A stretch of DNA of 64,000 nucleotides, taken from assembly GCA_040285745.1 (NCBI GenBank), contig JAUFOR010000003.1, positions 124,001 to 188,000 of the forward strand, written 5' to 3'. Numbering within the stretch: position 1 is the first letter of the stretch; each line of letters starts with the position of its first letter. The position numbers were made by a program, and so were the translations under genes. The notes below the pieces were generated by a model, which saw nothing but the letters and a program-made list of their open reading frames with translations, searched no databases and was not told where the DNA came from. Positions 1-64,000 of this stretch are shown in pieces. Source of the DNA: Barthelona sp. PCE (lineage: Eukaryota).

Positions 1-1962
1 AATATAATAACGCACGATATCGAGAACATACATTGATAACCCGACTCCTTCATCAACAAGCACACTGGTCAAGCTAAAGATTTCAATCAGCTGAGGAACA
101 CACTCGTCTGGGACTGTTCTCAACAGTGCCATCCATAAATCTATAATAGCTCCACTTACAACGTAAAGTCCGTCATACTCGAAATTGACGCACTCACGGA
201 TGATACCAATAGCTGCGTCAAGAATCTCAGAGACACTTTCACGAAGGCAGTACACAAGATGGATAAGGACATGTATCAGACTGCTACGAATGAAATGAAC
301 GTTAGGATAGCTTGACCATAGCTGATCGAAACAATCGAGTAGAGGTGCAGAATGTTCGGCTAGCGTTCCCTGTAACCAATCTGCAATCTTCACTAGAAAG
401 ACAAGCAGGTTGCCGATTACAGTAGCGGACTCCAATTGTGAGATGAACTGTGAGATGCTTTCGAATGCACTACCTAAAACTTCAATCACCGTTTCGTTGT
501 TTGACATGACTATGTTACAGAACATACTAGTGCTCAGGATCTTCTCCAAACATGATGAGGCACGTGTGCAAACAACAAGATCGTCTGACAACAGTAAAGA
601 AAACGCATGCTCCACAATAGTGACCATAATACTTTCGTCGATACCATTGTGTGTTGCAATGTATTCTCCTAATAGAAGCATAGAAAAATCATTAATGGAT
701 GTAGATTCCATGCTCTCTATCCAATTATATACGTTCAACATACTCCCGTAATCATTCATCTTACAGACAATAGCAGCGGTAGCAAACGCTATCTCATCAT
801 TTATATCATCGAATGCTTCCAATGTCAGAACGTCGGAGATAAAACCCTTGGGCTGTAGAGTATAAAACTCATGAATCAAACGAAGTGCTGCCTGCCTGGC
901 TGAGTTCTCCATGCTTTCCATTAGAAAATCTGCAGCACACTCCTCAGGATCCTCAATCCATCGGGATAACTCGTGTGTTGAGAGTTTTGTAAGGCTGTAA
1001 CATACATGATACAAAGAATCAAGTGTCTCGTCGTCCATGTTTTTAACGATAGAGGAATTATATTCGCTTAATTTAAGAATGCAATCAACGGATATTACAA
1101 TAAAGAATATTTCTTCATAACCGCATTCAGAAATATTCCGTTCACGGGAAAAAACAAATATAGAATCCAGAATTGCGTTAAAAAGATCTGTGATTTCCTC
1201 CAAAGATAGCTCATATGAATATGTAGCTAATACACTAACGTAATCCATTATAAGGTTAACCAACGATGGTGTAGCCACATAAACCTCCTGTAAAAGGTGC
1301 TTGGCATAAGGAATAAACGATTTGAGCATACTAGAATTAAACATAGTAATGTATTCAACAACGAAAGTCTTCAATGTTGAAAGAGCAACCATTTTTTTAT
1401 CCTCAAAAAAATTGTCGATAACAGACATGATATTTTCTGTATGCTCCTCACAAAATTCTCTGAACAAAACTCGTGCTTTAGAAAGACGATTTCCACCAAA
1501 TTTTTTCATCGTCTGGTGCAATAAATGAAGCATATGGGTAGTATTTTGACAGTCTGTGTCACCCAATGCCTCTGCAAACAGTTCCAAAAAATTATAATTA
1601 GTGGGAAAAAGATAATAAAATACTTCAACCATCATATTAGCATAGTTATCAAGGAAGTTATCATTATTATCTTCCTCTATCTCAAAATACGTGGGCACAA
1701 TGCCCTCCAAAAAGTCAACAATAACGTCAACTCCATATTCCTTTATCCAACTACGAATGTACTTAGTTAAATGGTTTTTAAGGACAACTAGTCCTAGAAG
1801 TGCACCTGAATCCCCTGATGCACAAGAACTAAGTTGCTCTTGTAACCATTCAAAAACTGCAACAGCAAATTCTGGAGTATTTTGCTCATTGATAAATGCT
1901 TCGGCTTCATCAATAGTCTTTGAATCCTGCAGTTGCAGAAATAGTTCATCTAAATCTGTCAT
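1..1962 (-). CDS. IPO11: Importin-11 (Kap120)-like karyopherin, 3' end runs off the window
   Basis: Absent from the ORF track, presumably because it has no stop inside the window. ATG at 1962 gives MTDLDELFLQ. It has IBN_N-like LLGLVVLKNHLTKY, WIEDPEE...SARQAA, and importin-11-like DDLVVCTRASSCL, HFIRSSLIHVLIHLV and IDLWMALLRT. Frame checked at both ends, not codon by codon throughout. Confidence 0.75.
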   Translation of the reverse strand, partial: MTDLDELFLQLQDSKTIDEAEAFINEQNTPEFAVAVFEWLQEQLSSCASGDSGALLGLVVLKNHLTKYIRSWIKEYGVDVIVDFLEGIVPTYFEIEEDNNDNFLDNYANMMVEVFYYLFPTNYNFLELFAEALGDTDCQNTTHMLHLLHQTMKKFGGNRLSKARVLFREFCEEHTENIMSVIDNFFEDKKMVALSTLKTFVVEYITMFNSSMLKSFIPYAKHLLQEVYVATPSLVNLIMDYVSVLATYSYELSLEEITDLFNAILDSIFVFSRERNISECGYEEIFFIVISVDCILKLSEYNSSIVKNMDDETLDSLYHVCYSLTKLSTHELSRWIEDPEECAADFLMESMENSARQAALRLIHEFYTLQPKGFISDVLTLEAFDDINDEIAFATAAIVCKMNDYGSMLNVYNWIESMESTSINDFSMLLLGEYIATHNGIDESIMVTIVEHAFSLLLSDDLVVCTRASSCLEKILSTSMFCNIVMSNNETVIEVLGSAFESISQFISQLESATVIGNLLVFLVKIADWLQGTLAEHSAPLLDCFDQLWSSYPNVHFIRSSLIHVLIHLVYCLRESVSEILDAAIGIIRECVNFEYDGLYVVSGAIIDLWMALLRTVPDECVPQLIEIFSLTSVLVDEGVGLSMYVLDIVRYYI

Positions 1963-2019
1963 TATGTGAAAAGAAGGTTAAAAGAAAAAACAAACTTGAG
2001 CTAAAGTTCAATATTACGT

Positions 2020-5000
2020 TTACAACAAATCTTGAAGTTGAAGATCTTCTTTCTCAACATCAATTGCCTCTTCTGAACCAACAGAATCATTATCAAACTC
2101 AAGAGCTGTTGTGGCTGGTGAAACAGGTTCAATCCTAAAAGTTGGCCTACTCAACAATTTCTCTATACGATCCGTTGCTGAACTATAGCTATCAGTAGAT
2201 GACTTCGTCCTATCAATGTAAGGTGTGTACATGATCTTTGGTGGAGGTGCATGCGCTGATTCTTGTACAGCACTCGAATCAGTGGTGGTATAATAGTGCA
2301 ATGTTGACTTTAATGAATGATTTTCTTTCTCCAGTTCCTTCAAGCTCTCATTTTCAAGTCGCCTAGTTGTAGCAATGGCTGAAATACGTGCATTTTCAGT
2401 GTACTGTTGTTCTATGGCATTATTCAGCGAATTAACATTACGCCTTAAATTAATCGCATCAGAGTGGAGCTGTGAACGAGATTGCTGAAGCGAGTTCGTG
2501 AGGTATCGTTCTGTTTCTAATGTGTGAATCAAAGACTGCACTTGACTACTTTGGTTACTAAGTTGAAGTTGCATAGAAGCACGATCTGCCAATGTTGATG
2601 AATAATCATCATAAATCTTCTTGTTTTGTTTGGTAAGTGCCTTTTCCCGGGCCTGAAGCTCTTTTACGTGTTGTAATTGTTTGCGCAACACAATACTCTT
2701 CCACTGAGATACATATCTGCGAAGAATACTGAAGCCAAGTTTGCCTGAAAATCCATTTTCAAGCTTACCAAGAACCAAGACATGCGAAGCCTTATTTCTC
2801 CAAACGCGGATCAAACCTGCAGCTCTTTGTTTTCTCTTCTCATGCAGCAATTTCTGTGCAAGAAGCAATTTCTTGTTATCGAATCTGTTCAACATACCAG
2901 TACGTTTCCACGCATGGAAAGCTGCCCTCTTTGACTTCAAAAGGCTGCGTTCGACAAAGTCTTGGATCGCTTCTTTGCGTGTTAGAGCTTCATCCCATTT
3001 CCTGAGAGTCCTCCTCTTCAACAGTTCACTGCGGAACGTGTCAGCTGAAAGAGTGAACATTGCATTGCGTTTTCTGCGCATATCAAGTTCTAGCAACTGA
3101 CTGTGAATCCAAAGCATAAGACGCTTTCTACGGTGCTCGTCAGCAGCATTCTCCTGCTCCTTTTTGAGCTCTAGGGCTTGGTGATGACTCAGTATAACAC
3201 CGTATAGGCGACGATAAGATTTCGCTTTAATGTAGTCATTGCACATACGTTGGAGGATAGAGTTCCTTTCAGCGTCAACCTTGAAAACATGGAGCCTTCC
3301 CTTCAGGATATCAATACATGACCGAAGTGCTGAACGCCCGCGGGCCTTCTTCACTGTAATCAAACGATCCATGAATTTGCGCTGATGAACTAGCTCATTT
3401 TCAGAAAGGGTGCCTTCAACCAGCAGCAACTTCTCGTAGTAGTCTTGGTTACGCAACACATCCTCTCTACGTTCCCCAAACGCCTCAATGTCGAGGATAC
3501 GTCTGTGTAGCATATTGTTTTCGGCTTGTACGGAGACCGAATCCTCCAGCTGCTCTGTCAGTTCGCTATTCAATCGCTCAAGATCGGCAATGCGTTTCTC
3601 AAGCTCTGAGTTGGACTCCTGCATCGACCTTAGCTTGTCTACAACATGTTTGCTGGGTGCAATATTAAGTTTTTGGTGTTGCATCACCTTCTTAACGTTG
3701 TTTGTCGATTTTTTTTCCTTATGTACATGCGGTTTAGCCCTGTCAGCACGTGGCTTCTCCTTCTTGACCTTCTTATCCTTCTGCTTTGACTCCCGATTTC
3801 GCTGTGCTCGAGTCTTCGGTGAAGAAAGCGCGGTACCGTTAGTGATCGATTCTGTTATGTGACTTCTGTCCTTTCCACCACCAAAAACGTATTGTCCGTA
3901 ACCCACTCGCTCTGGGATGTGTTCCTTTTGCGGTTTACGCTTCTTCTTTCCTCGCTTAACATGAGCAGGAGCACGAGGCAATGAAGTTAATGCTTCACTA
4001 CGCTGAGGACCCATCGGATATGCTGTGGGTCTTTCTTCTGGTTCGTAAGCGTCAGTGTTACCATCGCTGTCAAACGCCTGCATCTGATTAACCTCCGAAG
4101 AAGGTGTGGGTTTCTGCATTCGAGGAGATGATGTTTGTTCATTTCTCAGCTCCTCTACTGCCTCCTCAATAGCCTCCTCAATAGCTTCCATCACGTCTGT
4201 CTGAGTCCTAAGGGGAGTCATTGGTATATCTACATCAGTGATTGCCTTTGAACGATCAATGACCGGTGATGGATTCACCAGTGTTTCAAGGGTAATTGGA
4301 TTCGGATCTAACTGTTTAATAAGAGATCCAATGGAGTTCTGTGTGTCTGTGACTTCAAGTGGGGCTATATATGCCTTGTTCTTTCTTTTCCTAATAGTGT
4401 CACTGCTTTTGACATACCTTGGTGCACACACTTCTTGAAAATAATGCAGCATCTGTGCCACCACCATCTCTATATTTGCTAAATACTCTGATGTTCCCTT
4501 AATCCAAGACTTGAACGGACGCGTTTTTCTGTACTTAACACTCTCGCCCAATTTGTACATAACTGACTCTAAAAGACATGCTTGCGTCGCGATATGCTCG
4601 TTGGGGATAAGAAGCAAAAGGCGCGAGAGGGATGGGATCTGAGTTGGTGGATCTGGAAGCATTGAAGATATAAAACCAATTTGAGGGTTGTACCATATAT
4701 CACGTAGAGATTCATTAAGACGCATCATGTTGTTGATGATGCGCAACTTCTCAAGCTTATAAGTATTTTCTATCAAAACTTGAGAGAAAACTGCAAATTT
4801 TTCTAGTGCAGTTTTTCCTTTTTTTCTCATCTCTTTATCAATTGGGATACCATCTAGTATCGTAAGTGTTGGAAGTTGCTCAAGTACATGGGCAAAATAG
4901 AACGGTCGACGTGTAATATCAGTAAAATCGAAAGAAAGTACTCGTAACTTCTTTAGACTCGTCAAATGACTAATCTGCTGTAGATCCTCGATTGGGTTGC

Positions 5001-5256
5001 GGTTGAGGGTGAGAACTTCTAGGTTTTGGAACTGTTCTACGCCTTCCAAAGAATAAATGGCGTTATCGCTTAAATAAAGCCCTGTAATATCTTTAGCGAT
5101 ATTTTCGTCCAGCTTATCGATCTGATCGATGTCGCAATCAACAGCCTGAATCAGACCATTGGTTATTGATGCTCGATTTTCAACATTACTGAGCGCATGG
5201 CTTAATTTGAAATAGTGCGTAATTATGCTCTTGTCTAGGATATCAGCATCGCTCAT
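2020..5256 (-). CDS. LRR and coiled-coil protein, likely centrosomal/basal body
   Basis: 1078 aa. N-terminal LRRs (LYLSDNAIYSL, LTLNRNPIEDL), LRRcap-like YFAHVLEQLPTLTILDG, long coiled coils and Sfi1-like W repeats (AFHAWK, IRVWR, VSQWK). Confidence 0.75.
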   Translation of the reverse strand: MSDADILDKSIITHYFKLSHALSNVENRASITNGLIQAVDCDIDQIDKLDENIAKDITGLYLSDNAIYSLEGVEQFQNLEVLTLNRNPIEDLQQISHLTSLKKLRVLSFDFTDITRRPFYFAHVLEQLPTLTILDGIPIDKEMRKKGKTALEKFAVFSQVLIENTYKLEKLRIINNMMRLNESLRDIWYNPQIGFISSMLPDPPTQIPSLSRLLLLIPNEHIATQACLLESVMYKLGESVKYRKTRPFKSWIKGTSEYLANIEMVVAQMLHYFQEVCAPRYVKSSDTIRKRKNKAYIAPLEVTDTQNSIGSLIKQLDPNPITLETLVNPSPVIDRSKAITDVDIPMTPLRTQTDVMEAIEEAIEEAVEELRNEQTSSPRMQKPTPSSEVNQMQAFDSDGNTDAYEPEERPTAYPMGPQRSEALTSLPRAPAHVKRGKKKRKPQKEHIPERVGYGQYVFGGGKDRSHITESITNGTALSSPKTRAQRNRESKQKDKKVKKEKPRADRAKPHVHKEKKSTNNVKKVMQHQKLNIAPSKHVVDKLRSMQESNSELEKRIADLERLNSELTEQLEDSVSVQAENNMLHRRILDIEAFGERREDVLRNQDYYEKLLLVEGTLSENELVHQRKFMDRLITVKKARGRSALRSCIDILKGRLHVFKVDAERNSILQRMCNDYIKAKSYRRLYGVILSHHQALELKKEQENAADEHRRKRLMLWIHSQLLELDMRRKRNAMFTLSADTFRSELLKRRTLRKWDEALTRKEAIQDFVERSLLKSKRAAFHAWKRTGMLNRFDNKKLLLAQKLLHEKRKQRAAGLIRVWRNKASHVLVLGKLENGFSGKLGFSILRRYVSQWKSIVLRKQLQHVKELQAREKALTKQNKKIYDDYSSTLADRASMQLQLSNQSSQVQSLIHTLETERYLTNSLQQSRSQLHSDAINLRRNVNSLNNAIEQQYTENARISAIATTRRLENESLKELEKENHSLKSTLHYYTTTDSSAVQESAHAPPPKIMYTPYIDRTKSSTDSYSSATDRIEKLLSRPTFRIEPVSPATTALEFDNDSVGSEEAIDVEKEDLQLQDLL

Positions 5257-5948
5257 TGTACGAGTTCACGCGAATAAAAGCGTGAAAGTTAAGGGAGAAG
5301 GATGAAATTCTGAAAACATGCAGCAAACGTATATATGATATATGAATGATTCGCTGTTCAGAATATAGCGAGTAAATAACATTTACTCCAAAATATTGAT
5401 TGTAATATGGATTGCTTCAAGCCTGCAATTTTTTTCCACATAAATTGTGCTTTACTGGAACTAATTTGTTTTCATACATGATAACCTTAAACGTTTTACA
5501 ATTTTTACGCATACAAACTCCGAACATAAAAATGAGCTTGTCAAAAAAAGTTGATATCCAGCATGAACATTAAAATTCTGGACAAAATAAGCACATATTC
5601 CGTAAAATGTACTTTAAGTTTCTCTTTTGTTGACTCTTTAAAATACTATGCAAGAAATACTCTAGATGAAAATAAATCATCCTCTGTTAACGAAGAATCA
5701 ATCATAAATGGTATAAACAAAAATCCCAAGCATTTTACTCCTCAATATGCTGTGAAAATTAGCAAATTTCCAAACTTTGGTGAATAGAAACATTTCAAGT
5801 TTTAGTTTCGAATTGATGACAATAACCCTCCTAAAAAATGTTAACTTTCCGATCTACACTGACACTTTCATACAAAAATCCCAAAATTGGTTTCAAAATA
5901 GTGTTTTGCCATATCTCACTTAGCTTACTTCCATTCATTTAAAATATC

Positions 5949-8900
5949 ATGAGCGATTTCGACAGTGAAGCAGAAGAGCGCGATCCCACATTGCTTGAAT
6001 GTTTACCATCGCAACATTACCTCTTCAGTACCAGTACGGAATTTCTCGCGTATCTAGAGATATCTAAGACGCTGTTCTTGGACCACTTCCCGTTCAGAGT
6101 CATCGAAGGCATTCTCAACACATTATCAAAGAAATATGAATGGATGAATCGACGTTATAAGGATAACGAGTTGCGTGTAGCCCCATTTGTACCATATTTC
6201 CGCTCATTCTCACGCGAGAAGGTCGATCCATTCACAATGATTTCAAAATACAGCAAATCTCCTTTGAAAATGCGCAAGTGCACAATGGGTATTTATGCTA
6301 GTTTTTCCAATAGAAGATGTATAGAAGAGCTTATCTTCCACTTCTCAAGGGCACTTGTTGATGAACAGACGGCATCAGAGTTTTTGGTCGATTTCTACAC
6401 TATTCTTAAGCAGCAGAGTCATTCTCCCAATCTTCCTCTGACTGCCCCTGATGTCAGCGTCGGTACCCCCACGAAGAACGACCTGGAAAAGACAAAGAAA
6501 CGTCTTTTAGCTGATACTCCAGCACTTGACCGAACAACTAGTCTTACAAAAACTGCTATTCTCCCTGCTGAATCAAGACTTCATATCCTCAGCGAACTCA
6601 TCGCCCCCGCTATGGACACAAACATCCGTTTCACAGAGTCTGTTGTTGTTTCTGTTCTGAGCTATTTTGCAGTCAAGTCAATATTCCAAAAAAGCCCTTC
6701 ACTTTTCATCTCCACACGTGCAGGTGTCGTCCGTATAGTTGTTCCTGACCACGTCAAGACCATGTTTGAGCTGTGCACAATTGTTTGCGAGGCAATATTT
6801 ACCACTAAACCAGTTCTTATGCTGGCTTCAGCGCAAGAGCAAGGTGAGCAGGAAGAAGAGCAGGAAGAGAGACTCGACTTAATAGTTTCATTCACAAAAT
6901 GCACGTTTTCACAGCCCTTACATATTGTATCTCTTCGTAAGGAATCTAGAGTAAGTTTCAACTATGTATTTAATAATGACGGGTCAACAAACATCTCATG
7001 CACTGGCCCACACGCTGATGTGTTGCTCCTTGAGCTTGAAGAGCACTTACACACACTCCATCTTGAGTTCCCCACCCCTATCACAATGGACACACTTCTC
7101 CCACCTTCTGCGTATAAGTCTATTAAGAAGTTAGACGCTGCCCTCGCCAGCAAGGGTCTGGATTTCTTCTCAATGACTTCCGAGGGTAGTTCTTTGTTAC
7201 ACGAGGCTGTCGAACATGGTGACTCTGCCATTGTCAAGTATCTCATCGAAAAGGGAGCTCTATTAGTGCCCAATAGTCACAGTCTATCTCCACTGCACAT
7301 TGCTGCCTCAAGAGTAGATCAAAAAGTTTTCCAGGCTCTCGAAACACACCCTTCTTTCGATTCCTGTGTTCACTTCTCTGATGAGAACGGCTGGCAAGCT
7401 TTGCATTACGCATGTCGTGTGCATAACTTCAGTGCCATCCAGTGTCTCATGAATCACATGGACAAGAGCACAATATTCGATGTGCTCCCTGCTGAACTGC
7501 TGCTGAAAATCTCTGTTGCAGAGAATGATCGTGGTATGTATATTAAAACTGCGCTCCGTGTCATAAAGGAGCTCAACCCTAAGAACTTGTCACCAATGGT
7601 GTTATACTTCGCTGTCCTCCATAACTTTGCTGATGTGTACACTGCTATATTGGAAGTCAAGCCCGATATCATTGTGTTACCTCCCACCCTGTGTCAAATG
7701 GTTAACAATGGTCTGTACAGTTTGCTTGGAGCAACGTTGCGCAAGAACCCTGAATATCTTCAACTTGACCATATGGGACGAACTGTACTTCATCACCTCA
7801 TAGCTGAGGGGACACCTGATGCCCTCGACGTATTTGTGGATCTGTTCGTCGAGAAAATCGCACTCAAGATCGACCAGGAGGATGTTGCCGGTCACGCTGC
7901 TCTTGAGTACGCATTCCTCAGTTCATGCACACCTAACCCAGATGCGGTAAGCAAAATGCAAGATAGACCCGAGCCGCTCCTTTCCATCGAGCAGCTGGAG
8001 CTGTTTATGGATCGACCATTTGCGATGATGCTCATTTTGATGGGTTCAGTCGCACACAGTGCTATTACGATGCTCCTCCACACATCCGACTTGAGCGGGT
8101 CAATGCTGGAGAAATGGCTCACTTATCTGGGCAACGGTGGTTTCCCTGTAGAACAGTTCACTCGACCCGGTGCAGGTGAAGCTTCCACAGATCGTCTTTT
8201 CTCATGTTTCCTTGAGTTTTCGGTTGTGGACGAAGAGAGTCTTGTGAATACTAACGAATTGTTCAACGATGTACAAGCGTTTTCTCACCTTTTCTTTAAG
8301 CGTTACCGTTACACACATGAGTCATCAATTGAGACTGTGGTGAAGAACATAGACTGGACTGTCACCGATGCTTTTGGACGATCACCCATGTCATATGCCT
8401 TGGAGAACACGAGGGTTCCGCTTGAGAAGCTGCCCATCCAAAAAATGCTCTTGAGAACAACCGAAAACGAAGAGGAAGAAGCCATGGAACTACCTGTTGA
8501 TTTTGATATCATGCTTGGCCTATACCTACGCCGAGAAAGAGATGTTACAACAATCCTCAAGTTCTTGGAAATCAAGCCACCAACATTCGACGATCTGTGC
8601 ACACTTCTTGCCAGCGAACCTTCTATTGTCGGCAAAGAAAGCGATTGTGATCTCGTTGAGTACCGCCGCTTCCTCACAAGCAACCCTCCGATCAAGCATC
8701 ACCTCTACTTCTTGTATCAGATCATGTTACGTTCGGGCGTTGTTGTTGATGATGAACGACTCAACCCATTGCTCATTCGTCATGGATTCCCTGTTGACGA
8801 TTCAGCCACAGTAACTGATGGTATGGTTCAACAGGGAGTGTATAACAGTGACTTTACGTATGCCATTCAGAAACCTCAATTCATGATTATGACCCCCGCA

Positions 8901-11486
8901 ACGATATATGACTACAGTCCTGAAGCAATGATTGCTTACATCGATTACATCAGCAAAGATCGATCTAAGGTATATAACCTGTTCAAAGACTATGTTGAGA
9001 ACATGTACGTAACAGACATGTCACCATTAATCCTTGATCGATTCATTTCGTTCCTGGGTGAGGACTGTATCTGTCTTTTACGTCGCGTCCAGGCAAACTG
9101 TATCAGACTTTGCTACCGTGATGTTGAAGATGATGACAACGAACGCGATTTAACACACCTCAACAAACTTATGAAGATTGGTCTGAAGTGCTGTCCCTTA
9201 GATGTTGGAATGCTGATGCAATACGCACCTACCGATTGTCACGATATCGCATCCCTCATTCAAATGACTGACCCTGTTGTCAGGGAGATGTCCCACAGTC
9301 AGCGCCGCCTCATGCATCTTGCGCTTCGTCTTAAGGGGAGCGATGCTCTTGATTATATCAAAGATCACAGCCTGAGGCTGCGTATGGGTAACACTTTGTT
9401 ACATACCATGGCTCGCCGTGGTCGAATCGATGAGGTGAAGCATATCATCGAGCACTATGATGTCAACGTTACTAATATTTACGGTGAGACTCCCTTGCAC
9501 ATGGCTGCGCGTACACTAAACCAACCTCTTGTTGAATTCTTGATCAATGAAGGCGCTAATCCAAATGCCCGCTCTATACACAGCTGGACACCTCTTCATG
9601 AAGCATTGCTGTTCTCATCCAACTCTATTTGCAGGTTGTTACTCAACAGAGTTTCTACTGGTGTTGTTAACTATGCTCTACTGAAGCGTAACCCACGCGG
9701 AAAGGATCGTTCAGCTCTTACACTCGCGTTAGTTAAGAGAAGAACTGGTATCGTCAAACAACTCCGTGAAATGGGTGCATCACTGTACTTCTACGACGAG
9801 TGCGGTGTTTCCACCTTCTTCTATTTCTTATTATCTGATATGAAGCAGTATTACCCATCACCGCTAGATGCAACACAGGGAGAGTCAACACCATTACATT
9901 GGGCTGCTCTCACACGTAACACATCTTATGCCCGTCAACTCCTGGGGCTTGATCCCCTTGAAGCACCAGATGAGCACGAGATGGAGGAACCCCTAACAGC
10001 AAGGGACAGAAAGCCAGACTATCACTTTGTTGGAGAGGGTGGCATGACCCGCATCGACGGTGGAGCCGATCCAGTAGCTTCAATTCCAGTCATGACTTCA
10101 GAACCTACAAAAACTGATGAGGATACCGCTTTAGTTGATGTATATGCGCTCAACGTTAACGGACATTCAGCACTTGATTTTGCTCTCAAATACAGCGCTC
10201 CAGAGATCCAGCAGCTGCTGTTGGAGGCTGGAGCAAAGGGTACATATCATAGCATCGCCATGCTTTACAGACTGCATCGTGCACGCACAATCAGCCGTTC
10301 TGTACCTCTTCCTCGCAAGGATGTTTCTGTTTTGATGAGTAAGATGGACTTTGCAACATTCCAACGGGAGGAACATGGTGACTTTGATCAGGTTATGGAC
10401 TTTGTGGTTCGTTTCACAATTACTGATGCGGTTGCTCTTCAGGGATTGATTCAGACATTGAAGTACCGTCTTAATGATGGGCATCTTTCAACCCTACAGT
10501 TCTTCCTACGCAGTGGAAATGCCGAAGCCATTGAGATAGCACTCAAGTCTTTCCCGTCAGAGCACCTACAATCACCCCAATTGTTCTCGGTTGTTCTTCA
10601 CTATAAGTGCGGTTCTGCGCTTGTACATATCCTCGAAAGTGGTTATGCACCTAAGTTGCGTGAGCTTGAGCAAGTATTTGTCAATAAGGATGTGGATACA
10701 CTCAAGGTTTTATTCAAGTACGGAGGTATTGATGCCAGTGAGATCGACTCAAACGGATTTACACCGCTCCACTACATGTCTCTTCTGCCCCTCGAGGAAT
10801 TCACCGATGCAGTTGACACATATAAGGGCTTGAAGGATGTTGCCTCAGTTCAAAAGCTTAGTCCTTTCCACATGGCTGTGTTGAACGGAAACGAGAAACT
10901 GGCACTCTGGTTGATGGAGAACGATGCCAGTGTCACTTCCTTCCCTGAAGTGGAGGGTTTCTGCTCTGCTCCAATGAAGGCTATCTTTGCTTCGGTGCGT
11001 ATGAACATGTATGACTTGACGTTCAAGCTTGCCGAAGGTGCTTCCTACAACTGCTCACTTGACTCTAAAGACGAGCGCAACAATACACTGCTTCACTACG
11101 CTGCTATGGCGTACGCTGAAACCAATGATGGCGATTTGTTCCAAGAGCTGCTGTCAAAGGGTGCTGATTTGATGTCGTCAAACAACTCCGAGGAAACCCC
11201 GAATGAACTACGGGTATCAGGCTCCAACGCCACACCCAGTCTAACATTCCTCCCTGGTTTGCTTCCCGATGATGCAGACTTCACGGGACCAACCTGGTGG
11301 TCACGAAAGATGAAGAGGACAACACCTGAATTCAATAAGAGAGGTGGTATGATCACATGGGGAGGCCTGTTATGGGTCAGTCTTTCTACTGTTCGAGATT
11401 GTGTAGAGTACACTGATCCTTTAACTGGAGAAACGGTCAATAATATCGATTTCTTGCCTGAGGAGGCCAAGGTGTACTTTGAGTAG
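5949..11486 (+). CDS. Large ankyrin-repeat protein
   Basis: 1845 aa with several ankyrin clusters (GSSLLHEAV, SPLHIAA, GETPLHMAA, WTPLHEAL, GFTPLHY, NTLLHYAA). Confidence 0.85.
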   Translation: MSDFDSEAEERDPTLLECLPSQHYLFSTSTEFLAYLEISKTLFLDHFPFRVIEGILNTLSKKYEWMNRRYKDNELRVAPFVPYFRSFSREKVDPFTMISKYSKSPLKMRKCTMGIYASFSNRRCIEELIFHFSRALVDEQTASEFLVDFYTILKQQSHSPNLPLTAPDVSVGTPTKNDLEKTKKRLLADTPALDRTTSLTKTAILPAESRLHILSELIAPAMDTNIRFTESVVVSVLSYFAVKSIFQKSPSLFISTRAGVVRIVVPDHVKTMFELCTIVCEAIFTTKPVLMLASAQEQGEQEEEQEERLDLIVSFTKCTFSQPLHIVSLRKESRVSFNYVFNNDGSTNISCTGPHADVLLLELEEHLHTLHLEFPTPITMDTLLPPSAYKSIKKLDAALASKGLDFFSMTSEGSSLLHEAVEHGDSAIVKYLIEKGALLVPNSHSLSPLHIAASRVDQKVFQALETHPSFDSCVHFSDENGWQALHYACRVHNFSAIQCLMNHMDKSTIFDVLPAELLLKISVAENDRGMYIKTALRVIKELNPKNLSPMVLYFAVLHNFADVYTAILEVKPDIIVLPPTLCQMVNNGLYSLLGATLRKNPEYLQLDHMGRTVLHHLIAEGTPDALDVFVDLFVEKIALKIDQEDVAGHAALEYAFLSSCTPNPDAVSKMQDRPEPLLSIEQLELFMDRPFAMMLILMGSVAHSAITMLLHTSDLSGSMLEKWLTYLGNGGFPVEQFTRPGAGEASTDRLFSCFLEFSVVDEESLVNTNELFNDVQAFSHLFFKRYRYTHESSIETVVKNIDWTVTDAFGRSPMSYALENTRVPLEKLPIQKMLLRTTENEEEEAMELPVDFDIMLGLYLRRERDVTTILKFLEIKPPTFDDLCTLLASEPSIVGKESDCDLVEYRRFLTSNPPIKHHLYFLYQIMLRSGVVVDDERLNPLLIRHGFPVDDSATVTDGMVQQGVYNSDFTYAIQKPQFMIMTPATIYDYSPEAMIAYIDYISKDRSKVYNLFKDYVENMYVTDMSPLILDRFISFLGEDCICLLRRVQANCIRLCYRDVEDDDNERDLTHLNKLMKIGLKCCPLDVGMLMQYAPTDCHDIASLIQMTDPVVREMSHSQRRLMHLALRLKGSDALDYIKDHSLRLRMGNTLLHTMARRGRIDEVKHIIEHYDVNVTNIYGETPLHMAARTLNQPLVEFLINEGANPNARSIHSWTPLHEALLFSSNSICRLLLNRVSTGVVNYALLKRNPRGKDRSALTLALVKRRTGIVKQLREMGASLYFYDECGVSTFFYFLLSDMKQYYPSPLDATQGESTPLHWAALTRNTSYARQLLGLDPLEAPDEHEMEEPLTARDRKPDYHFVGEGGMTRIDGGADPVASIPVMTSEPTKTDEDTALVDVYALNVNGHSALDFALKYSAPEIQQLLLEAGAKGTYHSIAMLYRLHRARTISRSVPLPRKDVSVLMSKMDFATFQREEHGDFDQVMDFVVRFTITDAVALQGLIQTLKYRLNDGHLSTLQFFLRSGNAEAIEIALKSFPSEHLQSPQLFSVVLHYKCGSALVHILESGYAPKLRELEQVFVNKDVDTLKVLFKYGGIDASEIDSNGFTPLHYMSLLPLEEFTDAVDTYKGLKDVASVQKLSPFHMAVLNGNEKLALWLMENDASVTSFPEVEGFCSAPMKAIFASVRMNMYDLTFKLAEGASYNCSLDSKDERNNTLLHYAAMAYAETNDGDLFQELLSKGADLMSSNNSEETPNELRVSGSNATPSLTFLPGLLPDDADFTGPTWWSRKMKRTTPEFNKRGGMITWGGLLWVSLSTVRDCVEYTDPLTGETVNNIDFLPEEAKVYFE

Positions 11487-11562
11487 GCTATTTATGATGT
11501 GTAAACACTATGATATTGTTGAGGGAAAATTTCTATAATATGTTTACTTCCTTGTTTTCTGT

Positions 11563-11849
11563 TGGCCCTGATCAGGACGATCCTGTAATTGATTTTGAAT
11601 AGAGAATGGAATAGAACGTATGCGGGTGTATTTCAATTTCTCACCATTTTAAGGTTTCCTATTTATTTTATTGTATTATTTAGTAATTGAAATACTACTT
11701 TTTTTCAGATGTATGGATTTCCAAACTCTGAAGAAGGTACCCGTTTGCGGCACCATATCCGAACGTCAGTGATGAGACTAGGAAAAGAAAATCATCCTTA
11801 TAAACAATAGGAGAAAATGTGTATTCCTATATCTCTGTAGTCATGGAAA
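11563..11849. repeat. Left flank L1 with direct-repeat module (11654-11795)
   Basis: TGATCAGGACGATCCTGTAATTGATTTTGAA through CAGTGATGAGACT is shared with 32624-32928. The inner module GTTTCCTATTTATT...CAGATGTATGGA..TCCAAACT is also at 14300 and 38483. Confidence 0.9.
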
Positions 11850-13970
11850 CTATTCATTATGATAATGCTCATGATAATCGGGCATGTGGTACTCAACGAT
11901 GGACGCCTCGGCCAGGAACGATGGAAGGTGGAACGTTTCCACTGTGGAATTGATCGATTCCGGGTCTTCCTCAATATTGTAAGTTTTCAACACCATTGTC
12001 TTGGTCTCTTCTTCGTATTTCATCTCCTGAATAACGTTGTTAGGCAGATTTGGATCGCGGCTTATATTCACAAAAGTGAAACTATTGTTAGTGAAAAATC
12101 TTGTTTTGATAGCACCATCTTCAACGTATGCTTTAATGATACCACCCCTCACGTGTATGTATGAATCACCCACGAAATTACGTAAATAGTTGCCTTCCCC
12201 CGCTTCATCATCATATGATCTCTTCCAAAGGAGAACAGGCTCTAAGAAGCTTCCTGTTGACCAATCTAAACAGTGTAAATGTTGCGTTGTTGCAGCCCTA
12301 CTGCGTGTACATACAACAAAAAGCTGATGATCAGGTGTTTCAGCCAATGGACGAGGGTTAAAGTAAACATTACATGTATATCCAGGTTTAAAAACAATGT
12401 GCTTTTGAACCTCCACGTTATACCCGTTGACATTGAATTGAAAAAAATGGATTGCTTCATCACATACAATGCATGCTGAATTATCAAAATGTGAACTATG
12501 AACACTTTGAACATGAATATTCGGTGGAAGCTCTAAAATCAGCTCACTTCCCAAATACATCAAGCCTGCACGATCCTCAAGACGGTCAACATTGACAGGC
12601 AACCCTTGAATAAAACCACGGTTTTTAGAGCCACAATGAGGCAAAATGGTTGTGATGGGTTCGGATTCTGAGCCGTCCCAGTGAATTTTGACATATGTAT
12701 TTGTTTCACCATCCTCTACCATTACAAAAAAATCATCTTCTTCATTTGGAACTGATCGGATCTTGTACCTCATACGCGGTTTTTTATACCCACGCAGCAC
12801 AATAAGCTTCCTTTCTTTGAAAAAAAAGTAATATCTTATCGAAGAGTAATTATTATACACTTCCGCTATTCCATCAAAAAAGATGTTAGATGGCTGAAGA
12901 CTGTTCAAACACACAACCTCATTATCAACTGGTTTGAATTTGATTGAGCCAAAACGTCTTCGTCTTCCATAAACACCATAAAAAACACAATCTTCATCAT
13001 AAAAGTAATTATCGTTCAAGTCTATATGTTGCAAGTCATAGCAGAATACATCCCATAAATTCTTTTCACTCTTTGACATATTCAATTCACCGTTTTCGAT
13101 ATGAATTACCACAAATCTTTGTCCAAATTCAATAAGTAACATTGACAAAACATCTTGGGTGAGCGTCAATAATGCAAAATTAGAGTCTCTGTCAACTTTC
13201 AATCCTTTAAGCTGCGGAAACCTTTCTGTCAAGTTAACTTGGTTCCTCTGAGCATCAAATACTATTAGTTCATTAATTCTACTGTGCCTGTGAAAGCTAA
13301 CTAGGCAAGTGCAATCCGAGTTGTAACACCACATGATGCATCTTGAATCAATACTATACAACTGCTCAATATCAAGTTCATGTGCCTCGTCCATGTCATC
13401 AACAGAAAAATTGTAATGCCATATGGTATCATCTTGGCATTTCTTTAACAAAATGTAGTTTGCTTTGATGTTTGATTCAATTAAGTCATACTCTCCAAGA
13501 CATCTATATTCGTCGGTTAGCACATTTAATATGTAGCACTGCCTCATTAGCCTATCGAAATCATTAATGGTGAATAGTAGGTGGTTTTCATCCATCGGAA
13601 TCATTCTACCTAATAGACGTATATTTGGATTGTTCGCAAAAGGGAAGGGTATTCTCCTTCTTGTATGTTCATCACTCATGATATGATCAAATAATAAGAT
13701 ATCAAAATGGGTTACTAAACGATTTTCACGAAGCTCTTCGATGATCATGTAAGATTCTCCAGCTCTTTCCTTGTATGTGTACTTGAGAGGCTCACGCGTA
13801 TTCTCCACGTATCCAACGAAGTCCTTGCCTTCAATAGCGCTTTCAATGAGGCTTATATATTTGTTTTCTCTTGACTTAAGCAATACTACGCCCTTTCCCT
13901 TAAATATCATCTGCCCCTCAGGATAAGCCTGCATGACAAGGTCATCCTCGAATTTACGAACCCTAGGCAT
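11850..13970 (-). CDS. MPRVRK-family hypervariable beta-rich (putative beta-propeller) protein, copy 1
   Basis: 706-aa ORF collinear with copies 2 and 3. No signal peptide or TM segment. The fold is inferred. Confidence 0.85.
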   Translation of the reverse strand: MPRVRKFEDDLVMQAYPEGQMIFKGKGVVLLKSRENKYISLIESAIEGKDFVGYVENTREPLKYTYKERAGESYMIIEELRENRLVTHFDILLFDHIMSDEHTRRRIPFPFANNPNIRLLGRMIPMDENHLLFTINDFDRLMRQCYILNVLTDEYRCLGEYDLIESNIKANYILLKKCQDDTIWHYNFSVDDMDEAHELDIEQLYSIDSRCIMWCYNSDCTCLVSFHRHSRINELIVFDAQRNQVNLTERFPQLKGLKVDRDSNFALLTLTQDVLSMLLIEFGQRFVVIHIENGELNMSKSEKNLWDVFCYDLQHIDLNDNYFYDEDCVFYGVYGRRRRFGSIKFKPVDNEVVCLNSLQPSNIFFDGIAEVYNNYSSIRYYFFFKERKLIVLRGYKKPRMRYKIRSVPNEEDDFFVMVEDGETNTYVKIHWDGSESEPITTILPHCGSKNRGFIQGLPVNVDRLEDRAGLMYLGSELILELPPNIHVQSVHSSHFDNSACIVCDEAIHFFQFNVNGYNVEVQKHIVFKPGYTCNVYFNPRPLAETPDHQLFVVCTRSRAATTQHLHCLDWSTGSFLEPVLLWKRSYDDEAGEGNYLRNFVGDSYIHVRGGIIKAYVEDGAIKTRFFTNNSFTFVNISRDPNLPNNVIQEMKYEEETKTMVLKTYNIEEDPESINSTVETFHLPSFLAEASIVEYHMPDYHEHYHNE

Positions 13971-14450
13971 GAATAGCCGTGATGAAGTAGGTGAATATTA
14001 AGATAGCATGTATATGTTAAATATTAATGATTGTAAGTGGCATATACAAATGATATAATACATGTGAAGCGTAAACAGAAAGCGCAAATGTGAAACAGAA
14101 CTGCATTCGCAATTCTATCCCCTCACACATTTATTGATGTGGTTCACAGGGCTTGTAGCGCGTGACACGTAAGATTTTGGACGCGTGCGGGCATTGTTTT
14201 GATTGTGGGGCACTTTTTAGCTGCGTTGTGGGTGCGGATGCAGATAATATATTTGAGTGTTTTGCAGATGAGCTACAACCCAAATTTTATTCTTTTATGG
14301 TTTCCTATTTATTTTTTGTACTATCAATATTGAAATACTATTAACTTTCAGATGTATGGACTTCCAAACTTAATTCTCTGTAAAGAGTCTGTTTACTCTC
14401 CCTAACTACCCGTTAACATGGATGAGACTCTGGATGAAAATCATGATATA
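13971..14450. repeat. Right flank R1: upstream region plus direct-repeat module (14300-14444)
   Basis: Near-identical to 38156-38637; 14239-14377 equals 38422-38560 exactly (139 nt). Confidence 0.9.
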
Positions 14451-15092
14451 GCTTGAAAAATCTATTTGGAGAAAGTTCATGTACTTACCACTCAGTCTAG
14501 GTCTTTCCATCAAAAATTTGTGAATAAGCTATCTAGAGTGATCGTGTTGCCCCTGGCTGTCTGTTGATGTCTACTGAGAGTAAAGAAGACGAGAAAGAGG
14601 TGGAAAACGTAGATTTACCTCTTTTGAGACTTATAATTTTGTTTATTTTTAAACTATTGTGAGTGTAGGTACGATGTACCTGCGTCCTCAGTAGGCTCGT
14701 CTTCTTCTGAATCCCACTCTGAAACTCAGTAAACACATTAGCAAGTTTTGCTCCTTTGATAGAGTAACATGCACTCGAAGTAAGAATCATAAAAGATAAA
14801 AAATCTTTTGCGTTTTTTCTACCTTATGTAAAATTTTAACCAACCTTATGCATGTCGCAATATAAATGGTTCTCTTTACTGTCTGCACCGAAATTATAGA
14901 CTTACTGTACACAATTTGAATCCCTCCCAAGCAGGTTCAGTTTGTTACTATTCACATCTGTTTAGAGACAAAATTCATTTGTTTAATCGATGAAAAAGCC
15001 ATAATTCGATGCAATAATACGGAAAAAAGCTTGATCTTAGACAATCAATCGATATTTGCTATACATTTTCTTTCCCATCTCAGGTATTTAAA

Positions 15093-17633
15093 ATGAGAAA
15101 CAACCTGGCTTTTACATTTCTATGCGTTTTTGCATGTTCATATGGGTTTTATTATAAAGGGAATGTTGAAATGCATAAATGTGGATTCACTGCAGCTTTA
15201 TCGATCAGTCAACCTTCGTTAGGTCTCAAAAATGTGACACTTGCCCCAGCACTTTCAGCACAGTTGCGTTGCTTAAAGAAAGGAGGTTTTAGATTCGAGG
15301 TCAAAATTCCTGGTGGTTCAGGTCACTCGCTTCCTTCACAAGGTTTTGGAAAGTTTGAGTACACCGATGAGCTTTCTTCCAACCTTAAACTATACGTACA
15401 GAAGTCTCCATTTGGTTTTGAGATCCGTAATGTATATACAAACGATGTTATCTTTGGAACAATGAATGCCTTAGTACCATGGGAGTACGCTGCTGACTCA
15501 TCATATTTCAGCATTCCGACGTACATTCCCGATTTCTCCTATCTTTTTGGTTTTGGTGATCGCAACAATGATCCCCTCTTGAATGAAAAAACGCCTTATC
15601 GCATTTGGTCATACCCTGCCCCTAAAGGTTGCCTGCCTGGTTTGGAGAGCTGTTACTCGGCACATCCAGTAATCCATGTGCTTTCCAAAGATGGGTTCGG
15701 ACGTGTATACTATCAACGTAACTCACATGGTATGCAAGGACGACATCTGCCATCAAAGAACGCGTTTGTGTTCGAGGCACTTGGTGGAGACTTCGATCTA
15801 GTTTTCTTCAGTGGAGCAATGGATGATGCCATCTCCCATTACACAGATTTCATTAGTGAAGGTCAAAATCTTTTACCTCCAATGTTCATGCTCGGTTTCG
15901 GTCAAGCACGCTGGGGGTGGGACTCCACCGATGCCGTGCGTGATCTTGTCAGGGGTTATCGTGGTGCAGACATTCCCTTTGACCATGTTTGGTTCGATAT
16001 TGACTACATGAGCGAATACAAGGACTTTACATTTGGGCCTACATTTACCGATATGCCCAAACTGGCACGTGAACTGCGAGATGAAGACGTTCATCTTGTT
16101 CTTATTGTAGATCCTGGGTTGGCTGCCGATGATAAATACGATTTTTACACCGATTCTTTGGCATCGGGTGGTCTCATCGCAGATCCTGACACTGGAAAGC
16201 CGTACGTTGGCAGCTGTTGGAGCGGTAACAAGACGGTATGGCCGATGTTTGGAGCTGATGAACCATTTCAACCTGTGTGGAAAAAATATTTAAGTGCTCT
16301 GGTACCGTATGTCAGCGGATTTTGGATAGACATGAACGATCCAAGCAACTTTGCAACCAAAAGCAACTTAATTAAGGATTGCAAAGGTGTTGACAAGGTA
16401 ACACCTGCCTGTCCTGCCTTTATGCTCCCCGGTCTTGTCTCCCTCGATCAGTCCACTATCCCAATGCATACTGAAACAACCAAGGGTAGGTTCGACCACG
16501 TGCATAATTTATATGGTCACTATGAGTCTGAAGGAACGCGTACTGCAGTCGAAAGTATCACTGATCGACGTTTCGTAATAACAACCAGAGCTCACTTTTC
16601 AGGCAGCGGTAAGTTCGCCTACAGTTGGCTTGGTGACAACTTTTTGACATACCATGACCTGGAGAAGAGTATTTCTCGTCATTTCATGGCGCAGGTCAAT
16701 GGTGTACGTATGACAGGTCCCGACATAGGTGGCTTCTTCGGCTCTATGGATACACCTGGTAAAACAACACTTGTTGCACGCTGGCTGCAGCTATCCTCGT
16801 TCTATACCATGAGTCGTATGCATAAGGCAAAGATGTTCGATTTCATTCCACCTTATGAAGTACCCTTGTTTACTTCAGTTGCCAAACGTGCTGTGCTGTT
16901 CAAGTACGATCTCTATCCGCTCATATATTCCCAACTGTATCACGGTGAACCTCTATTCTCATTGATGTATACCAGATTCCCCCAGATGTACAAAGTTTTT
17001 GATCAATTGATTTATGCAAATAACCTTATTGTGTGCCCCATTGTTTCTGAATCATCCAAACGTAAATGTTCACTACCAGCTCTTAAGGGAGGTAATCTGA
17101 TTTGGTTTGATTTTTATACCGGAAGTAACGTTGGTGGCGGTGACCTTACAATCTTTAATGATGTTGAGGACCTACCAGCTGCATATATGCCGAGTGGTTC
17201 AATTATGTTATTGCGCAATATGACTGAATTCACGCAGAAAAATCAAGTACATACAATTCGAGACACTATTAAAGCACCTTTTATCATCCGCGGAGCCGCA
17301 CTGCCCCTTAACAATGGTGCAGCGGGCACCAGTCTTGGTGAAGGAGTGTTCCGTGTTGTTTTAGATGCAGCTGAGAAAACCATTGAAAAAGAAAAGGTTC
17401 AAGGCTACATAAACGTTGGTCAAAACGATCTCTCTGTTGTCATGAAACAATGTGATGGTCCATTTTCAGGTAACTATGTAGATAGAATAGAAATAGCTGG
17501 TGTTCCTTTTGCGATCCACGTCATGGTTAATTACAAAGATTACAGTACATTTACACATAATGACGATGGATTCTTGACAATATATTTGCATGAGATGCGT
17601 CTTTGTGACATTTCTCACGTAAGTTGGCACTAG
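15093..17633 (+). CDS. Glycoside hydrolase family 31 alpha-glucosidase, secreted or lysosomal
   Basis: Signal peptide, WFDIDYM, LIVDPG, nucleophile motif WIDMNDPSNF, HNLYG, acid/base motif WLGDN, GPDIGGF. Confidence 0.92.
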   Translation: MRNNLAFTFLCVFACSYGFYYKGNVEMHKCGFTAALSISQPSLGLKNVTLAPALSAQLRCLKKGGFRFEVKIPGGSGHSLPSQGFGKFEYTDELSSNLKLYVQKSPFGFEIRNVYTNDVIFGTMNALVPWEYAADSSYFSIPTYIPDFSYLFGFGDRNNDPLLNEKTPYRIWSYPAPKGCLPGLESCYSAHPVIHVLSKDGFGRVYYQRNSHGMQGRHLPSKNAFVFEALGGDFDLVFFSGAMDDAISHYTDFISEGQNLLPPMFMLGFGQARWGWDSTDAVRDLVRGYRGADIPFDHVWFDIDYMSEYKDFTFGPTFTDMPKLARELRDEDVHLVLIVDPGLAADDKYDFYTDSLASGGLIADPDTGKPYVGSCWSGNKTVWPMFGADEPFQPVWKKYLSALVPYVSGFWIDMNDPSNFATKSNLIKDCKGVDKVTPACPAFMLPGLVSLDQSTIPMHTETTKGRFDHVHNLYGHYESEGTRTAVESITDRRFVITTRAHFSGSGKFAYSWLGDNFLTYHDLEKSISRHFMAQVNGVRMTGPDIGGFFGSMDTPGKTTLVARWLQLSSFYTMSRMHKAKMFDFIPPYEVPLFTSVAKRAVLFKYDLYPLIYSQLYHGEPLFSLMYTRFPQMYKVFDQLIYANNLIVCPIVSESSKRKCSLPALKGGNLIWFDFYTGSNVGGGDLTIFNDVEDLPAAYMPSGSIMLLRNMTEFTQKNQVHTIRDTIKAPFIIRGAALPLNNGAAGTSLGEGVFRVVLDAAEKTIEKEKVQGYINVGQNDLSVVMKQCDGPFSGNYVDRIEIAGVPFAIHVMVNYKDYSTFTHNDDGFLTIYLHEMRLCDISHVSWH

Positions 17634-17638
17634 TAAAA

Positions 17639-18337
17639 TTAAATAGTATTAGTTGTTACGGGAGCGGGACCTTCGACACTACGACGACGACGACGACGAC
17701 GTGCAGGTCTCATTCTTGCTCCTGGGATGATATTGCCGTCTCCATCTCTTGCTACTTGCACCTGCTGCTCCATTGGCATTTGCATTGGAGAATAACTGAT
17801 AGTGCGTTCATTTGATCTCGGACTCATTGCTGGACTCATTGCTGGACTCATCGCTGGGCTCATCGGTGGGCTTCTACTTCTGCTACGACTCCGACTGCGA
17901 CTTAAAATTTCTATTGCTTCATTAGTCATATTGGGCTCATTTCCAACCAAATTTAACAAACCAGGTCCTTCTCCTGAGTTACGACGGGGTCTGATTCTTT
18001 CTCCTGAATTACGAAGAACTGTGCTGGCGAAGCTTGCAGCAGGTGGTGGTGGTACCATAGGCATAGGCGCAGTGACTTCTCCTGAATTACGACGACGACG
18101 ACGACGAGGAGTTGATTCTACGGTTGATTCTATGGTTGTTAACTGTTCTCTTTCAGCCAATTCTCTCAATCTTAAAAGTTCTGCAACACGAGAATCGCTG
18201 TTTGCAAGTTTTTGCTGCAAATCCTTCATCCTTTTTTCTAAAAGTATTTCATTCTTTTGTTTCTCCATTAATTGAGCTTCCAGATCCTCAACTCTTCCTT
18301 CCAGGTAATCTGTTCTATCGTGTGTGACTTTGGGCAT
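17639..18337 (-). CDS. Coiled-coil, Arg/Ser-rich low-complexity protein; probable paralogue of 57497-58150
   Basis: 232 aa with an N-terminal coiled coil, three RNSGE repeats, an SRSRSRSRS tract, SPAM repeats and poly-Arg. Confidence 0.7.
   Translation of the reverse strand: MPKVTHDRTDYLEGRVEDLEAQLMEKQKNEILLEKRMKDLQQKLANSDSRVAELLRLRELAEREQLTTIESTVESTPRRRRRRNSGEVTAPMPMVPPPPAASFASTVLRNSGERIRPRRNSGEGPGLLNLVGNEPNMTNEAIEILSRSRSRSRSRSPPMSPAMSPAMSPAMSPRSNERTISYSPMQMPMEQQVQVARDGDGNIIPGARMRPARRRRRRRSVEGPAPVTTNTI
17820..17867. repeat. 12-bp coding tandem repeat (GGACTCATTGCT-like x4) encoding PMSPAMSPAMSPAMS
   Basis: Directly visible. (ACG)n poly-Arg microsatellites are also present near 17682-17701 and 18090-18107. 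Confidence 0.85.
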
Positions 18338-18374
18338 CTGTTAGAGGTATTTTTTTGTAATTCATCACCATCAC

Positions 18375-18988
18375 CTAACTCGATGAATTGTTCAGGTAAA
18401 ACACCTGTTTTTGAGGCCTAGATGATGTTACACATAACAATTTTACTGTGACTGACTTAGCAAAGAGCAGTGATTCCTTGAAACCTGCATGAAGATAATC
18501 TGGAAGCTTAGTGTAACCCTCTGCAAATGCGATACGGATCATTTCTGAATTCAAAAGTGTTTGTCTTCCTCAGATTCATTCCTAAAATGTGTTTCGACAG
18601 CAGCACAGTTGAGATACGTAATTGCACTTCTAACGCTTCTTGATTCCATTTCCTCTTCTTCAACTTCTGGAGAGACTCTAGGCAGTTTGAGTATTATTGG
18701 AGATAAGTCAAACGCAGTTCGTGAAGCATTTCTACTTCTTAAAGGGTAGATACTTTTAAAAAAAGAAAAATAATTAATAGCCCCCGAATGTGTTTGATTT
18801 TGTTGTAGCTCCAGAGAAAGTGAGATTGTAAGATCAACTGGATCATTGGGTGAATAGTTAAAATGACGCGAATCTTCAAGCACACTTGCGATATAACCAA
18901 CCAAACCCTGAACTTTGTCATCTATTTCTCTTACATTTTCAAAAAAAATGGCTACAGTTCCTAGACCAATTGCACCGAGATATGTTAT
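18375..18988 (-). pseudogene. Possible disrupted gene in two offset coding-like frames
   Basis: One frame reads ITYLGAIGLGTVAIFFENVREIDDKVQGLVGY...EDKHF with no 5' ATG. A second frame continues GRQTLLNSEMIRIAFAEGYTKLPDYLHAGFKESLL to a stop at 18375. Confidence 0.3.
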
Positions 18989-19110
18989 CTACAGAGTTCT
19001 CTTTATCATAATTCATTATTGAAGGGAGGAAACTGTGGTACAAAACTACTTTCGAAGATCCTCATGAGTGGCTGATTTAATGTTATCACATTATTACATA
19101 ATTACATTTA

Positions 19111-20472
19111 TCAATCGCTTGGAATTAAATCTTTGATATTCGCAACTATGTTTTGAACGGTGGGCGATTCCCTATCGGTGCAATGCATGTACAACTGCAA
19201 AAATGCGTCAATAGCTCTATCCAATTTTTCAGACATGTCTTTAGACTTTTCAGCCAACAAAAAATCACAATCCTTCAAAAATACCCGCCCCACGCCGTCC
19301 ATGTGGGTGAATTCAACATACAACGTAATTCCATCTGCAAAGATAACCTTAAACATGTAACCTGTACTATCAATCATAACTGTTTCAACTGGTCCACTGT
19401 GTATAACATACGACTCACTGAAACAGTTGGACTTACTGAATATCCTTAATCCAGTATCATCACACAATACAAAGTACTGATCGTATAAAAGTAACTGCGG
19501 TATCCCCTTTCCCAAGGCGCATACACATGACTGGTACATATACCACGTGTTATTACCACTATCCAGTGCATATAACTCTAACTCAACATCAATGATTTTC
19601 AATCGTGATAAAGGCGTATAGTGTCCTGCGCTCAGCTTAAACAACATCATTTCACCAGCTACTCCACCGGGTGCCCCGTAGAAGCAAGCATTGTCCTCCT
19701 CATCAATAATAACCACTGCAGTATCCATAGTGGTGAAGCTCACAGAGATAACATCACAGGTGTGTGTGTATACATAACTTTCTAACCCCTTCAAGCATGT
19801 CACGGCTACTGTGCGCCCGTGCCCATGCGCAATGTGGGTGTCACACAAACCTGTAACTATGTATTCATTAACTGATGGTGAGGGTACAGAAACAATTTGT
19901 GTATCCCGCGTAAGTGTGTAAATATCACTATAAACGACCCCGTGACTTTCATCTACACGCTGAACAACGGCAAAAATTGAATTATCTAAACAAAACAAAC
20001 TTGGAAAACCGCCATTGAAAAGTATCTTTTCATATTTACCATTACCTTGTCTAAAATCGTACTGGTACACAACACTACCATATGTGAAAACAACATGTGT
20101 GTTTGAAACAGTGAAAGTATCAACAGAAAATGTTACTTCCGGTAAAAATTCAGTTTGTCCACATCTATCAATAACAAAAACTCGCCCATCAACGCCAAGT
20201 GCTGCCATCCTACTGCCGTCATCACTTAAACAAATTTGTGAAGCGCTACAATCACAGCTACAAAGCAAAGTTCTTTTTTTGAGATCTAACAAATTGACCC
20301 TATTCTGTTCGGCAACCGCTAATGTGCTCTCGTCCTTGGAAGTGGCTATATGCTCAATGCTTGAAAATTCTGAGACTACAACAAGTTCTATCTCTAACCA
20401 TTCCAAATAATACTCTTGAATGTGATATAATTCCATTTCTAATATGTTGCCCCTTCTGTGCAACCTTAGCAT
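19111..20472 (-). CDS. WD40-like beta-propeller protein
   Basis: 453 aa with blade-like repeats (IEHIATSKDESTLAVA, SQICLSDDGSRMAAL, HTCDVISVSF, HSGPVETVMID). Confidence 0.7.
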   Translation of the reverse strand: MLRLHRRGNILEMELYHIQEYYLEWLEIELVVVSEFSSIEHIATSKDESTLAVAEQNRVNLLDLKKRTLLCSCDCSASQICLSDDGSRMAALGVDGRVFVIDRCGQTEFLPEVTFSVDTFTVSNTHVVFTYGSVVYQYDFRQGNGKYEKILFNGGFPSLFCLDNSIFAVVQRVDESHGVVYSDIYTLTRDTQIVSVPSPSVNEYIVTGLCDTHIAHGHGRTVAVTCLKGLESYVYTHTCDVISVSFTTMDTAVVIIDEEDNACFYGAPGGVAGEMMLFKLSAGHYTPLSRLKIIDVELELYALDSGNNTWYMYQSCVCALGKGIPQLLLYDQYFVLCDDTGLRIFSKSNCFSESYVIHSGPVETVMIDSTGYMFKVIFADGITLYVEFTHMDGVGRVFLKDCDFLLAEKSKDMSEKLDRAIDAFLQLYMHCTDRESPTVQNIVANIKDLIPSD

Positions 20473-20874
20473 TTCTAAATCTTAACCAAAAAAGCTGAAA
20501 GAGGATGATAACAAAAAGACAGCTTGAAGCGATGGTGAGCTTTTTCCGGCTGCTGGACATGGAAAGTCGTACACTGCCTAACAAACGGCCAATATGAGCC
20601 CTAAAAATTTATTGTAAAACAAAACTAAAATTCATGAACTTGTTGAGCTTCACGGAAAGCGAAATTTCCATCTTTGACACACACAATATTTGAAGAGCAC
20701 GGGAGGCTGCGTTGCAGGCAGCACACAGCGCGAACCTGGTGTTATCAGACGTGCACGAATGCGTGCGCACGAGAAACACCGAAAACATGAACTATTCACC
20801 AATATTTACTTTTTCACATTTGAATTTTGAACAAAGTAAAGTAATTGTGTGTTTATTAAGTGATCGCGATCCGC

Positions 20875-23571
20875 TTAAAGGTAGCGGAGGGTGGGAGAAA
20901 TCTCGTTCCACTTCTCCTCGTTGTAGCAAGCCTTGACGATGGTCTTGAAGTGCTCAAAGTTGGGAGTGATGGGGTTGGCACCAGTGCACTGATCATCGTA
21001 CATGTACTCGGCAAGACCGCTATCGAGGTCTTCGCAGAGCTGCTCGAAAGAAGGAACACCGCGACAGTCCTCGAGGTAGAGAGGAATGTCGATGCTGGTG
21101 ATGAGCTTACGGGTCTCTTCGACGAGCTTGTAAACGAGCTCTTCGTCGGAACCGGAGTGACCCATGTAGCGCATAACCTCGGCGTAACGCTCTTGAGCAA
21201 CGGGCTTGGTGTATTGAGGGAAGCAACCCATCTTGCTAGGCTTGGGGTTGGAGTTGTACAGGACGACGGCAGGGAACATGACGGCGTTGGCGAGACCGTG
21301 AGGTACGTGGTACTTCTGACCCAATTTGTGTGCGATGGAGTGGTTGATACCAAGGAAGGCGTTGGCGAAAGCCATACCAGCAATGGTAGCGGCGTGGTGC
21401 ATGTTCTCACGAGCAAGCTGGGTACCTTGGTGGACGGATTCGTGCAGGTTATCAAAGACCATCTTGACGGCGCGGAGCGCAAGAGGGGATGTGAAATCTG
21501 TGGCAAGAATGGAAACGAGGGCCTCGGTGGCGTGTGTGAGGGCGTCCATACCTGTGCAAGCGGAGAGGAACTTGGGAAGAGTCATACAGAACTGTGCGTC
21601 AGTGATGGCGACGGTGGGGGTCATGGCGTAATCGGCAAGAGGGTACTTAACCTCAACACCGTTCTCCTCAGCAGTGATGACAGCGAAGGGGGTAACTTCG
21701 GAACCAGTACCAGAAGTGGTAGCGATAGCGACGAAGTCGGTCTTGTTCATGGTAGGGAAGTGGAAGATACGCTTACGGATATCCAAGAAACGGAGAGCGA
21801 GATCCTCGAACTTGAGTTCGGGGTGCTCGTAGTAGAGACGCATGACCTTGGCAGCATCGAGAGGGGAACCACCACCGAGAGCGATGAAGACGTCGGGCTG
21901 GAAGGAGCGGATCTGGGTGAGGGCACGCTCGATGGTGCTGTACTTTGGATCGGGCTCGACATCCATGAAGATCTGGTACTGAATACCGTACTTGTCAAGC
22001 TCGTCGGTGACCTTATCGCAGTAACCGAAGTTGAAGAGGAACTTATCGGTGATGATGAATGCCTTCTTATAGTCCTTGAAGTCGGTCATGGCAATGGGGA
22101 GACAGCCGTACTTGAAGTAGACACGGGGAGGAGCGCGGAACCAGAGCATGTTCTCACGACGCATGGCGACGGTCTTGACGTTAACAAGAGACATGGGTCC
22201 GACGTTCTCGGAAGTGGAGGAACCACCCCAGGTACCGACACCGAGAGTGAGGGAAGGAGGGAGTGAGAAGTTCCAGAGATCACCAATGGCACCCTGGGAA
22301 GCGGGGGAGTTCATAATGATACGGCCGGTCTTGAGGGCTTCACCGAACTTCATGATCTTTTCGGTTTCAGTGGGCTCGACGTAGAGGACGGATGTGTGAC
22401 CGATACCGCCACGGCTGACGTAGTCCTCGGCCATAGCGAGACCAGTGTCAAAGTCGGGGCAGCTGTAGAGACCGAGAGTGGGGGAGAGCTTCTCGTGGGA
22501 GAAGGCCTCGGCATCGCAGATGTCGGTGCACTCGGCAACAAGGACGCGGGTGGTGACGGGAACATCGACACCAGCCATAGTAGCAATGGTGTGGGCGGTC
22601 TGGCCAACAACAGCAGCGTTAAGGGCTCCGTTGGGCTTGATGATGACGGCGGCAACCTTGGCCTTTTCCTCTTCGTTGAGAACGACGGCACCACGCTTGA
22701 TGAACTCGGTCTTGCACTTCTCGTACAGGCTCTCGTGGATGATCATGGACTGCTCGGAGGCGCAAACGACACCATTGTCGAATGTCTTGGACATAATGAC
22801 GTAATTAACGGCCATTTCGTAGTCGGCGGTCTCGTCGACCAAGACGGGGGTGTTACCGGCACCAACAACGACACTGGGGACCTCAGAGATGTTGACGGCC
22901 TGAAGCATGGCGGGACCACCGGTTGCCATTGTGTATGCAATGCGCTTCGAGTTGATGACGCAGGAGGTGAGCTCGAGGCTGGGCTTGGTGGTGCAAGCGA
23001 CAATCGCGGTGAACTCGGGTGCAACCTCTGTGATGGCGGCCTGAATGCAACGAACGGATTCAGCAGCAATCTTGTGGCATCGGGGATGCTGGGCGATAAA
23101 ACATGAGTTACGTGTCAAAATGCACAGAAGAGCCTTGAACGCAATGGTGGAGACAACGTTAGTGCATGGCGTGATGCATGCGACAATGCCGTGGGGAGAA
23201 TAAAATTTTTGGATTCCCATGGCTTCGTTAAACTCGCTGGGACTGCAGTAGTCTTCGTGAATATACTTTGAGGTCACGTTCTCTACTCCAAAGCTAATCT
23301 TCACACATTTGTCAATAGCATTGCCCATATAACCTTCATCGACAGTTGCCTGAGCGAAATAAACTCGCTTTTCCATGATTCTCTTGGCGACGTTGCTTGC
23401 GATGCGGCGTACATCCTCCACCTTGAGCTTGGAAAAGGCTTCTCTTTGAGTTTCCATGATGTCGAGAACAGCATTGAACTGTTCAGGGGTTTCGACGGGC
23501 ATTTGAGAAATATCGGGTAACTTAAGGTTAGGCTGGTTGTTCCAATGTGATACACATACAGTTGATGTCAT
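20875..23571 (-). CDS. adhE: Bifunctional acetaldehyde/alcohol dehydrogenase AdhE
   Basis: ALDH domain ATGGPAM, GAGNTP, catalytic SKTFDNGVVCASEQS and HEKLSP; linker SLTLGVGTWGGSSTSENV; Fe-ADH domain GGGSPLDAAK, TTSGTGSEVT, DALTH, HSIAH and PHG. Strong GC3 bias. Confidence 0.96.
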   Translation of the reverse strand: MTSTVCVSHWNNQPNLKLPDISQMPVETPEQFNAVLDIMETQREAFSKLKVEDVRRIASNVAKRIMEKRVYFAQATVDEGYMGNAIDKCVKISFGVENVTSKYIHEDYCSPSEFNEAMGIQKFYSPHGIVACITPCTNVVSTIAFKALLCILTRNSCFIAQHPRCHKIAAESVRCIQAAITEVAPEFTAIVACTTKPSLELTSCVINSKRIAYTMATGGPAMLQAVNISEVPSVVVGAGNTPVLVDETADYEMAVNYVIMSKTFDNGVVCASEQSMIIHESLYEKCKTEFIKRGAVVLNEEEKAKVAAVIIKPNGALNAAVVGQTAHTIATMAGVDVPVTTRVLVAECTDICDAEAFSHEKLSPTLGLYSCPDFDTGLAMAEDYVSRGGIGHTSVLYVEPTETEKIMKFGEALKTGRIIMNSPASQGAIGDLWNFSLPPSLTLGVGTWGGSSTSENVGPMSLVNVKTVAMRRENMLWFRAPPRVYFKYGCLPIAMTDFKDYKKAFIITDKFLFNFGYCDKVTDELDKYGIQYQIFMDVEPDPKYSTIERALTQIRSFQPDVFIALGGGSPLDAAKVMRLYYEHPELKFEDLALRFLDIRKRIFHFPTMNKTDFVAIATTSGTGSEVTPFAVITAEENGVEVKYPLADYAMTPTVAITDAQFCMTLPKFLSACTGMDALTHATEALVSILATDFTSPLALRAVKMVFDNLHESVHQGTQLARENMHHAATIAGMAFANAFLGINHSIAHKLGQKYHVPHGLANAVMFPAVVLYNSNPKPSKMGCFPQYTKPVAQERYAEVMRYMGHSGSDEELVYKLVEETRKLITSIDIPLYLEDCRGVPSFEQLCEDLDSGLAEYMYDDQCTGANPITPNFEHFKTIVKACYNEEKWNEISPTLRYL

Positions 23572-24000
23572 AATTGTTAAACTACTCTTTGAAATGGTAA
23601 GAAAAATAAAACTGGGGCTGTATTGTTCTGGGTCTCTTAAGGTGTTGTTGAGATGTGGTAGGGGGTATTTACAAGTGGTTGAAAGACTTGAAAGTGGAAA
23701 TTATTAACGTAAAGGGATAAAAAATCTGCTTTAGAATCTCTTGATTTTCTATTTGGTTGTATTGAAAAAAGCAGATCCCATGCGCACGTGTACACCGCTT
23801 TTGCAAAGCCATTTCTTTAATGAAGTGATGCTGCCTTGTTAATAATTTACTCAAATCGTGTTTTGTATCGACCTGGAATGCAGGTCAAACTTGCAGGGCT
23901 GGATCTTGCTGCTGGCATGTCCTACGTGACCACGCAGGAGATCCAAAACAGCAGCTTGGAAAGAGTTATAAAGTTGAATGTGAGTGGCTGTACTGTTTAG

Positions 24001-24066
24001 GTAAAGAATCTGTTTACTCTCTTTTATTATTACTGAACAGTGATGAGAGACTATGAAAGAAAATCA
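24001..24066. repeat. Solo fragment of the cassette direct repeat
   Basis: 24001-24048 matches 32835-32882 at 46 of 48 nt. It is followed by GACTATGAAAGAAAATCA, resembling 11776-11794. Confidence 0.85.
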
Positions 24067-24084
24067 ACATGGTAGAATATCAGT

Positions 24085-26325
24085 TTACTTGTTCTCAAAA
24101 GCCTTGACACGATAGAGGCAAACGCTCTTAACACGGGGATTGGAGGTTCTAAAATCAAAACGCAACTGTGTACAAGTTACCGGTGCATCAACCATTGCGA
24201 TTGTTGTCCCATCGTTTAGCAGTGTGTTTACGACGTTGCGCTTGTTACAACTAACCTTCATTGCATCAGGTTGATATTTTGTGGAAACTAGCTGTTGGGC
24301 TGGAGGCTTTGAATACGAAAATCCAATTAACTCATGGCGCTTGGATGGGAACTGTGGTAGCTCAACATCAACATAACATGGAATACGACATTCAAAGCAG
24401 TCACCGGGTTCCAAAGTTGACGAAAAGATACGGTTGTGCTCTGGTTCTCCGTTGAAGATCTTGCGCATGAGCGATGGCGGCGTGCTGCTGTCTGTGACGG
24501 TGGGGTTAAGGTATCTACTAAGCACATTTGCGAATCTCGTTGTGAGATCCTCCTTATGAGAATTTTTAGAAACACTTGATCGCACGTCCTCAATGTCGGT
24601 GAAAATCATACCAACACTGTCCTTCAATTGTGATAACTGCATCGTCAAACGATCAACAACGTGTGAATTATCACTGCCTTCCTGTACCGTGATCCTTGAT
24701 GAAAGGCCAATCATCTCATCGCTCAGGGATTCCAGGTGCTCGCGCATCTCGCTCAACGCGTCATTCAACTGTCGGTCACTCAGTTCTGTTTTTGTTGCTG
24801 AATCTGAATCGACTGGTACGGGTCGTAATGACTTTGCGATCTTTCGCTGAATAGCCCCAATTTGCTTTCGGATCTGATTAACAGACGTCTTCATCAGGAG
24901 CATATCATTGCTGTTATCGTTGATTTTTCCCTTCAAGTGCGTAACCTGTGTTTCGAATAACCCGAGTTCAGCAACGAATTTCTTCATGTCGCGATTGCTC
25001 TTTTCTGCAGCAGCAACATCACGTATAGGAATTTTTGGTTTGGGGATGGAAACATGACCGATAGGAGTTGTGATCTCAAAGTCATATTCGTCTGATGTTA
25101 CAATATCAGAAACTACAGCTGAGAACGGGGTAATGCATATGACAACAACAAACACAAGCATTAGTAAAGCAATTACAAGTGTCATAATTTTTTTCTTTGA
25201 TATAACAATACCGCACAAGCAGATGAGAGGAACTACAAACATGAAACGCGAGTAACCAAATCCGCTCATCCACAGGCCCGAGAACGCACCCAGTACAACC
25301 AGAGAGAGAGAACCGCTAAGTGTGTATGTGATTTTTCGATATGTTTTAAAGGGGATAAGCGTTTCTAAAGTTGCAATCAGCGCAATACAACACACCGCAA
25401 CAGGTATCGGCTTGCCAAAAAGAGCAACACGCACAGTGAAAGTTACCCAACACCATGCAGTGGTATATGTAACTGGCAGATTACTGATGTTAAATACGCT
25501 CAAGAAGATACCTGTAGCCAAGACAACCATCACTATCCGGTTGATATAGTATGTCTGGTTTAACATTAATGAGAAGACACCAAAACAAAAATAGCTTATG
25601 TAGGGATAGTAACTTGTCTTGCTAGCAATTAAAACCGGTAAAACAACGGTGGAAGCGGCTAATATGATGACTACGGACAGTCCTATGACTCCAAATTTAA
25701 TTGTGTGATACCCAAACATGTTAAAGAAAACACATCCCAGCATTAAGAGGAAGACTGTAATAACAATAGAGTTATGTAATAAAAGTCTCTTTTTCATCAA
25801 CTGGGTCCTCTTCAAGTTGAAGTTCACGTGGGTGCGCAGTAAATCATTAATGAATGGATGTTTAGATTTCCTTACAGGTAAAAAACGTCCATAACAAAAG
25901 GTGAAAGCACTCACTACAGCAAGAATCCAAATCTGAGGGAATGGGGTGAAGAACGGCACCATAAACGCCACAATGAGCGCTAATATACAATAAAAATCAA
26001 AGGTTAAATCCATACTAACACCCATAGTCCCCATAACAGTCTTTTGCAATTTGAAATCGAACGTAGTCTGGTCCAGGAGGCTGCCTTCCTGGTTCATCAA
26101 ACTCAAAGTATGATCTAATTCATCAAAATCTCTTTCAAAATCATTTTGTGTTATTGAGTCGAATCCCGTGTTAGGGCTTTCGTGATGGCGCATCGGTTCC
26201 ATTCGTTTGATCGGTGTCTTGTCTCCTTTAATGCGTTTGGGATCGTTCTCTGTTGTAAGTTCAACAAAATTCACATCTTTTGCGTTTTTTGTATGTCTAC
26301 GCAAAAAAAAACTCCGCTTTTCCAT
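24085..26325 (-). CDS. Multi-pass membrane protein with coiled coil and C-terminal SUN-like domain
   Basis: Many hydrophobic helices (about aa 105-405), then a coiled coil, then EPGDCFEC...VCLYRVKAF, which resembles the SUN motifs PGxCWxF and CxYRxRVHG. Confidence 0.7.
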   Translation of the reverse strand: MEKRSFFLRRHTKNAKDVNFVELTTENDPKRIKGDKTPIKRMEPMRHHESPNTGFDSITQNDFERDFDELDHTLSLMNQEGSLLDQTTFDFKLQKTVMGTMGVSMDLTFDFYCILALIVAFMVPFFTPFPQIWILAVVSAFTFCYGRFLPVRKSKHPFINDLLRTHVNFNLKRTQLMKKRLLLHNSIVITVFLLMLGCVFFNMFGYHTIKFGVIGLSVVIILAASTVVLPVLIASKTSYYPYISYFCFGVFSLMLNQTYYINRIVMVVLATGIFLSVFNISNLPVTYTTAWCWVTFTVRVALFGKPIPVAVCCIALIATLETLIPFKTYRKITYTLSGSLSLVVLGAFSGLWMSGFGYSRFMFVVPLICLCGIVISKKKIMTLVIALLMLVFVVVICITPFSAVVSDIVTSDEYDFEITTPIGHVSIPKPKIPIRDVAAAEKSNRDMKKFVAELGLFETQVTHLKGKINDNSNDMLLMKTSVNQIRKQIGAIQRKIAKSLRPVPVDSDSATKTELSDRQLNDALSEMREHLESLSDEMIGLSSRITVQEGSDNSHVVDRLTMQLSQLKDSVGMIFTDIEDVRSSVSKNSHKEDLTTRFANVLSRYLNPTVTDSSTPPSLMRKIFNGEPEHNRIFSSTLEPGDCFECRIPCYVDVELPQFPSKRHELIGFSYSKPPAQQLVSTKYQPDAMKVSCNKRNVVNTLLNDGTTIAMVDAPVTCTQLRFDFRTSNPRVKSVCLYRVKAFENK

Positions 26326-26595
26326 ACAAACTATTCAGTTACCTGAGCTGGACTGAAAAAAAAAAGAAATAAGGGTTTGAATTTGATTACAAACTTTCAT
26401 ATGAGTTTACTACATACTTTAGCAGCTGTATTATCTTGATCATAACACAATCCACCATAAAATCGCAATACTGCACGATAAAAGAGCTTACATATTATAA
26501 AATCCTCTGTACACCTACTAATCACAAAATTCACACAAAACCTGCTTCATTCGCTTGTTTATCGTCACAAAAGACCATTTTAAATGATAAATACA

Positions 26596-26847
26596 TTACA
26601 ACTCTATCCCTTGCCCCAAAATGTAGGCCATTGCTTCTTCAAAGATCTCAACATTGCTGAATGCGCTACTGACCATTTTCCGCAGAGAAGTTGTGTTGCT
26701 GGCGCTAATTTCTATACATACATCACAGTTCTCACTTCTAGGATCAAATGTTGTGTTTGGAACAGATTGCAAAGGTTGTAAGGCGCATAAGCACTTTTCA
26801 GCCATATCTCCGTTCTCAAATGTGAATCGCAAGGATGCAGTGTGCAT
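26596..26847 (-). CDS. PCC1: KEOPS complex Pcc1/LAGE3-like subunit
   Basis: 83 aa. The pattern HTASLRFTF...AEKCLCALQP...ISASNTTSLRKMVSSAF matches the size and layout of the Pcc1 family. Confidence 0.55.
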   Translation of the reverse strand: MHTASLRFTFENGDMAEKCLCALQPLQSVPNTTFDPRSENCDVCIEISASNTTSLRKMVSSAFSNVEIFEEAMAYILGQGIEL

Positions 26848-27108
26848 TGTGTAAGGTGAAAACGATATAACGCTTTTAGTTCAACTTTACCAAGCAATTC
26901 AGTACTTAAAGCTTTTACACAGCTCTATAACCATATAATGTACCACAAAAACATCGTAAACCAACAAAACACTCATAACACTACTGACGACTTAATCAAT
27001 AAGAAACGAGTACAATTGTGGTTCTCTCTAGTAAAAATCTATTCTGTCCAAATGAAAAGAACTTAGAACAGAAAGAAAATTTGTTTTGCTTTTTGACACC
27101 CATTTCTA

Positions 27109-29112
27109 ATGACTTTTTCAAAGTCTATACAGTACACACTGGGGATATTGGGCATTGCGCTTTTGTTTTTCGGATTTTTCACCCCCAAACCCATCCTTCA
27201 AGACATTAACACAATTCCAACCAATTCAAGGGTGACAGTGGATCAAATGATCATAATGATCGTCGATGGGCTGCGCTGGGACATGGTGCAACCCATGCCA
27301 GATCGAAAAACACACTTTCATAACCAACTAAGTAGAGCATTCAATTACCCAGACGCTAAACATTTTTTCCTCGAAACTGGGCCTCCGAGTAGCACGAAGC
27401 CACGTGTGCGGGCACTGACCACCGGTCAACCACCATCATACATTGAGATTATAAAGAATTTTGGGAATGAAGCGGCGTTGTCAGACTCAGTCATATCCTC
27501 AATGCATCGCAATGGGAAAAAGAAGATCCTACGTGGAGACTACACGTGGCTCAATCTGTTTCCGGATGAGTTTGATGAGGTACACAGCTCCTATGGCTCT
27601 GACATTTCCGATTTCTATGAAATTGATAACATAACGTTGAAGAATCTAGACACAGATCTAATAAGAGACGACTGGGACTTCATGGTCATCCACCTACTCG
27701 GGTTCGACCATGTGAGCCACTATTATGAGCCTGATGATGTGCATTCCTCTATTAAACTAAAACAGTACGAAGAGCTTTTGATGGATTTATTCCAATGGAC
27801 AAAGCAGGCATCACGTTCGCCCGACTCTCCGCGAGTCACCAAGCGCAGGAAGATGGTAATGTTGATGGGAGATCACGGGATGGACGAAGAAGGCAATCAT
27901 GGCGGTGGTTCTTACGATGAGATCATGAGCTCTTTACTGCTTGTTTGTCCGGAGTGTGATCTCTCCCGTCTTGAGGAGGACACTGTGCTTAAGCAAATCG
28001 ACCTACCATCAACAATAGCGTGCCTTTTTAATGTAAGTATACCGTTCTCTAACACCGGTGTCCCATTCGACATGGTTGATGAGAGGTGCCTCTCTGCTGT
28101 TGAGATTCAGAGGGACACTCTTCGCGAAAAGGTTGGTGGTTCACTCCCCTCTGATAAGAATATTTATAACATCACAATGATATCTGTTGGCCTTTCTCTT
28201 CTTACAATATCGGCTGTTTTTGCAAACAGGGGTGCGCTTTTCGGTATCGATCTGACAATGCGCAATGTAGTTGTCTTAGCTGCTAATTACGGGCTGATGA
28301 TTGCTGTCATCAGCGATACTTTCATTGAAAAAGAGGCGAAGATAACCCGCGCCGTACTCCCTCTGACGTTCCTGGTATGCAAAAACTGGGGTATGGTTTC
28401 AAGAGCTTTTGCAGCGTATTTTCTCTTTTTGTATTCTGAAACATTGCATGTAGATGAGGGATTCCGCCTGCTCTCGTGCGCTTCTGTTGTTTTTTCGAAG
28501 CGAAAGGGACTGGCCAGGATTCAGCATATTTTTTTGATCCTCTCTGTGAACGCTGTTCGTGCCTTTCCTGAAGCATTATATTTGAGCAGGTTTACACTGT
28601 TTCTGTCAGTTACCACACTCCCTTCATCGCTCCCATTGTTGTTTTCTTTGTTAGGACGACACAATACGGGAATTTTTTTCGATGTTTTCCAGAATAATGT
28701 TTCCATGCCTTCATGGTCTGTTTACGCCCTTCAACGCTTCTTATTTTCTGCAAACCATGCCTCCAACTTCCAATCAATCAATTTACAAAGCTTTTTTGTT
28801 GGATTCAACGATTTTAGCATCAAAAGAGCATTTTTAATGAGCGGTCTAGAATTTTCTTTCCCATTTCTACTGCTTGGACTCCCATATCATCAGCTACTGC
28901 TTTCATATACCATATTGGCAGTCTCCACTGTTGTCAATAGATATTCAATGGTAATCTTTACAATATGGTCACCAAAGTATTTGTTTGAAACTACTTTCAT
29001 CATTGTTGCACACTGTCGGTACATCTTCTTATGGTTGTATAATCATCTAACACAATTCATACACGGTTTACAAACAGATACAAAAAAAGTTAGCGACGTG
29101 AAAGTGCACTAA
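27109..29112 (+). CDS. GPI ethanolamine-phosphate transferase (PIG-G/PIG-O family)
   Basis: IVDGLRWD, PPSSTKPRVRALTTG, GDYTWLNLFP, HLLGFDHVSH, GDHGM..GNHGG, and a C-terminal TM region with SPKYLFE. Confidence 0.9.
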   Translation: MTFSKSIQYTLGILGIALLFFGFFTPKPILQDINTIPTNSRVTVDQMIIMIVDGLRWDMVQPMPDRKTHFHNQLSRAFNYPDAKHFFLETGPPSSTKPRVRALTTGQPPSYIEIIKNFGNEAALSDSVISSMHRNGKKKILRGDYTWLNLFPDEFDEVHSSYGSDISDFYEIDNITLKNLDTDLIRDDWDFMVIHLLGFDHVSHYYEPDDVHSSIKLKQYEELLMDLFQWTKQASRSPDSPRVTKRRKMVMLMGDHGMDEEGNHGGGSYDEIMSSLLLVCPECDLSRLEEDTVLKQIDLPSTIACLFNVSIPFSNTGVPFDMVDERCLSAVEIQRDTLREKVGGSLPSDKNIYNITMISVGLSLLTISAVFANRGALFGIDLTMRNVVVLAANYGLMIAVISDTFIEKEAKITRAVLPLTFLVCKNWGMVSRAFAAYFLFLYSETLHVDEGFRLLSCASVVFSKRKGLARIQHIFLILSVNAVRAFPEALYLSRFTLFLSVTTLPSSLPLLFSLLGRHNTGIFFDVFQNNVSMPSWSVYALQRFLFSANHASNFQSINLQSFFVGFNDFSIKRAFLMSGLEFSFPFLLLGLPYHQLLLSYTILAVSTVVNRYSMVIFTIWSPKYLFETTFIIVAHCRYIFLWLYNHLTQFIHGLQTDTKKVSDVKVH

Positions 29113-29842
29113 TTGAACGGGTCATGTTGGACATCAACTGCTCCAAAGCAACCACCAAATCTTCGTCGCCTTTCTCCCTCTCTTCGCGCTCTGTCTCAAG
29201 AAGAACCTTAATTTCCTGATAATCTTCTGCTACACGTTGTCTCAAGGTCTCTTCAGCCTTTCCTCTGAGTTTAAGGTTGTTCTCGATGTTCTCCATCAGC
29301 ACATTGATGGCAGTCTCTCTCTGCAGGCGTTCTGCGTCTGTCTTCTCTTGAATTCTGTAAATATCACTCGTGACTCTTTGCATCAAACTGGCCTCACGTT
29401 CAACCTGATGAGAACGTTCGCTGTCAAGGCACTCCTGAAGCTCAGTAATACGAGAAGAGAAGTTGGAAAGCAATTCACTAGATTGGGAAGTGCGAGCTTG
29501 AACTTCCTCTTGCAAACCCAGTTCAATGGCCTCAATACGGCTATCCAATGCACCAAATTTATCATTGAGCTCGTTGAACTTGGTGACAATGGCTCCATCA
29601 AGACGTTCAACAGCAGCAGTGATACGATTTTCATAGACAATTTGAGCAGCTCTAATATTCTCTTGACGACGACGAGTTTCGGCTGTTAGGTTCTTCTCAA
29701 TTCGGTTAACTTGATCGATCAAGTTCACAAATTTACGATCCTCTTCGCTTCTACGTTGTTGCATTTCAATTTCAACATCGTTCTGGAAACCAGAAAAACG
29801 CTCGGTCAGCTGACTCAGCTTCTGGCTGGGAGACTTGGGCAT
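29090..29842 (-). CDS. SF-assemblin / beta-giardin family striated-fibre protein
   Basis: 250-aa coiled coil with LTAETRRRQE, AERLQRE and EREEREKGDEDLVVAL. Confidence 0.85.
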   Translation of the reverse strand: MPKSPSQKLSQLTERFSGFQNDVEIEMQQRRSEEDRKFVNLIDQVNRIEKNLTAETRRRQENIRAAQIVYENRITAAVERLDGAIVTKFNELNDKFGALDSRIEAIELGLQEEVQARTSQSSELLSNFSSRITELQECLDSERSHQVEREASLMQRVTSDIYRIQEKTDAERLQRETAINVLMENIENNLKLRGKAEETLRQRVAEDYQEIKVLLETEREEREKGDEDLVVALEQLMSNMTRSISALSRR

Positions 29843-30027
29843 ATCTTTAGTGGCGTGAAGTCCGGCTTAATGTAAGTAAAAGGAAAATATTCTTGAAAAT
29901 ATTCTTAAAAATCCAACATACTTTTGCTTAATGGCGTTCTGGACAGAGGACTGGACATTATATTGTACAAATTATGCAAATAAACTTGCAAGAAAGGTTA
30001 AAATACGTTATACAATTTTTATTATCA

Positions 30028-30945
30028 TTATTTTGGTATAATCACATCCCTTACGAGCTCTACTCCTGCCTCAGTAAGACGGTGAATACTTTTAACACCG
30101 TCATTTTCAATCATCACATAGTTAGACTTGCTCTCAACATACAACACCTCTCCTTCGATATCTATCCTCTGCAAGACACCCGATTCCCTGTTAAAGTGGA
30201 CCAATCCTTGTTTTGTTATGATAACTTGAACAGAATTCGATAAAGAACGCAAACCCATAATTTCTTCTGTTTCATGGTCAAATCTACTCTCTGCTGTGTT
30301 CTCCGTCCCATAAAAGACAATTTCCTCTGCTGTTGCTACACAAAAACAATTGTGAGAAATAATTACGCATTTTAACGGTGGTGATCTTGAATCTAATCTG
30401 AATAAATTCAAAATACGGTGTGGTTCGGACATTTTAACCAGTTTCAACATCAAATCTTGATCTACTGAGAAAAAAAAATCCTCATATGCGCAACAATCGC
30501 TTACACCTCTAAAATGGGCTCCAATAAACCCAATAGGAACGTTCTCGGGGAATTGAACGGATCGGGTCCACTCAGTGTCGGAAGCCAAACGCATATTCGT
30601 GGGTAAACGATCTGAAAGTAAGAAAATTGCTCCAGTGACTTCAGCAAACACTAATCTGTATTCTGAATCTGAGGTTGGTAAGAAATACAGAAATGAGACC
30701 TTACGAGAAGCTGAAACCGTGTATAACTTGTTAGTTAAATCATTCGCATAAAGACTGACTTCTTTCTCCTGAGTTACAGCAAAGAAGTTTCCGCATGGTG
30801 ATATAGCAAACATATCAAGACCTGGGAAGGTCTCAGTTATAAAACTCTGTGAACTCTCATCATTTTTTCCATAAAAGTATTGAAGACTGGAAGAGTTTTC
30901 TTCTCCACGCACCAAAAATGTGTTATTATCTGCTATGCTAAACAT
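30028..30945 (-). CDS. WD-repeat protein, Trm82/WDR4-like
   Basis: LVFAEVTGAIF and GAHFRGVSDC...SVDQDLMLKL..SEPHRI parallel the Trm82 motifs ADKxGDV, GHxSML and DRDEKIR. First ATG at 30945. Confidence 0.55.
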   Translation of the reverse strand: MFSIADNNTFLVRGEENSSSLQYFYGKNDESSQSFITETFPGLDMFAISPCGNFFAVTQEKEVSLYANDLTNKLYTVSASRKVSFLYFLPTSDSEYRLVFAEVTGAIFLLSDRLPTNMRLASDTEWTRSVQFPENVPIGFIGAHFRGVSDCCAYEDFFFSVDQDLMLKLVKMSEPHRILNLFRLDSRSPPLKCVIISHNCFCVATAEEIVFYGTENTAESRFDHETEEIMGLRSLSNSVQVIITKQGLVHFNRESGVLQRIDIEGEVLYVESKSNYVMIENDGVKSIHRLTEAGVELVRDVIIPK

Positions 30946-31366
30946 TATCAATGTCTTAAAGCCCTAAAAATTGTAAGGAGTGATATAATGTAAAACAAAG
31001 CTGAACTTATGATATCTCTTTTTCAATTGTTTAAAGTTTTCTAAACAACGATTTTCTACAAAATTTTTGAGAAAAAAACGATGAACAAGTACCTAAACAA
31101 AACCTGCACTTTTTCAGCCAATTCTTCTTTCAATATTGATATTGTCGCGGCAAAAAAGGATTTTAGAACACATATATAGTTGTTCTCAGAACTGAATTTG
31201 CTATTGCATTATTCATTAGTAATTAAAAATTAATCGCCAAGTCTGCACAATATGGCTTCCCAAACTATTTCAAACATTATAGAACCTACCACCATACAAC
31301 AAAGCAATCACCATATTAGCATTAGAAGAAACCAGACCGATTTCAAATAAAATCCCCAATTCAACA

Positions 31367-32596
31367 ATGGATTATATGTTCGGCATTCCAACAAAGCTCT
31401 TTATTGGGCCTAGTTCCACAAAATCTGTAATTTCTTTCATTCCTGAAGGATCCAAAATCCTACTCGTCTTTGGTGGTGGATCAATTATGCGTAATGGTTG
31501 CTATGATGACATCATCGAACTCACAAACGAGCGCAACATCGAGCTTATCGAACACGGAGGTTGTCCTCCTAACCCTACCGTTCAATTTATGAGAGAAGGT
31601 GCGAAGAAGTGCCTTGAGAACAATTGTGGTGGAATTCTCGCCGTCGGTGGAGGCTCTTGTGCTGATGCTAGTAAGGCAATGATCGGTCAATGCCAGTTGG
31701 CAAAGGAAGACAGTGAAAAAGACATCTGGGATGATTATTATGTTACAAGATTACCTGCACCTGAGAAGACAGAAAACACCCTCCCACTATACATCATTGA
31801 AACAATCAGTGGAACAGCGTCACTCCACAACCATGGAAGTGTGCTATCCGATCCTAGTATTAACAAAAAGGTGTCGACCAGAACTTTAGCCTGGTACGCA
31901 CAAGCTTCTGGTGTCGATCCAAAGTACCAGCTCACTGTTTCCCGTTACCAGCGTGAGTGCACCATTTTTGACATCTTTGCTCATTCGTTTGAGTGTATCG
32001 TCATGATAGCACACATGCCAAGCGTGCCTCAGTCAGGCTTCTATCATCTAATTGGGCTCCAGAAGGGCCTCTTCTCGGCTCTAGATAGATACCACAGCAC
32101 TGATAACGAACAGGAGCTCTTAAATATTCATGCTGAGCTTGCGTATCTGGCTGCATTTGCCCTCAACTTCAGCGCTTACCCTCAGGTTTTCTCAGGTCTT
32201 AATCATCTTTTGGGACATGGATGTACCGCGTATGACTCACTTGTTGATGGCAAGACAGTTAATATGACTCATGGAGCCTCTTTAATTCAAACAATGCCCG
32301 CTGTTATCCATCTATTTGATAAATATTATCCTGAGGTGGACGGATTCGTTAAATACGGAAAGGAACTGTTTGGTGATGAGGTTGAGACCTCTGCAGATTT
32401 CCTAAGATTCTATTTTGATAAGGTTACGACAACCATTGTTGAGAAGAATTTCACAGAGTTTTTCAAGGGTGAAGTTCCTGCCGACTTCATTCCTTTCCTT
32501 GTCGATCACTATTTTGATCATGCCCCCGGTGGTCTGGGTATGGGTAAAATTCCCACTCGTGAGGAAATCACCGAGGCTCTTCAACTCTGCCTCTAG
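31367..32596 (+). CDS. Iron-containing alcohol dehydrogenase, BdhA/YqhD-like
   Basis: PTKLFIG, LLVFGGGSIMRNG, PNP, AVGGGSCADASK, and metal ligands DIFAH, NHLLGH and THG. Confidence 0.9.
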   Translation: MDYMFGIPTKLFIGPSSTKSVISFIPEGSKILLVFGGGSIMRNGCYDDIIELTNERNIELIEHGGCPPNPTVQFMREGAKKCLENNCGGILAVGGGSCADASKAMIGQCQLAKEDSEKDIWDDYYVTRLPAPEKTENTLPLYIIETISGTASLHNHGSVLSDPSINKKVSTRTLAWYAQASGVDPKYQLTVSRYQRECTIFDIFAHSFECIVMIAHMPSVPQSGFYHLIGLQKGLFSALDRYHSTDNEQELLNIHAELAYLAAFALNFSAYPQVFSGLNHLLGHGCTAYDSLVDGKTVNMTHGASLIQTMPAVIHLFDKYYPEVDGFVKYGKELFGDEVETSADFLRFYFDKVTTTIVEKNFTEFFKGEVPADFIPFLVDHYFDHAPGGLGMGKIPTREEITEALQLCL

Positions 32597-32623
32597 TTCA
32601 AAAAATGTGCAAAATAAATTTAA

Positions 32624-32928
32624 TGGTCTTGATCAGGACGATCCTGTAATTGATTTTGAACAGAGAATGGAATAGAACGTATGCGGGTGTATTTTGATTT
32701 CTCACCATTTACAGTTTCCTATTTATTTTATTGTATTATTAGTAATTGAAATACTACTATTTTTCAGATATATGGACTTCCAAACTCTGAAGAAGGTAGC
32801 CCGTATGCGGCACCATATCCGAACTTAGATCTCTGTAAAGAATCTGTTTACTGTCTTTTATTATTAGTGAACAGTGATGAGACTTGGAACATCCTTACAA
32901 ACAATAGGAGTCTCTGTAGTCATGGAAA
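32624..32928. repeat. Left flank L2 with the most complete direct-repeat module
   Basis: Matches 11563-11849 and contains segments shared with 14300-14444, 38483-38631 and 24001-24048. Confidence 0.9.
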
Positions 32929-32941
32929 CTATTCATTATGA
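32681..32941 (+). other. Putative two-exon 68-aa ORF inside the repeat (exons 32681-32713 and 32768-32941; GT-AG intron 32714-32767)
   Basis: Removing the AT-rich GTTTCC...TTTTCAG segment, which has an in-frame TGA, gives MRVYFDFSPFTIYGLPNSEEGSPYAAPYPNLDLCKESVYCLLLLVNSDETWNILTNNRSLCSHGNYSL. Confidence 0.35.
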
Positions 32942-35064
32942 TAATGCTCATGATAATCGGGCATGTGGTACTCAACGATGGACGCCTCGGCCAGGAACGA
33001 TGGAAGGTGGAACGTTTCCACTGTGGGATTCATCGATTCCGGGTCTTCCTCAATATTGTAAGTTTTCAGCACCATTGTCTTGGTCTCTTCTTCGTATGAC
33101 ATGTCTTGAACAGTGTTATTGGGCAGATTTGGATCGTGGCTTATGTTCAATTCATATGGTAAACTGTCGTTTATGTAAAAATGCGTTTCAATTGCACCAT
33201 CTTCAACGTATACTTTAATGATACCACCCCTCACCTGTATGTATGAATCTCCCACGAAATTACGGAAACTGTGACCTTCCTCAATTTTTTCATTCTTATT
33301 ATTCTGATAAAGGTGAACAGGCTCTAAGAATCTTCCTGTTGACCAATCTAAACAGTGTAAATGTTGCGTTGTTGCAACCCTACTGTGTGTACATACAACA
33401 AACAGCTGATGATCAGGTGTTTCAGCCAATGGACGAGGGTTGAAGTAAACATCATATAAATATTCATGTTCAAAAATAATGTGCTTTTGAACCTCCACGT
33501 CATACCCGTTGACATTAAGTTGAAAGAAATGGGTTGCTTCAATACATACAATGCACGCTGAATTATCAAAATGTGAACCATGAACACTTAGAACATAAAA
33601 ATTCGGTGGAAGATCCAAAATCATCTTTTCTCCCAAATACACCAACCCTGCACGATTCTCAAGGTCAACATTTAAAGGCAACCCTTGAATAAAACCATAG
33701 TTTTCTGAACCACAATGAGGCAAAATGGTTGTGATTGGCTTAAATTCTGAGCCGTTCCAGCATAATTTGACATATGTAGTTACTACTTCACTACGTACCT
33801 TTGCCATTACAAAAAATTCATCTCCTTCATTTGGATGAACTGATCGGATCTCGCAGCTCGTATGTGAAAACGGTTTCCTACACCCACGCAGCACAATAAG
33901 CTTCCTTTCTTTGAAAAAAAAGTAACATCTTATTGAAGCGTTATGACCATACACTTCCGTTATTCCATCAAAAAAAATGCGGTTTGGTTGAAGACTGTTC
34001 AACCAAAACACCTCATTATCAACTGTTCTGAATTTGATTAGGCCACAACGTCCTGTTATTTTATCAACACTATAAAAAACACAATCTTCATCATGAAAGT
34101 AATTATCGTTCAAGTCTATATGCTTCCAGCCATCGCAAATTACGTTCTTAAAATTCAGTTTACCCTCTGACATCTTCAATTCACCGTTTTCGATATGAAC
34201 TACCACACATCTTGAATAAATGAATATCATTGACAATACATTCTGAGTGAGCGTTAATAATGAAAAACTCGAGTATCTGTTAATATTCAATCCTTTAAGC
34301 TGTGGAAACCTTTCTGTTAAATTAACGCGGTTCCTCTGACAGTCAAATATTATTAGTTCATCAATTTCTTGATCGCGAAAGCTAACTAGGCAAATGCAAT
34401 CCGAGTTCAAACACCACATGATGATGATGTATCCTGAATAGATTCCATGTAACTGCTCAATATCAGGTTCATGTGCCTCGTCCATGTCATCAACAGAAAA
34501 ATTGTAATGCCATGTGGTATCATCTTGGCATTTCCTTAACATAATGTAGTTTGAATTGATGTTTGATTCAATTAAGTCATACTCTCCAAGACATCTATAT
34601 TCGTCGGTTAGCGCACTTAATATGTAGCACAGAATCACTTGCCTGTTATTAACGGTTTCATCAATGGTTAATAGTAGGTGGTTTTCATCCATCGGAATTA
34701 TATCTATTACCAAGAATTTGGTCAAGCACAATGGAAATGGTATTCTCCTTCTTATATGCTCATCGCTCATGATATGATCAAATAATAAGATATCAAGATG
34801 GGTTATAATACCACTGTCATCACTAATCATATCGATGATCATATAAGATTCTCCAGCTTTTAATTTGGATGTGTATTGAAGAGGCTTACGCGTATCCTCC
34901 ACATATCCAACAAAGTCCTTGTCTTCAATAGCGCTTTCAATGAGGCTGATTTCGGTGATTTCTCTTGAATTAATCAATGCTACGCCCTCTCCCTCAAATA
35001 TCAGCTGCCCCTCGGGATATGCCCTGATGATAAGGTCGTCCTCGAACTTTCGAACCCTAGGCAT
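32929..35064 (-). CDS. MPRVRK-family protein, copy 2
   Basis: 711 aa, collinear with copies 1 and 3, with the same C-terminus as copy 1. Confidence 0.85.
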   Translation of the reverse strand: MPRVRKFEDDLIIRAYPEGQLIFEGEGVALINSREITEISLIESAIEDKDFVGYVEDTRKPLQYTSKLKAGESYMIIDMISDDSGIITHLDILLFDHIMSDEHIRRRIPFPLCLTKFLVIDIIPMDENHLLLTIDETVNNRQVILCYILSALTDEYRCLGEYDLIESNINSNYIMLRKCQDDTTWHYNFSVDDMDEAHEPDIEQLHGIYSGYIIIMWCLNSDCICLVSFRDQEIDELIIFDCQRNRVNLTERFPQLKGLNINRYSSFSLLTLTQNVLSMIFIYSRCVVVHIENGELKMSEGKLNFKNVICDGWKHIDLNDNYFHDEDCVFYSVDKITGRCGLIKFRTVDNEVFWLNSLQPNRIFFDGITEVYGHNASIRCYFFFKERKLIVLRGCRKPFSHTSCEIRSVHPNEGDEFFVMAKVRSEVVTTYVKLCWNGSEFKPITTILPHCGSENYGFIQGLPLNVDLENRAGLVYLGEKMILDLPPNFYVLSVHGSHFDNSACIVCIEATHFFQLNVNGYDVEVQKHIIFEHEYLYDVYFNPRPLAETPDHQLFVVCTHSRVATTQHLHCLDWSTGRFLEPVHLYQNNKNEKIEEGHSFRNFVGDSYIQVRGGIIKVYVEDGAIETHFYINDSLPYELNISHDPNLPNNTVQDMSYEEETKTMVLKTYNIEEDPESMNPTVETFHLPSFLAEASIVEYHMPDYHEHYHNE

Positions 35065-35129
35065 ATGGATGTGGTGAGAATTCCGGAAACAATGAACAAA
35101 TTTTCATAACCTCTTTCAGCTCGAAATTT

Positions 35130-35641
35130 ATGAGCAGAAATGCATCGAAAGCACGAAAAATCGCGGATATAGCCCGGGAGGCGCCCAATTACGCTTCAAA
35201 ATGCACGTTCAAACACGTTCATATCTTGCTCTCCCCTTCTGACGGCGGTGCGTGGAAAGTTACCCTGCACTCGAGCACAGGGGGCACGTTCATCGACACG
35301 CAGCTCAACAACGACGTGTCATCACTCATCAACGAAACAAATCCTGAAAAGATCTTGTTGTCGTGTACGGAGCCATCGGTATCGTCAACAATAGCAACAG
35401 AGATGGATTGTGCGAGACGCACTTTGTTACTTTCACATACAACAATGATGGTATTGAAATTCTGAACCGTGTCGTTGTTCCGGAAGTTTACACTCACATG
35501 TGCGTGTATGACAGGAATCTGGGCATCATCAGTGCTAACCAAAACGTCATAACCACTTACATAGTACTTAACGACGGATCGCTCGTGAACAGAACCGAGC
35601 ACCATCTTCCGTTTCCGATTATATGTGGAGTATTCCCATAA
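35130..35641 (+). pseudogene. Frameshifted ~170-aa beta-rich ORF, head-to-head with copy 2
   Basis: ORFs 35130-35465 and 35363-35641 join if one base is added in the A-run at 35347-35350, giving ...NETNPEKDLVVVYGAIGIV. CpG-rich compared with its flanks. Confidence 0.45.
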
Positions 35642-36025
35642 GCCAATTGAAAGTGAAAGTGGTGTTGATTATGATTATTTTTTGAAATGTACTGAGGATT
35701 GTGAAAAAGGGACATTATATTCATTTTTTATATTTTTCATATTGGCTTTAGTTGTTATTTTTTTACTAGCATTAAACAGATCAAATAAATTGGAACCTTA
35801 GGCATGTGAAAAATTGAACTACATTTGTTATTCTATTTTTTGTTTACTTTTACCAATTGTACTTGCGGAAATATGTCATTAGGTGTTGCCTGTCAGAAGC
35901 AGAAATGAATTATGCTGGATTAACAAATTTTGTTTCATTATTACAACAAGTATGGCGTCTTCAACATAAAAGTGTGTCTGTTTTTATGCTAAGGTACTGA
36001 GCTATTCATTATTCATCTGGGCATG

Positions 36026-38155
36026 TTAATCTGGCATATGGTACTCAAAGATGGATGCTTCGGCCATGAAAGATGGAAGGTGAAACCTTTCTACAGTGGG
36101 ATTCATCGATTCCGGGTCTTCCTCAACGTTGTATGTTTTCAACACCATTGTCTTGGTCTCTTCTTCGTATGACATGTCTTGAATAACGTTGTTAGGCAGA
36201 TTTGGATCGTTGCTTATCCTCATGTTAGAAGAATATGGTAAATTGTTGTTTGTAAAAAAATGCGTTTTAATTGCACCATCTTTAACGTATGCTTTAATGA
36301 TACCACCCACTACGTGTATGTATGAATCACCCACGAAATTACAGAAACTGTGGCCTTCTTCCACGATGTAATAATTGTCCGAATCATATTCTGATTCTTG
36401 GTAATGATAGTCTTCCCACGATTCATCAAAATCCCCATAATAAAGGAGAACAGGCTCTAAGAAGCTTCCTGTTGACCAATCAAGACAATGCAAATATTCC
36501 ACTTCAAGACCTTTATCATCTTCACGTATAACAAATAGCTGATGATCAGGTGTTTCAGCCAATAGACGAGGGTTAAAGTAAACATTACATGTATATCCAG
36601 GTTTAAAAACAATGTGCTTTTGAACCTCCACGTTATACCCGTTGACATTGAATTGAAAAAAATGGATTGCTTCATCACATACAATGCACGCTGAATTATC
36701 AAAATGTGAACCATTGACACTTATGACTCTAATATTCGGGGGAAGATCCAAAATCAGCTTACTTCCCAAATAAACCAAGCCTGTACGATCTTCAAGACGT
36801 TCAACATTGACAGGCAACCCTTGAATAAAACCACAGTTTTCAGTACCACAATGAGGCAAAATAGTTGTGATGGGTTCGGGTTCTGAGTCGTTCCAACGTA
36901 ATTTGACATATGTAGTACCTGTTTCACTAATTACATCTGCCAATACAAAAAAATCATCTCCTTCATTTGGTTGAACTGATTGGATCTTGTAGCGCATACG
37001 TGAAAACAGTTTCCATAGCCCATGCAGCACAATAAGCTTCCTTTCTTTATAAAAAAAGTAGTATCTTATCAAAGAGTCGACATATATCTCCGCTATTCCA
37101 TCAAAAATGATGCTAGTTGGCTGAAGACTTTTTAAACACATAACCTCATTGATAGTCTCTCTGAATTTGATTGGGCCATAACGTTTTGTTCTTCTATCAA
37201 CACCATAAAAAACACAATCTTCATGATGAAAGGAATTATCGTTCAAGTCTATATGTTGCAAGTCATTGCAGAGTACATTCGAAAAATTCTTTTCACCCTC
37301 TGACATCTTCAATTCGCCGTTTTCGATATGAATCACCCTGATAACTGAATCAATTAATACCATTGACAAAACATTTTGAGTGAGCGTTAATAATGCAAAA
37401 TTAAAGTTTTTGCCAACAATCAATCCTTTAAGCTGTGGAAATCTTTCTGTTAAGTTAACTTGGTTCCTCCGACAGTCAAATATTATTAGTTCATCAATTT
37501 CTTTATCACGAAACCTGACTGAGAAAATGCAATCCGAGTTTAAGCACCCGAAGTGTTCTAAATGAACACCACCATGAAACTGCTCAATATCAGGTTCATG
37601 TGCCTCGTCCATGTCATCAACAGAAAAATTGTAATGCCATGTGGTATCATCTTGGTATTTCTTTAACAAAATGTAGTTTGAATTAATAGTCAAATGAGAG
37701 TTATAATTTCCAATACATCTATATTCCTCAGTTATAACATTTAATATGTAGCATCTATGGATATATCTGTCATTAACGATTTCCCCAATGGTGAATAGTA
37801 GATGGTTTTCATCCATCGGAATTATTCTTGTAAGATCTCTTAAGCTGTTCATCTCAAATGGGAAGGGTATTCTTCTTCTTGTATGTTCATCACTCATGAT
37901 ATGATCAAATAATAAGATATGCTGTTTGATGATCATGTGAGATTCTCCTGCTCTAAGCTTAGATGTGTACTGAAAAGGCTCATCTGTACTCCCCACATAC
38001 CCAACAAAGCCCTTGCCTTCAATAGCGCTTTCAATGAGGCTGATATCTTTTTCTCTTGATTGAAGCAACCTTAGACCCTGGCCCTCAAATATCAGTTGGC
38101 CCTCGGGATATGCCTTGATGACAAGGTCTTCCTCCAATTTACGAACCCTAGGCAT
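36026..38155 (-). CDS. MPRVRK-family protein, copy 3
   Basis: Homology places the start at ATG 38155 (MPRVRKLEED). It ends at a TAA eight codons before the homologous TAG. Confidence 0.85.
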   Translation of the reverse strand: MPRVRKLEEDLVIKAYPEGQLIFEGQGLRLLQSREKDISLIESAIEGKGFVGYVGSTDEPFQYTSKLRAGESHMIIKQHILLFDHIMSDEHTRRRIPFPFEMNSLRDLTRIIPMDENHLLFTIGEIVNDRYIHRCYILNVITEEYRCIGNYNSHLTINSNYILLKKYQDDTTWHYNFSVDDMDEAHEPDIEQFHGGVHLEHFGCLNSDCIFSVRFRDKEIDELIIFDCRRNQVNLTERFPQLKGLIVGKNFNFALLTLTQNVLSMVLIDSVIRVIHIENGELKMSEGEKNFSNVLCNDLQHIDLNDNSFHHEDCVFYGVDRRTKRYGPIKFRETINEVMCLKSLQPTSIIFDGIAEIYVDSLIRYYFFYKERKLIVLHGLWKLFSRMRYKIQSVQPNEGDDFFVLADVISETGTTYVKLRWNDSEPEPITTILPHCGTENCGFIQGLPVNVERLEDRTGLVYLGSKLILDLPPNIRVISVNGSHFDNSACIVCDEAIHFFQFNVNGYNVEVQKHIVFKPGYTCNVYFNPRLLAETPDHQLFVIREDDKGLEVEYLHCLDWSTGSFLEPVLLYYGDFDESWEDYHYQESEYDSDNYYIVEEGHSFCNFVGDSYIHVVGGIIKAYVKDGAIKTHFFTNNNLPYSSNMRISNDPNLPNNVIQDMSYEEETKTMVLKTYNVEEDPESMNPTVERFHLPSFMAEASIFEYHMPD

Positions 38156-38637
38156 ATAGCTGTAATGAAGTAGGTGAACAGTGATAAAGCATGTATTTCT
38201 AAAAATTAGTGCTTGCACGTGGCATATAAAGATGATATAATACACGTGAAGCGAAAACAGAAAGCGAGAATGTGAAACAGAACTGCATTCGCATTTCTAT
38301 CCGCTCACAGATTTATTGATGTGGTTCGCAGGGCTTGTAGCGCGTGACACGTAAGATTTTGGACGCGTGCGGGCATTGGCTTGGTTGTGGAGCACTTTTT
38401 TGCTGCGTTGTGGGTACGGATTGCAGATAATATATTTGAGTGTTTTGCAGATGAGCTACAACCCAAATTTTATTCTTTTATGGTTTCCTATTTATTTTTT
38501 GTACTATCAATATTGAAATACTATTAACTTTCAGATGTATGGACTTCCAAACTTAATTCTTTCTCTGTAAAGAGTCTGTTTACTCTCCCTTACTACCCGT
38601 TAACATGGATGAGACTCTGGATGAAAATCATAATACA
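38156..38637. repeat. Right flank R3: upstream region plus direct-repeat module (38483-38631)
   Basis: Near-identical to 13971-14450. Confidence 0.9.
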
Positions 38638-38639
38638 AT

Positions 38640-40946
38640 TTACTGGCGCAGAGCTTCATCTACTACTGCAGCAAGCGTAGGAGCGGCCAAAATCTCTTCA
38701 TCTAAGTTGCTAACTAAATGTACAGTGGCACGTGAAACGATTTTTTCGCTTTCAACCATAAACAACATAAGTAAATCACCAACCTGTTCTTGACAGACCT
38801 TTGAACCGTCAGGATAAATTAAAGGCAGCACATTTCTCAAAGTAGGGAAACACTTAACAAACTCATCAGGAAAATGCATTGCACAATTCTTAACAGCCTC
38901 AATACTATACTGCAATACAAATTCATCCGCTAAACCAATGAGAACAAACTCCTTCAACGAGTGAATTAGCTCAACAAAGTAGTTGTTAAGCATCGTATCG
39001 TTGTGAACATTTTGACTGCTGTGAATAAGCATGTTGAAAAACTCAAAGTGTTCGGGATCGAACCTGGGGAGGTTGAGATCTGAAACGTACTGTGAGAAAC
39101 CACAAATCATACTGTTGATATCCCATACATCGCAAATGGGTGCCAAGTCTTCAAGGCCGGGCGGGGGTGGAAGATCACCAAAAAGCTGACGACGGATGGA
39201 ACCGTCATAATTGAGAACGTTCTGCACAAACATTGCGAGACACCATGCGCGCGAAGATGCGGCAAGAGCCAAGGCATAGCAGTTTGAAAATAGAACTGGG
39301 AGAGTTGTCTCCTCGGTGATCATCACCCTCAGCAGATTCTCGAGCTTTGGACTCAAGGGATCAGTCTGAGGAAGGTAGTTGAGCAGCGATCCAACAAGAA
39401 TCATGAGTCGGGACCGGACGAGGTAGAACTCATCCTCAGCGAATGCGCTGAACCGTTTAAACAGCTTGGACACCATTGTGGGCAGATGAGGAGTCAAGGA
39501 TGTGAGGATTGCCAGTGATGATGCACGTGCATAAGGATTAGGTGAGCGTAGACCAATGACAGAGAAGTAAGTGTACAGATCCGCGGATTCAGGCGTCCCA
39601 ATTAGTGGGTCGTTAGCGATTAGTGCTGATAGAAGGATCAAGAAATCCGGTAACTGATTAGACTTGTACATGAGCTGCAGAATCGAGTTTCTGATTGTTG
39701 GTTGTGCTGGGAAGTAGCCACCAAACAAAATTCCGGCAATGCGCATCAGGGCGCTCTCGTTAACAAAGCCAGGTATCAAGATATCCTTTAAGTATGCTGT
39801 GGTTAATGCTGGTCCTTCGATTTTTGTGAGGGTCTCGCCCATCTCCCTAAGGAAAACGCTGTACTTCATTGTGATGTTACAGATCTGGTTATATCTCTTC
39901 AGGATACTTTTTACCATTGAGAAAACTGTGTAAAAAGAAGAAGGTTGGGTGCAAGATAATGCCAGAGTCTCAAGACGACCGTTGAAAGCTGACAAGATAG
40001 AGTCGTGCTCCTCCTCGGTTAATTCAGACGACCTCTTGATATAAACATCAATCAAAGGTTCATTCGTTGATGAGAAGAAAGGAGCCAACACATCTTCGAT
40101 GATCTGACTGGCTGCCGGGTATGAAGCCATCGAAGAGTGCTTCATTGTGGAGCCGGGGCGCTCTCCAATTGTCTGTGAAGTACGTCTGCTGACTGTTGAT
40201 GACTGGTGCTCCATTTTCGATCCTGCTCTGCTCTCCATGTCAACTACACTGTTCATGTCCTCAACGTACTGCTTGATCTGGTCGTTTGATGTCTCCACAT
40301 CACGCACCATGACACCACTAACGAGCCCAGAAAGGTCAGGTTGCTTAGTGCTTGATGTTGCCTGTAATGCGTGGATTCCAACCTTTGCGTGTCGCATAGA
40401 TTGGCGTGCAAGATAGCCCTTCTCAATGTCAATTTCCTTCATTGTCTTTCTCTGCTCCTCGTGTTGCTGCATAATAGTGTTGGCAAGTGACCTTTCGTCA
40501 ACTGAACCATCTGCCTCTCTGCGCAGCTTTGAGTTGACGTCCTTCATCTTTGACACAGTCGTATCACGTGTGAAACTGGGCTGAATGCCTTCAACGTCCG
40601 GTGGTACACTTCGAGATGGTGCTTGTCTTCTAGTAAGATATGAATAAACATTATTGATCATCTCGAGGTATGCAAAGCCACGCGAGTACACCACGTCATC
40701 TATAAGGTCATCAGGAATAGGAATAGCCTTCTTCTTAAAGAAACGTTTCATTTGATTCCAATTATCCTTCTTTCTTTGCAATGCTGTGCCGTTATCATAA
40801 CTGTGCATGCTGACATCACCTGGGAAATATCGAGAAAAGATCTCTGCAACCATAAATCCATTGCTGAAGTCACGCTTGACGTTTTTTACGGGATAGCTTA
40901 AGTCTAGTGATTGTATCCACTTAAGAACCTCTCTGGCTAAACTCAT
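38640..40946 (-). CDS. SPATA4/SPEF1-like CH-domain flagellar protein with helical C-terminus
   Basis: MSLAREVLKWIQSLDLSYPVKNVKRDFSNGFMVAEIFSRY...KKDNW is the SPATA4/SPEF1 CH signature. Likely ATG at 40946. Confidence 0.85.
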   Translation of the reverse strand: MSLAREVLKWIQSLDLSYPVKNVKRDFSNGFMVAEIFSRYFPGDVSMHSYDNGTALQRKKDNWNQMKRFFKKKAIPIPDDLIDDVVYSRGFAYLEMINNVYSYLTRRQAPSRSVPPDVEGIQPSFTRDTTVSKMKDVNSKLRREADGSVDERSLANTIMQQHEEQRKTMKEIDIEKGYLARQSMRHAKVGIHALQATSSTKQPDLSGLVSGVMVRDVETSNDQIKQYVEDMNSVVDMESRAGSKMEHQSSTVSRRTSQTIGERPGSTMKHSSMASYPAASQIIEDVLAPFFSSTNEPLIDVYIKRSSELTEEEHDSILSAFNGRLETLALSCTQPSSFYTVFSMVKSILKRYNQICNITMKYSVFLREMGETLTKIEGPALTTAYLKDILIPGFVNESALMRIAGILFGGYFPAQPTIRNSILQLMYKSNQLPDFLILLSALIANDPLIGTPESADLYTYFSVIGLRSPNPYARASSLAILTSLTPHLPTMVSKLFKRFSAFAEDEFYLVRSRLMILVGSLLNYLPQTDPLSPKLENLLRVMITEETTLPVLFSNCYALALAASSRAWCLAMFVQNVLNYDGSIRRQLFGDLPPPPGLEDLAPICDVWDINSMICGFSQYVSDLNLPRFDPEHFEFFNMLIHSSQNVHNDTMLNNYFVELIHSLKEFVLIGLADEFVLQYSIEAVKNCAMHFPDEFVKCFPTLRNVLPLIYPDGSKVCQEQVGDLLMLFMVESEKIVSRATVHLVSNLDEEILAAPTLAAVVDEALRQ

Positions 40947-41115
40947 TATGTAGTAAAAAAATGTGTAAGATGTGAAAAACGAGAATACATCTATAAAAAT
41001 TCCATTCATCACCATATCTAATGTTCAGTGCGGCGTATAAACGTAAGTGCAGACAATGCCCAACTTCATCAAAGGTGTAGCATGTTTCTCTTTTGTTTTC
41101 CTTCTTTAAATATGC

Positions 41116-41565
41116 ATGACCGTTAGGGAGTACTATTCTTCATATTCTTCACGAGCTCACGTGGGCACAAAGCACCTGAAGACTTTTATTGAGTTAATGC
41201 ACGAATATGTGTTACTATCAAGAAACCCTCATAGAGAGCATGCTATTCACATTCCTTTAATGGCTCAAATCGCGAAGCAGCACCTCGAGGAAAGCCTTGG
41301 ACAATGCCTGGCTCAGTTGGACAATGTCTATTCAGAGTTGGCTAATTTTCGTCAACCATTTATCGAGTTAGGAGCTTCAAAAGAGTTTTTGAGGGCGCTG
41401 GAACTTGATTTGCACACCCGCAAATTCATCATCGAACACTTAACAAAATGTTTTGAAGATGGAGTTCTCTTTTCTGAAGATACTGAGACGTTCTTGCTTC
41501 CTTCATGGACTCTCCGAGTGCACTTCATCGATGTACCTGATTTGTTCATTGAGGAGCGCACTTGA
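41116..41565 (+). CDS. Hypothetical helical protein
   Basis: 149-aa ATG ORF that fills the gap, with coding-like composition. Confidence 0.6.
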   Translation: MTVREYYSSYSSRAHVGTKHLKTFIELMHEYVLLSRNPHREHAIHIPLMAQIAKQHLEESLGQCLAQLDNVYSELANFRQPFIELGASKEFLRALELDLHTRKFIIEHLTKCFEDGVLFSEDTETFLLPSWTLRVHFIDVPDLFIEERT

Positions 41566-41638
41566 CTCTGATCAGCACCGATTGTTTAATAAATTTGTTT
41601 GTTCATAATTTACCACTTTCATTTACCGCAATGTTGTT

Positions 41639-44600
41639 ATGGATCTTATAACATCGCCAGTGAAGACACTAAACCTTAGCCGTACGCGGTTTAAGTCTGA
41701 CGCAACGTTCAGTTTTTTAAACTCAACGAATATGGGAATATCCCATATGGGTCCGAATTCACCTCCTTTTCGCAGCTACGACTTCATGAAGCAGATTATT
41801 GATCACGCTTACGATGTGCGCACCACAAAAAGACGCGTTACCTTGGAGCAAATTTTGGATAGCTACAAAGCTGTATTTTCCACAAATGGTTTTGATCCGT
41901 TGTCGGACACTTTCTATTATCGCATGATCCTGCGTATGGATCAGTCTTCTTTGAGAACATGGCGAGAGCGATTGGAAGCATTTCGTTTTGTTATCGAAGG
42001 GAAGCCTGCGGCCATCAACCACTACTTCAAAACCCTTCTAAAGAAAAGTTTCAAGGGTTGGGTGAAGGTTGCGCTTCCACAAAGAAGGAATACAGGTATT
42101 AATTTTCGAAAAAGACTTTCTATCGTGGATTCAACTCTTTCTATTGGAGATCTTGACGTAAGTTCGATTCCTGAACGTATCCCATCCACCCAGGGAAGGA
42201 CACAACGTGTTCTATCGTTCGATGCAAATACAATACCCGCTGATACAACACCAAGAATCATTATGCCTGCTTTGGAACCTGTGGGAAGTGAGTCTAAAAC
42301 ATATGTACCTCCCTCCGTCCTCAAAAGCACCCGTCTTCGAGCTAGTGTTCTGTCACAGACCACGACAATTGAGAAAGAGTTCTTGAGAACAGTTCTGATG
42401 AAGTGGCGTGATAACACCATCCCATCACCTGAGGAAGAGATCCTTGTACGCGACTTCCGCAAAAAACACACTGGCATCCAAGTTGGCAAGCACATTCGGC
42501 TCATGGCTCAGCTCATGACAGCTCATGATGCTGTTTCTGTTATGGTTAACAGAAGAACCGTCAAGAAGTATATATCCCAGTGGCGTGTGATGATTTTCGG
42601 AACAACCCACTCTGATGTAACTGATTTGATGAGAGAGAAGTTTGAATGCCTTCGTTGTATTTGTGCACTTCAATATGATGATGATCTTGATGATACCAGT
42701 GCTCTTTGCATCAAAAAACAATTCTTCAAAGGTCTACGCGCCATCAACACTAAGGTTGATCGCCTAAACGAAACAGTTGAAAATTACATGTATGATAAAA
42801 AAGTTTCGATTTTAAGAAATGCAATATCAAAAACAAAGAAGTTATTCCGTACAAAGCTGAAGACCATTGATCAGTCAATTGACGAGTTTACCGACTTCAA
42901 GACTGTGAGTTTTATTCAGAGATGGAGAAGTAACGCCAATAGACTCAGTCTACTTTCTCAAAAATGGGATAAGAACGCCATTAACGTAGAACGGAACGTA
43001 AAAAGATCTACGGTGGCACATATGTTCGATGCTTACAGCAAGTTAGTGAAACAGCAAAAGAAAAGTGAGGACCACCATACGCGTAACGTTAAAAAGAGAG
43101 TTTTTCACCGCTATCGTTCCATATTCGCCCGCAGAACTCGCATCAACACCCTTTGTAGCGAGGCCATTGCAGCTAAAGAGCAGAAATCGTTGAAAAAAGC
43201 AATGGACACAATGCATGCGACATTTAACTACACTATTAACCTCAATTCAACCGCTCTAGTGCATATTGTCGAGCACCAGTGCGCCATCAAAGCGAACAGT
43301 GTATACCTATGGAGACTGGCAAACACGGAGCGTCTTGTGTGTCTGCACTTGAGTCAGTATAGAAAGCAGAACGTGGTCAATATGTGGAAAGAAGAGCGAA
43401 AAGAACGAAATAAGGCTACTAACGCTGCTGTTCATGTCCGCATCCGCGTATGGCGTGAGAAAACGAAGAAGGAGAAATTGATCCGCACATTCAGGACCAG
43501 TCATATTTTGAAGCATTGGAAATCCGCTCGCCGTGCTGCAATCGCAAAGAAGCGCGCGAAGTTATCAGCTGTAATCACACACATGCGCGGTGTCCATGAA
43601 GGGATATTAAAAAATCAGCGCACTGCTCAACGATTCCGTCAAAATCTCATTAAAAAGACAACAAGGAGCGCATTATCCGCCTGGAATGTGAGTTACAACG
43701 ATAAAATGACTGATAGAAAAAGATGCGCTGTGGCCGACAGATTTTATTCAGAAACCTTGTTGACCAGAACGGTATCAGTGATGATGGATGTTTACTACAC
43801 CGGTCAGAAACTCCGCTACATCACTGTGCGCCACAACCAAAGACTAGCTGCGCGTGCATTTCAGAGTTTGAAAATTGCAGTGCACCAAGGCTATGCTCTT
43901 CGGATTGCTTTTCTGCGAATCCGCCGCCGTATATACTTCGCAAAGTGCTTTAAGAAATGGCAACGTGTCCGCAACGTGCTTTCTTCTCAGTTGGAGAAGC
44001 AGCATATTGCAAGAAGAAAGCAGGTTCTAAACATGCTCATAAACGAGCATATGCACCGCCGTGTCAGAGGATTTGTAGCCTTTGAGCGTCACCGCTTACT
44101 CAAGAATGCATTCTGCGCTCTCCAAAAGAATGTTCGTATCTGCCATGACGTCAGCGCTAGATGTAATGAGCTAGTGAGAAAAATCGATTCTAAAGACTTT
44201 GTTACAATCAACAGATGCCGTAAGTTCATCACGATGCTGACCAAACCAGAGCTCTTTCTCATATTCTTTGAGTGGCGCAAACAAGCACGTATTTCTCATG
44301 ATTTAGCATGTTTGGAGGCTGCCGCAGATAATTATTATAGAAGGACAGCTGTGTCATCGTCTATCAGTACATGGCGCCTTCGCCTGAGGTACTCTCGTTT
44401 CGAAACTTCGATTGCAGTTTTCCGTGATTTGTACCTGAAGACAAGAGTAGTTGCACAGATAAAGGCCATAACCCAGTTCAATGAATACTTACGTGACCTT
44501 GAGACGCTATCACGTGTACAGTACATGAAGCAATTCGTGCCTCTCATAAGGGGATGGAAAACTCAGGCTGTCAAACAGAAGGAGCTCAGTCGTGTGGCGC

Positions 44601-46276
44601 TTGCATATCGCCAGAAGCAGTACCATGTATCAATGGGCAACGTCATCAACACGTGGCGTACGCACTTGGCCAACGTAAACGAAATCAATGATGTATGCGG
44701 GGTTTTCCTGCGTGTCAAGTATGAGGAGACTATTCGCTATCATATACACAACTGGCAGCTAGAAGCAAGACTTGTGGATCACCTAAAACAGCAGCCAGGA
44801 CGGTTAAAGAACAGAACTATTGAAACATGGCGTCTTTTAACGTTTCAAAAAATTGAGTATGCAGGCCTTGAATCACAAGTGAGAGATAAGTACAATAGCC
44901 GCGTGCTACACAATGCACTTGGGTGTTGGCGTGCTGCACTATCTGATGAGCAGGATGTTGACTTTTTTCAGACTTATCTTCGCGAGAGAGCAGTGGCTGC
45001 TGTTATAAGGCAGTGGCGTTCGCTCAATATGGCCGCTCAATACGAATCTGAGCTGGCAGTCACCGCAGACGCTGCGCTGAAGAGTAATGTCCTCTCAAGA
45101 ACTATTGCATCATGGAAGGCTGCTGTCACTCAAAAAGCAGTTCTCAAAAAGCTCCGAAAGATTCACTCCAAGATCGTTAAGGGCGACCACTTCCGTCTTT
45201 GGCGAGCTATTATTGCTAAACGGCGAGAAATGCAGAAAAAGCATGATAAATTAATTGCCTCATTCCGCCGTCGACGACTCTTCAATTACTACCGTATATG
45301 GCGTGATTTCTATGTGGCAAAAACAACTTTGGATCGCATCCGTTTGAGAGGAGCTATTAAAACGTGGAAAAAGAGTGTAGAGTTCACAGTGAAAATGACC
45401 AAAGTGTGCGATTATCTCCGAGACTTCTCTATGAAGCTTCACCGACCATACTTTGTTCATTGGCGTGCGCTCTCCTCTCTTTTCACTGAGCTTGTGCGTA
45501 TTGAACGCCAAATCAGGCATAAAAGAGAGCGGAAAATACTTTCTGATACATTTGCTACAATGATGAGCAAGCGCAGCGCCATAGTCCGCAGCCGAGATGC
45601 TGCTGATCTGTTTTACACCAACAGGGTTAAGGAGGGAATGATGGACTTCTTGAACAAGCATTTACGTCTCAGGAAGATATGGATCAACTCTGTTGTTCAG
45701 TGGAGATGCATGACTCGCCTCAAGCAGAAGATCACTGCAAGTAACCGTGTATTATTGAAGAGCGCCATGGCGAATTGGAACACCGACACAGTTAGTATTA
45801 TGGGTGCTGTGCGCCATAATGATCGTCAAATAATGCAACGTGCGTTCACTTCATTTAAGTACATGGTAGTTAAAGGCCGCCATGAGCATGAGATCAAGAA
45901 AAGGATTTTCAAAACCTTCATGCAGCTGAGGGAACTGTCACACTTAGGTGGCAGACTTAAGAAGCTGGCTGATAAGTACAGAAGAATTTCATTAAAGAGG
46001 CGGTCCATATATCTGATCAAGCGAGCCTATCGTATGCGACACAGACAACTCATTCTGGATGTATTCTGTGCGTGGAAGAGCGTCACGACGTTCAAAAAAG
46101 GGAAGCGAGCGAGGAAAAAACGCATCTATGACTTCATTGCAAAAATGGATAAAAAACGTCGAGATGAGCGTAAGAGATTGGCATTTGAATCATTCAGAAT
46201 ACGGGTTCAAATGCGCAAGCAGAAGAATCAAAGACGTGCTTCAAGGGTGTCAACCCGTTCTAAAAGAAATAAATAA
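41639..46276 (+). CDS. Sfi1-like centrin-binding repeat protein
   Basis: 1545 aa, very basic and helical, with dozens of FxxW[KR]-type repeats (SFKGWV, LMKWR, ISQWR, FKKWQ, FFEWR, FRLWR, FVHWR). Confidence 0.8.
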   Translation: MDLITSPVKTLNLSRTRFKSDATFSFLNSTNMGISHMGPNSPPFRSYDFMKQIIDHAYDVRTTKRRVTLEQILDSYKAVFSTNGFDPLSDTFYYRMILRMDQSSLRTWRERLEAFRFVIEGKPAAINHYFKTLLKKSFKGWVKVALPQRRNTGINFRKRLSIVDSTLSIGDLDVSSIPERIPSTQGRTQRVLSFDANTIPADTTPRIIMPALEPVGSESKTYVPPSVLKSTRLRASVLSQTTTIEKEFLRTVLMKWRDNTIPSPEEEILVRDFRKKHTGIQVGKHIRLMAQLMTAHDAVSVMVNRRTVKKYISQWRVMIFGTTHSDVTDLMREKFECLRCICALQYDDDLDDTSALCIKKQFFKGLRAINTKVDRLNETVENYMYDKKVSILRNAISKTKKLFRTKLKTIDQSIDEFTDFKTVSFIQRWRSNANRLSLLSQKWDKNAINVERNVKRSTVAHMFDAYSKLVKQQKKSEDHHTRNVKKRVFHRYRSIFARRTRINTLCSEAIAAKEQKSLKKAMDTMHATFNYTINLNSTALVHIVEHQCAIKANSVYLWRLANTERLVCLHLSQYRKQNVVNMWKEERKERNKATNAAVHVRIRVWREKTKKEKLIRTFRTSHILKHWKSARRAAIAKKRAKLSAVITHMRGVHEGILKNQRTAQRFRQNLIKKTTRSALSAWNVSYNDKMTDRKRCAVADRFYSETLLTRTVSVMMDVYYTGQKLRYITVRHNQRLAARAFQSLKIAVHQGYALRIAFLRIRRRIYFAKCFKKWQRVRNVLSSQLEKQHIARRKQVLNMLINEHMHRRVRGFVAFERHRLLKNAFCALQKNVRICHDVSARCNELVRKIDSKDFVTINRCRKFITMLTKPELFLIFFEWRKQARISHDLACLEAAADNYYRRTAVSSSISTWRLRLRYSRFETSIAVFRDLYLKTRVVAQIKAITQFNEYLRDLETLSRVQYMKQFVPLIRGWKTQAVKQKELSRVALAYRQKQYHVSMGNVINTWRTHLANVNEINDVCGVFLRVKYEETIRYHIHNWQLEARLVDHLKQQPGRLKNRTIETWRLLTFQKIEYAGLESQVRDKYNSRVLHNALGCWRAALSDEQDVDFFQTYLRERAVAAVIRQWRSLNMAAQYESELAVTADAALKSNVLSRTIASWKAAVTQKAVLKKLRKIHSKIVKGDHFRLWRAIIAKRREMQKKHDKLIASFRRRRLFNYYRIWRDFYVAKTTLDRIRLRGAIKTWKKSVEFTVKMTKVCDYLRDFSMKLHRPYFVHWRALSSLFTELVRIERQIRHKRERKILSDTFATMMSKRSAIVRSRDAADLFYTNRVKEGMMDFLNKHLRLRKIWINSVVQWRCMTRLKQKITASNRVLLKSAMANWNTDTVSIMGAVRHNDRQIMQRAFTSFKYMVVKGRHEHEIKKRIFKTFMQLRELSHLGGRLKKLADKYRRISLKRRSIYLIKRAYRMRHRQLILDVFCAWKSVTTFKKGKRARKKRIYDFIAKMDKKRRDERKRLAFESFRIRVQMRKQKNQRRASRVSTRSKRNK

Positions 46277-46289
46277 TTCGAGTTATTTA

Positions 46290-48950
46290 CTAGCAGTTAT
46301 TCACAAACCTTTTGATACTCGTACCTAAGCCCTGGCACACTCCCTGTGTGTGTGCTCTGATACGTACAATACCCTTAATGAAGCTGTCTTCAGTACAATC
46401 GATCGACACATTCATCATTGCATGATCGTTATAGATGGAAAGTGAGCTGAAATTCACACATAGTAACTGATCGATCTCAACGGTGTCCAAGTCGTCAAGT
46501 ATTGACATGTTTAATGAAGCACCCAAGTTCTTAACAAAGGTAGTAAGCGTATCTGTTGTGAAATTCCTGAAAACAACACGGTTCTCCCAGCCAGCCGAAG
46601 CCCATTTGCGTCGGAAGTCACCATTGGAGATGAAGTGTGGCCTGAGGAATTCGACTAAATCAATTCTGTAACAATCCAGTACAAGAGAGTCCTCCATCTG
46701 GAAGTCGATTGAGCCAAAGATGCATCCTGCCTCGGTCGAAGAGATGATGATTTCGCAGTCAACCAAGACGCTGGCGCCCTTTTTCAGTGAGTAAGGCTTG
46801 TTAGGGGCTGCGATCTTGACATCACCGTTACCAATGAGATCAATGTAGAAATTGTTGATTGTAGCGTCGCTAGTGTTATACACAAACAACTTAAGCTCGC
46901 TACTGACATCAGTGATGCGTAGAATGCACTCTACGTAAAGTTTATCATCGCTACCAGTCATAACACGCGTGTTCCACGTAGAAGCTTCTTCTTGTAATGA
47001 TCCCATCACGGAGCTCTTTGTTTGGACGGTACGGAACGCATATGGCTCGTCGTTCTCTTCCCCAAGGAATACAGCACGTGAAAATTTGCTCTGCTTCTTC
47101 TTGAGAAGGTTGGAATCATCAACACCTTCAATAAAGTTGATCGAGTCAAAGGTTCTGTGTTCTGGGGAGTTAGGCTTCAAAAAGAGCAGGTGCAGGCACG
47201 TCTTAACTCGTGGAACCTCAACATTATCTTTCACTGTCTTCAGAACATTTAGAAGAAGTAAAACGATCTTAGAGTGACATGTGGGGCATTTCTGGGCGCA
47301 GTACAGTGGAAGGACGAGCTTTGTGAGTGCAACACATAGTGCAGCACACATATCAAAATCGCTTGACGGGTCTGCAATGACTGCGCTCAAGTCAACCTTC
47401 TTAGAACTCTTCTTGCTAACCTCACGTTGGACGTACGATCCGTCCTTGGCAATACGGACAGTGGAGCTCACGTCAGGCGTCTCCTCGTCGTCTACCTCAG
47501 GCTCATCGGTGTCGGCCAGGCCAAGAACCTTCTCGATGGAGATGATTTTGAACAACTTCTTCAGGCAGTCCTCCACGCTGTCAAAATCGGCAACGCAGAA
47601 CCTACTTATCGTGAACAGAACACTCTTGAGAACGTTCCTGTCACTGATGCTGGACAGCTGCTCGGTTAACGAAAGCGCAACCTTGACACCCAGTTCGGGG
47701 TTCTTCTGAGCAACAACGTTGATAATGGAGCATGCCTCGTGCGCAAGGGTGCTGTTGCTGTCATAAACAAACGAACAGACCAGATCATCAATGTTAACAA
47801 CGCTCTCTGGTGCAATGTCTGTGATCTTACGGAGACAATCAAACATTAGCATACAGTAGCTCACCATCTTTTCGTCTCTCTTCTTCTCTGGTGTCGACAG
47901 AATAGTTGAAAGCTCTGACTTCAACGTGCTGACCAAAAACACTGCGTTTCCGGGGCTTATAAGGTTGAATATCAGATTCAAGACATCGTCGCGGAGCGCA
48001 AGGGGTACCGAGCGCAGCGAACGGACAAGGCCGACAGCTGACTGCTTGAGCTTATCGCCGTATCTGGAGTAGATCTCTGACAATCTCTGGATAACGCGTG
48101 CCTTCATCGAAGAGTCGCTCTGTTTCGCCATCAAGATATCAATATATGTTTGTGACGCGTTCTCGATGAGCTCGCTGGTGGGACTCAAGGAGATTAGAGC
48201 TTCAACAGATTCAATTCTAATGTTCTCGTTGTCTGACTGAAGCAAGACATGTAGGGTCTTTGCAGCGGCGTTTCTCTGGGGAGGACTGAGCATATTGGAG
48301 TGCAGGTGTTTCTTTGTCATCTGGACAATTGCTGAAGCGAGCGTGAAATCATTCATGAAGTTCCTCACATTTGCGCTCATCAACTTGAATGCAATTGAAG
48401 GGTTCTCTGCGAGCACGAAGCTGTACAACAGACGCTTGATGTTACTGTCGCTCTCCTTCTGTAATAATTCAAACAAAATTTCGTCTGCGCCCGTGAACAG
48501 ATCAGGATACCGATCGACAATGGCGATGAATGCCGCCACTGCATGCTGCCTAACATATGCGCTCGAGTCCTCTACACGTTCAAGAACGGCAATGAGTGTA
48601 TGTCTGGCGATCTCCTTCGACTCAACTCGACCTACAAAACGCATTGCAAATACCGCAACGTACTCGTTAATCGAACGGATGTCCTCATTAAGGCCCTCAC
48701 AAAGGAGAGCTTCTTGTGCACCCATAGAATCGATATGTTTCTCAAGAAAAAGAAAACTGACTTGCTTCAGGTCTTTATCAAGGATGTTGGGGAAGATAGT
48801 CTGCAGGAATTTGTTCGCTATGGTTGTATCTGTGGTCTTCCTGTTGAGGAGACCAGTCAGACCTTCTAATTTATCGATGCTATCACCATCGAACAGCTCT
48901 ATTACCTCCTTGCCCGGGATTACGGCTAGCTTGGGGATGTCAAAAGTCAT
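46290..48950 (-). CDS. COPB1: Coatomer subunit beta (beta-COP), divergent
   Basis: DIRSINEYV, SSAYVRQHAV, AKDGSYVQ, MTGSDDKLYVEC, FRRKWASAGWENRV, VRIRAHTQGVCQGLG. First ATG at 48950. Confidence 0.9.
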   Translation of the reverse strand: MTFDIPKLAVIPGKEVIELFDGDSIDKLEGLTGLLNRKTTDTTIANKFLQTIFPNILDKDLKQVSFLFLEKHIDSMGAQEALLCEGLNEDIRSINEYVAVFAMRFVGRVESKEIARHTLIAVLERVEDSSAYVRQHAVAAFIAIVDRYPDLFTGADEILFELLQKESDSNIKRLLYSFVLAENPSIAFKLMSANVRNFMNDFTLASAIVQMTKKHLHSNMLSPPQRNAAAKTLHVLLQSDNENIRIESVEALISLSPTSELIENASQTYIDILMAKQSDSSMKARVIQRLSEIYSRYGDKLKQSAVGLVRSLRSVPLALRDDVLNLIFNLISPGNAVFLVSTLKSELSTILSTPEKKRDEKMVSYCMLMFDCLRKITDIAPESVVNIDDLVCSFVYDSNSTLAHEACSIINVVAQKNPELGVKVALSLTEQLSSISDRNVLKSVLFTISRFCVADFDSVEDCLKKLFKIISIEKVLGLADTDEPEVDDEETPDVSSTVRIAKDGSYVQREVSKKSSKKVDLSAVIADPSSDFDMCAALCVALTKLVLPLYCAQKCPTCHSKIVLLLLNVLKTVKDNVEVPRVKTCLHLLFLKPNSPEHRTFDSINFIEGVDDSNLLKKKQSKFSRAVFLGEENDEPYAFRTVQTKSSVMGSLQEEASTWNTRVMTGSDDKLYVECILRITDVSSELKLFVYNTSDATINNFYIDLIGNGDVKIAAPNKPYSLKKGASVLVDCEIIISSTEAGCIFGSIDFQMEDSLVLDCYRIDLVEFLRPHFISNGDFRRKWASAGWENRVVFRNFTTDTLTTFVKNLGASLNMSILDDLDTVEIDQLLCVNFSSLSIYNDHAMMNVSIDCTEDSFIKGIVRIRAHTQGVCQGLGTSIKRFVNNC

Positions 48951-49103
48951 CAACAACCTGTAATGCGTGAATTGAGTAGCAATCCAAAAAACAATTTTCC
49001 CAAACTTCAACAATGATTTCTAACCCTCGATGGATCATACAAGCCACACGATGCCTCAAAGGCAAATGAAAACTTATCAAAAACGTTCTAAACTGAATAT
49101 TTA

Positions 49104-50300
49104 CTAAAAGACAAGATAGGGTTGTGAACTGTGAATACTGCCACCCCTCATCTTATCCTTGAACATGTCCTGCTTCGAAGAAAACAACAGAACCCTGAAA
49201 AGCGTAACCATAATTGCTGTAACAGCGTTCTGAGCTGTGTATGTCCATGAACCACCTGTACCGAAAACACCGCCTGTTACAAAGATAGAATCCCTGCATC
49301 CGAGCGTGAAGGGGCTGATCTGGCCGAAAGGAAGGGCGTACCCCGCAAGAACAGACATGCCAAACCAGATGCTGAACATATCATCGAGGTAATGCAGTGT
49401 CCAGTTCAGTGGAAGATCGCCCGATGAACGGTAGAGGTACATCCAGATCGCTCCCTCACAAATAATGTTGAAAAGCACAAGGAGGTAAGAGTTGATGGAA
49501 GAGCTGGCATTGTTAACGTGACAAAGAGCATAAACAGCACCAGTGATGATGTACATAGTCCACCTACCGTGTTCAACTGTGGGCTTCATGGGCTCGAATC
49601 CATCCTGCGGTCTTTCTCCGTCGGCTGTCAAAAGTGGTGGGTGTTTCTCAGATTCGTTATCCTTCATAAATAGAGCATTAATAAATCCTCTCCAAGCTGT
49701 CTCTTCATCGATAGCATTGATAATAAAGCAGAACTGCTGCACAAAGAAGAACCAGAACATGTAACCGACGGTGGAATGGGAGTAGTCGATGTCGAAACGC
49801 TCTCCGAAACAATCTAAAAATGAATACATCATGGGTGTGACACAGTGTGTTGCCGTGACGATGGCAGTGACTACAAGGATCCTAATGACCCATTTGGAAA
49901 GTGAAAAACCAAATTTTTTGATTCCTAAATCCTTTGTATTGTGACCTGCTAAATGATTAAGTAAAAGGGTGAAAGAGATGTTTATGGCACTGAAAAGGCT
50001 GTGCCACCACATCTGGGGGATATCGAACGAAGCTGCATTGGTGAATGTCCTTCGAATTATGGCGGAAACCATTGAGAAAAAAACAATAACTGTGCTGAAA
50101 ATAGCGGTCCTCAAACACTTGAGGAGGACCGAGTATGGGTCATCTTTGTTGCCTTTACGGAAGAGAGACCTGAAAAGCCCATCAATGAGTAAAATGAGGA
50201 GAAAAGCAACAAATGCTGCAAGACATGCTGTGCTTGCCTTAGTGGCGAGGCGGATGAACGTTTGCTCCTGATCAGAGTCAATAGAAAAGAGAAAACGCAT
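49104..50300 (-). CDS. CPBP/Abi family intramembrane protease-like protein
   Basis: Multi-TM protein with EETAWRG (EExxxR), YALCH (FxxxH) and HYLDD (HxxxN/D). Confidence 0.8.
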   Translation of the reverse strand: MRFLFSIDSDQEQTFIRLATKASTACLAAFVAFLLILLIDGLFRSLFRKGNKDDPYSVLLKCLRTAIFSTVIVFFSMVSAIIRRTFTNAASFDIPQMWWHSLFSAINISFTLLLNHLAGHNTKDLGIKKFGFSLSKWVIRILVVTAIVTATHCVTPMMYSFLDCFGERFDIDYSHSTVGYMFWFFFVQQFCFIINAIDEETAWRGFINALFMKDNESEKHPPLLTADGERPQDGFEPMKPTVEHGRWTMYIITGAVYALCHVNNASSSINSYLLVLFNIICEGAIWMYLYRSSGDLPLNWTLHYLDDMFSIWFGMSVLAGYALPFGQISPFTLGCRDSIFVTGGVFGTGGSWTYTAQNAVTAIMVTLFRVLLFSSKQDMFKDKMRGGSIHSSQPYLVF

Positions 50301-50338
50301 GGGAAGAGAGTAATTAACAGAAATCCAGGGTGCTATGT

Positions 50339-52303
50339 TTATTCAGGGAAGGGTGGAGGTGTGCTGGCCAGCCCGGGACTAGTTGGTCGCCCAAACAGGC
50401 TCATCATGAGCTTATCACTTGCTAATTGTATTTCCTGTTTGTAGTTGTCAAATGCTGTGTCCAATACTTCTCCGAAGCCGTTCACACTTTCCAACAGCTC
50501 GCTAATAGCGTCTGCAGGCTGTCCGTCTGTAGATAGGTCCTTAATAAGGGAACTGAACTTGTTGTCATCATCCGAATCTAATTTCATGGATTTTCTCGAC
50601 ACCAACTGCCTTGCCTGTTTGATGAAGTTCTTCAACTTGGTCTTTTGCTGACGAGAAAGATTCTCAAAGTGATGTTCATCAATATCGTTCGTCATTATCA
50701 AGTCGTCGAGATCATTACTAAGCAAAATTCGGTAATCCTCGAAATAGCTGTTTGCCTTTGACTTCTCCTCCATCTCAAACTGTGACACGTGGTACGCATG
50801 CTCACAGATGACAATAAAAATATTCAACACCGCGTATATAAACAAAATTACAAACGTATATCCGAATATCCTTGAAGCAGTCGGACTCACCGCATACATC
50901 TCGTCGAATATATCCCTCATCTGATCACCGTTCATCATACAGAACAGGGTGATAATGGACTGAACATAGGAACCGAACCATCGACTGCTCATAGACCCAA
51001 ATACCATGTAACCATAAGCAGCGTAACCGCCGTACACCGGGATAATGCTCACCATGAACTTGCTGAGCATTGGAGCTGCCTTCTTAAACGTGTTAATGAG
51101 CACGTAATACTTTGAGAAATATTCCAGATATCTTGTGAGGTTAAACCACGCCAGTAAACCACCTACACCGTTGAGGATCGACACAAACTGCGGCCTGGTC
51201 ACCGCGCCGATGATGATGTTGGCGTCAGCAACCGCACCGATGATGTTGAATATGTTACCGATAATCTGTATGATGAACCAAAAGTCTATAAAAGCAAAGG
51301 GGTGGATAATCTTTGCCTGCTCGTGGAAGTCCTCGGGGAAGATTCCGTGGAATACAAGCTGTTCTTGACGTCTTTTGACACGTTTATGCAGACTATTTCC
51401 GCTAATTATTGCCTTAATACCCAGAACGATTGACATGAATGAGATCAAAATAATGAGGGCGTCCGTCGTGAATCTCAGTGGGAAAAAGGTGATACCCCAT
51501 CGCCAATCTACATTTTCCGGTGGCTTGAATCCTACTTCGCTTTCTAACGTATATAAAACTACACCATGACCTTGTAAAACATCGTAATCACCCAAGAAGT
51601 CCCACACGTACTTGACTGCGCCGTGGTCCATGATGTCGAAACTAACTACACGGAGTTTCATCTGAAACCGATCAATGAGCGAGAACAACTCCTTAATCTG
51701 GTACCCCTCCAGGTCTATGAACGGGTTTCCGTAGCCCAGGCTATCGAGCTCGTGCGTGCTCTTAATGATCTCCTGATAAAGGCGCATGTTTGCATCAGTG
51801 ATATTTATATCCGCAGGGATGTGATCAACGGAAATGAATTGAAGAGATGGTTTCAGCATCTCGCACCCGTGCTCCAGGTACAGGCTCTCGTCCAGGAAGT
51901 AGGGACGGTCATATGTGCTGGGGCATGTCCAAGGGCGTTGAAAGATCGTCAATGACTCCCTTGGGAATTTGTAGTATTGCTCTGTTGTGTAATTAACCTG
52001 GTCTATAATGGTTTCTAGGTCGTGGAATCTGAATAACTGTTCTTTAACCCATTCATACTCAAACATATCATCCAATAAGAAATGTTGTTGCAGAACACGC
52101 TTTGTTTCACCAACATAAAGCGAATACTGGTTACATGGCTTCAAAATTAAGTATGCGCATAGCAATGCCACAATCAAATGCATGCAAAACTTCCAAGGAA
52201 ATTTTCCAAATATCTGCAACTTCTGGAAAGGACTGAACGTCAAACGCTCATAATCGGTCATCTTACGCTGAGCCGCGTGAACATCTGCAAATTCGTCAAA
52301 CAT
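50339..52303 (-). CDS. Mucolipin (TRPML) cation channel
   Basis: N-terminal SPFQK...GKFPWK, a large luminal loop, RYLEYF, pore motif LFCMMNGDQM and LNIFI. Confidence 0.9.
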   Translation of the reverse strand: MFDEFADVHAAQRKMTDYERLTFSPFQKLQIFGKFPWKFCMHLIVALLCAYLILKPCNQYSLYVGETKRVLQQHFLLDDMFEYEWVKEQLFRFHDLETIIDQVNYTTEQYYKFPRESLTIFQRPWTCPSTYDRPYFLDESLYLEHGCEMLKPSLQFISVDHIPADINITDANMRLYQEIIKSTHELDSLGYGNPFIDLEGYQIKELFSLIDRFQMKLRVVSFDIMDHGAVKYVWDFLGDYDVLQGHGVVLYTLESEVGFKPPENVDWRWGITFFPLRFTTDALIILISFMSIVLGIKAIISGNSLHKRVKRRQEQLVFHGIFPEDFHEQAKIIHPFAFIDFWFIIQIIGNIFNIIGAVADANIIIGAVTRPQFVSILNGVGGLLAWFNLTRYLEYFSKYYVLINTFKKAAPMLSKFMVSIIPVYGGYAAYGYMVFGSMSSRWFGSYVQSIITLFCMMNGDQMRDIFDEMYAVSPTASRIFGYTFVILFIYAVLNIFIVICEHAYHVSQFEMEEKSKANSYFEDYRILLSNDLDDLIMTNDIDEHHFENLSRQQKTKLKNFIKQARQLVSRKSMKLDSDDDNKFSSLIKDLSTDGQPADAISELLESVNGFGEVLDTAFDNYKQEIQLASDKLMMSLFGRPTSPGLASTPPPFPE

Positions 52304-52576
52304 TGTGAAAAGGGATTATAAAGTTATAACGCCATCATTGCCTGTAAAATGTTCTTGATCTTCCCAGGGTGTATAACAGTCGTTTACAATGCCTCTAAGC
52401 AACACAATTTCAAAAAAAACAATCTCATCTGAATATATGTAGTAAAAACGATTGCAAACAATAACCATAAAAAAATCGGACTTGGTGTGGCGCAAAAACT
52501 TCTTTCCGTCAGTGTGAAAGAAAAATTCTTTCGTTAACACTTATTCAACGCTTTTCACAAACACATTTTTCCCTAA

Positions 52577-53641
52577 ATGTTAATTTTGGGCCTCTTTCTT
52601 GATTGTCCCATCGATAAAACGGGAACTGAAGAACGTGTGAAACCAAATCTAGAGTTTTGCGCAGAACTAAGTGCAGACCTAGCTACAGAAGTTCATTTTT
52701 TGTTAAAAGTACCAAAAAAATTATCTGGGCGCCCAGCTTTTTCGCAGAACAAGCGAAAAAACCCCTGTACAGTAGATCACATTCTTGATTATGAGGGATT
52801 CCCATATCAAAGTATCAGTTTCTCCACCAGTCCAGCAAAATCTGGATCAATCGCTACAGAGCAGCTCGTTTTGCTAAAGAAAGATGACTTTTTCAACCGT
52901 ATAAACGTGGATGGAGATTTTTTTATTGATGAGCACACCCTCTGTGTGTATGGTCGGATTCTCGTTCTAAACACTGGAACCGGTTTCCACTGCGACGTGA
53001 ATGGCGTTTTTTTTGAGACAATTGGAGGTTTCATATGGTGCACAAATGTTTTTGAATTTGAGCACACCAATCATTTCGTGACAAAACAGACCCTGCTCAC
53101 TTTAAAGAGCAACATAGACAGCGTGAAGGTGACAAACGTCATCAGCGATGCAGAAATACACGTTGGTGAATATAACTCCTTCCCTATGATTTTGAACAAA
53201 AATGGTAGAATGAACGCTATTATCAATTCTCAGAGTATTAATGTGCTAACTGTATACTTTGAGAGAAATACATATTGCTTCCGGATGGCGTATTACATCT
53301 ATAACGAGCAGATTCATGGCATGAAGCTACTACTGCAAATACCGCAGACAGTCAAGTGTGGTACATATAACGAGTGTGTGGTGACGATAGCAAACAACCA
53401 GTCCGTTGACCTGAACCTGACAGCGTCTATCCTTGGGTACCCGCATGTCGTCTGCACGCTTGACTCAATCCCTATTGGAAAGATCCAACCTAACGAACAG
53501 AAAACTTTTACAATTACATTTGTCATAACTAAGGCAGGATGTTTTGAAGTACCACTGTTTGAATTATACGATGTTGACACGAAAGATGTATACACAACCA
53601 GCTCTGTTTTCCTGACAGCCATTACTACACTTGATTATTAA
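52577..53641 (+). CDS. Beta-sandwich protein, possibly TRAPPC13/14-like
   Basis: C-terminal VTIANN...IGKIQPNEQKTFTITF..KAG resembles TRAPP Ig-like domains. Family call is tentative. Confidence 0.45.
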   Translation: MLILGLFLDCPIDKTGTEERVKPNLEFCAELSADLATEVHFLLKVPKKLSGRPAFSQNKRKNPCTVDHILDYEGFPYQSISFSTSPAKSGSIATEQLVLLKKDDFFNRINVDGDFFIDEHTLCVYGRILVLNTGTGFHCDVNGVFFETIGGFIWCTNVFEFEHTNHFVTKQTLLTLKSNIDSVKVTNVISDAEIHVGEYNSFPMILNKNGRMNAIINSQSINVLTVYFERNTYCFRMAYYIYNEQIHGMKLLLQIPQTVKCGTYNECVVTIANNQSVDLNLTASILGYPHVVCTLDSIPIGKIQPNEQKTFTITFVITKAGCFEVPLFELYDVDTKDVYTTSSVFLTAITTLDY

Positions 53642-53659
53642 TGAAGATGATTAAAATGA

Positions 53660-54268
53660 TTAATTTTCAATCAGACTAACTAGCTCGGTAAGATCGCGAA
53701 TAACATGATCGCAGTGCTCAAAGAACTCTGCAGGATAGTTTTCATGCCTTTGGAATCCAACAGTGAGTGCTCCAGCGCGTTTCCCACACTCTACATCGAA
53801 TGTCCAATCACCAACAACAACGGTCTTCTTTGGGTCTACATCCAGGTTATCCATGATGTGCAGAATGTGTTGAGGGTGGGGCTTAACCTCCTGGCCGTAA
53901 TCACGAGAAGCCCAGCTGTCGAAAAACTTTTGTATATCAAACAACTCCATGGCTCTACACATGACCTTCTCATTGTTTCGAGTGAATAGGCCCAGTTTGA
54001 TACCCCTTGTAAACAATTCTTCTAGAACATAAATAGCATTATTAACCATACAAGCATTTTCAAGCCCACCAAGTTCCCAATTCTCAACATCATTCATAGC
54101 TGCTTCACGTTCAGGTAAGTCCATTCCCTCAATGGCTTCCAAAATCCCGTTCTTTGTGCAGACAGCGAACTTATCAAGTATGAGTTCGTGTAGTGACTTA
54201 TAGCATAATTTAGAGTCAACCAGTGTCTGGTCCATGTCAAATATGACAAGTTCGACCCCTGAGAACAT
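53660..54268 (-). CDS. HAD-superfamily phosphatase (phosphoglycolate phosphatase-like)
   Basis: FDMDQTLVDS, LFTRN, KPHP, VVGDWTFDVECGKRAG. Confidence 0.9.
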   Translation of the reverse strand: MFSGVELVIFDMDQTLVDSKLCYKSLHELILDKFAVCTKNGILEAIEGMDLPEREAAMNDVENWELGGLENACMVNNAIYVLEELFTRGIKLGLFTRNNEKVMCRAMELFDIQKFFDSWASRDYGQEVKPHPQHILHIMDNLDVDPKKTVVVGDWTFDVECGKRAGALTVGFQRHENYPAEFFEHCDHVIRDLTELVSLIEN

Positions 54269-54322
54269 TTTTAATTCTCAATTACAGCTGAAAGGAAAGA
54301 AAATATCAAATGCTAAAAACTT

Positions 54323-57300
54323 TTACTCTTCAATCAACGCCTTGAGTTTTTCCATGTGTTCTGGGATGAATTTCTCCAATGTGCTCCACTGGAACACATC
54401 AATAACAACCCTTGAAGTACTCTCATCCTCAACAACATTGCGCAAAATAGAAGCCATAAAAAAGCACAATTCACGATAAAAATCTGCAAATTCCTCTGCT
54501 TCCTCTTCTTCCTCCTCTAATCTATCCTCTAAAGCATCAATTTTTTCGTCAAAAGTTTGTAAGTCTTCTCCCAATATTGATAGAAGTGTTGTAGAAGGTT
54601 GATTCTTTGCTATCTGGAACGAATTTGTGAGGAAAAAGAAAAGACCGTGTTGCGTAAACTCATTGATGAGTTCAATAACATTCAGGAATAAAGTTTCGAA
54701 AACCGACTCACTCCTATTTCTGGCAAAAAGCAAAATACGGCTGCAAGTATGCAACAACACATGTTGTAACGAACTTGTGCTCTTTAATTGTTCTGAAATA
54801 GAAAACACCTCCAGTTCATTACCTCCACGACCGAAAAGCTTATCATCGCTATTCAATTTCATGCGATCAGCGATTCTTCGAGTAACAAACCTGTCAAACT
54901 TGAGAAATTGCGTCAGACACCGTATCATCTGCGAAAAATCAACAATAACACCCATCAATAACTTGAATGGGAGTTCCTCTGTTACAAAATGATTAATAAA
55001 GGGAAGTCCTAAACTCAGCAACATGAATGGAATATTAAACAAGTCCGTTTCATAGATGATCTTTAAGAAGCTGAGCTGGATGCCAAAGCTTAAGTACTCT
55101 GCGTTTGCTATAATGGTGCTTATGAAATCAATGAACTCATGCACCATCTCGTTGGTGGAATTACTGAGCCCAAAGTCCTGAACAGCGCCGAACCGTGCTG
55201 CAACCTTGTGGAGAACACCTGCCAGCTGCACCATCGACGTGAGGTCGTGGTACTCCTGGATTGTCGTGTCGTATCGCGATGAGGCCAGCCTCTTCTGAGC
55301 CTCGGTCTCCTCTTCCTCATTCTTCGGCTTATCCACGCTCATCTGCATCAGCAATCCTTCCTCGATCTTGCACGCCTCTTCTTCCTCGACGTCCTCGCGT
55401 AGATCAAACATAAACTCTGTAGTCTCCCGTATAATATCTGTCAAAAGCTTGATAACGTGCGGGATGAGCTCGTGCTCGATGCAGCCTGTTCGGCCACCCT
55501 TGTTGTTGTTGGGGACAATATCCAATGTATCTCCGAGCAAACAATGCTTTGAGCCTCCAAAACATGGTGTACCAGGCAACAAACGACTCAAAAGAGATAT
55601 AATGTGCACATACCCGCCTGTACGCATGATGAAATCAACAATCCTACGATGCTTCAGCATATCGCTCATAACGTGGCATAGTATAACAAGAGACCTTGTT
55701 GTGTTATTCTGCGCATTGAAACCGCGACATAGTGCCTCTGGAAGGAAGACATGCAGGACAGCCTCCTCGTGCTCTGCCCTGAAAAACTTCCGCAGCGTCA
55801 GCAGTGATCGCTCGTACTGGACAATGTTTGTGATGATTCCCTGCGCGTCTGAAGCGAACATCTGCTCCAATATCTCGTTGATAGGGCGTCGCATACGCTT
55901 GGGCATCGAATTTAATGTGCTCGATATACACTGTGCTTGCGTAGCATACATTGTCTTCACAATTACATAACTCTCCTTGAACTGTCGTGATCTCGCGTAT
56001 ATCTTGGTTCGTATGCGCTTATACTTGCGTTTCAGTCCCTTCATGCGATCTGGGTCTACGTGGGCAGTATTGGGCTGGTAACCACGACCAAACACCAGCT
56101 CAGATGACACGTCGTTGGCGCTCAACGTGTAGCTTCTCACATTCTCCAGATGGGAGCGTGTTTGCACATGCGCCATGAGATCCGCTTCTGTCTTTAACAC
56201 AACGTTACATATCTTGCACAGACGTATGTTCCTGCGTTTCTTCGCGGCATTCACCTTCACTGTTTCTGCACTTGCCTTTTCCGCAATGCTCTCCAGTCGA
56301 GACCTGCGTCGCTTCTCGGAATCGCTGAGACGATGATTCAACTCCTTCAGACCCTTCCTCTGCTTCTCCAAATCCGCCAACTTTAACAACTGGACGCGGT
56401 TCTGCACCTCGCGAGTCTGATCTCGCGCGCGCTCGCTGACCGTTGTCAGATGCTGATTCTTTTTCTGTTCTGCAGTCGTCAGTTTATGATCAATCTCCGC
56501 CTTTCGGTTTTGTCTTTCGATCTCCTGCATCAGACGGACCTCGTCCACTCGCCTGAGCTGCTTCTGCGCCTGCTCCTTGATTTTTTTATGCTTCTCCTCA
56601 CGCCTCTTCTCTGCCAGCTTGATCTTCTCGTTGAAATCTAACCTTTTCACTGGTGTGATCTGCGGTGACACTGCGGTCTTGATTGGGCTCTTGTTGAGCT
56701 CATCAACGTTCTCCTCAATGATCCACATGACTCCACCCTTACCCTTTTCCTCCTCTCGTGAAGCGTTAAAGCTGTCCAGAAAGCTGTCGTTAATACTGTC
56801 CTCAAAATCACTCAAAACATCAATGCTACTCGCTATACTCTCCGTGTCATCAATATGGTCAACCACAGGTTCGATCACGAGCTCCTCGGAATACTCAATA
56901 GCTGTTGTAAATATATCACTAATTGCTAACTTCTCCAACAAAATTTGTATATGGGGTTTAATTCTTTCACGGACGACTTCAATTTTATCTTCATCATCTG
57001 GAAGTGTAAAGTCCTGAGAAAACTCTTCTAAAGCGGAAATCAAATCCGAAACATAATCTTTCCCTGATGTTACGTTAATATCCAAATTTATCTCTTGCAT
57101 GTTAACCTGTGTTTCACTCAGCTTCGATGGAGACCGCTGTATGATCTTTATGTCACCAGTTGGTGCTGCTGATGGATCAAAAAAGTATCCCGAATCTGTA
57201 CTATTAAATATCGAAAAACTATCAAATAATGGTGGTGCGGTAAGCGGTGAATTGTCTGGGAAGCTGTCAATCGATGGTGTCAGGATACCTGAGGGTACCC

Positions 57301-57415
57301 TTGCCTTCATTCCGAGACCTGGAGGAGGAAAAAAATCGCTTGGAAAGCTGGGAATACCTCCATTAGCTGTTGGTGGAAGGAATGTGTTGTTATTGTGTGC
57401 CCCGCCAAAGTCCAT
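54323..57415 (-). CDS. SCAPER-like coiled-coil and C2H2 zinc-finger protein
   Basis: Charged coiled coil, then CKICNV...MAHVQTRSH and RMKGLKRKYKRIRTKI in the SCAPER order, then a helical C-terminus. Confidence 0.65.
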   Translation of the reverse strand: MDFGGAHNNNTFLPPTANGGIPSFPSDFFPPPGLGMKARVPSGILTPSIDSFPDNSPLTAPPLFDSFSIFNSTDSGYFFDPSAAPTGDIKIIQRSPSKLSETQVNMQEINLDINVTSGKDYVSDLISALEEFSQDFTLPDDEDKIEVVRERIKPHIQILLEKLAISDIFTTAIEYSEELVIEPVVDHIDDTESIASSIDVLSDFEDSINDSFLDSFNASREEEKGKGGVMWIIEENVDELNKSPIKTAVSPQITPVKRLDFNEKIKLAEKRREEKHKKIKEQAQKQLRRVDEVRLMQEIERQNRKAEIDHKLTTAEQKKNQHLTTVSERARDQTREVQNRVQLLKLADLEKQRKGLKELNHRLSDSEKRRRSRLESIAEKASAETVKVNAAKKRRNIRLCKICNVVLKTEADLMAHVQTRSHLENVRSYTLSANDVSSELVFGRGYQPNTAHVDPDRMKGLKRKYKRIRTKIYARSRQFKESYVIVKTMYATQAQCISSTLNSMPKRMRRPINEILEQMFASDAQGIITNIVQYERSLLTLRKFFRAEHEEAVLHVFLPEALCRGFNAQNNTTRSLVILCHVMSDMLKHRRIVDFIMRTGGYVHIISLLSRLLPGTPCFGGSKHCLLGDTLDIVPNNNKGGRTGCIEHELIPHVIKLLTDIIRETTEFMFDLREDVEEEEACKIEEGLLMQMSVDKPKNEEEETEAQKRLASSRYDTTIQEYHDLTSMVQLAGVLHKVAARFGAVQDFGLSNSTNEMVHEFIDFISTIIANAEYLSFGIQLSFLKIIYETDLFNIPFMLLSLGLPFINHFVTEELPFKLLMGVIVDFSQMIRCLTQFLKFDRFVTRRIADRMKLNSDDKLFGRGGNELEVFSISEQLKSTSSLQHVLLHTCSRILLFARNRSESVFETLFLNVIELINEFTQHGLFFFLTNSFQIAKNQPSTTLLSILGEDLQTFDEKIDALEDRLEEEEEEAEEFADFYRELCFFMASILRNVVEDESTSRVVIDVFQWSTLEKFIPEHMEKLKALIEE

Positions 57416-57496
57416 AAACTTTTGATGCGCTTATGAAAGAGAAAAGAAAGAAATGCTAATACAAAAAAAATCGAAATCCATCATCAATTTACATTT

Positions 57497-58150
57497 TTAA
57501 ACAAAGTGATATCCAGAATCTGTATCTGAAAAAGCTTCTGTACGCGTAATACGTACTGGATTACTATTACAACGAGGTCTCCTTCGTGGCATTGATACGT
57601 TAGGTACCCTGTTACCAACATCCATCGAAACCTGTGCTTCCTCATATTCCAATAGCCCAGGACTGCTTCTAATGTTATCATTTATATGCTGTTCTATTAC
57701 ATCAAAATCATCTTCATACCCTAAATTATTGTTTGAAACATATAAGTCGGCAGAGACAAGATCATTGTTTTGAACAACATACTGGTGAACACCACAATAT
57801 GTGACACTCCCCCCACTACCTATTTCTGATGATAATGAATGTTCTGATGATGATGATGATAATGTTTCATTGCAACTTCCATTCTGTGTGGGTAAATTCC
57901 TTAAAATATTAACGTTGTGATGGTTGCCTTCCACATTTGTGGGATAGAATCCTGCTAACTGCATTTGTAAACTGTTGTTTTCTCTGACTAACTCTTCTAT
58001 CTCCTGTCTTGAGTTCTTTGCTATTGTCTTAAGTGTCATTATGTCCCTATCTTTGCTCTCTATAACATCAGATTGTTCTTCTAGCTTATACATAAGCTCT
58101 TCAATCTTTCTTTCAAGCATTTCAGTATCATTTTGTTCAACCCTAGGCAT
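57497..58150 (-). CDS. Coiled-coil/low-complexity protein; probable paralogue of 17639-18337
   Basis: ATG at 58150 gives MPRVEQNDTEMLERKIEEL. Both termini align with the 232-aa protein. Confidence 0.65.
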   Translation of the reverse strand: MPRVEQNDTEMLERKIEELMYKLEEQSDVIESKDRDIMTLKTIAKNSRQEIEELVRENNSLQMQLAGFYPTNVEGNHHNVNILRNLPTQNGSCNETLSSSSSEHSLSSEIGSGGSVTYCGVHQYVVQNNDLVSADLYVSNNNLGYEDDFDVIEQHINDNIRSSPGLLEYEEAQVSMDVGNRVPNVSMPRRRPRCNSNPVRITRTEAFSDTDSGYHFV

Positions 58151-58522
58151 GTCCTCGTCCAAGCTTACCTAAAGTTGGTGAAATGGAATGAATGTTAGAA
58201 AACAGGTTAAAGAACAACTTTGATAATATTCCAGCCAATTATTGTGGCAAATGCTTACAAAAAACATATGTTCAAAGATGCTTAACACCAGAAAAAGCAA
58301 CAACCGTAACCAAAAATGGGTTTTTCACAATTAGTTGCGTTACACAGCATTCTTTGTGTCAAACGTGTTTGTAGTTCCAATGGAAACATTAGTGAGGACT
58401 AAAAACAGACAAAAACATGCTTCACATTTTCTGTCATAATTAAAGACGGTAAATCGTTTTGTACATATAGTTTCCGGATTATATCCCATCCAAGCATTCC
58501 TAAACACTTTATATAAACTAAA

Positions 58523-60850
58523 ATGGGTTCATTTTCTAAGCTTTTCAAAAAGCACACGTTAGAAGCATCGAAGGACAGATCCTTCATCATATTCGAGGTC
58601 ACGATCACTCTGCTGTTCCTGATTCTCATCCCTGCTTCACGTTCTCTCATCGAGCAACTAAACCCTGATTTGATAAGCAGACACGTTCCTGCTAACATGG
58701 ATCCTGCCGTCAGCGTACTCAATGGCTCTCTTGCAGGCACAATCCCAGTTTACTTCCCTACTTCCATCGCAGCTGATGTTGGTTCCCTCCAGCCAGGCTC
58801 CTGTTCTGGTTTTCTGTGTGACACTAAACTTGTTTGGTCAAGTGGATCACTCGCTGTGCCCAACTTCACACCTTCTTATTCGGTTAAACGCTCACTCGAA
58901 CAGTTTATCGTCGATGAATGGTTCGACCTAGATCCCACGTTCCCAACGTACGGTTCCATCCTTGAAATCAGCGAATTCTCGTTGACTGGATCCACCGAAT
59001 TCATTATTCACGAGAACCAGACTAATCCTATTGGACCTTTACGCATGACCGACGCTGCTTCAACGATTATGAAAGGTTGGGTTAAACAGAAGGTCGCGAA
59101 GGATATCGAGTTCAGCACACAGGTGTTCCCTTCAGATGCAACAACCGTCGGTATTAACATCGAGGTTCAAATGCTGGGACCATACATGCTGTACCTCCTC
59201 CTGTTCCCTATGCCTTTTATTGTCACCATGATTGTTAACGAAAAGGTCAAGGGTATGAAGGACCTCCTGCTGTCTTCTGGTCTTCGTAACTCTACATATT
59301 GGCTAGCTTGTCTTTCTTTCTCCATGTGCTTTTGTCTCGCCTCAAACGCACTGCTTTACATCATCGGATTCTCCCTTCGACTTGATTTCTTCGTACATAC
59401 AAGCTTCTGGTTGATTCTACTAATGTTTATTATCTGGGATATGTTTTTGGTCATGACGTCTGTTTTTATCGCTTCTTTCTTTTCTTCTGCACGCTTCGTT
59501 GCACTCATCTCATTCATCGTTGTATTTATGGTTTCTGAACCCTCGAGCGGTACCGCAATGCTCGCCCTGGGTCCTGAAGAAGTCTCTGATATTCTTCTCA
59601 TTCCAACGATTGCCATCACCAAGATCTGCACACATATGAATGCACTCGCTGTGGACGGAGACGTTGAATTATCCCGACTCACTGAAGGTGGTACTCTCAC
59701 AGAATACTATAAGCACTTGCTCCTAGGTATTCTTCTGTGTGGTATCATCTATGCTTTCATCATCCTTCTCCGCATTCTGAATTCCAAGCGTAAGAACCGT
59801 ACTGTCTACGATGGTGATGCCATTGTCAACAACGCTACGGTGTCCATCGCCGCTGACCTACTCGAGGTCGAGGAGCAGAACGCAATGAGTAACGAGGGTG
59901 TTATCACCATCAAACATGCTGTCGTACAGTACCCCGAGATGGATCGTCCTGCTGTCAATAACCTCTCGTTCGTCTGCCACAAGGGTGAGATCACCGTCCT
60001 CGCTGGTATCAACGGTGCCGGTAAGTCATCACTGTGTAAGGCCATCAGTGGTATCAACAAGCTCAGCAACGGTGACATCATTGTTGATGGCTGTTCTGTC
60101 AACAACGATATCCAGGGTGTCCGTCAGAAGCTCGGTGTATGTCCTCAAGATTCGATCTTCTGGCCTTCTTTGAGCGCCAGACTTCATTTAGAGGTGTTTG
60201 GTACGATCAGAGGCTCAAAAGGAGAAGTGCTTGAGAAGGAAATCGATGATTTGCTGGAGCAGATGAATTTGTCAGAACACGCAAACAGACCTGTGAAGGG
60301 TTTCTCAGGCGGTATGAAGCGTCGTCTTGTTGCTGCCATGGCATTTGTCGGAGATCCAGACATCCTTGTCCTTGATGAAGTGTCAACTTCTCTCTCTCCC
60401 GATCTCGCCATTGAGTTGCAATCTTATGTACGTAAAATCGCAAAAGACAAAACTGTCATTTTGACAACTCATTCAATTTCAGAAGTCGAAGCTCTAGCCG
60501 ATAAGATCTATCTCATCAGTAATGGCTCCCCTATTGCAGTTGGAACTACACAAGAGCTGAAGAAGCGCTTTGGCGACGGTTACAACGTCGTTCTAGTTGG
60601 TGAAACCGGCGAAGATGTTACACCGAAGGCAGACATCTTCAAGAACGAGTTCCAAACTGCAGAACTTGTTGATATCAAGGATAAAACTGCTTCTTTCCGG
60701 GTTTCTGATGTTGCAGTCAGTGAACTCTTCAGGTTCTTGTCAGACATGACCATTAACCACTTTTCTGTTTCATACACTTCCTTGCAGGACGTTTTGAGCA
60801 ACCTAGTTGCTCAACAATCTTCTTCTGCTACTGATTCTGCAAAGGAATAA
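58523..60850 (+). CDS. Half-size ABCA-family transporter
   Basis: TMD plus one NBD: GINGAGKS, LGVCPQD, FSGGMKRRL, LVLDE, LTTHS, LKKRFG. Confidence 0.92.
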   Translation: MGSFSKLFKKHTLEASKDRSFIIFEVTITLLFLILIPASRSLIEQLNPDLISRHVPANMDPAVSVLNGSLAGTIPVYFPTSIAADVGSLQPGSCSGFLCDTKLVWSSGSLAVPNFTPSYSVKRSLEQFIVDEWFDLDPTFPTYGSILEISEFSLTGSTEFIIHENQTNPIGPLRMTDAASTIMKGWVKQKVAKDIEFSTQVFPSDATTVGINIEVQMLGPYMLYLLLFPMPFIVTMIVNEKVKGMKDLLLSSGLRNSTYWLACLSFSMCFCLASNALLYIIGFSLRLDFFVHTSFWLILLMFIIWDMFLVMTSVFIASFFSSARFVALISFIVVFMVSEPSSGTAMLALGPEEVSDILLIPTIAITKICTHMNALAVDGDVELSRLTEGGTLTEYYKHLLLGILLCGIIYAFIILLRILNSKRKNRTVYDGDAIVNNATVSIAADLLEVEEQNAMSNEGVITIKHAVVQYPEMDRPAVNNLSFVCHKGEITVLAGINGAGKSSLCKAISGINKLSNGDIIVDGCSVNNDIQGVRQKLGVCPQDSIFWPSLSARLHLEVFGTIRGSKGEVLEKEIDDLLEQMNLSEHANRPVKGFSGGMKRRLVAAMAFVGDPDILVLDEVSTSLSPDLAIELQSYVRKIAKDKTVILTTHSISEVEALADKIYLISNGSPIAVGTTQELKKRFGDGYNVVLVGETGEDVTPKADIFKNEFQTAELVDIKDKTASFRVSDVAVSELFRFLSDMTINHFSVSYTSLQDVLSNLVAQQSSSATDSAKE

Positions 60851-60925
60851 CCCCAAATAAATTATTTTCATTATTTTTCATTACATTAACCAGAAAGCAA
60901 CTTTTTTACTATGTTAATTATTAAG

Positions 60926-61984
60926 TTAGAAGCTCTCTGTATCACTATCTTCTTCCTCAGCTGTCACATCGTTAATAATTATACTAGTGACAGGCTTCTC
61001 GTGCCCTTGGAAAGATAATATGGCAGTGTCACTCTCCAGGTCATAAACATTCACACAGCAATCTGAGCTACCCGTAACAATAAACTCACTGTTGCTGTTA
61101 AACTCTACATCGAATACCCAATCCCTGTGACCAACAAAAGTGTTCACTGGCTTCAAACCGTCCAGTATATTGTACACCTTAGCGGTACAATCAGCACTGG
61201 CTGTTGCAAAATACATATTAAGTGGGCACACACACACCTTTAGCAAATACTTCTTATGAGGCTTGAACCGTGTATGTAGAATCCATCCAGAGTCGCAAAC
61301 GTCGATATCGGGCGTGGGGATGCGTGGTTTCATCAGCAATGGTAACATGTCACTCTCATCCTTACGCTGGTGAGTGGGAATCGAAATGTAAGGTAAGAAA
61401 TGCTCATCTTCCTGGGAAATAGTGCTAAAAACAAGCACCTCCCCGTCCCTCATGCCGACAAAAACCAGAACACCGTCTGAGGTCGCTGAAATAGACTGAA
61501 CTGAAACACCTAACTTAACGTTAATGACGTGGCTAACCTCTGAACTCTTTAAATTGATGATATGGATGCGACCGTCTGATGTTCCGGCGACAACTATGCC
61601 ATACACGGGCAGAACGCATACGCAATTCACTGGCGTCTGTAAATCGAATGTGGTGGGAATTGTTCGGTCTTGGAAGTTCCAGAACTTGACTGTTCCGTCC
61701 TCGGAGCTCGAAATAACAAACTGAGATCGTGGATAGAACTTAACGTCTGTAACATTACCGCTATGATGCTGAAACGTTTCTATGGCCTTATCGTACTCAT
61801 AAAGCATGATCTTATAGATCGCGCTGGCGCCGCCTGCAACTAGAAAGTCCTGCTCCTCAGAAAGAGCAAGACAATTTATCTGACTCTTTCCCTGTATATG
61901 AAATTTGTGCTCCTCAGTGTGGTCTGTCACGCTCCACAGCCGAATCGTTGAGTCAAAGCCCGTTGATGCGAGTGTTATCGACAT
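60926..61984 (-). CDS. LST8: TOR complex subunit LST8
   Basis: LASTGFDSTIRLW, SQINCL, HSGNVT, SSEDGTVKFW, ATASADCTAKVY, GHRDWVFD, VTGSSD, GHEKPV...ND. Confidence 0.88.
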   Translation of the reverse strand: MSITLASTGFDSTIRLWSVTDHTEEHKFHIQGKSQINCLALSEEQDFLVAGGASAIYKIMLYEYDKAIETFQHHSGNVTDVKFYPRSQFVISSSEDGTVKFWNFQDRTIPTTFDLQTPVNCVCVLPVYGIVVAGTSDGRIHIINLKSSEVSHVINVKLGVSVQSISATSDGVLVFVGMRDGEVLVFSTISQEDEHFLPYISIPTHQRKDESDMLPLLMKPRIPTPDIDVCDSGWILHTRFKPHKKYLLKVCVCPLNMYFATASADCTAKVYNILDGLKPVNTFVGHRDWVFDVEFNSNSEFIVTGSSDCCVNVYDLESDTAILSFQGHEKPVTSIIINDVTAEEEDSDTESF

Positions 61985-62015
61985 TAAGGAAAGAATTTCA
62001 AAAACATATGTTTAC

Positions 62016-64000
62016 TTAATCTGTTACAGTAATGAGATCGTCCACAACCATCAATATGACGTCTTCGAGGTATTCGTCCACAAATTTATCCAAAAACTTT
62101 TCCAACTCAACAGTCACCTGTCGATCAACAACTCTCTCAACCATACCACCCAATTGCTGTATGTTAGCTGTAAAGTCAGACTCTGTGGCGGCCAGTATGC
62201 TTGCATCGAAGCTCTCAGATGCAAATTCAAAGAAAAAACAAACCTTTCTAAACAAAACTATACACTGCTCTAAATTCGTGTAAGAAGACAACATAGAGTT
62301 AAGATTAAACCGAAGCATATCATACACGGGGTACAAACTGTTAATTTTCTTTGATTTACGAGCAAAAACATTGAAAACAAACGTAGCTTGCTTCTCTAAC
62401 TGGTTCCAATAATTCTTAAGCAATCCAAATTTGATATCAATAGTTGCGGAGGGAAGCCCAAACGTTGCATTTTCGTTAGATATGAAGCTGAATGGGATCT
62501 GTAACACACGGAACAAGAGCGGGAAGAAGCACTCGGATTTCAAGAAGGTTTGGAAAAATATTGCGTTTCTGGAATCACTTGAAGTCTCTCTCTCTTCTTC
62601 TCCACTGTGTCCGACCTCCATCGTCTCGCAGCTGATGTGGCAGCAGTCGACAAACCAGTCCAATATCTGCAAATCCGATGCAAACAGCACTGATCGAACG
62701 AAAATACGGAAATCATCCAAATCGAGCATGACCTTTGACGGGTTGATCGTTTCGACGTCGTTCTTGAAGTACTCGCTGCTCAGAACCCAGTTGCGTTTCA
62801 ACGTACGAAGACAGTCAGTCTTTGCTTTGCTGTAACACTTCATGAGAAAGTGCAGCATTGAGTCCATCTTGATCTTTGACACGTCGATACCCCCGAAGCT
62901 GACCGTTGTCCCGGTGTATAAACGTCGAAGGCTGTTAATATAACTACTAACAATGTCCATTGGTTGCGAAATGAAAAGCTGCTGCACAACGGACTCTGCC
63001 TTCAGTGAACTGACATATGTCTTCTTTTTATCCATGAACGATCCGGAATCGGAGTCTATTATGAAGAATGCGTTAAGATAAAACAAAACAAAGTCGCAAG
63101 AAAAAGTACCGTCCAAGATCGAGAGGAAATCTCTGTTAAAGAAGACCTTTGACTTCGTCAGACCAAGGAAATATGCAGCAAGCGCGGTCTCGGAGGCGCG
63201 AATCGTCTCGTACGAGGTAAAAAAAATGGAATAAATAATTTTCGAAATTGAACGGATGCCAAGCATCATATTATCAGATCTAAATACGTCTGCACGTTCG
63301 AAAAGACCGTTAAACGGGATATAGAAAAACACAATCTGGCGCATAAGTTTGACTGTCAGATCCGTGACGACTTCGTCCTCAAAAGGAGTAATAGTCTTGA
63401 GATTAACATTTGTTGCAAATAATGATAGCAACTCTGCTTTTCTTTTACGCGATAGGCGAACGTCTTCGTTACGCTTATGCTCCTCCAAGGCAGTCTGACG
63501 CGCTTCTTCGACTCGCATCAACGTTTGGTGGAACTCTTCTCGAAGATCGTTATCAGTCAACCACTTTCTCTTCTCTTTCTCACGAAGTCGCTGATCCTCT
63601 CCTACAGCTCCCTCGTCGACTTCAACCTCTCCATCACTCAATTCCTCACTGGAGGTCTCCAACTCCTCCCATTCATAATTGTCGTCTGGGATAATGTCTA
63701 ACTCAGGTACATGTTCAAGTTCCGACAGTGACTGGTGCTCGTACATGCTCCTAGCCGAATTTTGTGTATGATGAGACCTGGCACTGAGTCGCGCATCCTC
63801 TTCTTGCAACTCCTTAACCGAGCGCATGCCGCGGACACTCGCCGGAATCTCCTCTTCTTCTTCTTCTTCGCGGAAGCTCAGAACAGATGTGTTTGATGCC
63901 GTTCTCTTGATATTACCCTTGCTCTTTCGGCTGACTAACTGAGGCTTACTCTTCGAAGTCTCTCTATCAATCTCCTTCATAGGGTCGTCCTCGTCGTCAA
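62016..64000 (-). CDS. Hypothetical protein; frame stays open to the window edge, so probably 5'-truncated
   Basis: 654-aa ORF from 63980; upstream codons (DDEDDP) are in frame without a stop. Acidic N-terminal part and helical C-terminal part. Confidence 0.7.
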   Translation of the reverse strand, partial: DDEDDPMKEIDRETSKSKPQLVSRKSKGNIKRTASNTSVLSFREEEEEEEIPASVRGMRSVKELQEEDARLSARSHHTQNSARSMYEHQSLSELEHVPELDIIPDDNYEWEELETSSEELSDGEVEVDEGAVGEDQRLREKEKRKWLTDNDLREEFHQTLMRVEEARQTALEEHKRNEDVRLSRKRKAELLSLFATNVNLKTITPFEDEVVTDLTVKLMRQIVFFYIPFNGLFERADVFRSDNMMLGIRSISKIIYSIFFTSYETIRASETALAAYFLGLTKSKVFFNRDFLSILDGTFSCDFVLFYLNAFFIIDSDSGSFMDKKKTYVSSLKAESVVQQLFISQPMDIVSSYINSLRRLYTGTTVSFGGIDVSKIKMDSMLHFLMKCYSKAKTDCLRTLKRNWVLSSEYFKNDVETINPSKVMLDLDDFRIFVRSVLFASDLQILDWFVDCCHISCETMEVGHSGEEERETSSDSRNAIFFQTFLKSECFFPLLFRVLQIPFSFISNENATFGLPSATIDIKFGLLKNYWNQLEKQATFVFNVFARKSKKINSLYPVYDMLRFNLNSMLSSYTNLEQCIVLFRKVCFFFEFASESFDASILAATESDFTANIQQLGGMVERVVDRQVTVELEKFLDKFVDEYLEDVILMVVDDLITVTD

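Follow-up and report, generated by a model that had tools for sequence, protein, structure and literature searches.

We find that the members of a large family of intronless genes in the genome of Barthelona sp. PCE (G000) are mosaics of one another, and sequence comparison indicates that copies across the genome swap patches that range in length from tens of bases to a few hundred. This mosaicism, analyzed in one genome assembly, very probably arose by ectopic segmental conversion between copies, in which transfer would be non-reciprocal. The reading that we favor overall, with somewhat better than even confidence, is that genome-wide segmental gene conversion feeds an intracellular binding repertoire.

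The organism is a free-living, bacterivorous protist related to Giardia-like parasites, and the family takes up ~1.2% of its very small genome (10.2 Mb). At least 60 copies were found, each encoding a double beta-propeller of ~700 aa: 38 belong to subfamily A, 11 to subfamily B, and 11 are divergent. This count may be incomplete, as contig ends fall within the family. Copies are 75–85% alike in pairwise comparison, with mostly unique flanks, and the overall dN/dS of the family is 0.56. An ORF of 690 aa is missing in nine of the 38 A copies and in one of the 11 B copies, and several copies near contig ends are frameshifted. The A analyses used the 28 intact copies that remained after dropping those nine and one copy without a start, and the B analyses used the 10 copies with a long ORF; the 11 divergent copies were also left out, and one loop-list analysis additionally omitted two near-identical sisters. 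The family appears only in this lineage: every named relative carries the label Barthelona sp. PCE, none of 45 matches came from another organism, and all 10 that were looked up among the 20 matches of a profile search bore the same label. It was not found in metagenome contigs, viral contigs, long proteins, or solved sequences; Atlas matches reached at most 0.90 and gave propeller-like leads only.

Three copies lie in the window, the 64,000-nt stretch of DNA that was analyzed, and every window feature given here is on the minus strand. Copy 1 (11850..13970) is a subfamily A ORF of 706 aa, copy 2 (32929..35064) encodes 711 aa, and copy 3 (36026..38155), in tandem with and upstream of copy 2, encodes 709 aa. 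Neither a tandem repeat nor an internal self-match was detected within the three genes, and Pfam returned no match for them, WD40 included. The predicted structure of copy 1 (pLDDT 85.7, pTM 0.72) matches propellers at Z 10–12 and appears to consist wholly of propeller; it comes from a second model built with 54 sequences, the first having been weak (pLDDT 70). A search for a long fused form of the propeller protein found none, a result of little weight.

The initial annotation had listed four blocks of identity among these copies, and all four are exact (124/124, 57/57, 116/116, and 78/78 nt). The 124-nt tract of copy 1 (12350..12473), whose partner in copy 3 lies at 36565..36688, spans two variable loops (residues about 500–540) and is exact between these two alone among the 60 copies; the next-closest copy differs at 10 columns, 16 columns distinguish copy 2, and copies 1 and 3 have two alleles found in no other copy. 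This block provides strong evidence for what appears to be exchange. The 116-nt tract over the stop codon of copy 1 (11832..11947) is exact only with copy 2 (32911-33026). The 57-nt tract of copy 1 (13465..13521) is common to copy 2 (34556-34612) and a C4 copy, with two further copies at one mismatch, and is, to judge from these matches, a common haplotype. As had been recognized, the 78-nt block of copy 2 (34451..34528), common to copy 3 (37578-37655) and a C4 copy, is conserved in all three window copies and carries little information; copy 1 differs from it at 2 sites, and the family median is 3. Across the three copies, 443 informative sites fell into 222 runs, compared with 293 ± 10 after shuffling, and none of 10,000 shuffles had so few. 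The longest exact match was ≥124 nt in 5.7% of the 703 subfamily A pairs and ≥57 nt in 58%, a distribution that makes shared patches the norm in the propeller family.

Tests on the wider family gave a consistent signal of recombination in subfamily A. The PHI statistic for the 28 intact A copies was z = –33 (817 sites), and z = –5.1 when synonymous sites only were used (131 sites). For the 10 B copies z was –13, with no significant result at synonymous sites only (61 sites, p = 0.12), and the non-coding 5' flank of 22 copies gave z about –6. The near/far incompatibility ratio was 0.73–0.74, compared with 1.01 ± 0.02 in 20 clonal simulations using the real site rates, and 8.9% of the 372 pairs below 90% identity carried an identical run of ≥100 nt, compared with at most 0.3% in simulations. 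Trees built along the gene yielded no single consistent topology: six segment trees had 0–2 of 25 splits in common versus 10–19 in four clonal simulations, a control on which we relied because AU tests favor each segment's own tree by construction. The r2 value fell from 0.35 at 1–3 nt to 0.065 at 61–100 nt (floor, 0.037), and linkage in the 28 intact A copies has almost reached background at a distance of about 100 nt.

Support for segmental exchange extends well past the three window copies, and the idea that neighbors are the main partners did not hold up, as most partners lie outside the window and donors are on other contigs. Copy 1 can be tiled from 14 different sole donors and copy 3 from 15. 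Copy 2 shares 97% identity with G000:C4:1406405, including a 517-nt identical run (34530..35046, CDS 19-535), and differs from it in the 5' flank and in 3' patches. The 66 differing columns of this pair form 10 clusters, and at 44 of them both alleles lie inside exact matches of ≥25 nt to other copies. One 218-nt patch of copy 2 (33032..33249, CDS 1816-2033), where the sister differs, is exact with G000:C5:753544. In a second A sister pair, 99 of 144 differences were traced to other copies, as were 39 of the 45 that separate a B pair and 40/105, 39/69, and 11/112 in the remaining three pairs. Exchange also crosses subfamily boundaries at times: one B copy has an A-type 3' end of about 450 nt, and in two divergent copies the first 150 nt and the 5' flank are of A type. 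For the nine pairs <30 kb apart, the median length of the longest match was 91 nt versus 60–62 nt for the other 694, with identity no higher in close pairs, and proximity was rejected as a driver, having at most a weak effect. Use of constant blocks as recombination anchors gained little inside subfamily A, where the correlation of r2 with intervening conservation was slight (Spearman rho –0.03 to –0.11, over non-independent pairs), and fared better where distant copies were compared at their gene ends. The genome contains Rad51-family, MutS, and Ku genes; given the MutS and Ku genes, we rejected the idea that exchange is high because mismatch repair or end joining has been lost.

Of the 60 copies, 20 are located no more than 25 kb from a contig end, where 2.3 would be expected; they follow telomeric repeats or a telomeric retroelement, and 16 of the 20 point inward. 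Chromosome ends are thus where the family concentrates, with further copies scattered internally. A telomere-like 9-nt repeat was present at two of 16 contig ends; the 10-nt telomere unit of PMC11316075 had no match in the genome. The flanks of the window copies do group differently, as first annotated, the 5' flank uniting copies 1 and 3 and the 3' flank copies 1 and 2, partly because promoter types are shared and pieces of a Ngaro-like retrotransposon repeat bracket these copies. Copy 1 (13971..14443) and copy 3 (38156..38630) have a type U1 5' flank; in copy 1 the proximal part of this flank, which recurs in 26 other copies, is a mosaic as well. The spacer between copies 3 and 2 (35065..36025) combines the 3' flank of copy 3 with a type U2 5' flank, and each of these parts shows 81–96% matches to tandem pairs located close to contig ends. 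A diverged solo repeat piece (14293..14443; repeat positions 1-193 of 277, with terminus) forms the outer end of the 5' flank of copy 1, and another piece (11563..11764; 75-277, 97%, other terminus) lies 3' of the gene. The unit of copies 3 and 2 is bounded by a piece at its outer 5' end (38476..38630; 1-193) and a nearly whole repeat at its outer 3' end (32624..32889; 9-277, 93%). Such pieces occur within 1.4 kb of 22 of the 60 copies and bracket seven units on both sides.

The parent of these repeats is a Ngaro-like element (L157, G000:C8:777538-783623) with split direct repeats in the order A1-ORFs-B1A2B2, the 110-nt and 130-nt repeats being 100% identical, and an RVT_1 match (E 1.9e-13); the genome has 24 RT matches. 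No Pfam match to a tyrosine recombinase was found in L157 or genome-wide; sister elements gave weak matches under the cut-off (E 0.002 and 0.006), and the Ngaro-like element has a motif, seen by eye, that we take to be recombinase-like. Repeat junctions inspected by eye showed no target-site duplication. Other origins of the flank repeat had been considered: a Helitron (no PF14214 match, the control being silent too) was superseded by the Ngaro-like source, and a TnpB/IS605-type origin (no TnpB match) and a retrozyme or small-RNA origin (no Rfam match) were dropped on discovery of the parent element.

That the variable parts are loops was borne out by the structure model and its strand order. 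Over 53 successive inter-strand connections, entropy alternates (lag 1 –0.47, p = 0.0001; lag 2 +0.54). In the C-terminal propeller, under strict alternation, dN/dS is 0.79 (0.60–1.02) for variable loops versus 0.35 (0.25–0.50) for the others. On the predicted strand order, these data show that every second inter-strand loop varies in sequence and length (dN/dS about 0.8 versus 0.33) and that the others are under purifying selection. Length variants occur in 17 of 23 variable loops versus three of 24 others, on lists drawn up after the entropies had been seen, and there are 10–26 alleles per loop among 26 copies. The variable loops probably form one face of each propeller, an assignment taken, like the strand register, from the model's strand order (DSSP) rather than coordinates. 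Positive selection was not detected with the same post hoc lists: recent variable-loop changes gave an omega of 0.80, which does not differ significantly from 1 (p = 0.22), and none of 483 gap-free codons exceeded the neutral allele count after correction, in a test of low power affected by saturation. Across tests, variable-loop omega was 0.8–1.0 and never >1.

The product looks intracellular and soluble. The best 19-residue mean for a hydrophobic N-terminus was ≤0.67 in all seven proteins scanned (secreted control, 1.13), no membrane helix was found in the seven by a simple hydropathy scan rather than SignalP (best 1.2–1.6), and the C-terminus is acidic and hydrophilic, with no GPI-like tail. 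The analogy to var or VSG genes drawn in the initial annotation thus holds for patch size and subtelomeric position and fails for the product and for lifestyle, the organism being free-living. Inward-pointing subtelomeric copies, distinct 5' flank types, some broken copies, and VSG-like patch sizes would all suit surface antigens of which one copy is expressed beside a silent archive. We nevertheless consider such a system extremely unlikely, given the features of both protein ends and the predominance of intact copies with their own 5' flank.

The same conversion might also act on a subtelomeric family in concerted evolution whose outer loops are merely tolerant, with no selected repertoire. 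We judge this unlikely, if a serious contender. It accords with a variable-loop omega that never exceeds 1, with the absence of any codon passing the site test, and with the broken state of roughly one in five A and B copies, and the adjoining telomeric and Ngaro-like retroelements favor passive amplification. However, tolerance alone does not account for variation being confined to alternate loops when even long loops of the other class hardly change; on the post hoc lists, loops of that class rarely differ in length, and the share of the genome kept at the family's overall dN/dS also speaks against it. Template switching between co-copied transcripts by a Ngaro-like or telomeric RT, with the cDNA inserting into or converting copies, would draw on the RT matches, the lack of introns, and the bracketing repeats; we find it very unlikely, since mosaicism runs through the 258 nt that precede the start codon, subfamily B and copies without Ngaro-like repeats are mosaic too, and cassette ends showed neither poly-A tails nor target duplications. 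Finally, reads of one paralog may have overwritten stretches of another during assembly or polishing, as patch sizes that overlap short-read lengths, frameshifted near-end copies, and contig breaks inside the family might suggest. This is scarcely credible given the distance to the nearest copy in 924 windows of 60 nt (0 in 24%, 1 in 14%, 2 in 13%, 3 in 12%, and 4 in 10%), a smooth series that fits tracts of many ages rather than exact overwrites. Copies are also dissimilar and their flanks mostly unique, patches preserve the frame across multi-codon indels, and linkage decays in every copy rather than a few.

Several known families invite comparison. Plasmodium var genes number about 60 copies, subtelomeric and internal, with upstream types and chimeras formed by ectopic recombination; the Barthelona product, in contrast, is not a membrane protein, and its gene lacks an intron, encodes an unrelated fold, and resides in a free-living host. 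The Trypanosoma cruzi RHS genes are reportedly a large retrotransposon-linked family of unknown function whose members recombine; the proteins are presumably unrelated, and the likeness is by description only. In Trypanosoma brucei, VSG mosaics are described, in the relevant part of PMC13233330, as having templated patches averaging 55 bp (<300 bp), drawn from family members genome-wide and tolerating about 20% mismatch. Short patches from any member and a subtelomeric archive are, as far as that account goes, common to both families, whereas the Barthelona product lacks both a signal peptide and a GPI tail, its patches are fixed in genomic copies, and there is no host antibody pressure.

A closer parallel than var or VSG is the fungal HNWD propeller repertoire. 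In Podospora anserina, passages of PMC1805685 and PMC12222747 describe exchange between loci of the HNWD/NWD WD40 genes (het-d, het-e), with variation in the d-a and b-c loops of one face and a homogenized scaffold. By those passages, both families are intracellular, have two propellers, exchange between loci, and homogenize the scaffold, and the Barthelona loops vary at d-a and b-c likewise (strand register from DSSP). Unlike HNWD, the Barthelona family lacks a NACHT or HET/N-terminal effector domain and a WD40 Pfam match, has at least 60 genes versus about 10 in those passages, and gives a loop omega of 0.8–1.0, with no codon passing the site test for positive selection. Its blades, unlike the near-identical HNWD WD40 repeats, are not repeats of one another, so exchange runs between equivalent positions of whole paralogs. 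For the repeats, the part of PMC8547959 on Cafeteria burkhardae Ngaro reports A1-[ORFs]-B1A2B2 repeats, RT, and dispersed solo AB repeats; solo-repeat pieces that bracket host genes as cassettes, as in Barthelona, are not described in that part.

Under segmental conversion feeding a binding repertoire, homology-directed break repair with a paralog as template would keep the scaffold alike and spread loop variants. Exchange is frequent enough to re-assort neighboring variable loops almost freely; it also takes in the non-coding 5' flank and sometimes crosses subfamilies at conserved gene ends. The variable face may bind targets that change, for example proteins of viruses, retroelements, or bacteria, and the constant face and termini a shared partner; whether the family serves recognition we regard as evenly balanced. 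More tentatively, internal copies between Ngaro-like repeats may have traveled as cassettes, with conversion into solo repeats or the retroelement's enzymes as the means. A rather unlikely extension is anticipatory intracellular recognition, in which a subtelomeric double-propeller archive would be recombined almost loop by loop under selection by viruses, retroelements, or ingested bacteria, with Ngaro-like repeats as landing pads or vehicles. This would amount to parasite-style contingency genetics of cytosolic receptors, which might act through the propeller-kinase-HECT-IBR proteins that the genome encodes.

Mosaic subtelomeric repertoires are usually put down to host antibody pressure on parasite surfaces, and here the same architecture occurs in a free-living organism, on an intracellular-looking protein. 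The retrotransposon-bracketed cassettes offer a concrete, testable route of gene spread. If the loops are only tolerant, the family remains a clear-cut case of ectopic exchange at very high density. If they are selected, it would offer a case in which innate recognition by a protist can be tested, and would suggest that the toolkit of antigenic variation can do without parasitism.

Three minus-strand ORFs in the window, copy 1 (706 aa, 11850..13970), copy 2 (711 aa, 32929..35064), and copy 3 (709 aa, 36026..38155), share 81-84% pairwise DNA identity and contain four identity blocks that the initial annotation read as traces of segmental gene conversion. All four blocks proved exact, and informative sites were clustered among the copies (222 runs vs. 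293 ± 10 in 10,000 shuffles). The strongest is the 124-nt block (12350-12473 and 36565-36688), for which copies 1 and 3 are the only exact match among 60 copies in the genome and share two private alleles. Copies 1 and 2 are the only exact pair for the 116-nt block (11832-11947 and 32911-33026). The 57-nt block (13465-13521 and 34556-34612) is a common haplotype, and the 78-nt block (34451-34528 and 37578-37655) reflects ordinary conservation, as had been suspected.

In a search of the genome (G000; 10.2 Mb on eight contigs), 63 of 87 candidates were scored, yielding 65 matches that merged into at least 60 loci: 38 in subfamily A (>75% identity to copy 1), 11 in subfamily B, and 11 divergent. 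A profile search found additional distant members beyond these loci, and family coding spans total 1.2% of the genome. Of 45 protein hits, 42 had an NCBI label, in every case Barthelona sp. PCE, as did the 10 distant hits that we looked up. We found no relatives in metagenome contigs, viral contigs, or solved structures, no Pfam family for the protein, and no description of the family in the papers searched or in a term search of the genome paper text and six supplementary files (one scanned file, subscription papers, and preprint supplements lay outside the search).

For recombination tests, we aligned the codons of 28 intact A copies, excluding nine broken copies and one that lacked a start codon. 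PHI gave z = -33, and z = -5.1 on synonymous sites alone; the 10 B copies gave z = -13, with p = 0.12 on their synonymous sites. The non-coding 5′ flank is also mosaic (22 copies, z about -6), which rules out convergent protein selection as the cause. In simulations without recombination, with the rate of each site held in place, the near/far incompatibility ratio was 1.01 ± 0.02 (0.73-0.74 observed), and identical runs of ≥100 nt in pairs of <90% identity, seen in 8.9% of 372 pairs, were nearly absent. Rather than following one consistent tree, six segment trees agreed on just 0-2 of 25 splits, compared to 10-19 in simulations. Linkage (r2) decayed from 0.35 at 1-3 nt to 0.09 at 21-40 nt and 0.065 at 61-100 nt, approaching its floor (0.037). 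The proposed shuffling of variable loops was borne out: they assort nearly freely, since of 280 cases in which two copies shared one loop, 29 also shared the following loop (3% expected under independence). PHI, simulations, segment trees, and r2 decay agree on segmental exchange reaching far past the window copies; the mosaicism is real and larger than first noticed, with dense, genome-wide exchange of short patches.

Copy 2 and its sister on contig C4 (G000:C4:1406405) are 97% identical, with 66 differences grouped in 10 clusters and different 5′ flank types. Copy 2 exactly matches a C5 copy over a 218-nt patch and copy 1 at the gene end, and tiling traced copy 1 to 14 different sole donors and copy 3 to 15. 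One B sister pair was less clear, with third copies accounting for both sides in 11 of 112 differences. At gene ends, exchange spans copies about 60% identical: the last 450 nt of one B gene are A-type, as are the start and 5′ flank in two divergent genes. The suggestion that constant blocks act as anchors held weakly inside subfamily A, where conserved stretches were poor predictors of linkage loss (rho -0.03 to -0.11), and thus short local identity may suffice. From short patches within unchanged flanks in one genome, we infer gene conversion.

The reported flank conflict, in which the 5′ flank groups copies 1 and 3 and the 3′ flank copies 1 and 2, is partly accounted for by upstream types and one dispersed repeat. 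Copies 1 and 3 have one upstream type and copy 2 a second, while the 3′ flank of copies 1 and 2 and the outer 5′ flank of copies 1 and 3 are pieces of one 277-nt repeat with 46 genomic matches. This is the solo A-B repeat of an RT-bearing element, A1-ORF1-ORF2-B1A2B2 (L157, G000:C8:777538-783623), in which a recombinase is only suggested; the split-repeat layout and solo repeats are those of Ngaro in Cafeteria, as described in PMC8547959. Pieces lie within 1.4 kb of 22 of the 60 copies, and direct pieces starting at the repeat terminus flank seven units (eight genes) on both sides, among them copy 1 and the copy 3+2 pair; none of the seven showed a target duplication. Solo repeats may serve as landing pads, with the cassette copied in by a homology-directed route; alternatively, the element's own enzymes may move the cassette.

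Several Ngaro-like split-direct-repeat retrotransposon families are present (L157; also L158-L166 and L168), some of them recently active, with copies >99% identical, and many solo repeats are nested inside one another in intergenic DNA. In tandem arrays L092 and L093 (period 1.4-1.6 kb), one adjoining a tRNA gene, every unit contains a solo-repeat relative (72-74%). A short Ngaro-like solo-repeat fragment (window 24001-24066, 79%) lies just upstream of a gene for an AdhE-like bifunctional aldehyde/alcohol dehydrogenase (20875-23571); a separate iron alcohol dehydrogenase lies at 31367-32596. Both enzymes are characteristic of anaerobic protists and in many cases derive from bacteria. Two short coiled-coil ORFs (17639-18337 and 57497-58150) resemble each other at the N-terminus and are possibly paralogs.

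Of the 60 copies, 20 are no more than 25 kb from a contig end (2.3 expected), and 16 of these 20 are oriented inward; 10 of 16 ends have a copy inside the final 10 kb. At the C4 end (L102), a 2.1-kb spacer separates a (GACCATATA)n repeat from an A gene; several other ends have this spacer too, often behind a telomere-linked RT element. Since the terminal repeat is present at 2 of 16 ends, some contig ends may be assembly breaks. The copy 3-copy 2 spacer matches those from tandem pairs close to ends, suggesting that this internal pair may derive from an end-located array. The RT element is non-LTR-like (ORF of 1560 aa; C8 end L105, and L100, L101, L104, L106, and L110) and forms arrays (96-99% identity) between telomeric repeat and propeller gene at several ends, reminiscent of the telomeric retroelements of Giardia. 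The 9-nt period of the terminal repeat (L102 and L105) differs from the 10-nt telomere unit printed for Barthelona sp. PCE in PMC11316075.

A structure model from 54 sequences (pLDDT 85.7, pTM 0.72) matched beta-propellers, none a specific relative: the best match (Z 12.3, rmsd 5.4, 292 aligned) covered residues 357-680 and one match row (Z 10.0) residues 48-355. The protein is thus modeled as two propellers. Variability alternates over 53 consecutive inter-strand connections (lag 1, -0.47; lag 2, +0.54), and because alternate loops of four-stranded blades share one face, the variable loops of each propeller probably make up a single surface.

Variation is restricted to loops, copies are end-biased, and some cassettes are bracketed by retroelement pieces. 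The genome has Rad51-family, MutS, and Ku genes. Exchange would proceed by break repair that copies from paralogs, the variable loops would form a one-face binding surface, and the propeller repertoire would act in intracellular recognition. The main rival leaves exchange unchanged and holds that the loops merely tolerate change. Under strict alternation in the C-terminal propeller, dN/dS was 0.79 for the variable class and 0.35 for other loops (0.80 and 0.33 for recent changes); values of about 0.8 indicate that the variable class is either near neutral or a mixture of selected and constrained sites, and a site test of low power passed 0 codons. Assembly chimeras could also create mosaics, but indirect evidence argues against them: nearest-copy distances, taken over 60-nt windows, are spread smoothly upward from 0, reading frames stay intact across multi-codon indels, and linkage decays throughout the family.

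A second Rad51-family gene (L172, G000:C4:1280655-1281311) lies ~1.2 kb from a family copy; together with two weaker matches to MutS, it may point to a set of meiotic genes. A second multicopy family with propeller-like, kinase, HECT-like, and IBR parts (L072, L087, L097, L090, L076, L084, and L085) often adjoins solo repeats and is a candidate second repertoire or signaling partner. At L090:1746-2508 (G000:C6:189245-190007), a subtelomeric-type 5′ flank and the first 224 nt of a family gene directly precede a propeller-kinase gene, to which the public gene model links the fragment via an intron; a similar fragment in L089 is 457 nt long and frameshifted.

The analogy to var and VSG genes holds in part. 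VSG mosaics, as described in PMC13233330, resemble this family in patch size and free choice of donor; however, VSGs are surface antigens and the propeller family is not, as none of seven proteins examined by hydropathy showed a signal peptide, membrane helix, or GPI-like tail. Closest by product and pattern are the Podospora HNWD propellers, with inter-locus exchange and selected d-a and b-c positions according to PMC1805685 and PMC12222747, although the Barthelona family has neither NACHT nor internal repeats and therefore falls outside HNWD. PMC11316075 describes Barthelona sp. PCE as a free-living anaerobic metamonad that feeds on bacteria and has the smallest reported genome of any free-living eukaryote. 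The ingredients of the system are of known kinds; what is new is that they come together in a free-living protist with a reduced genome and on a protein that appears to be intracellular.
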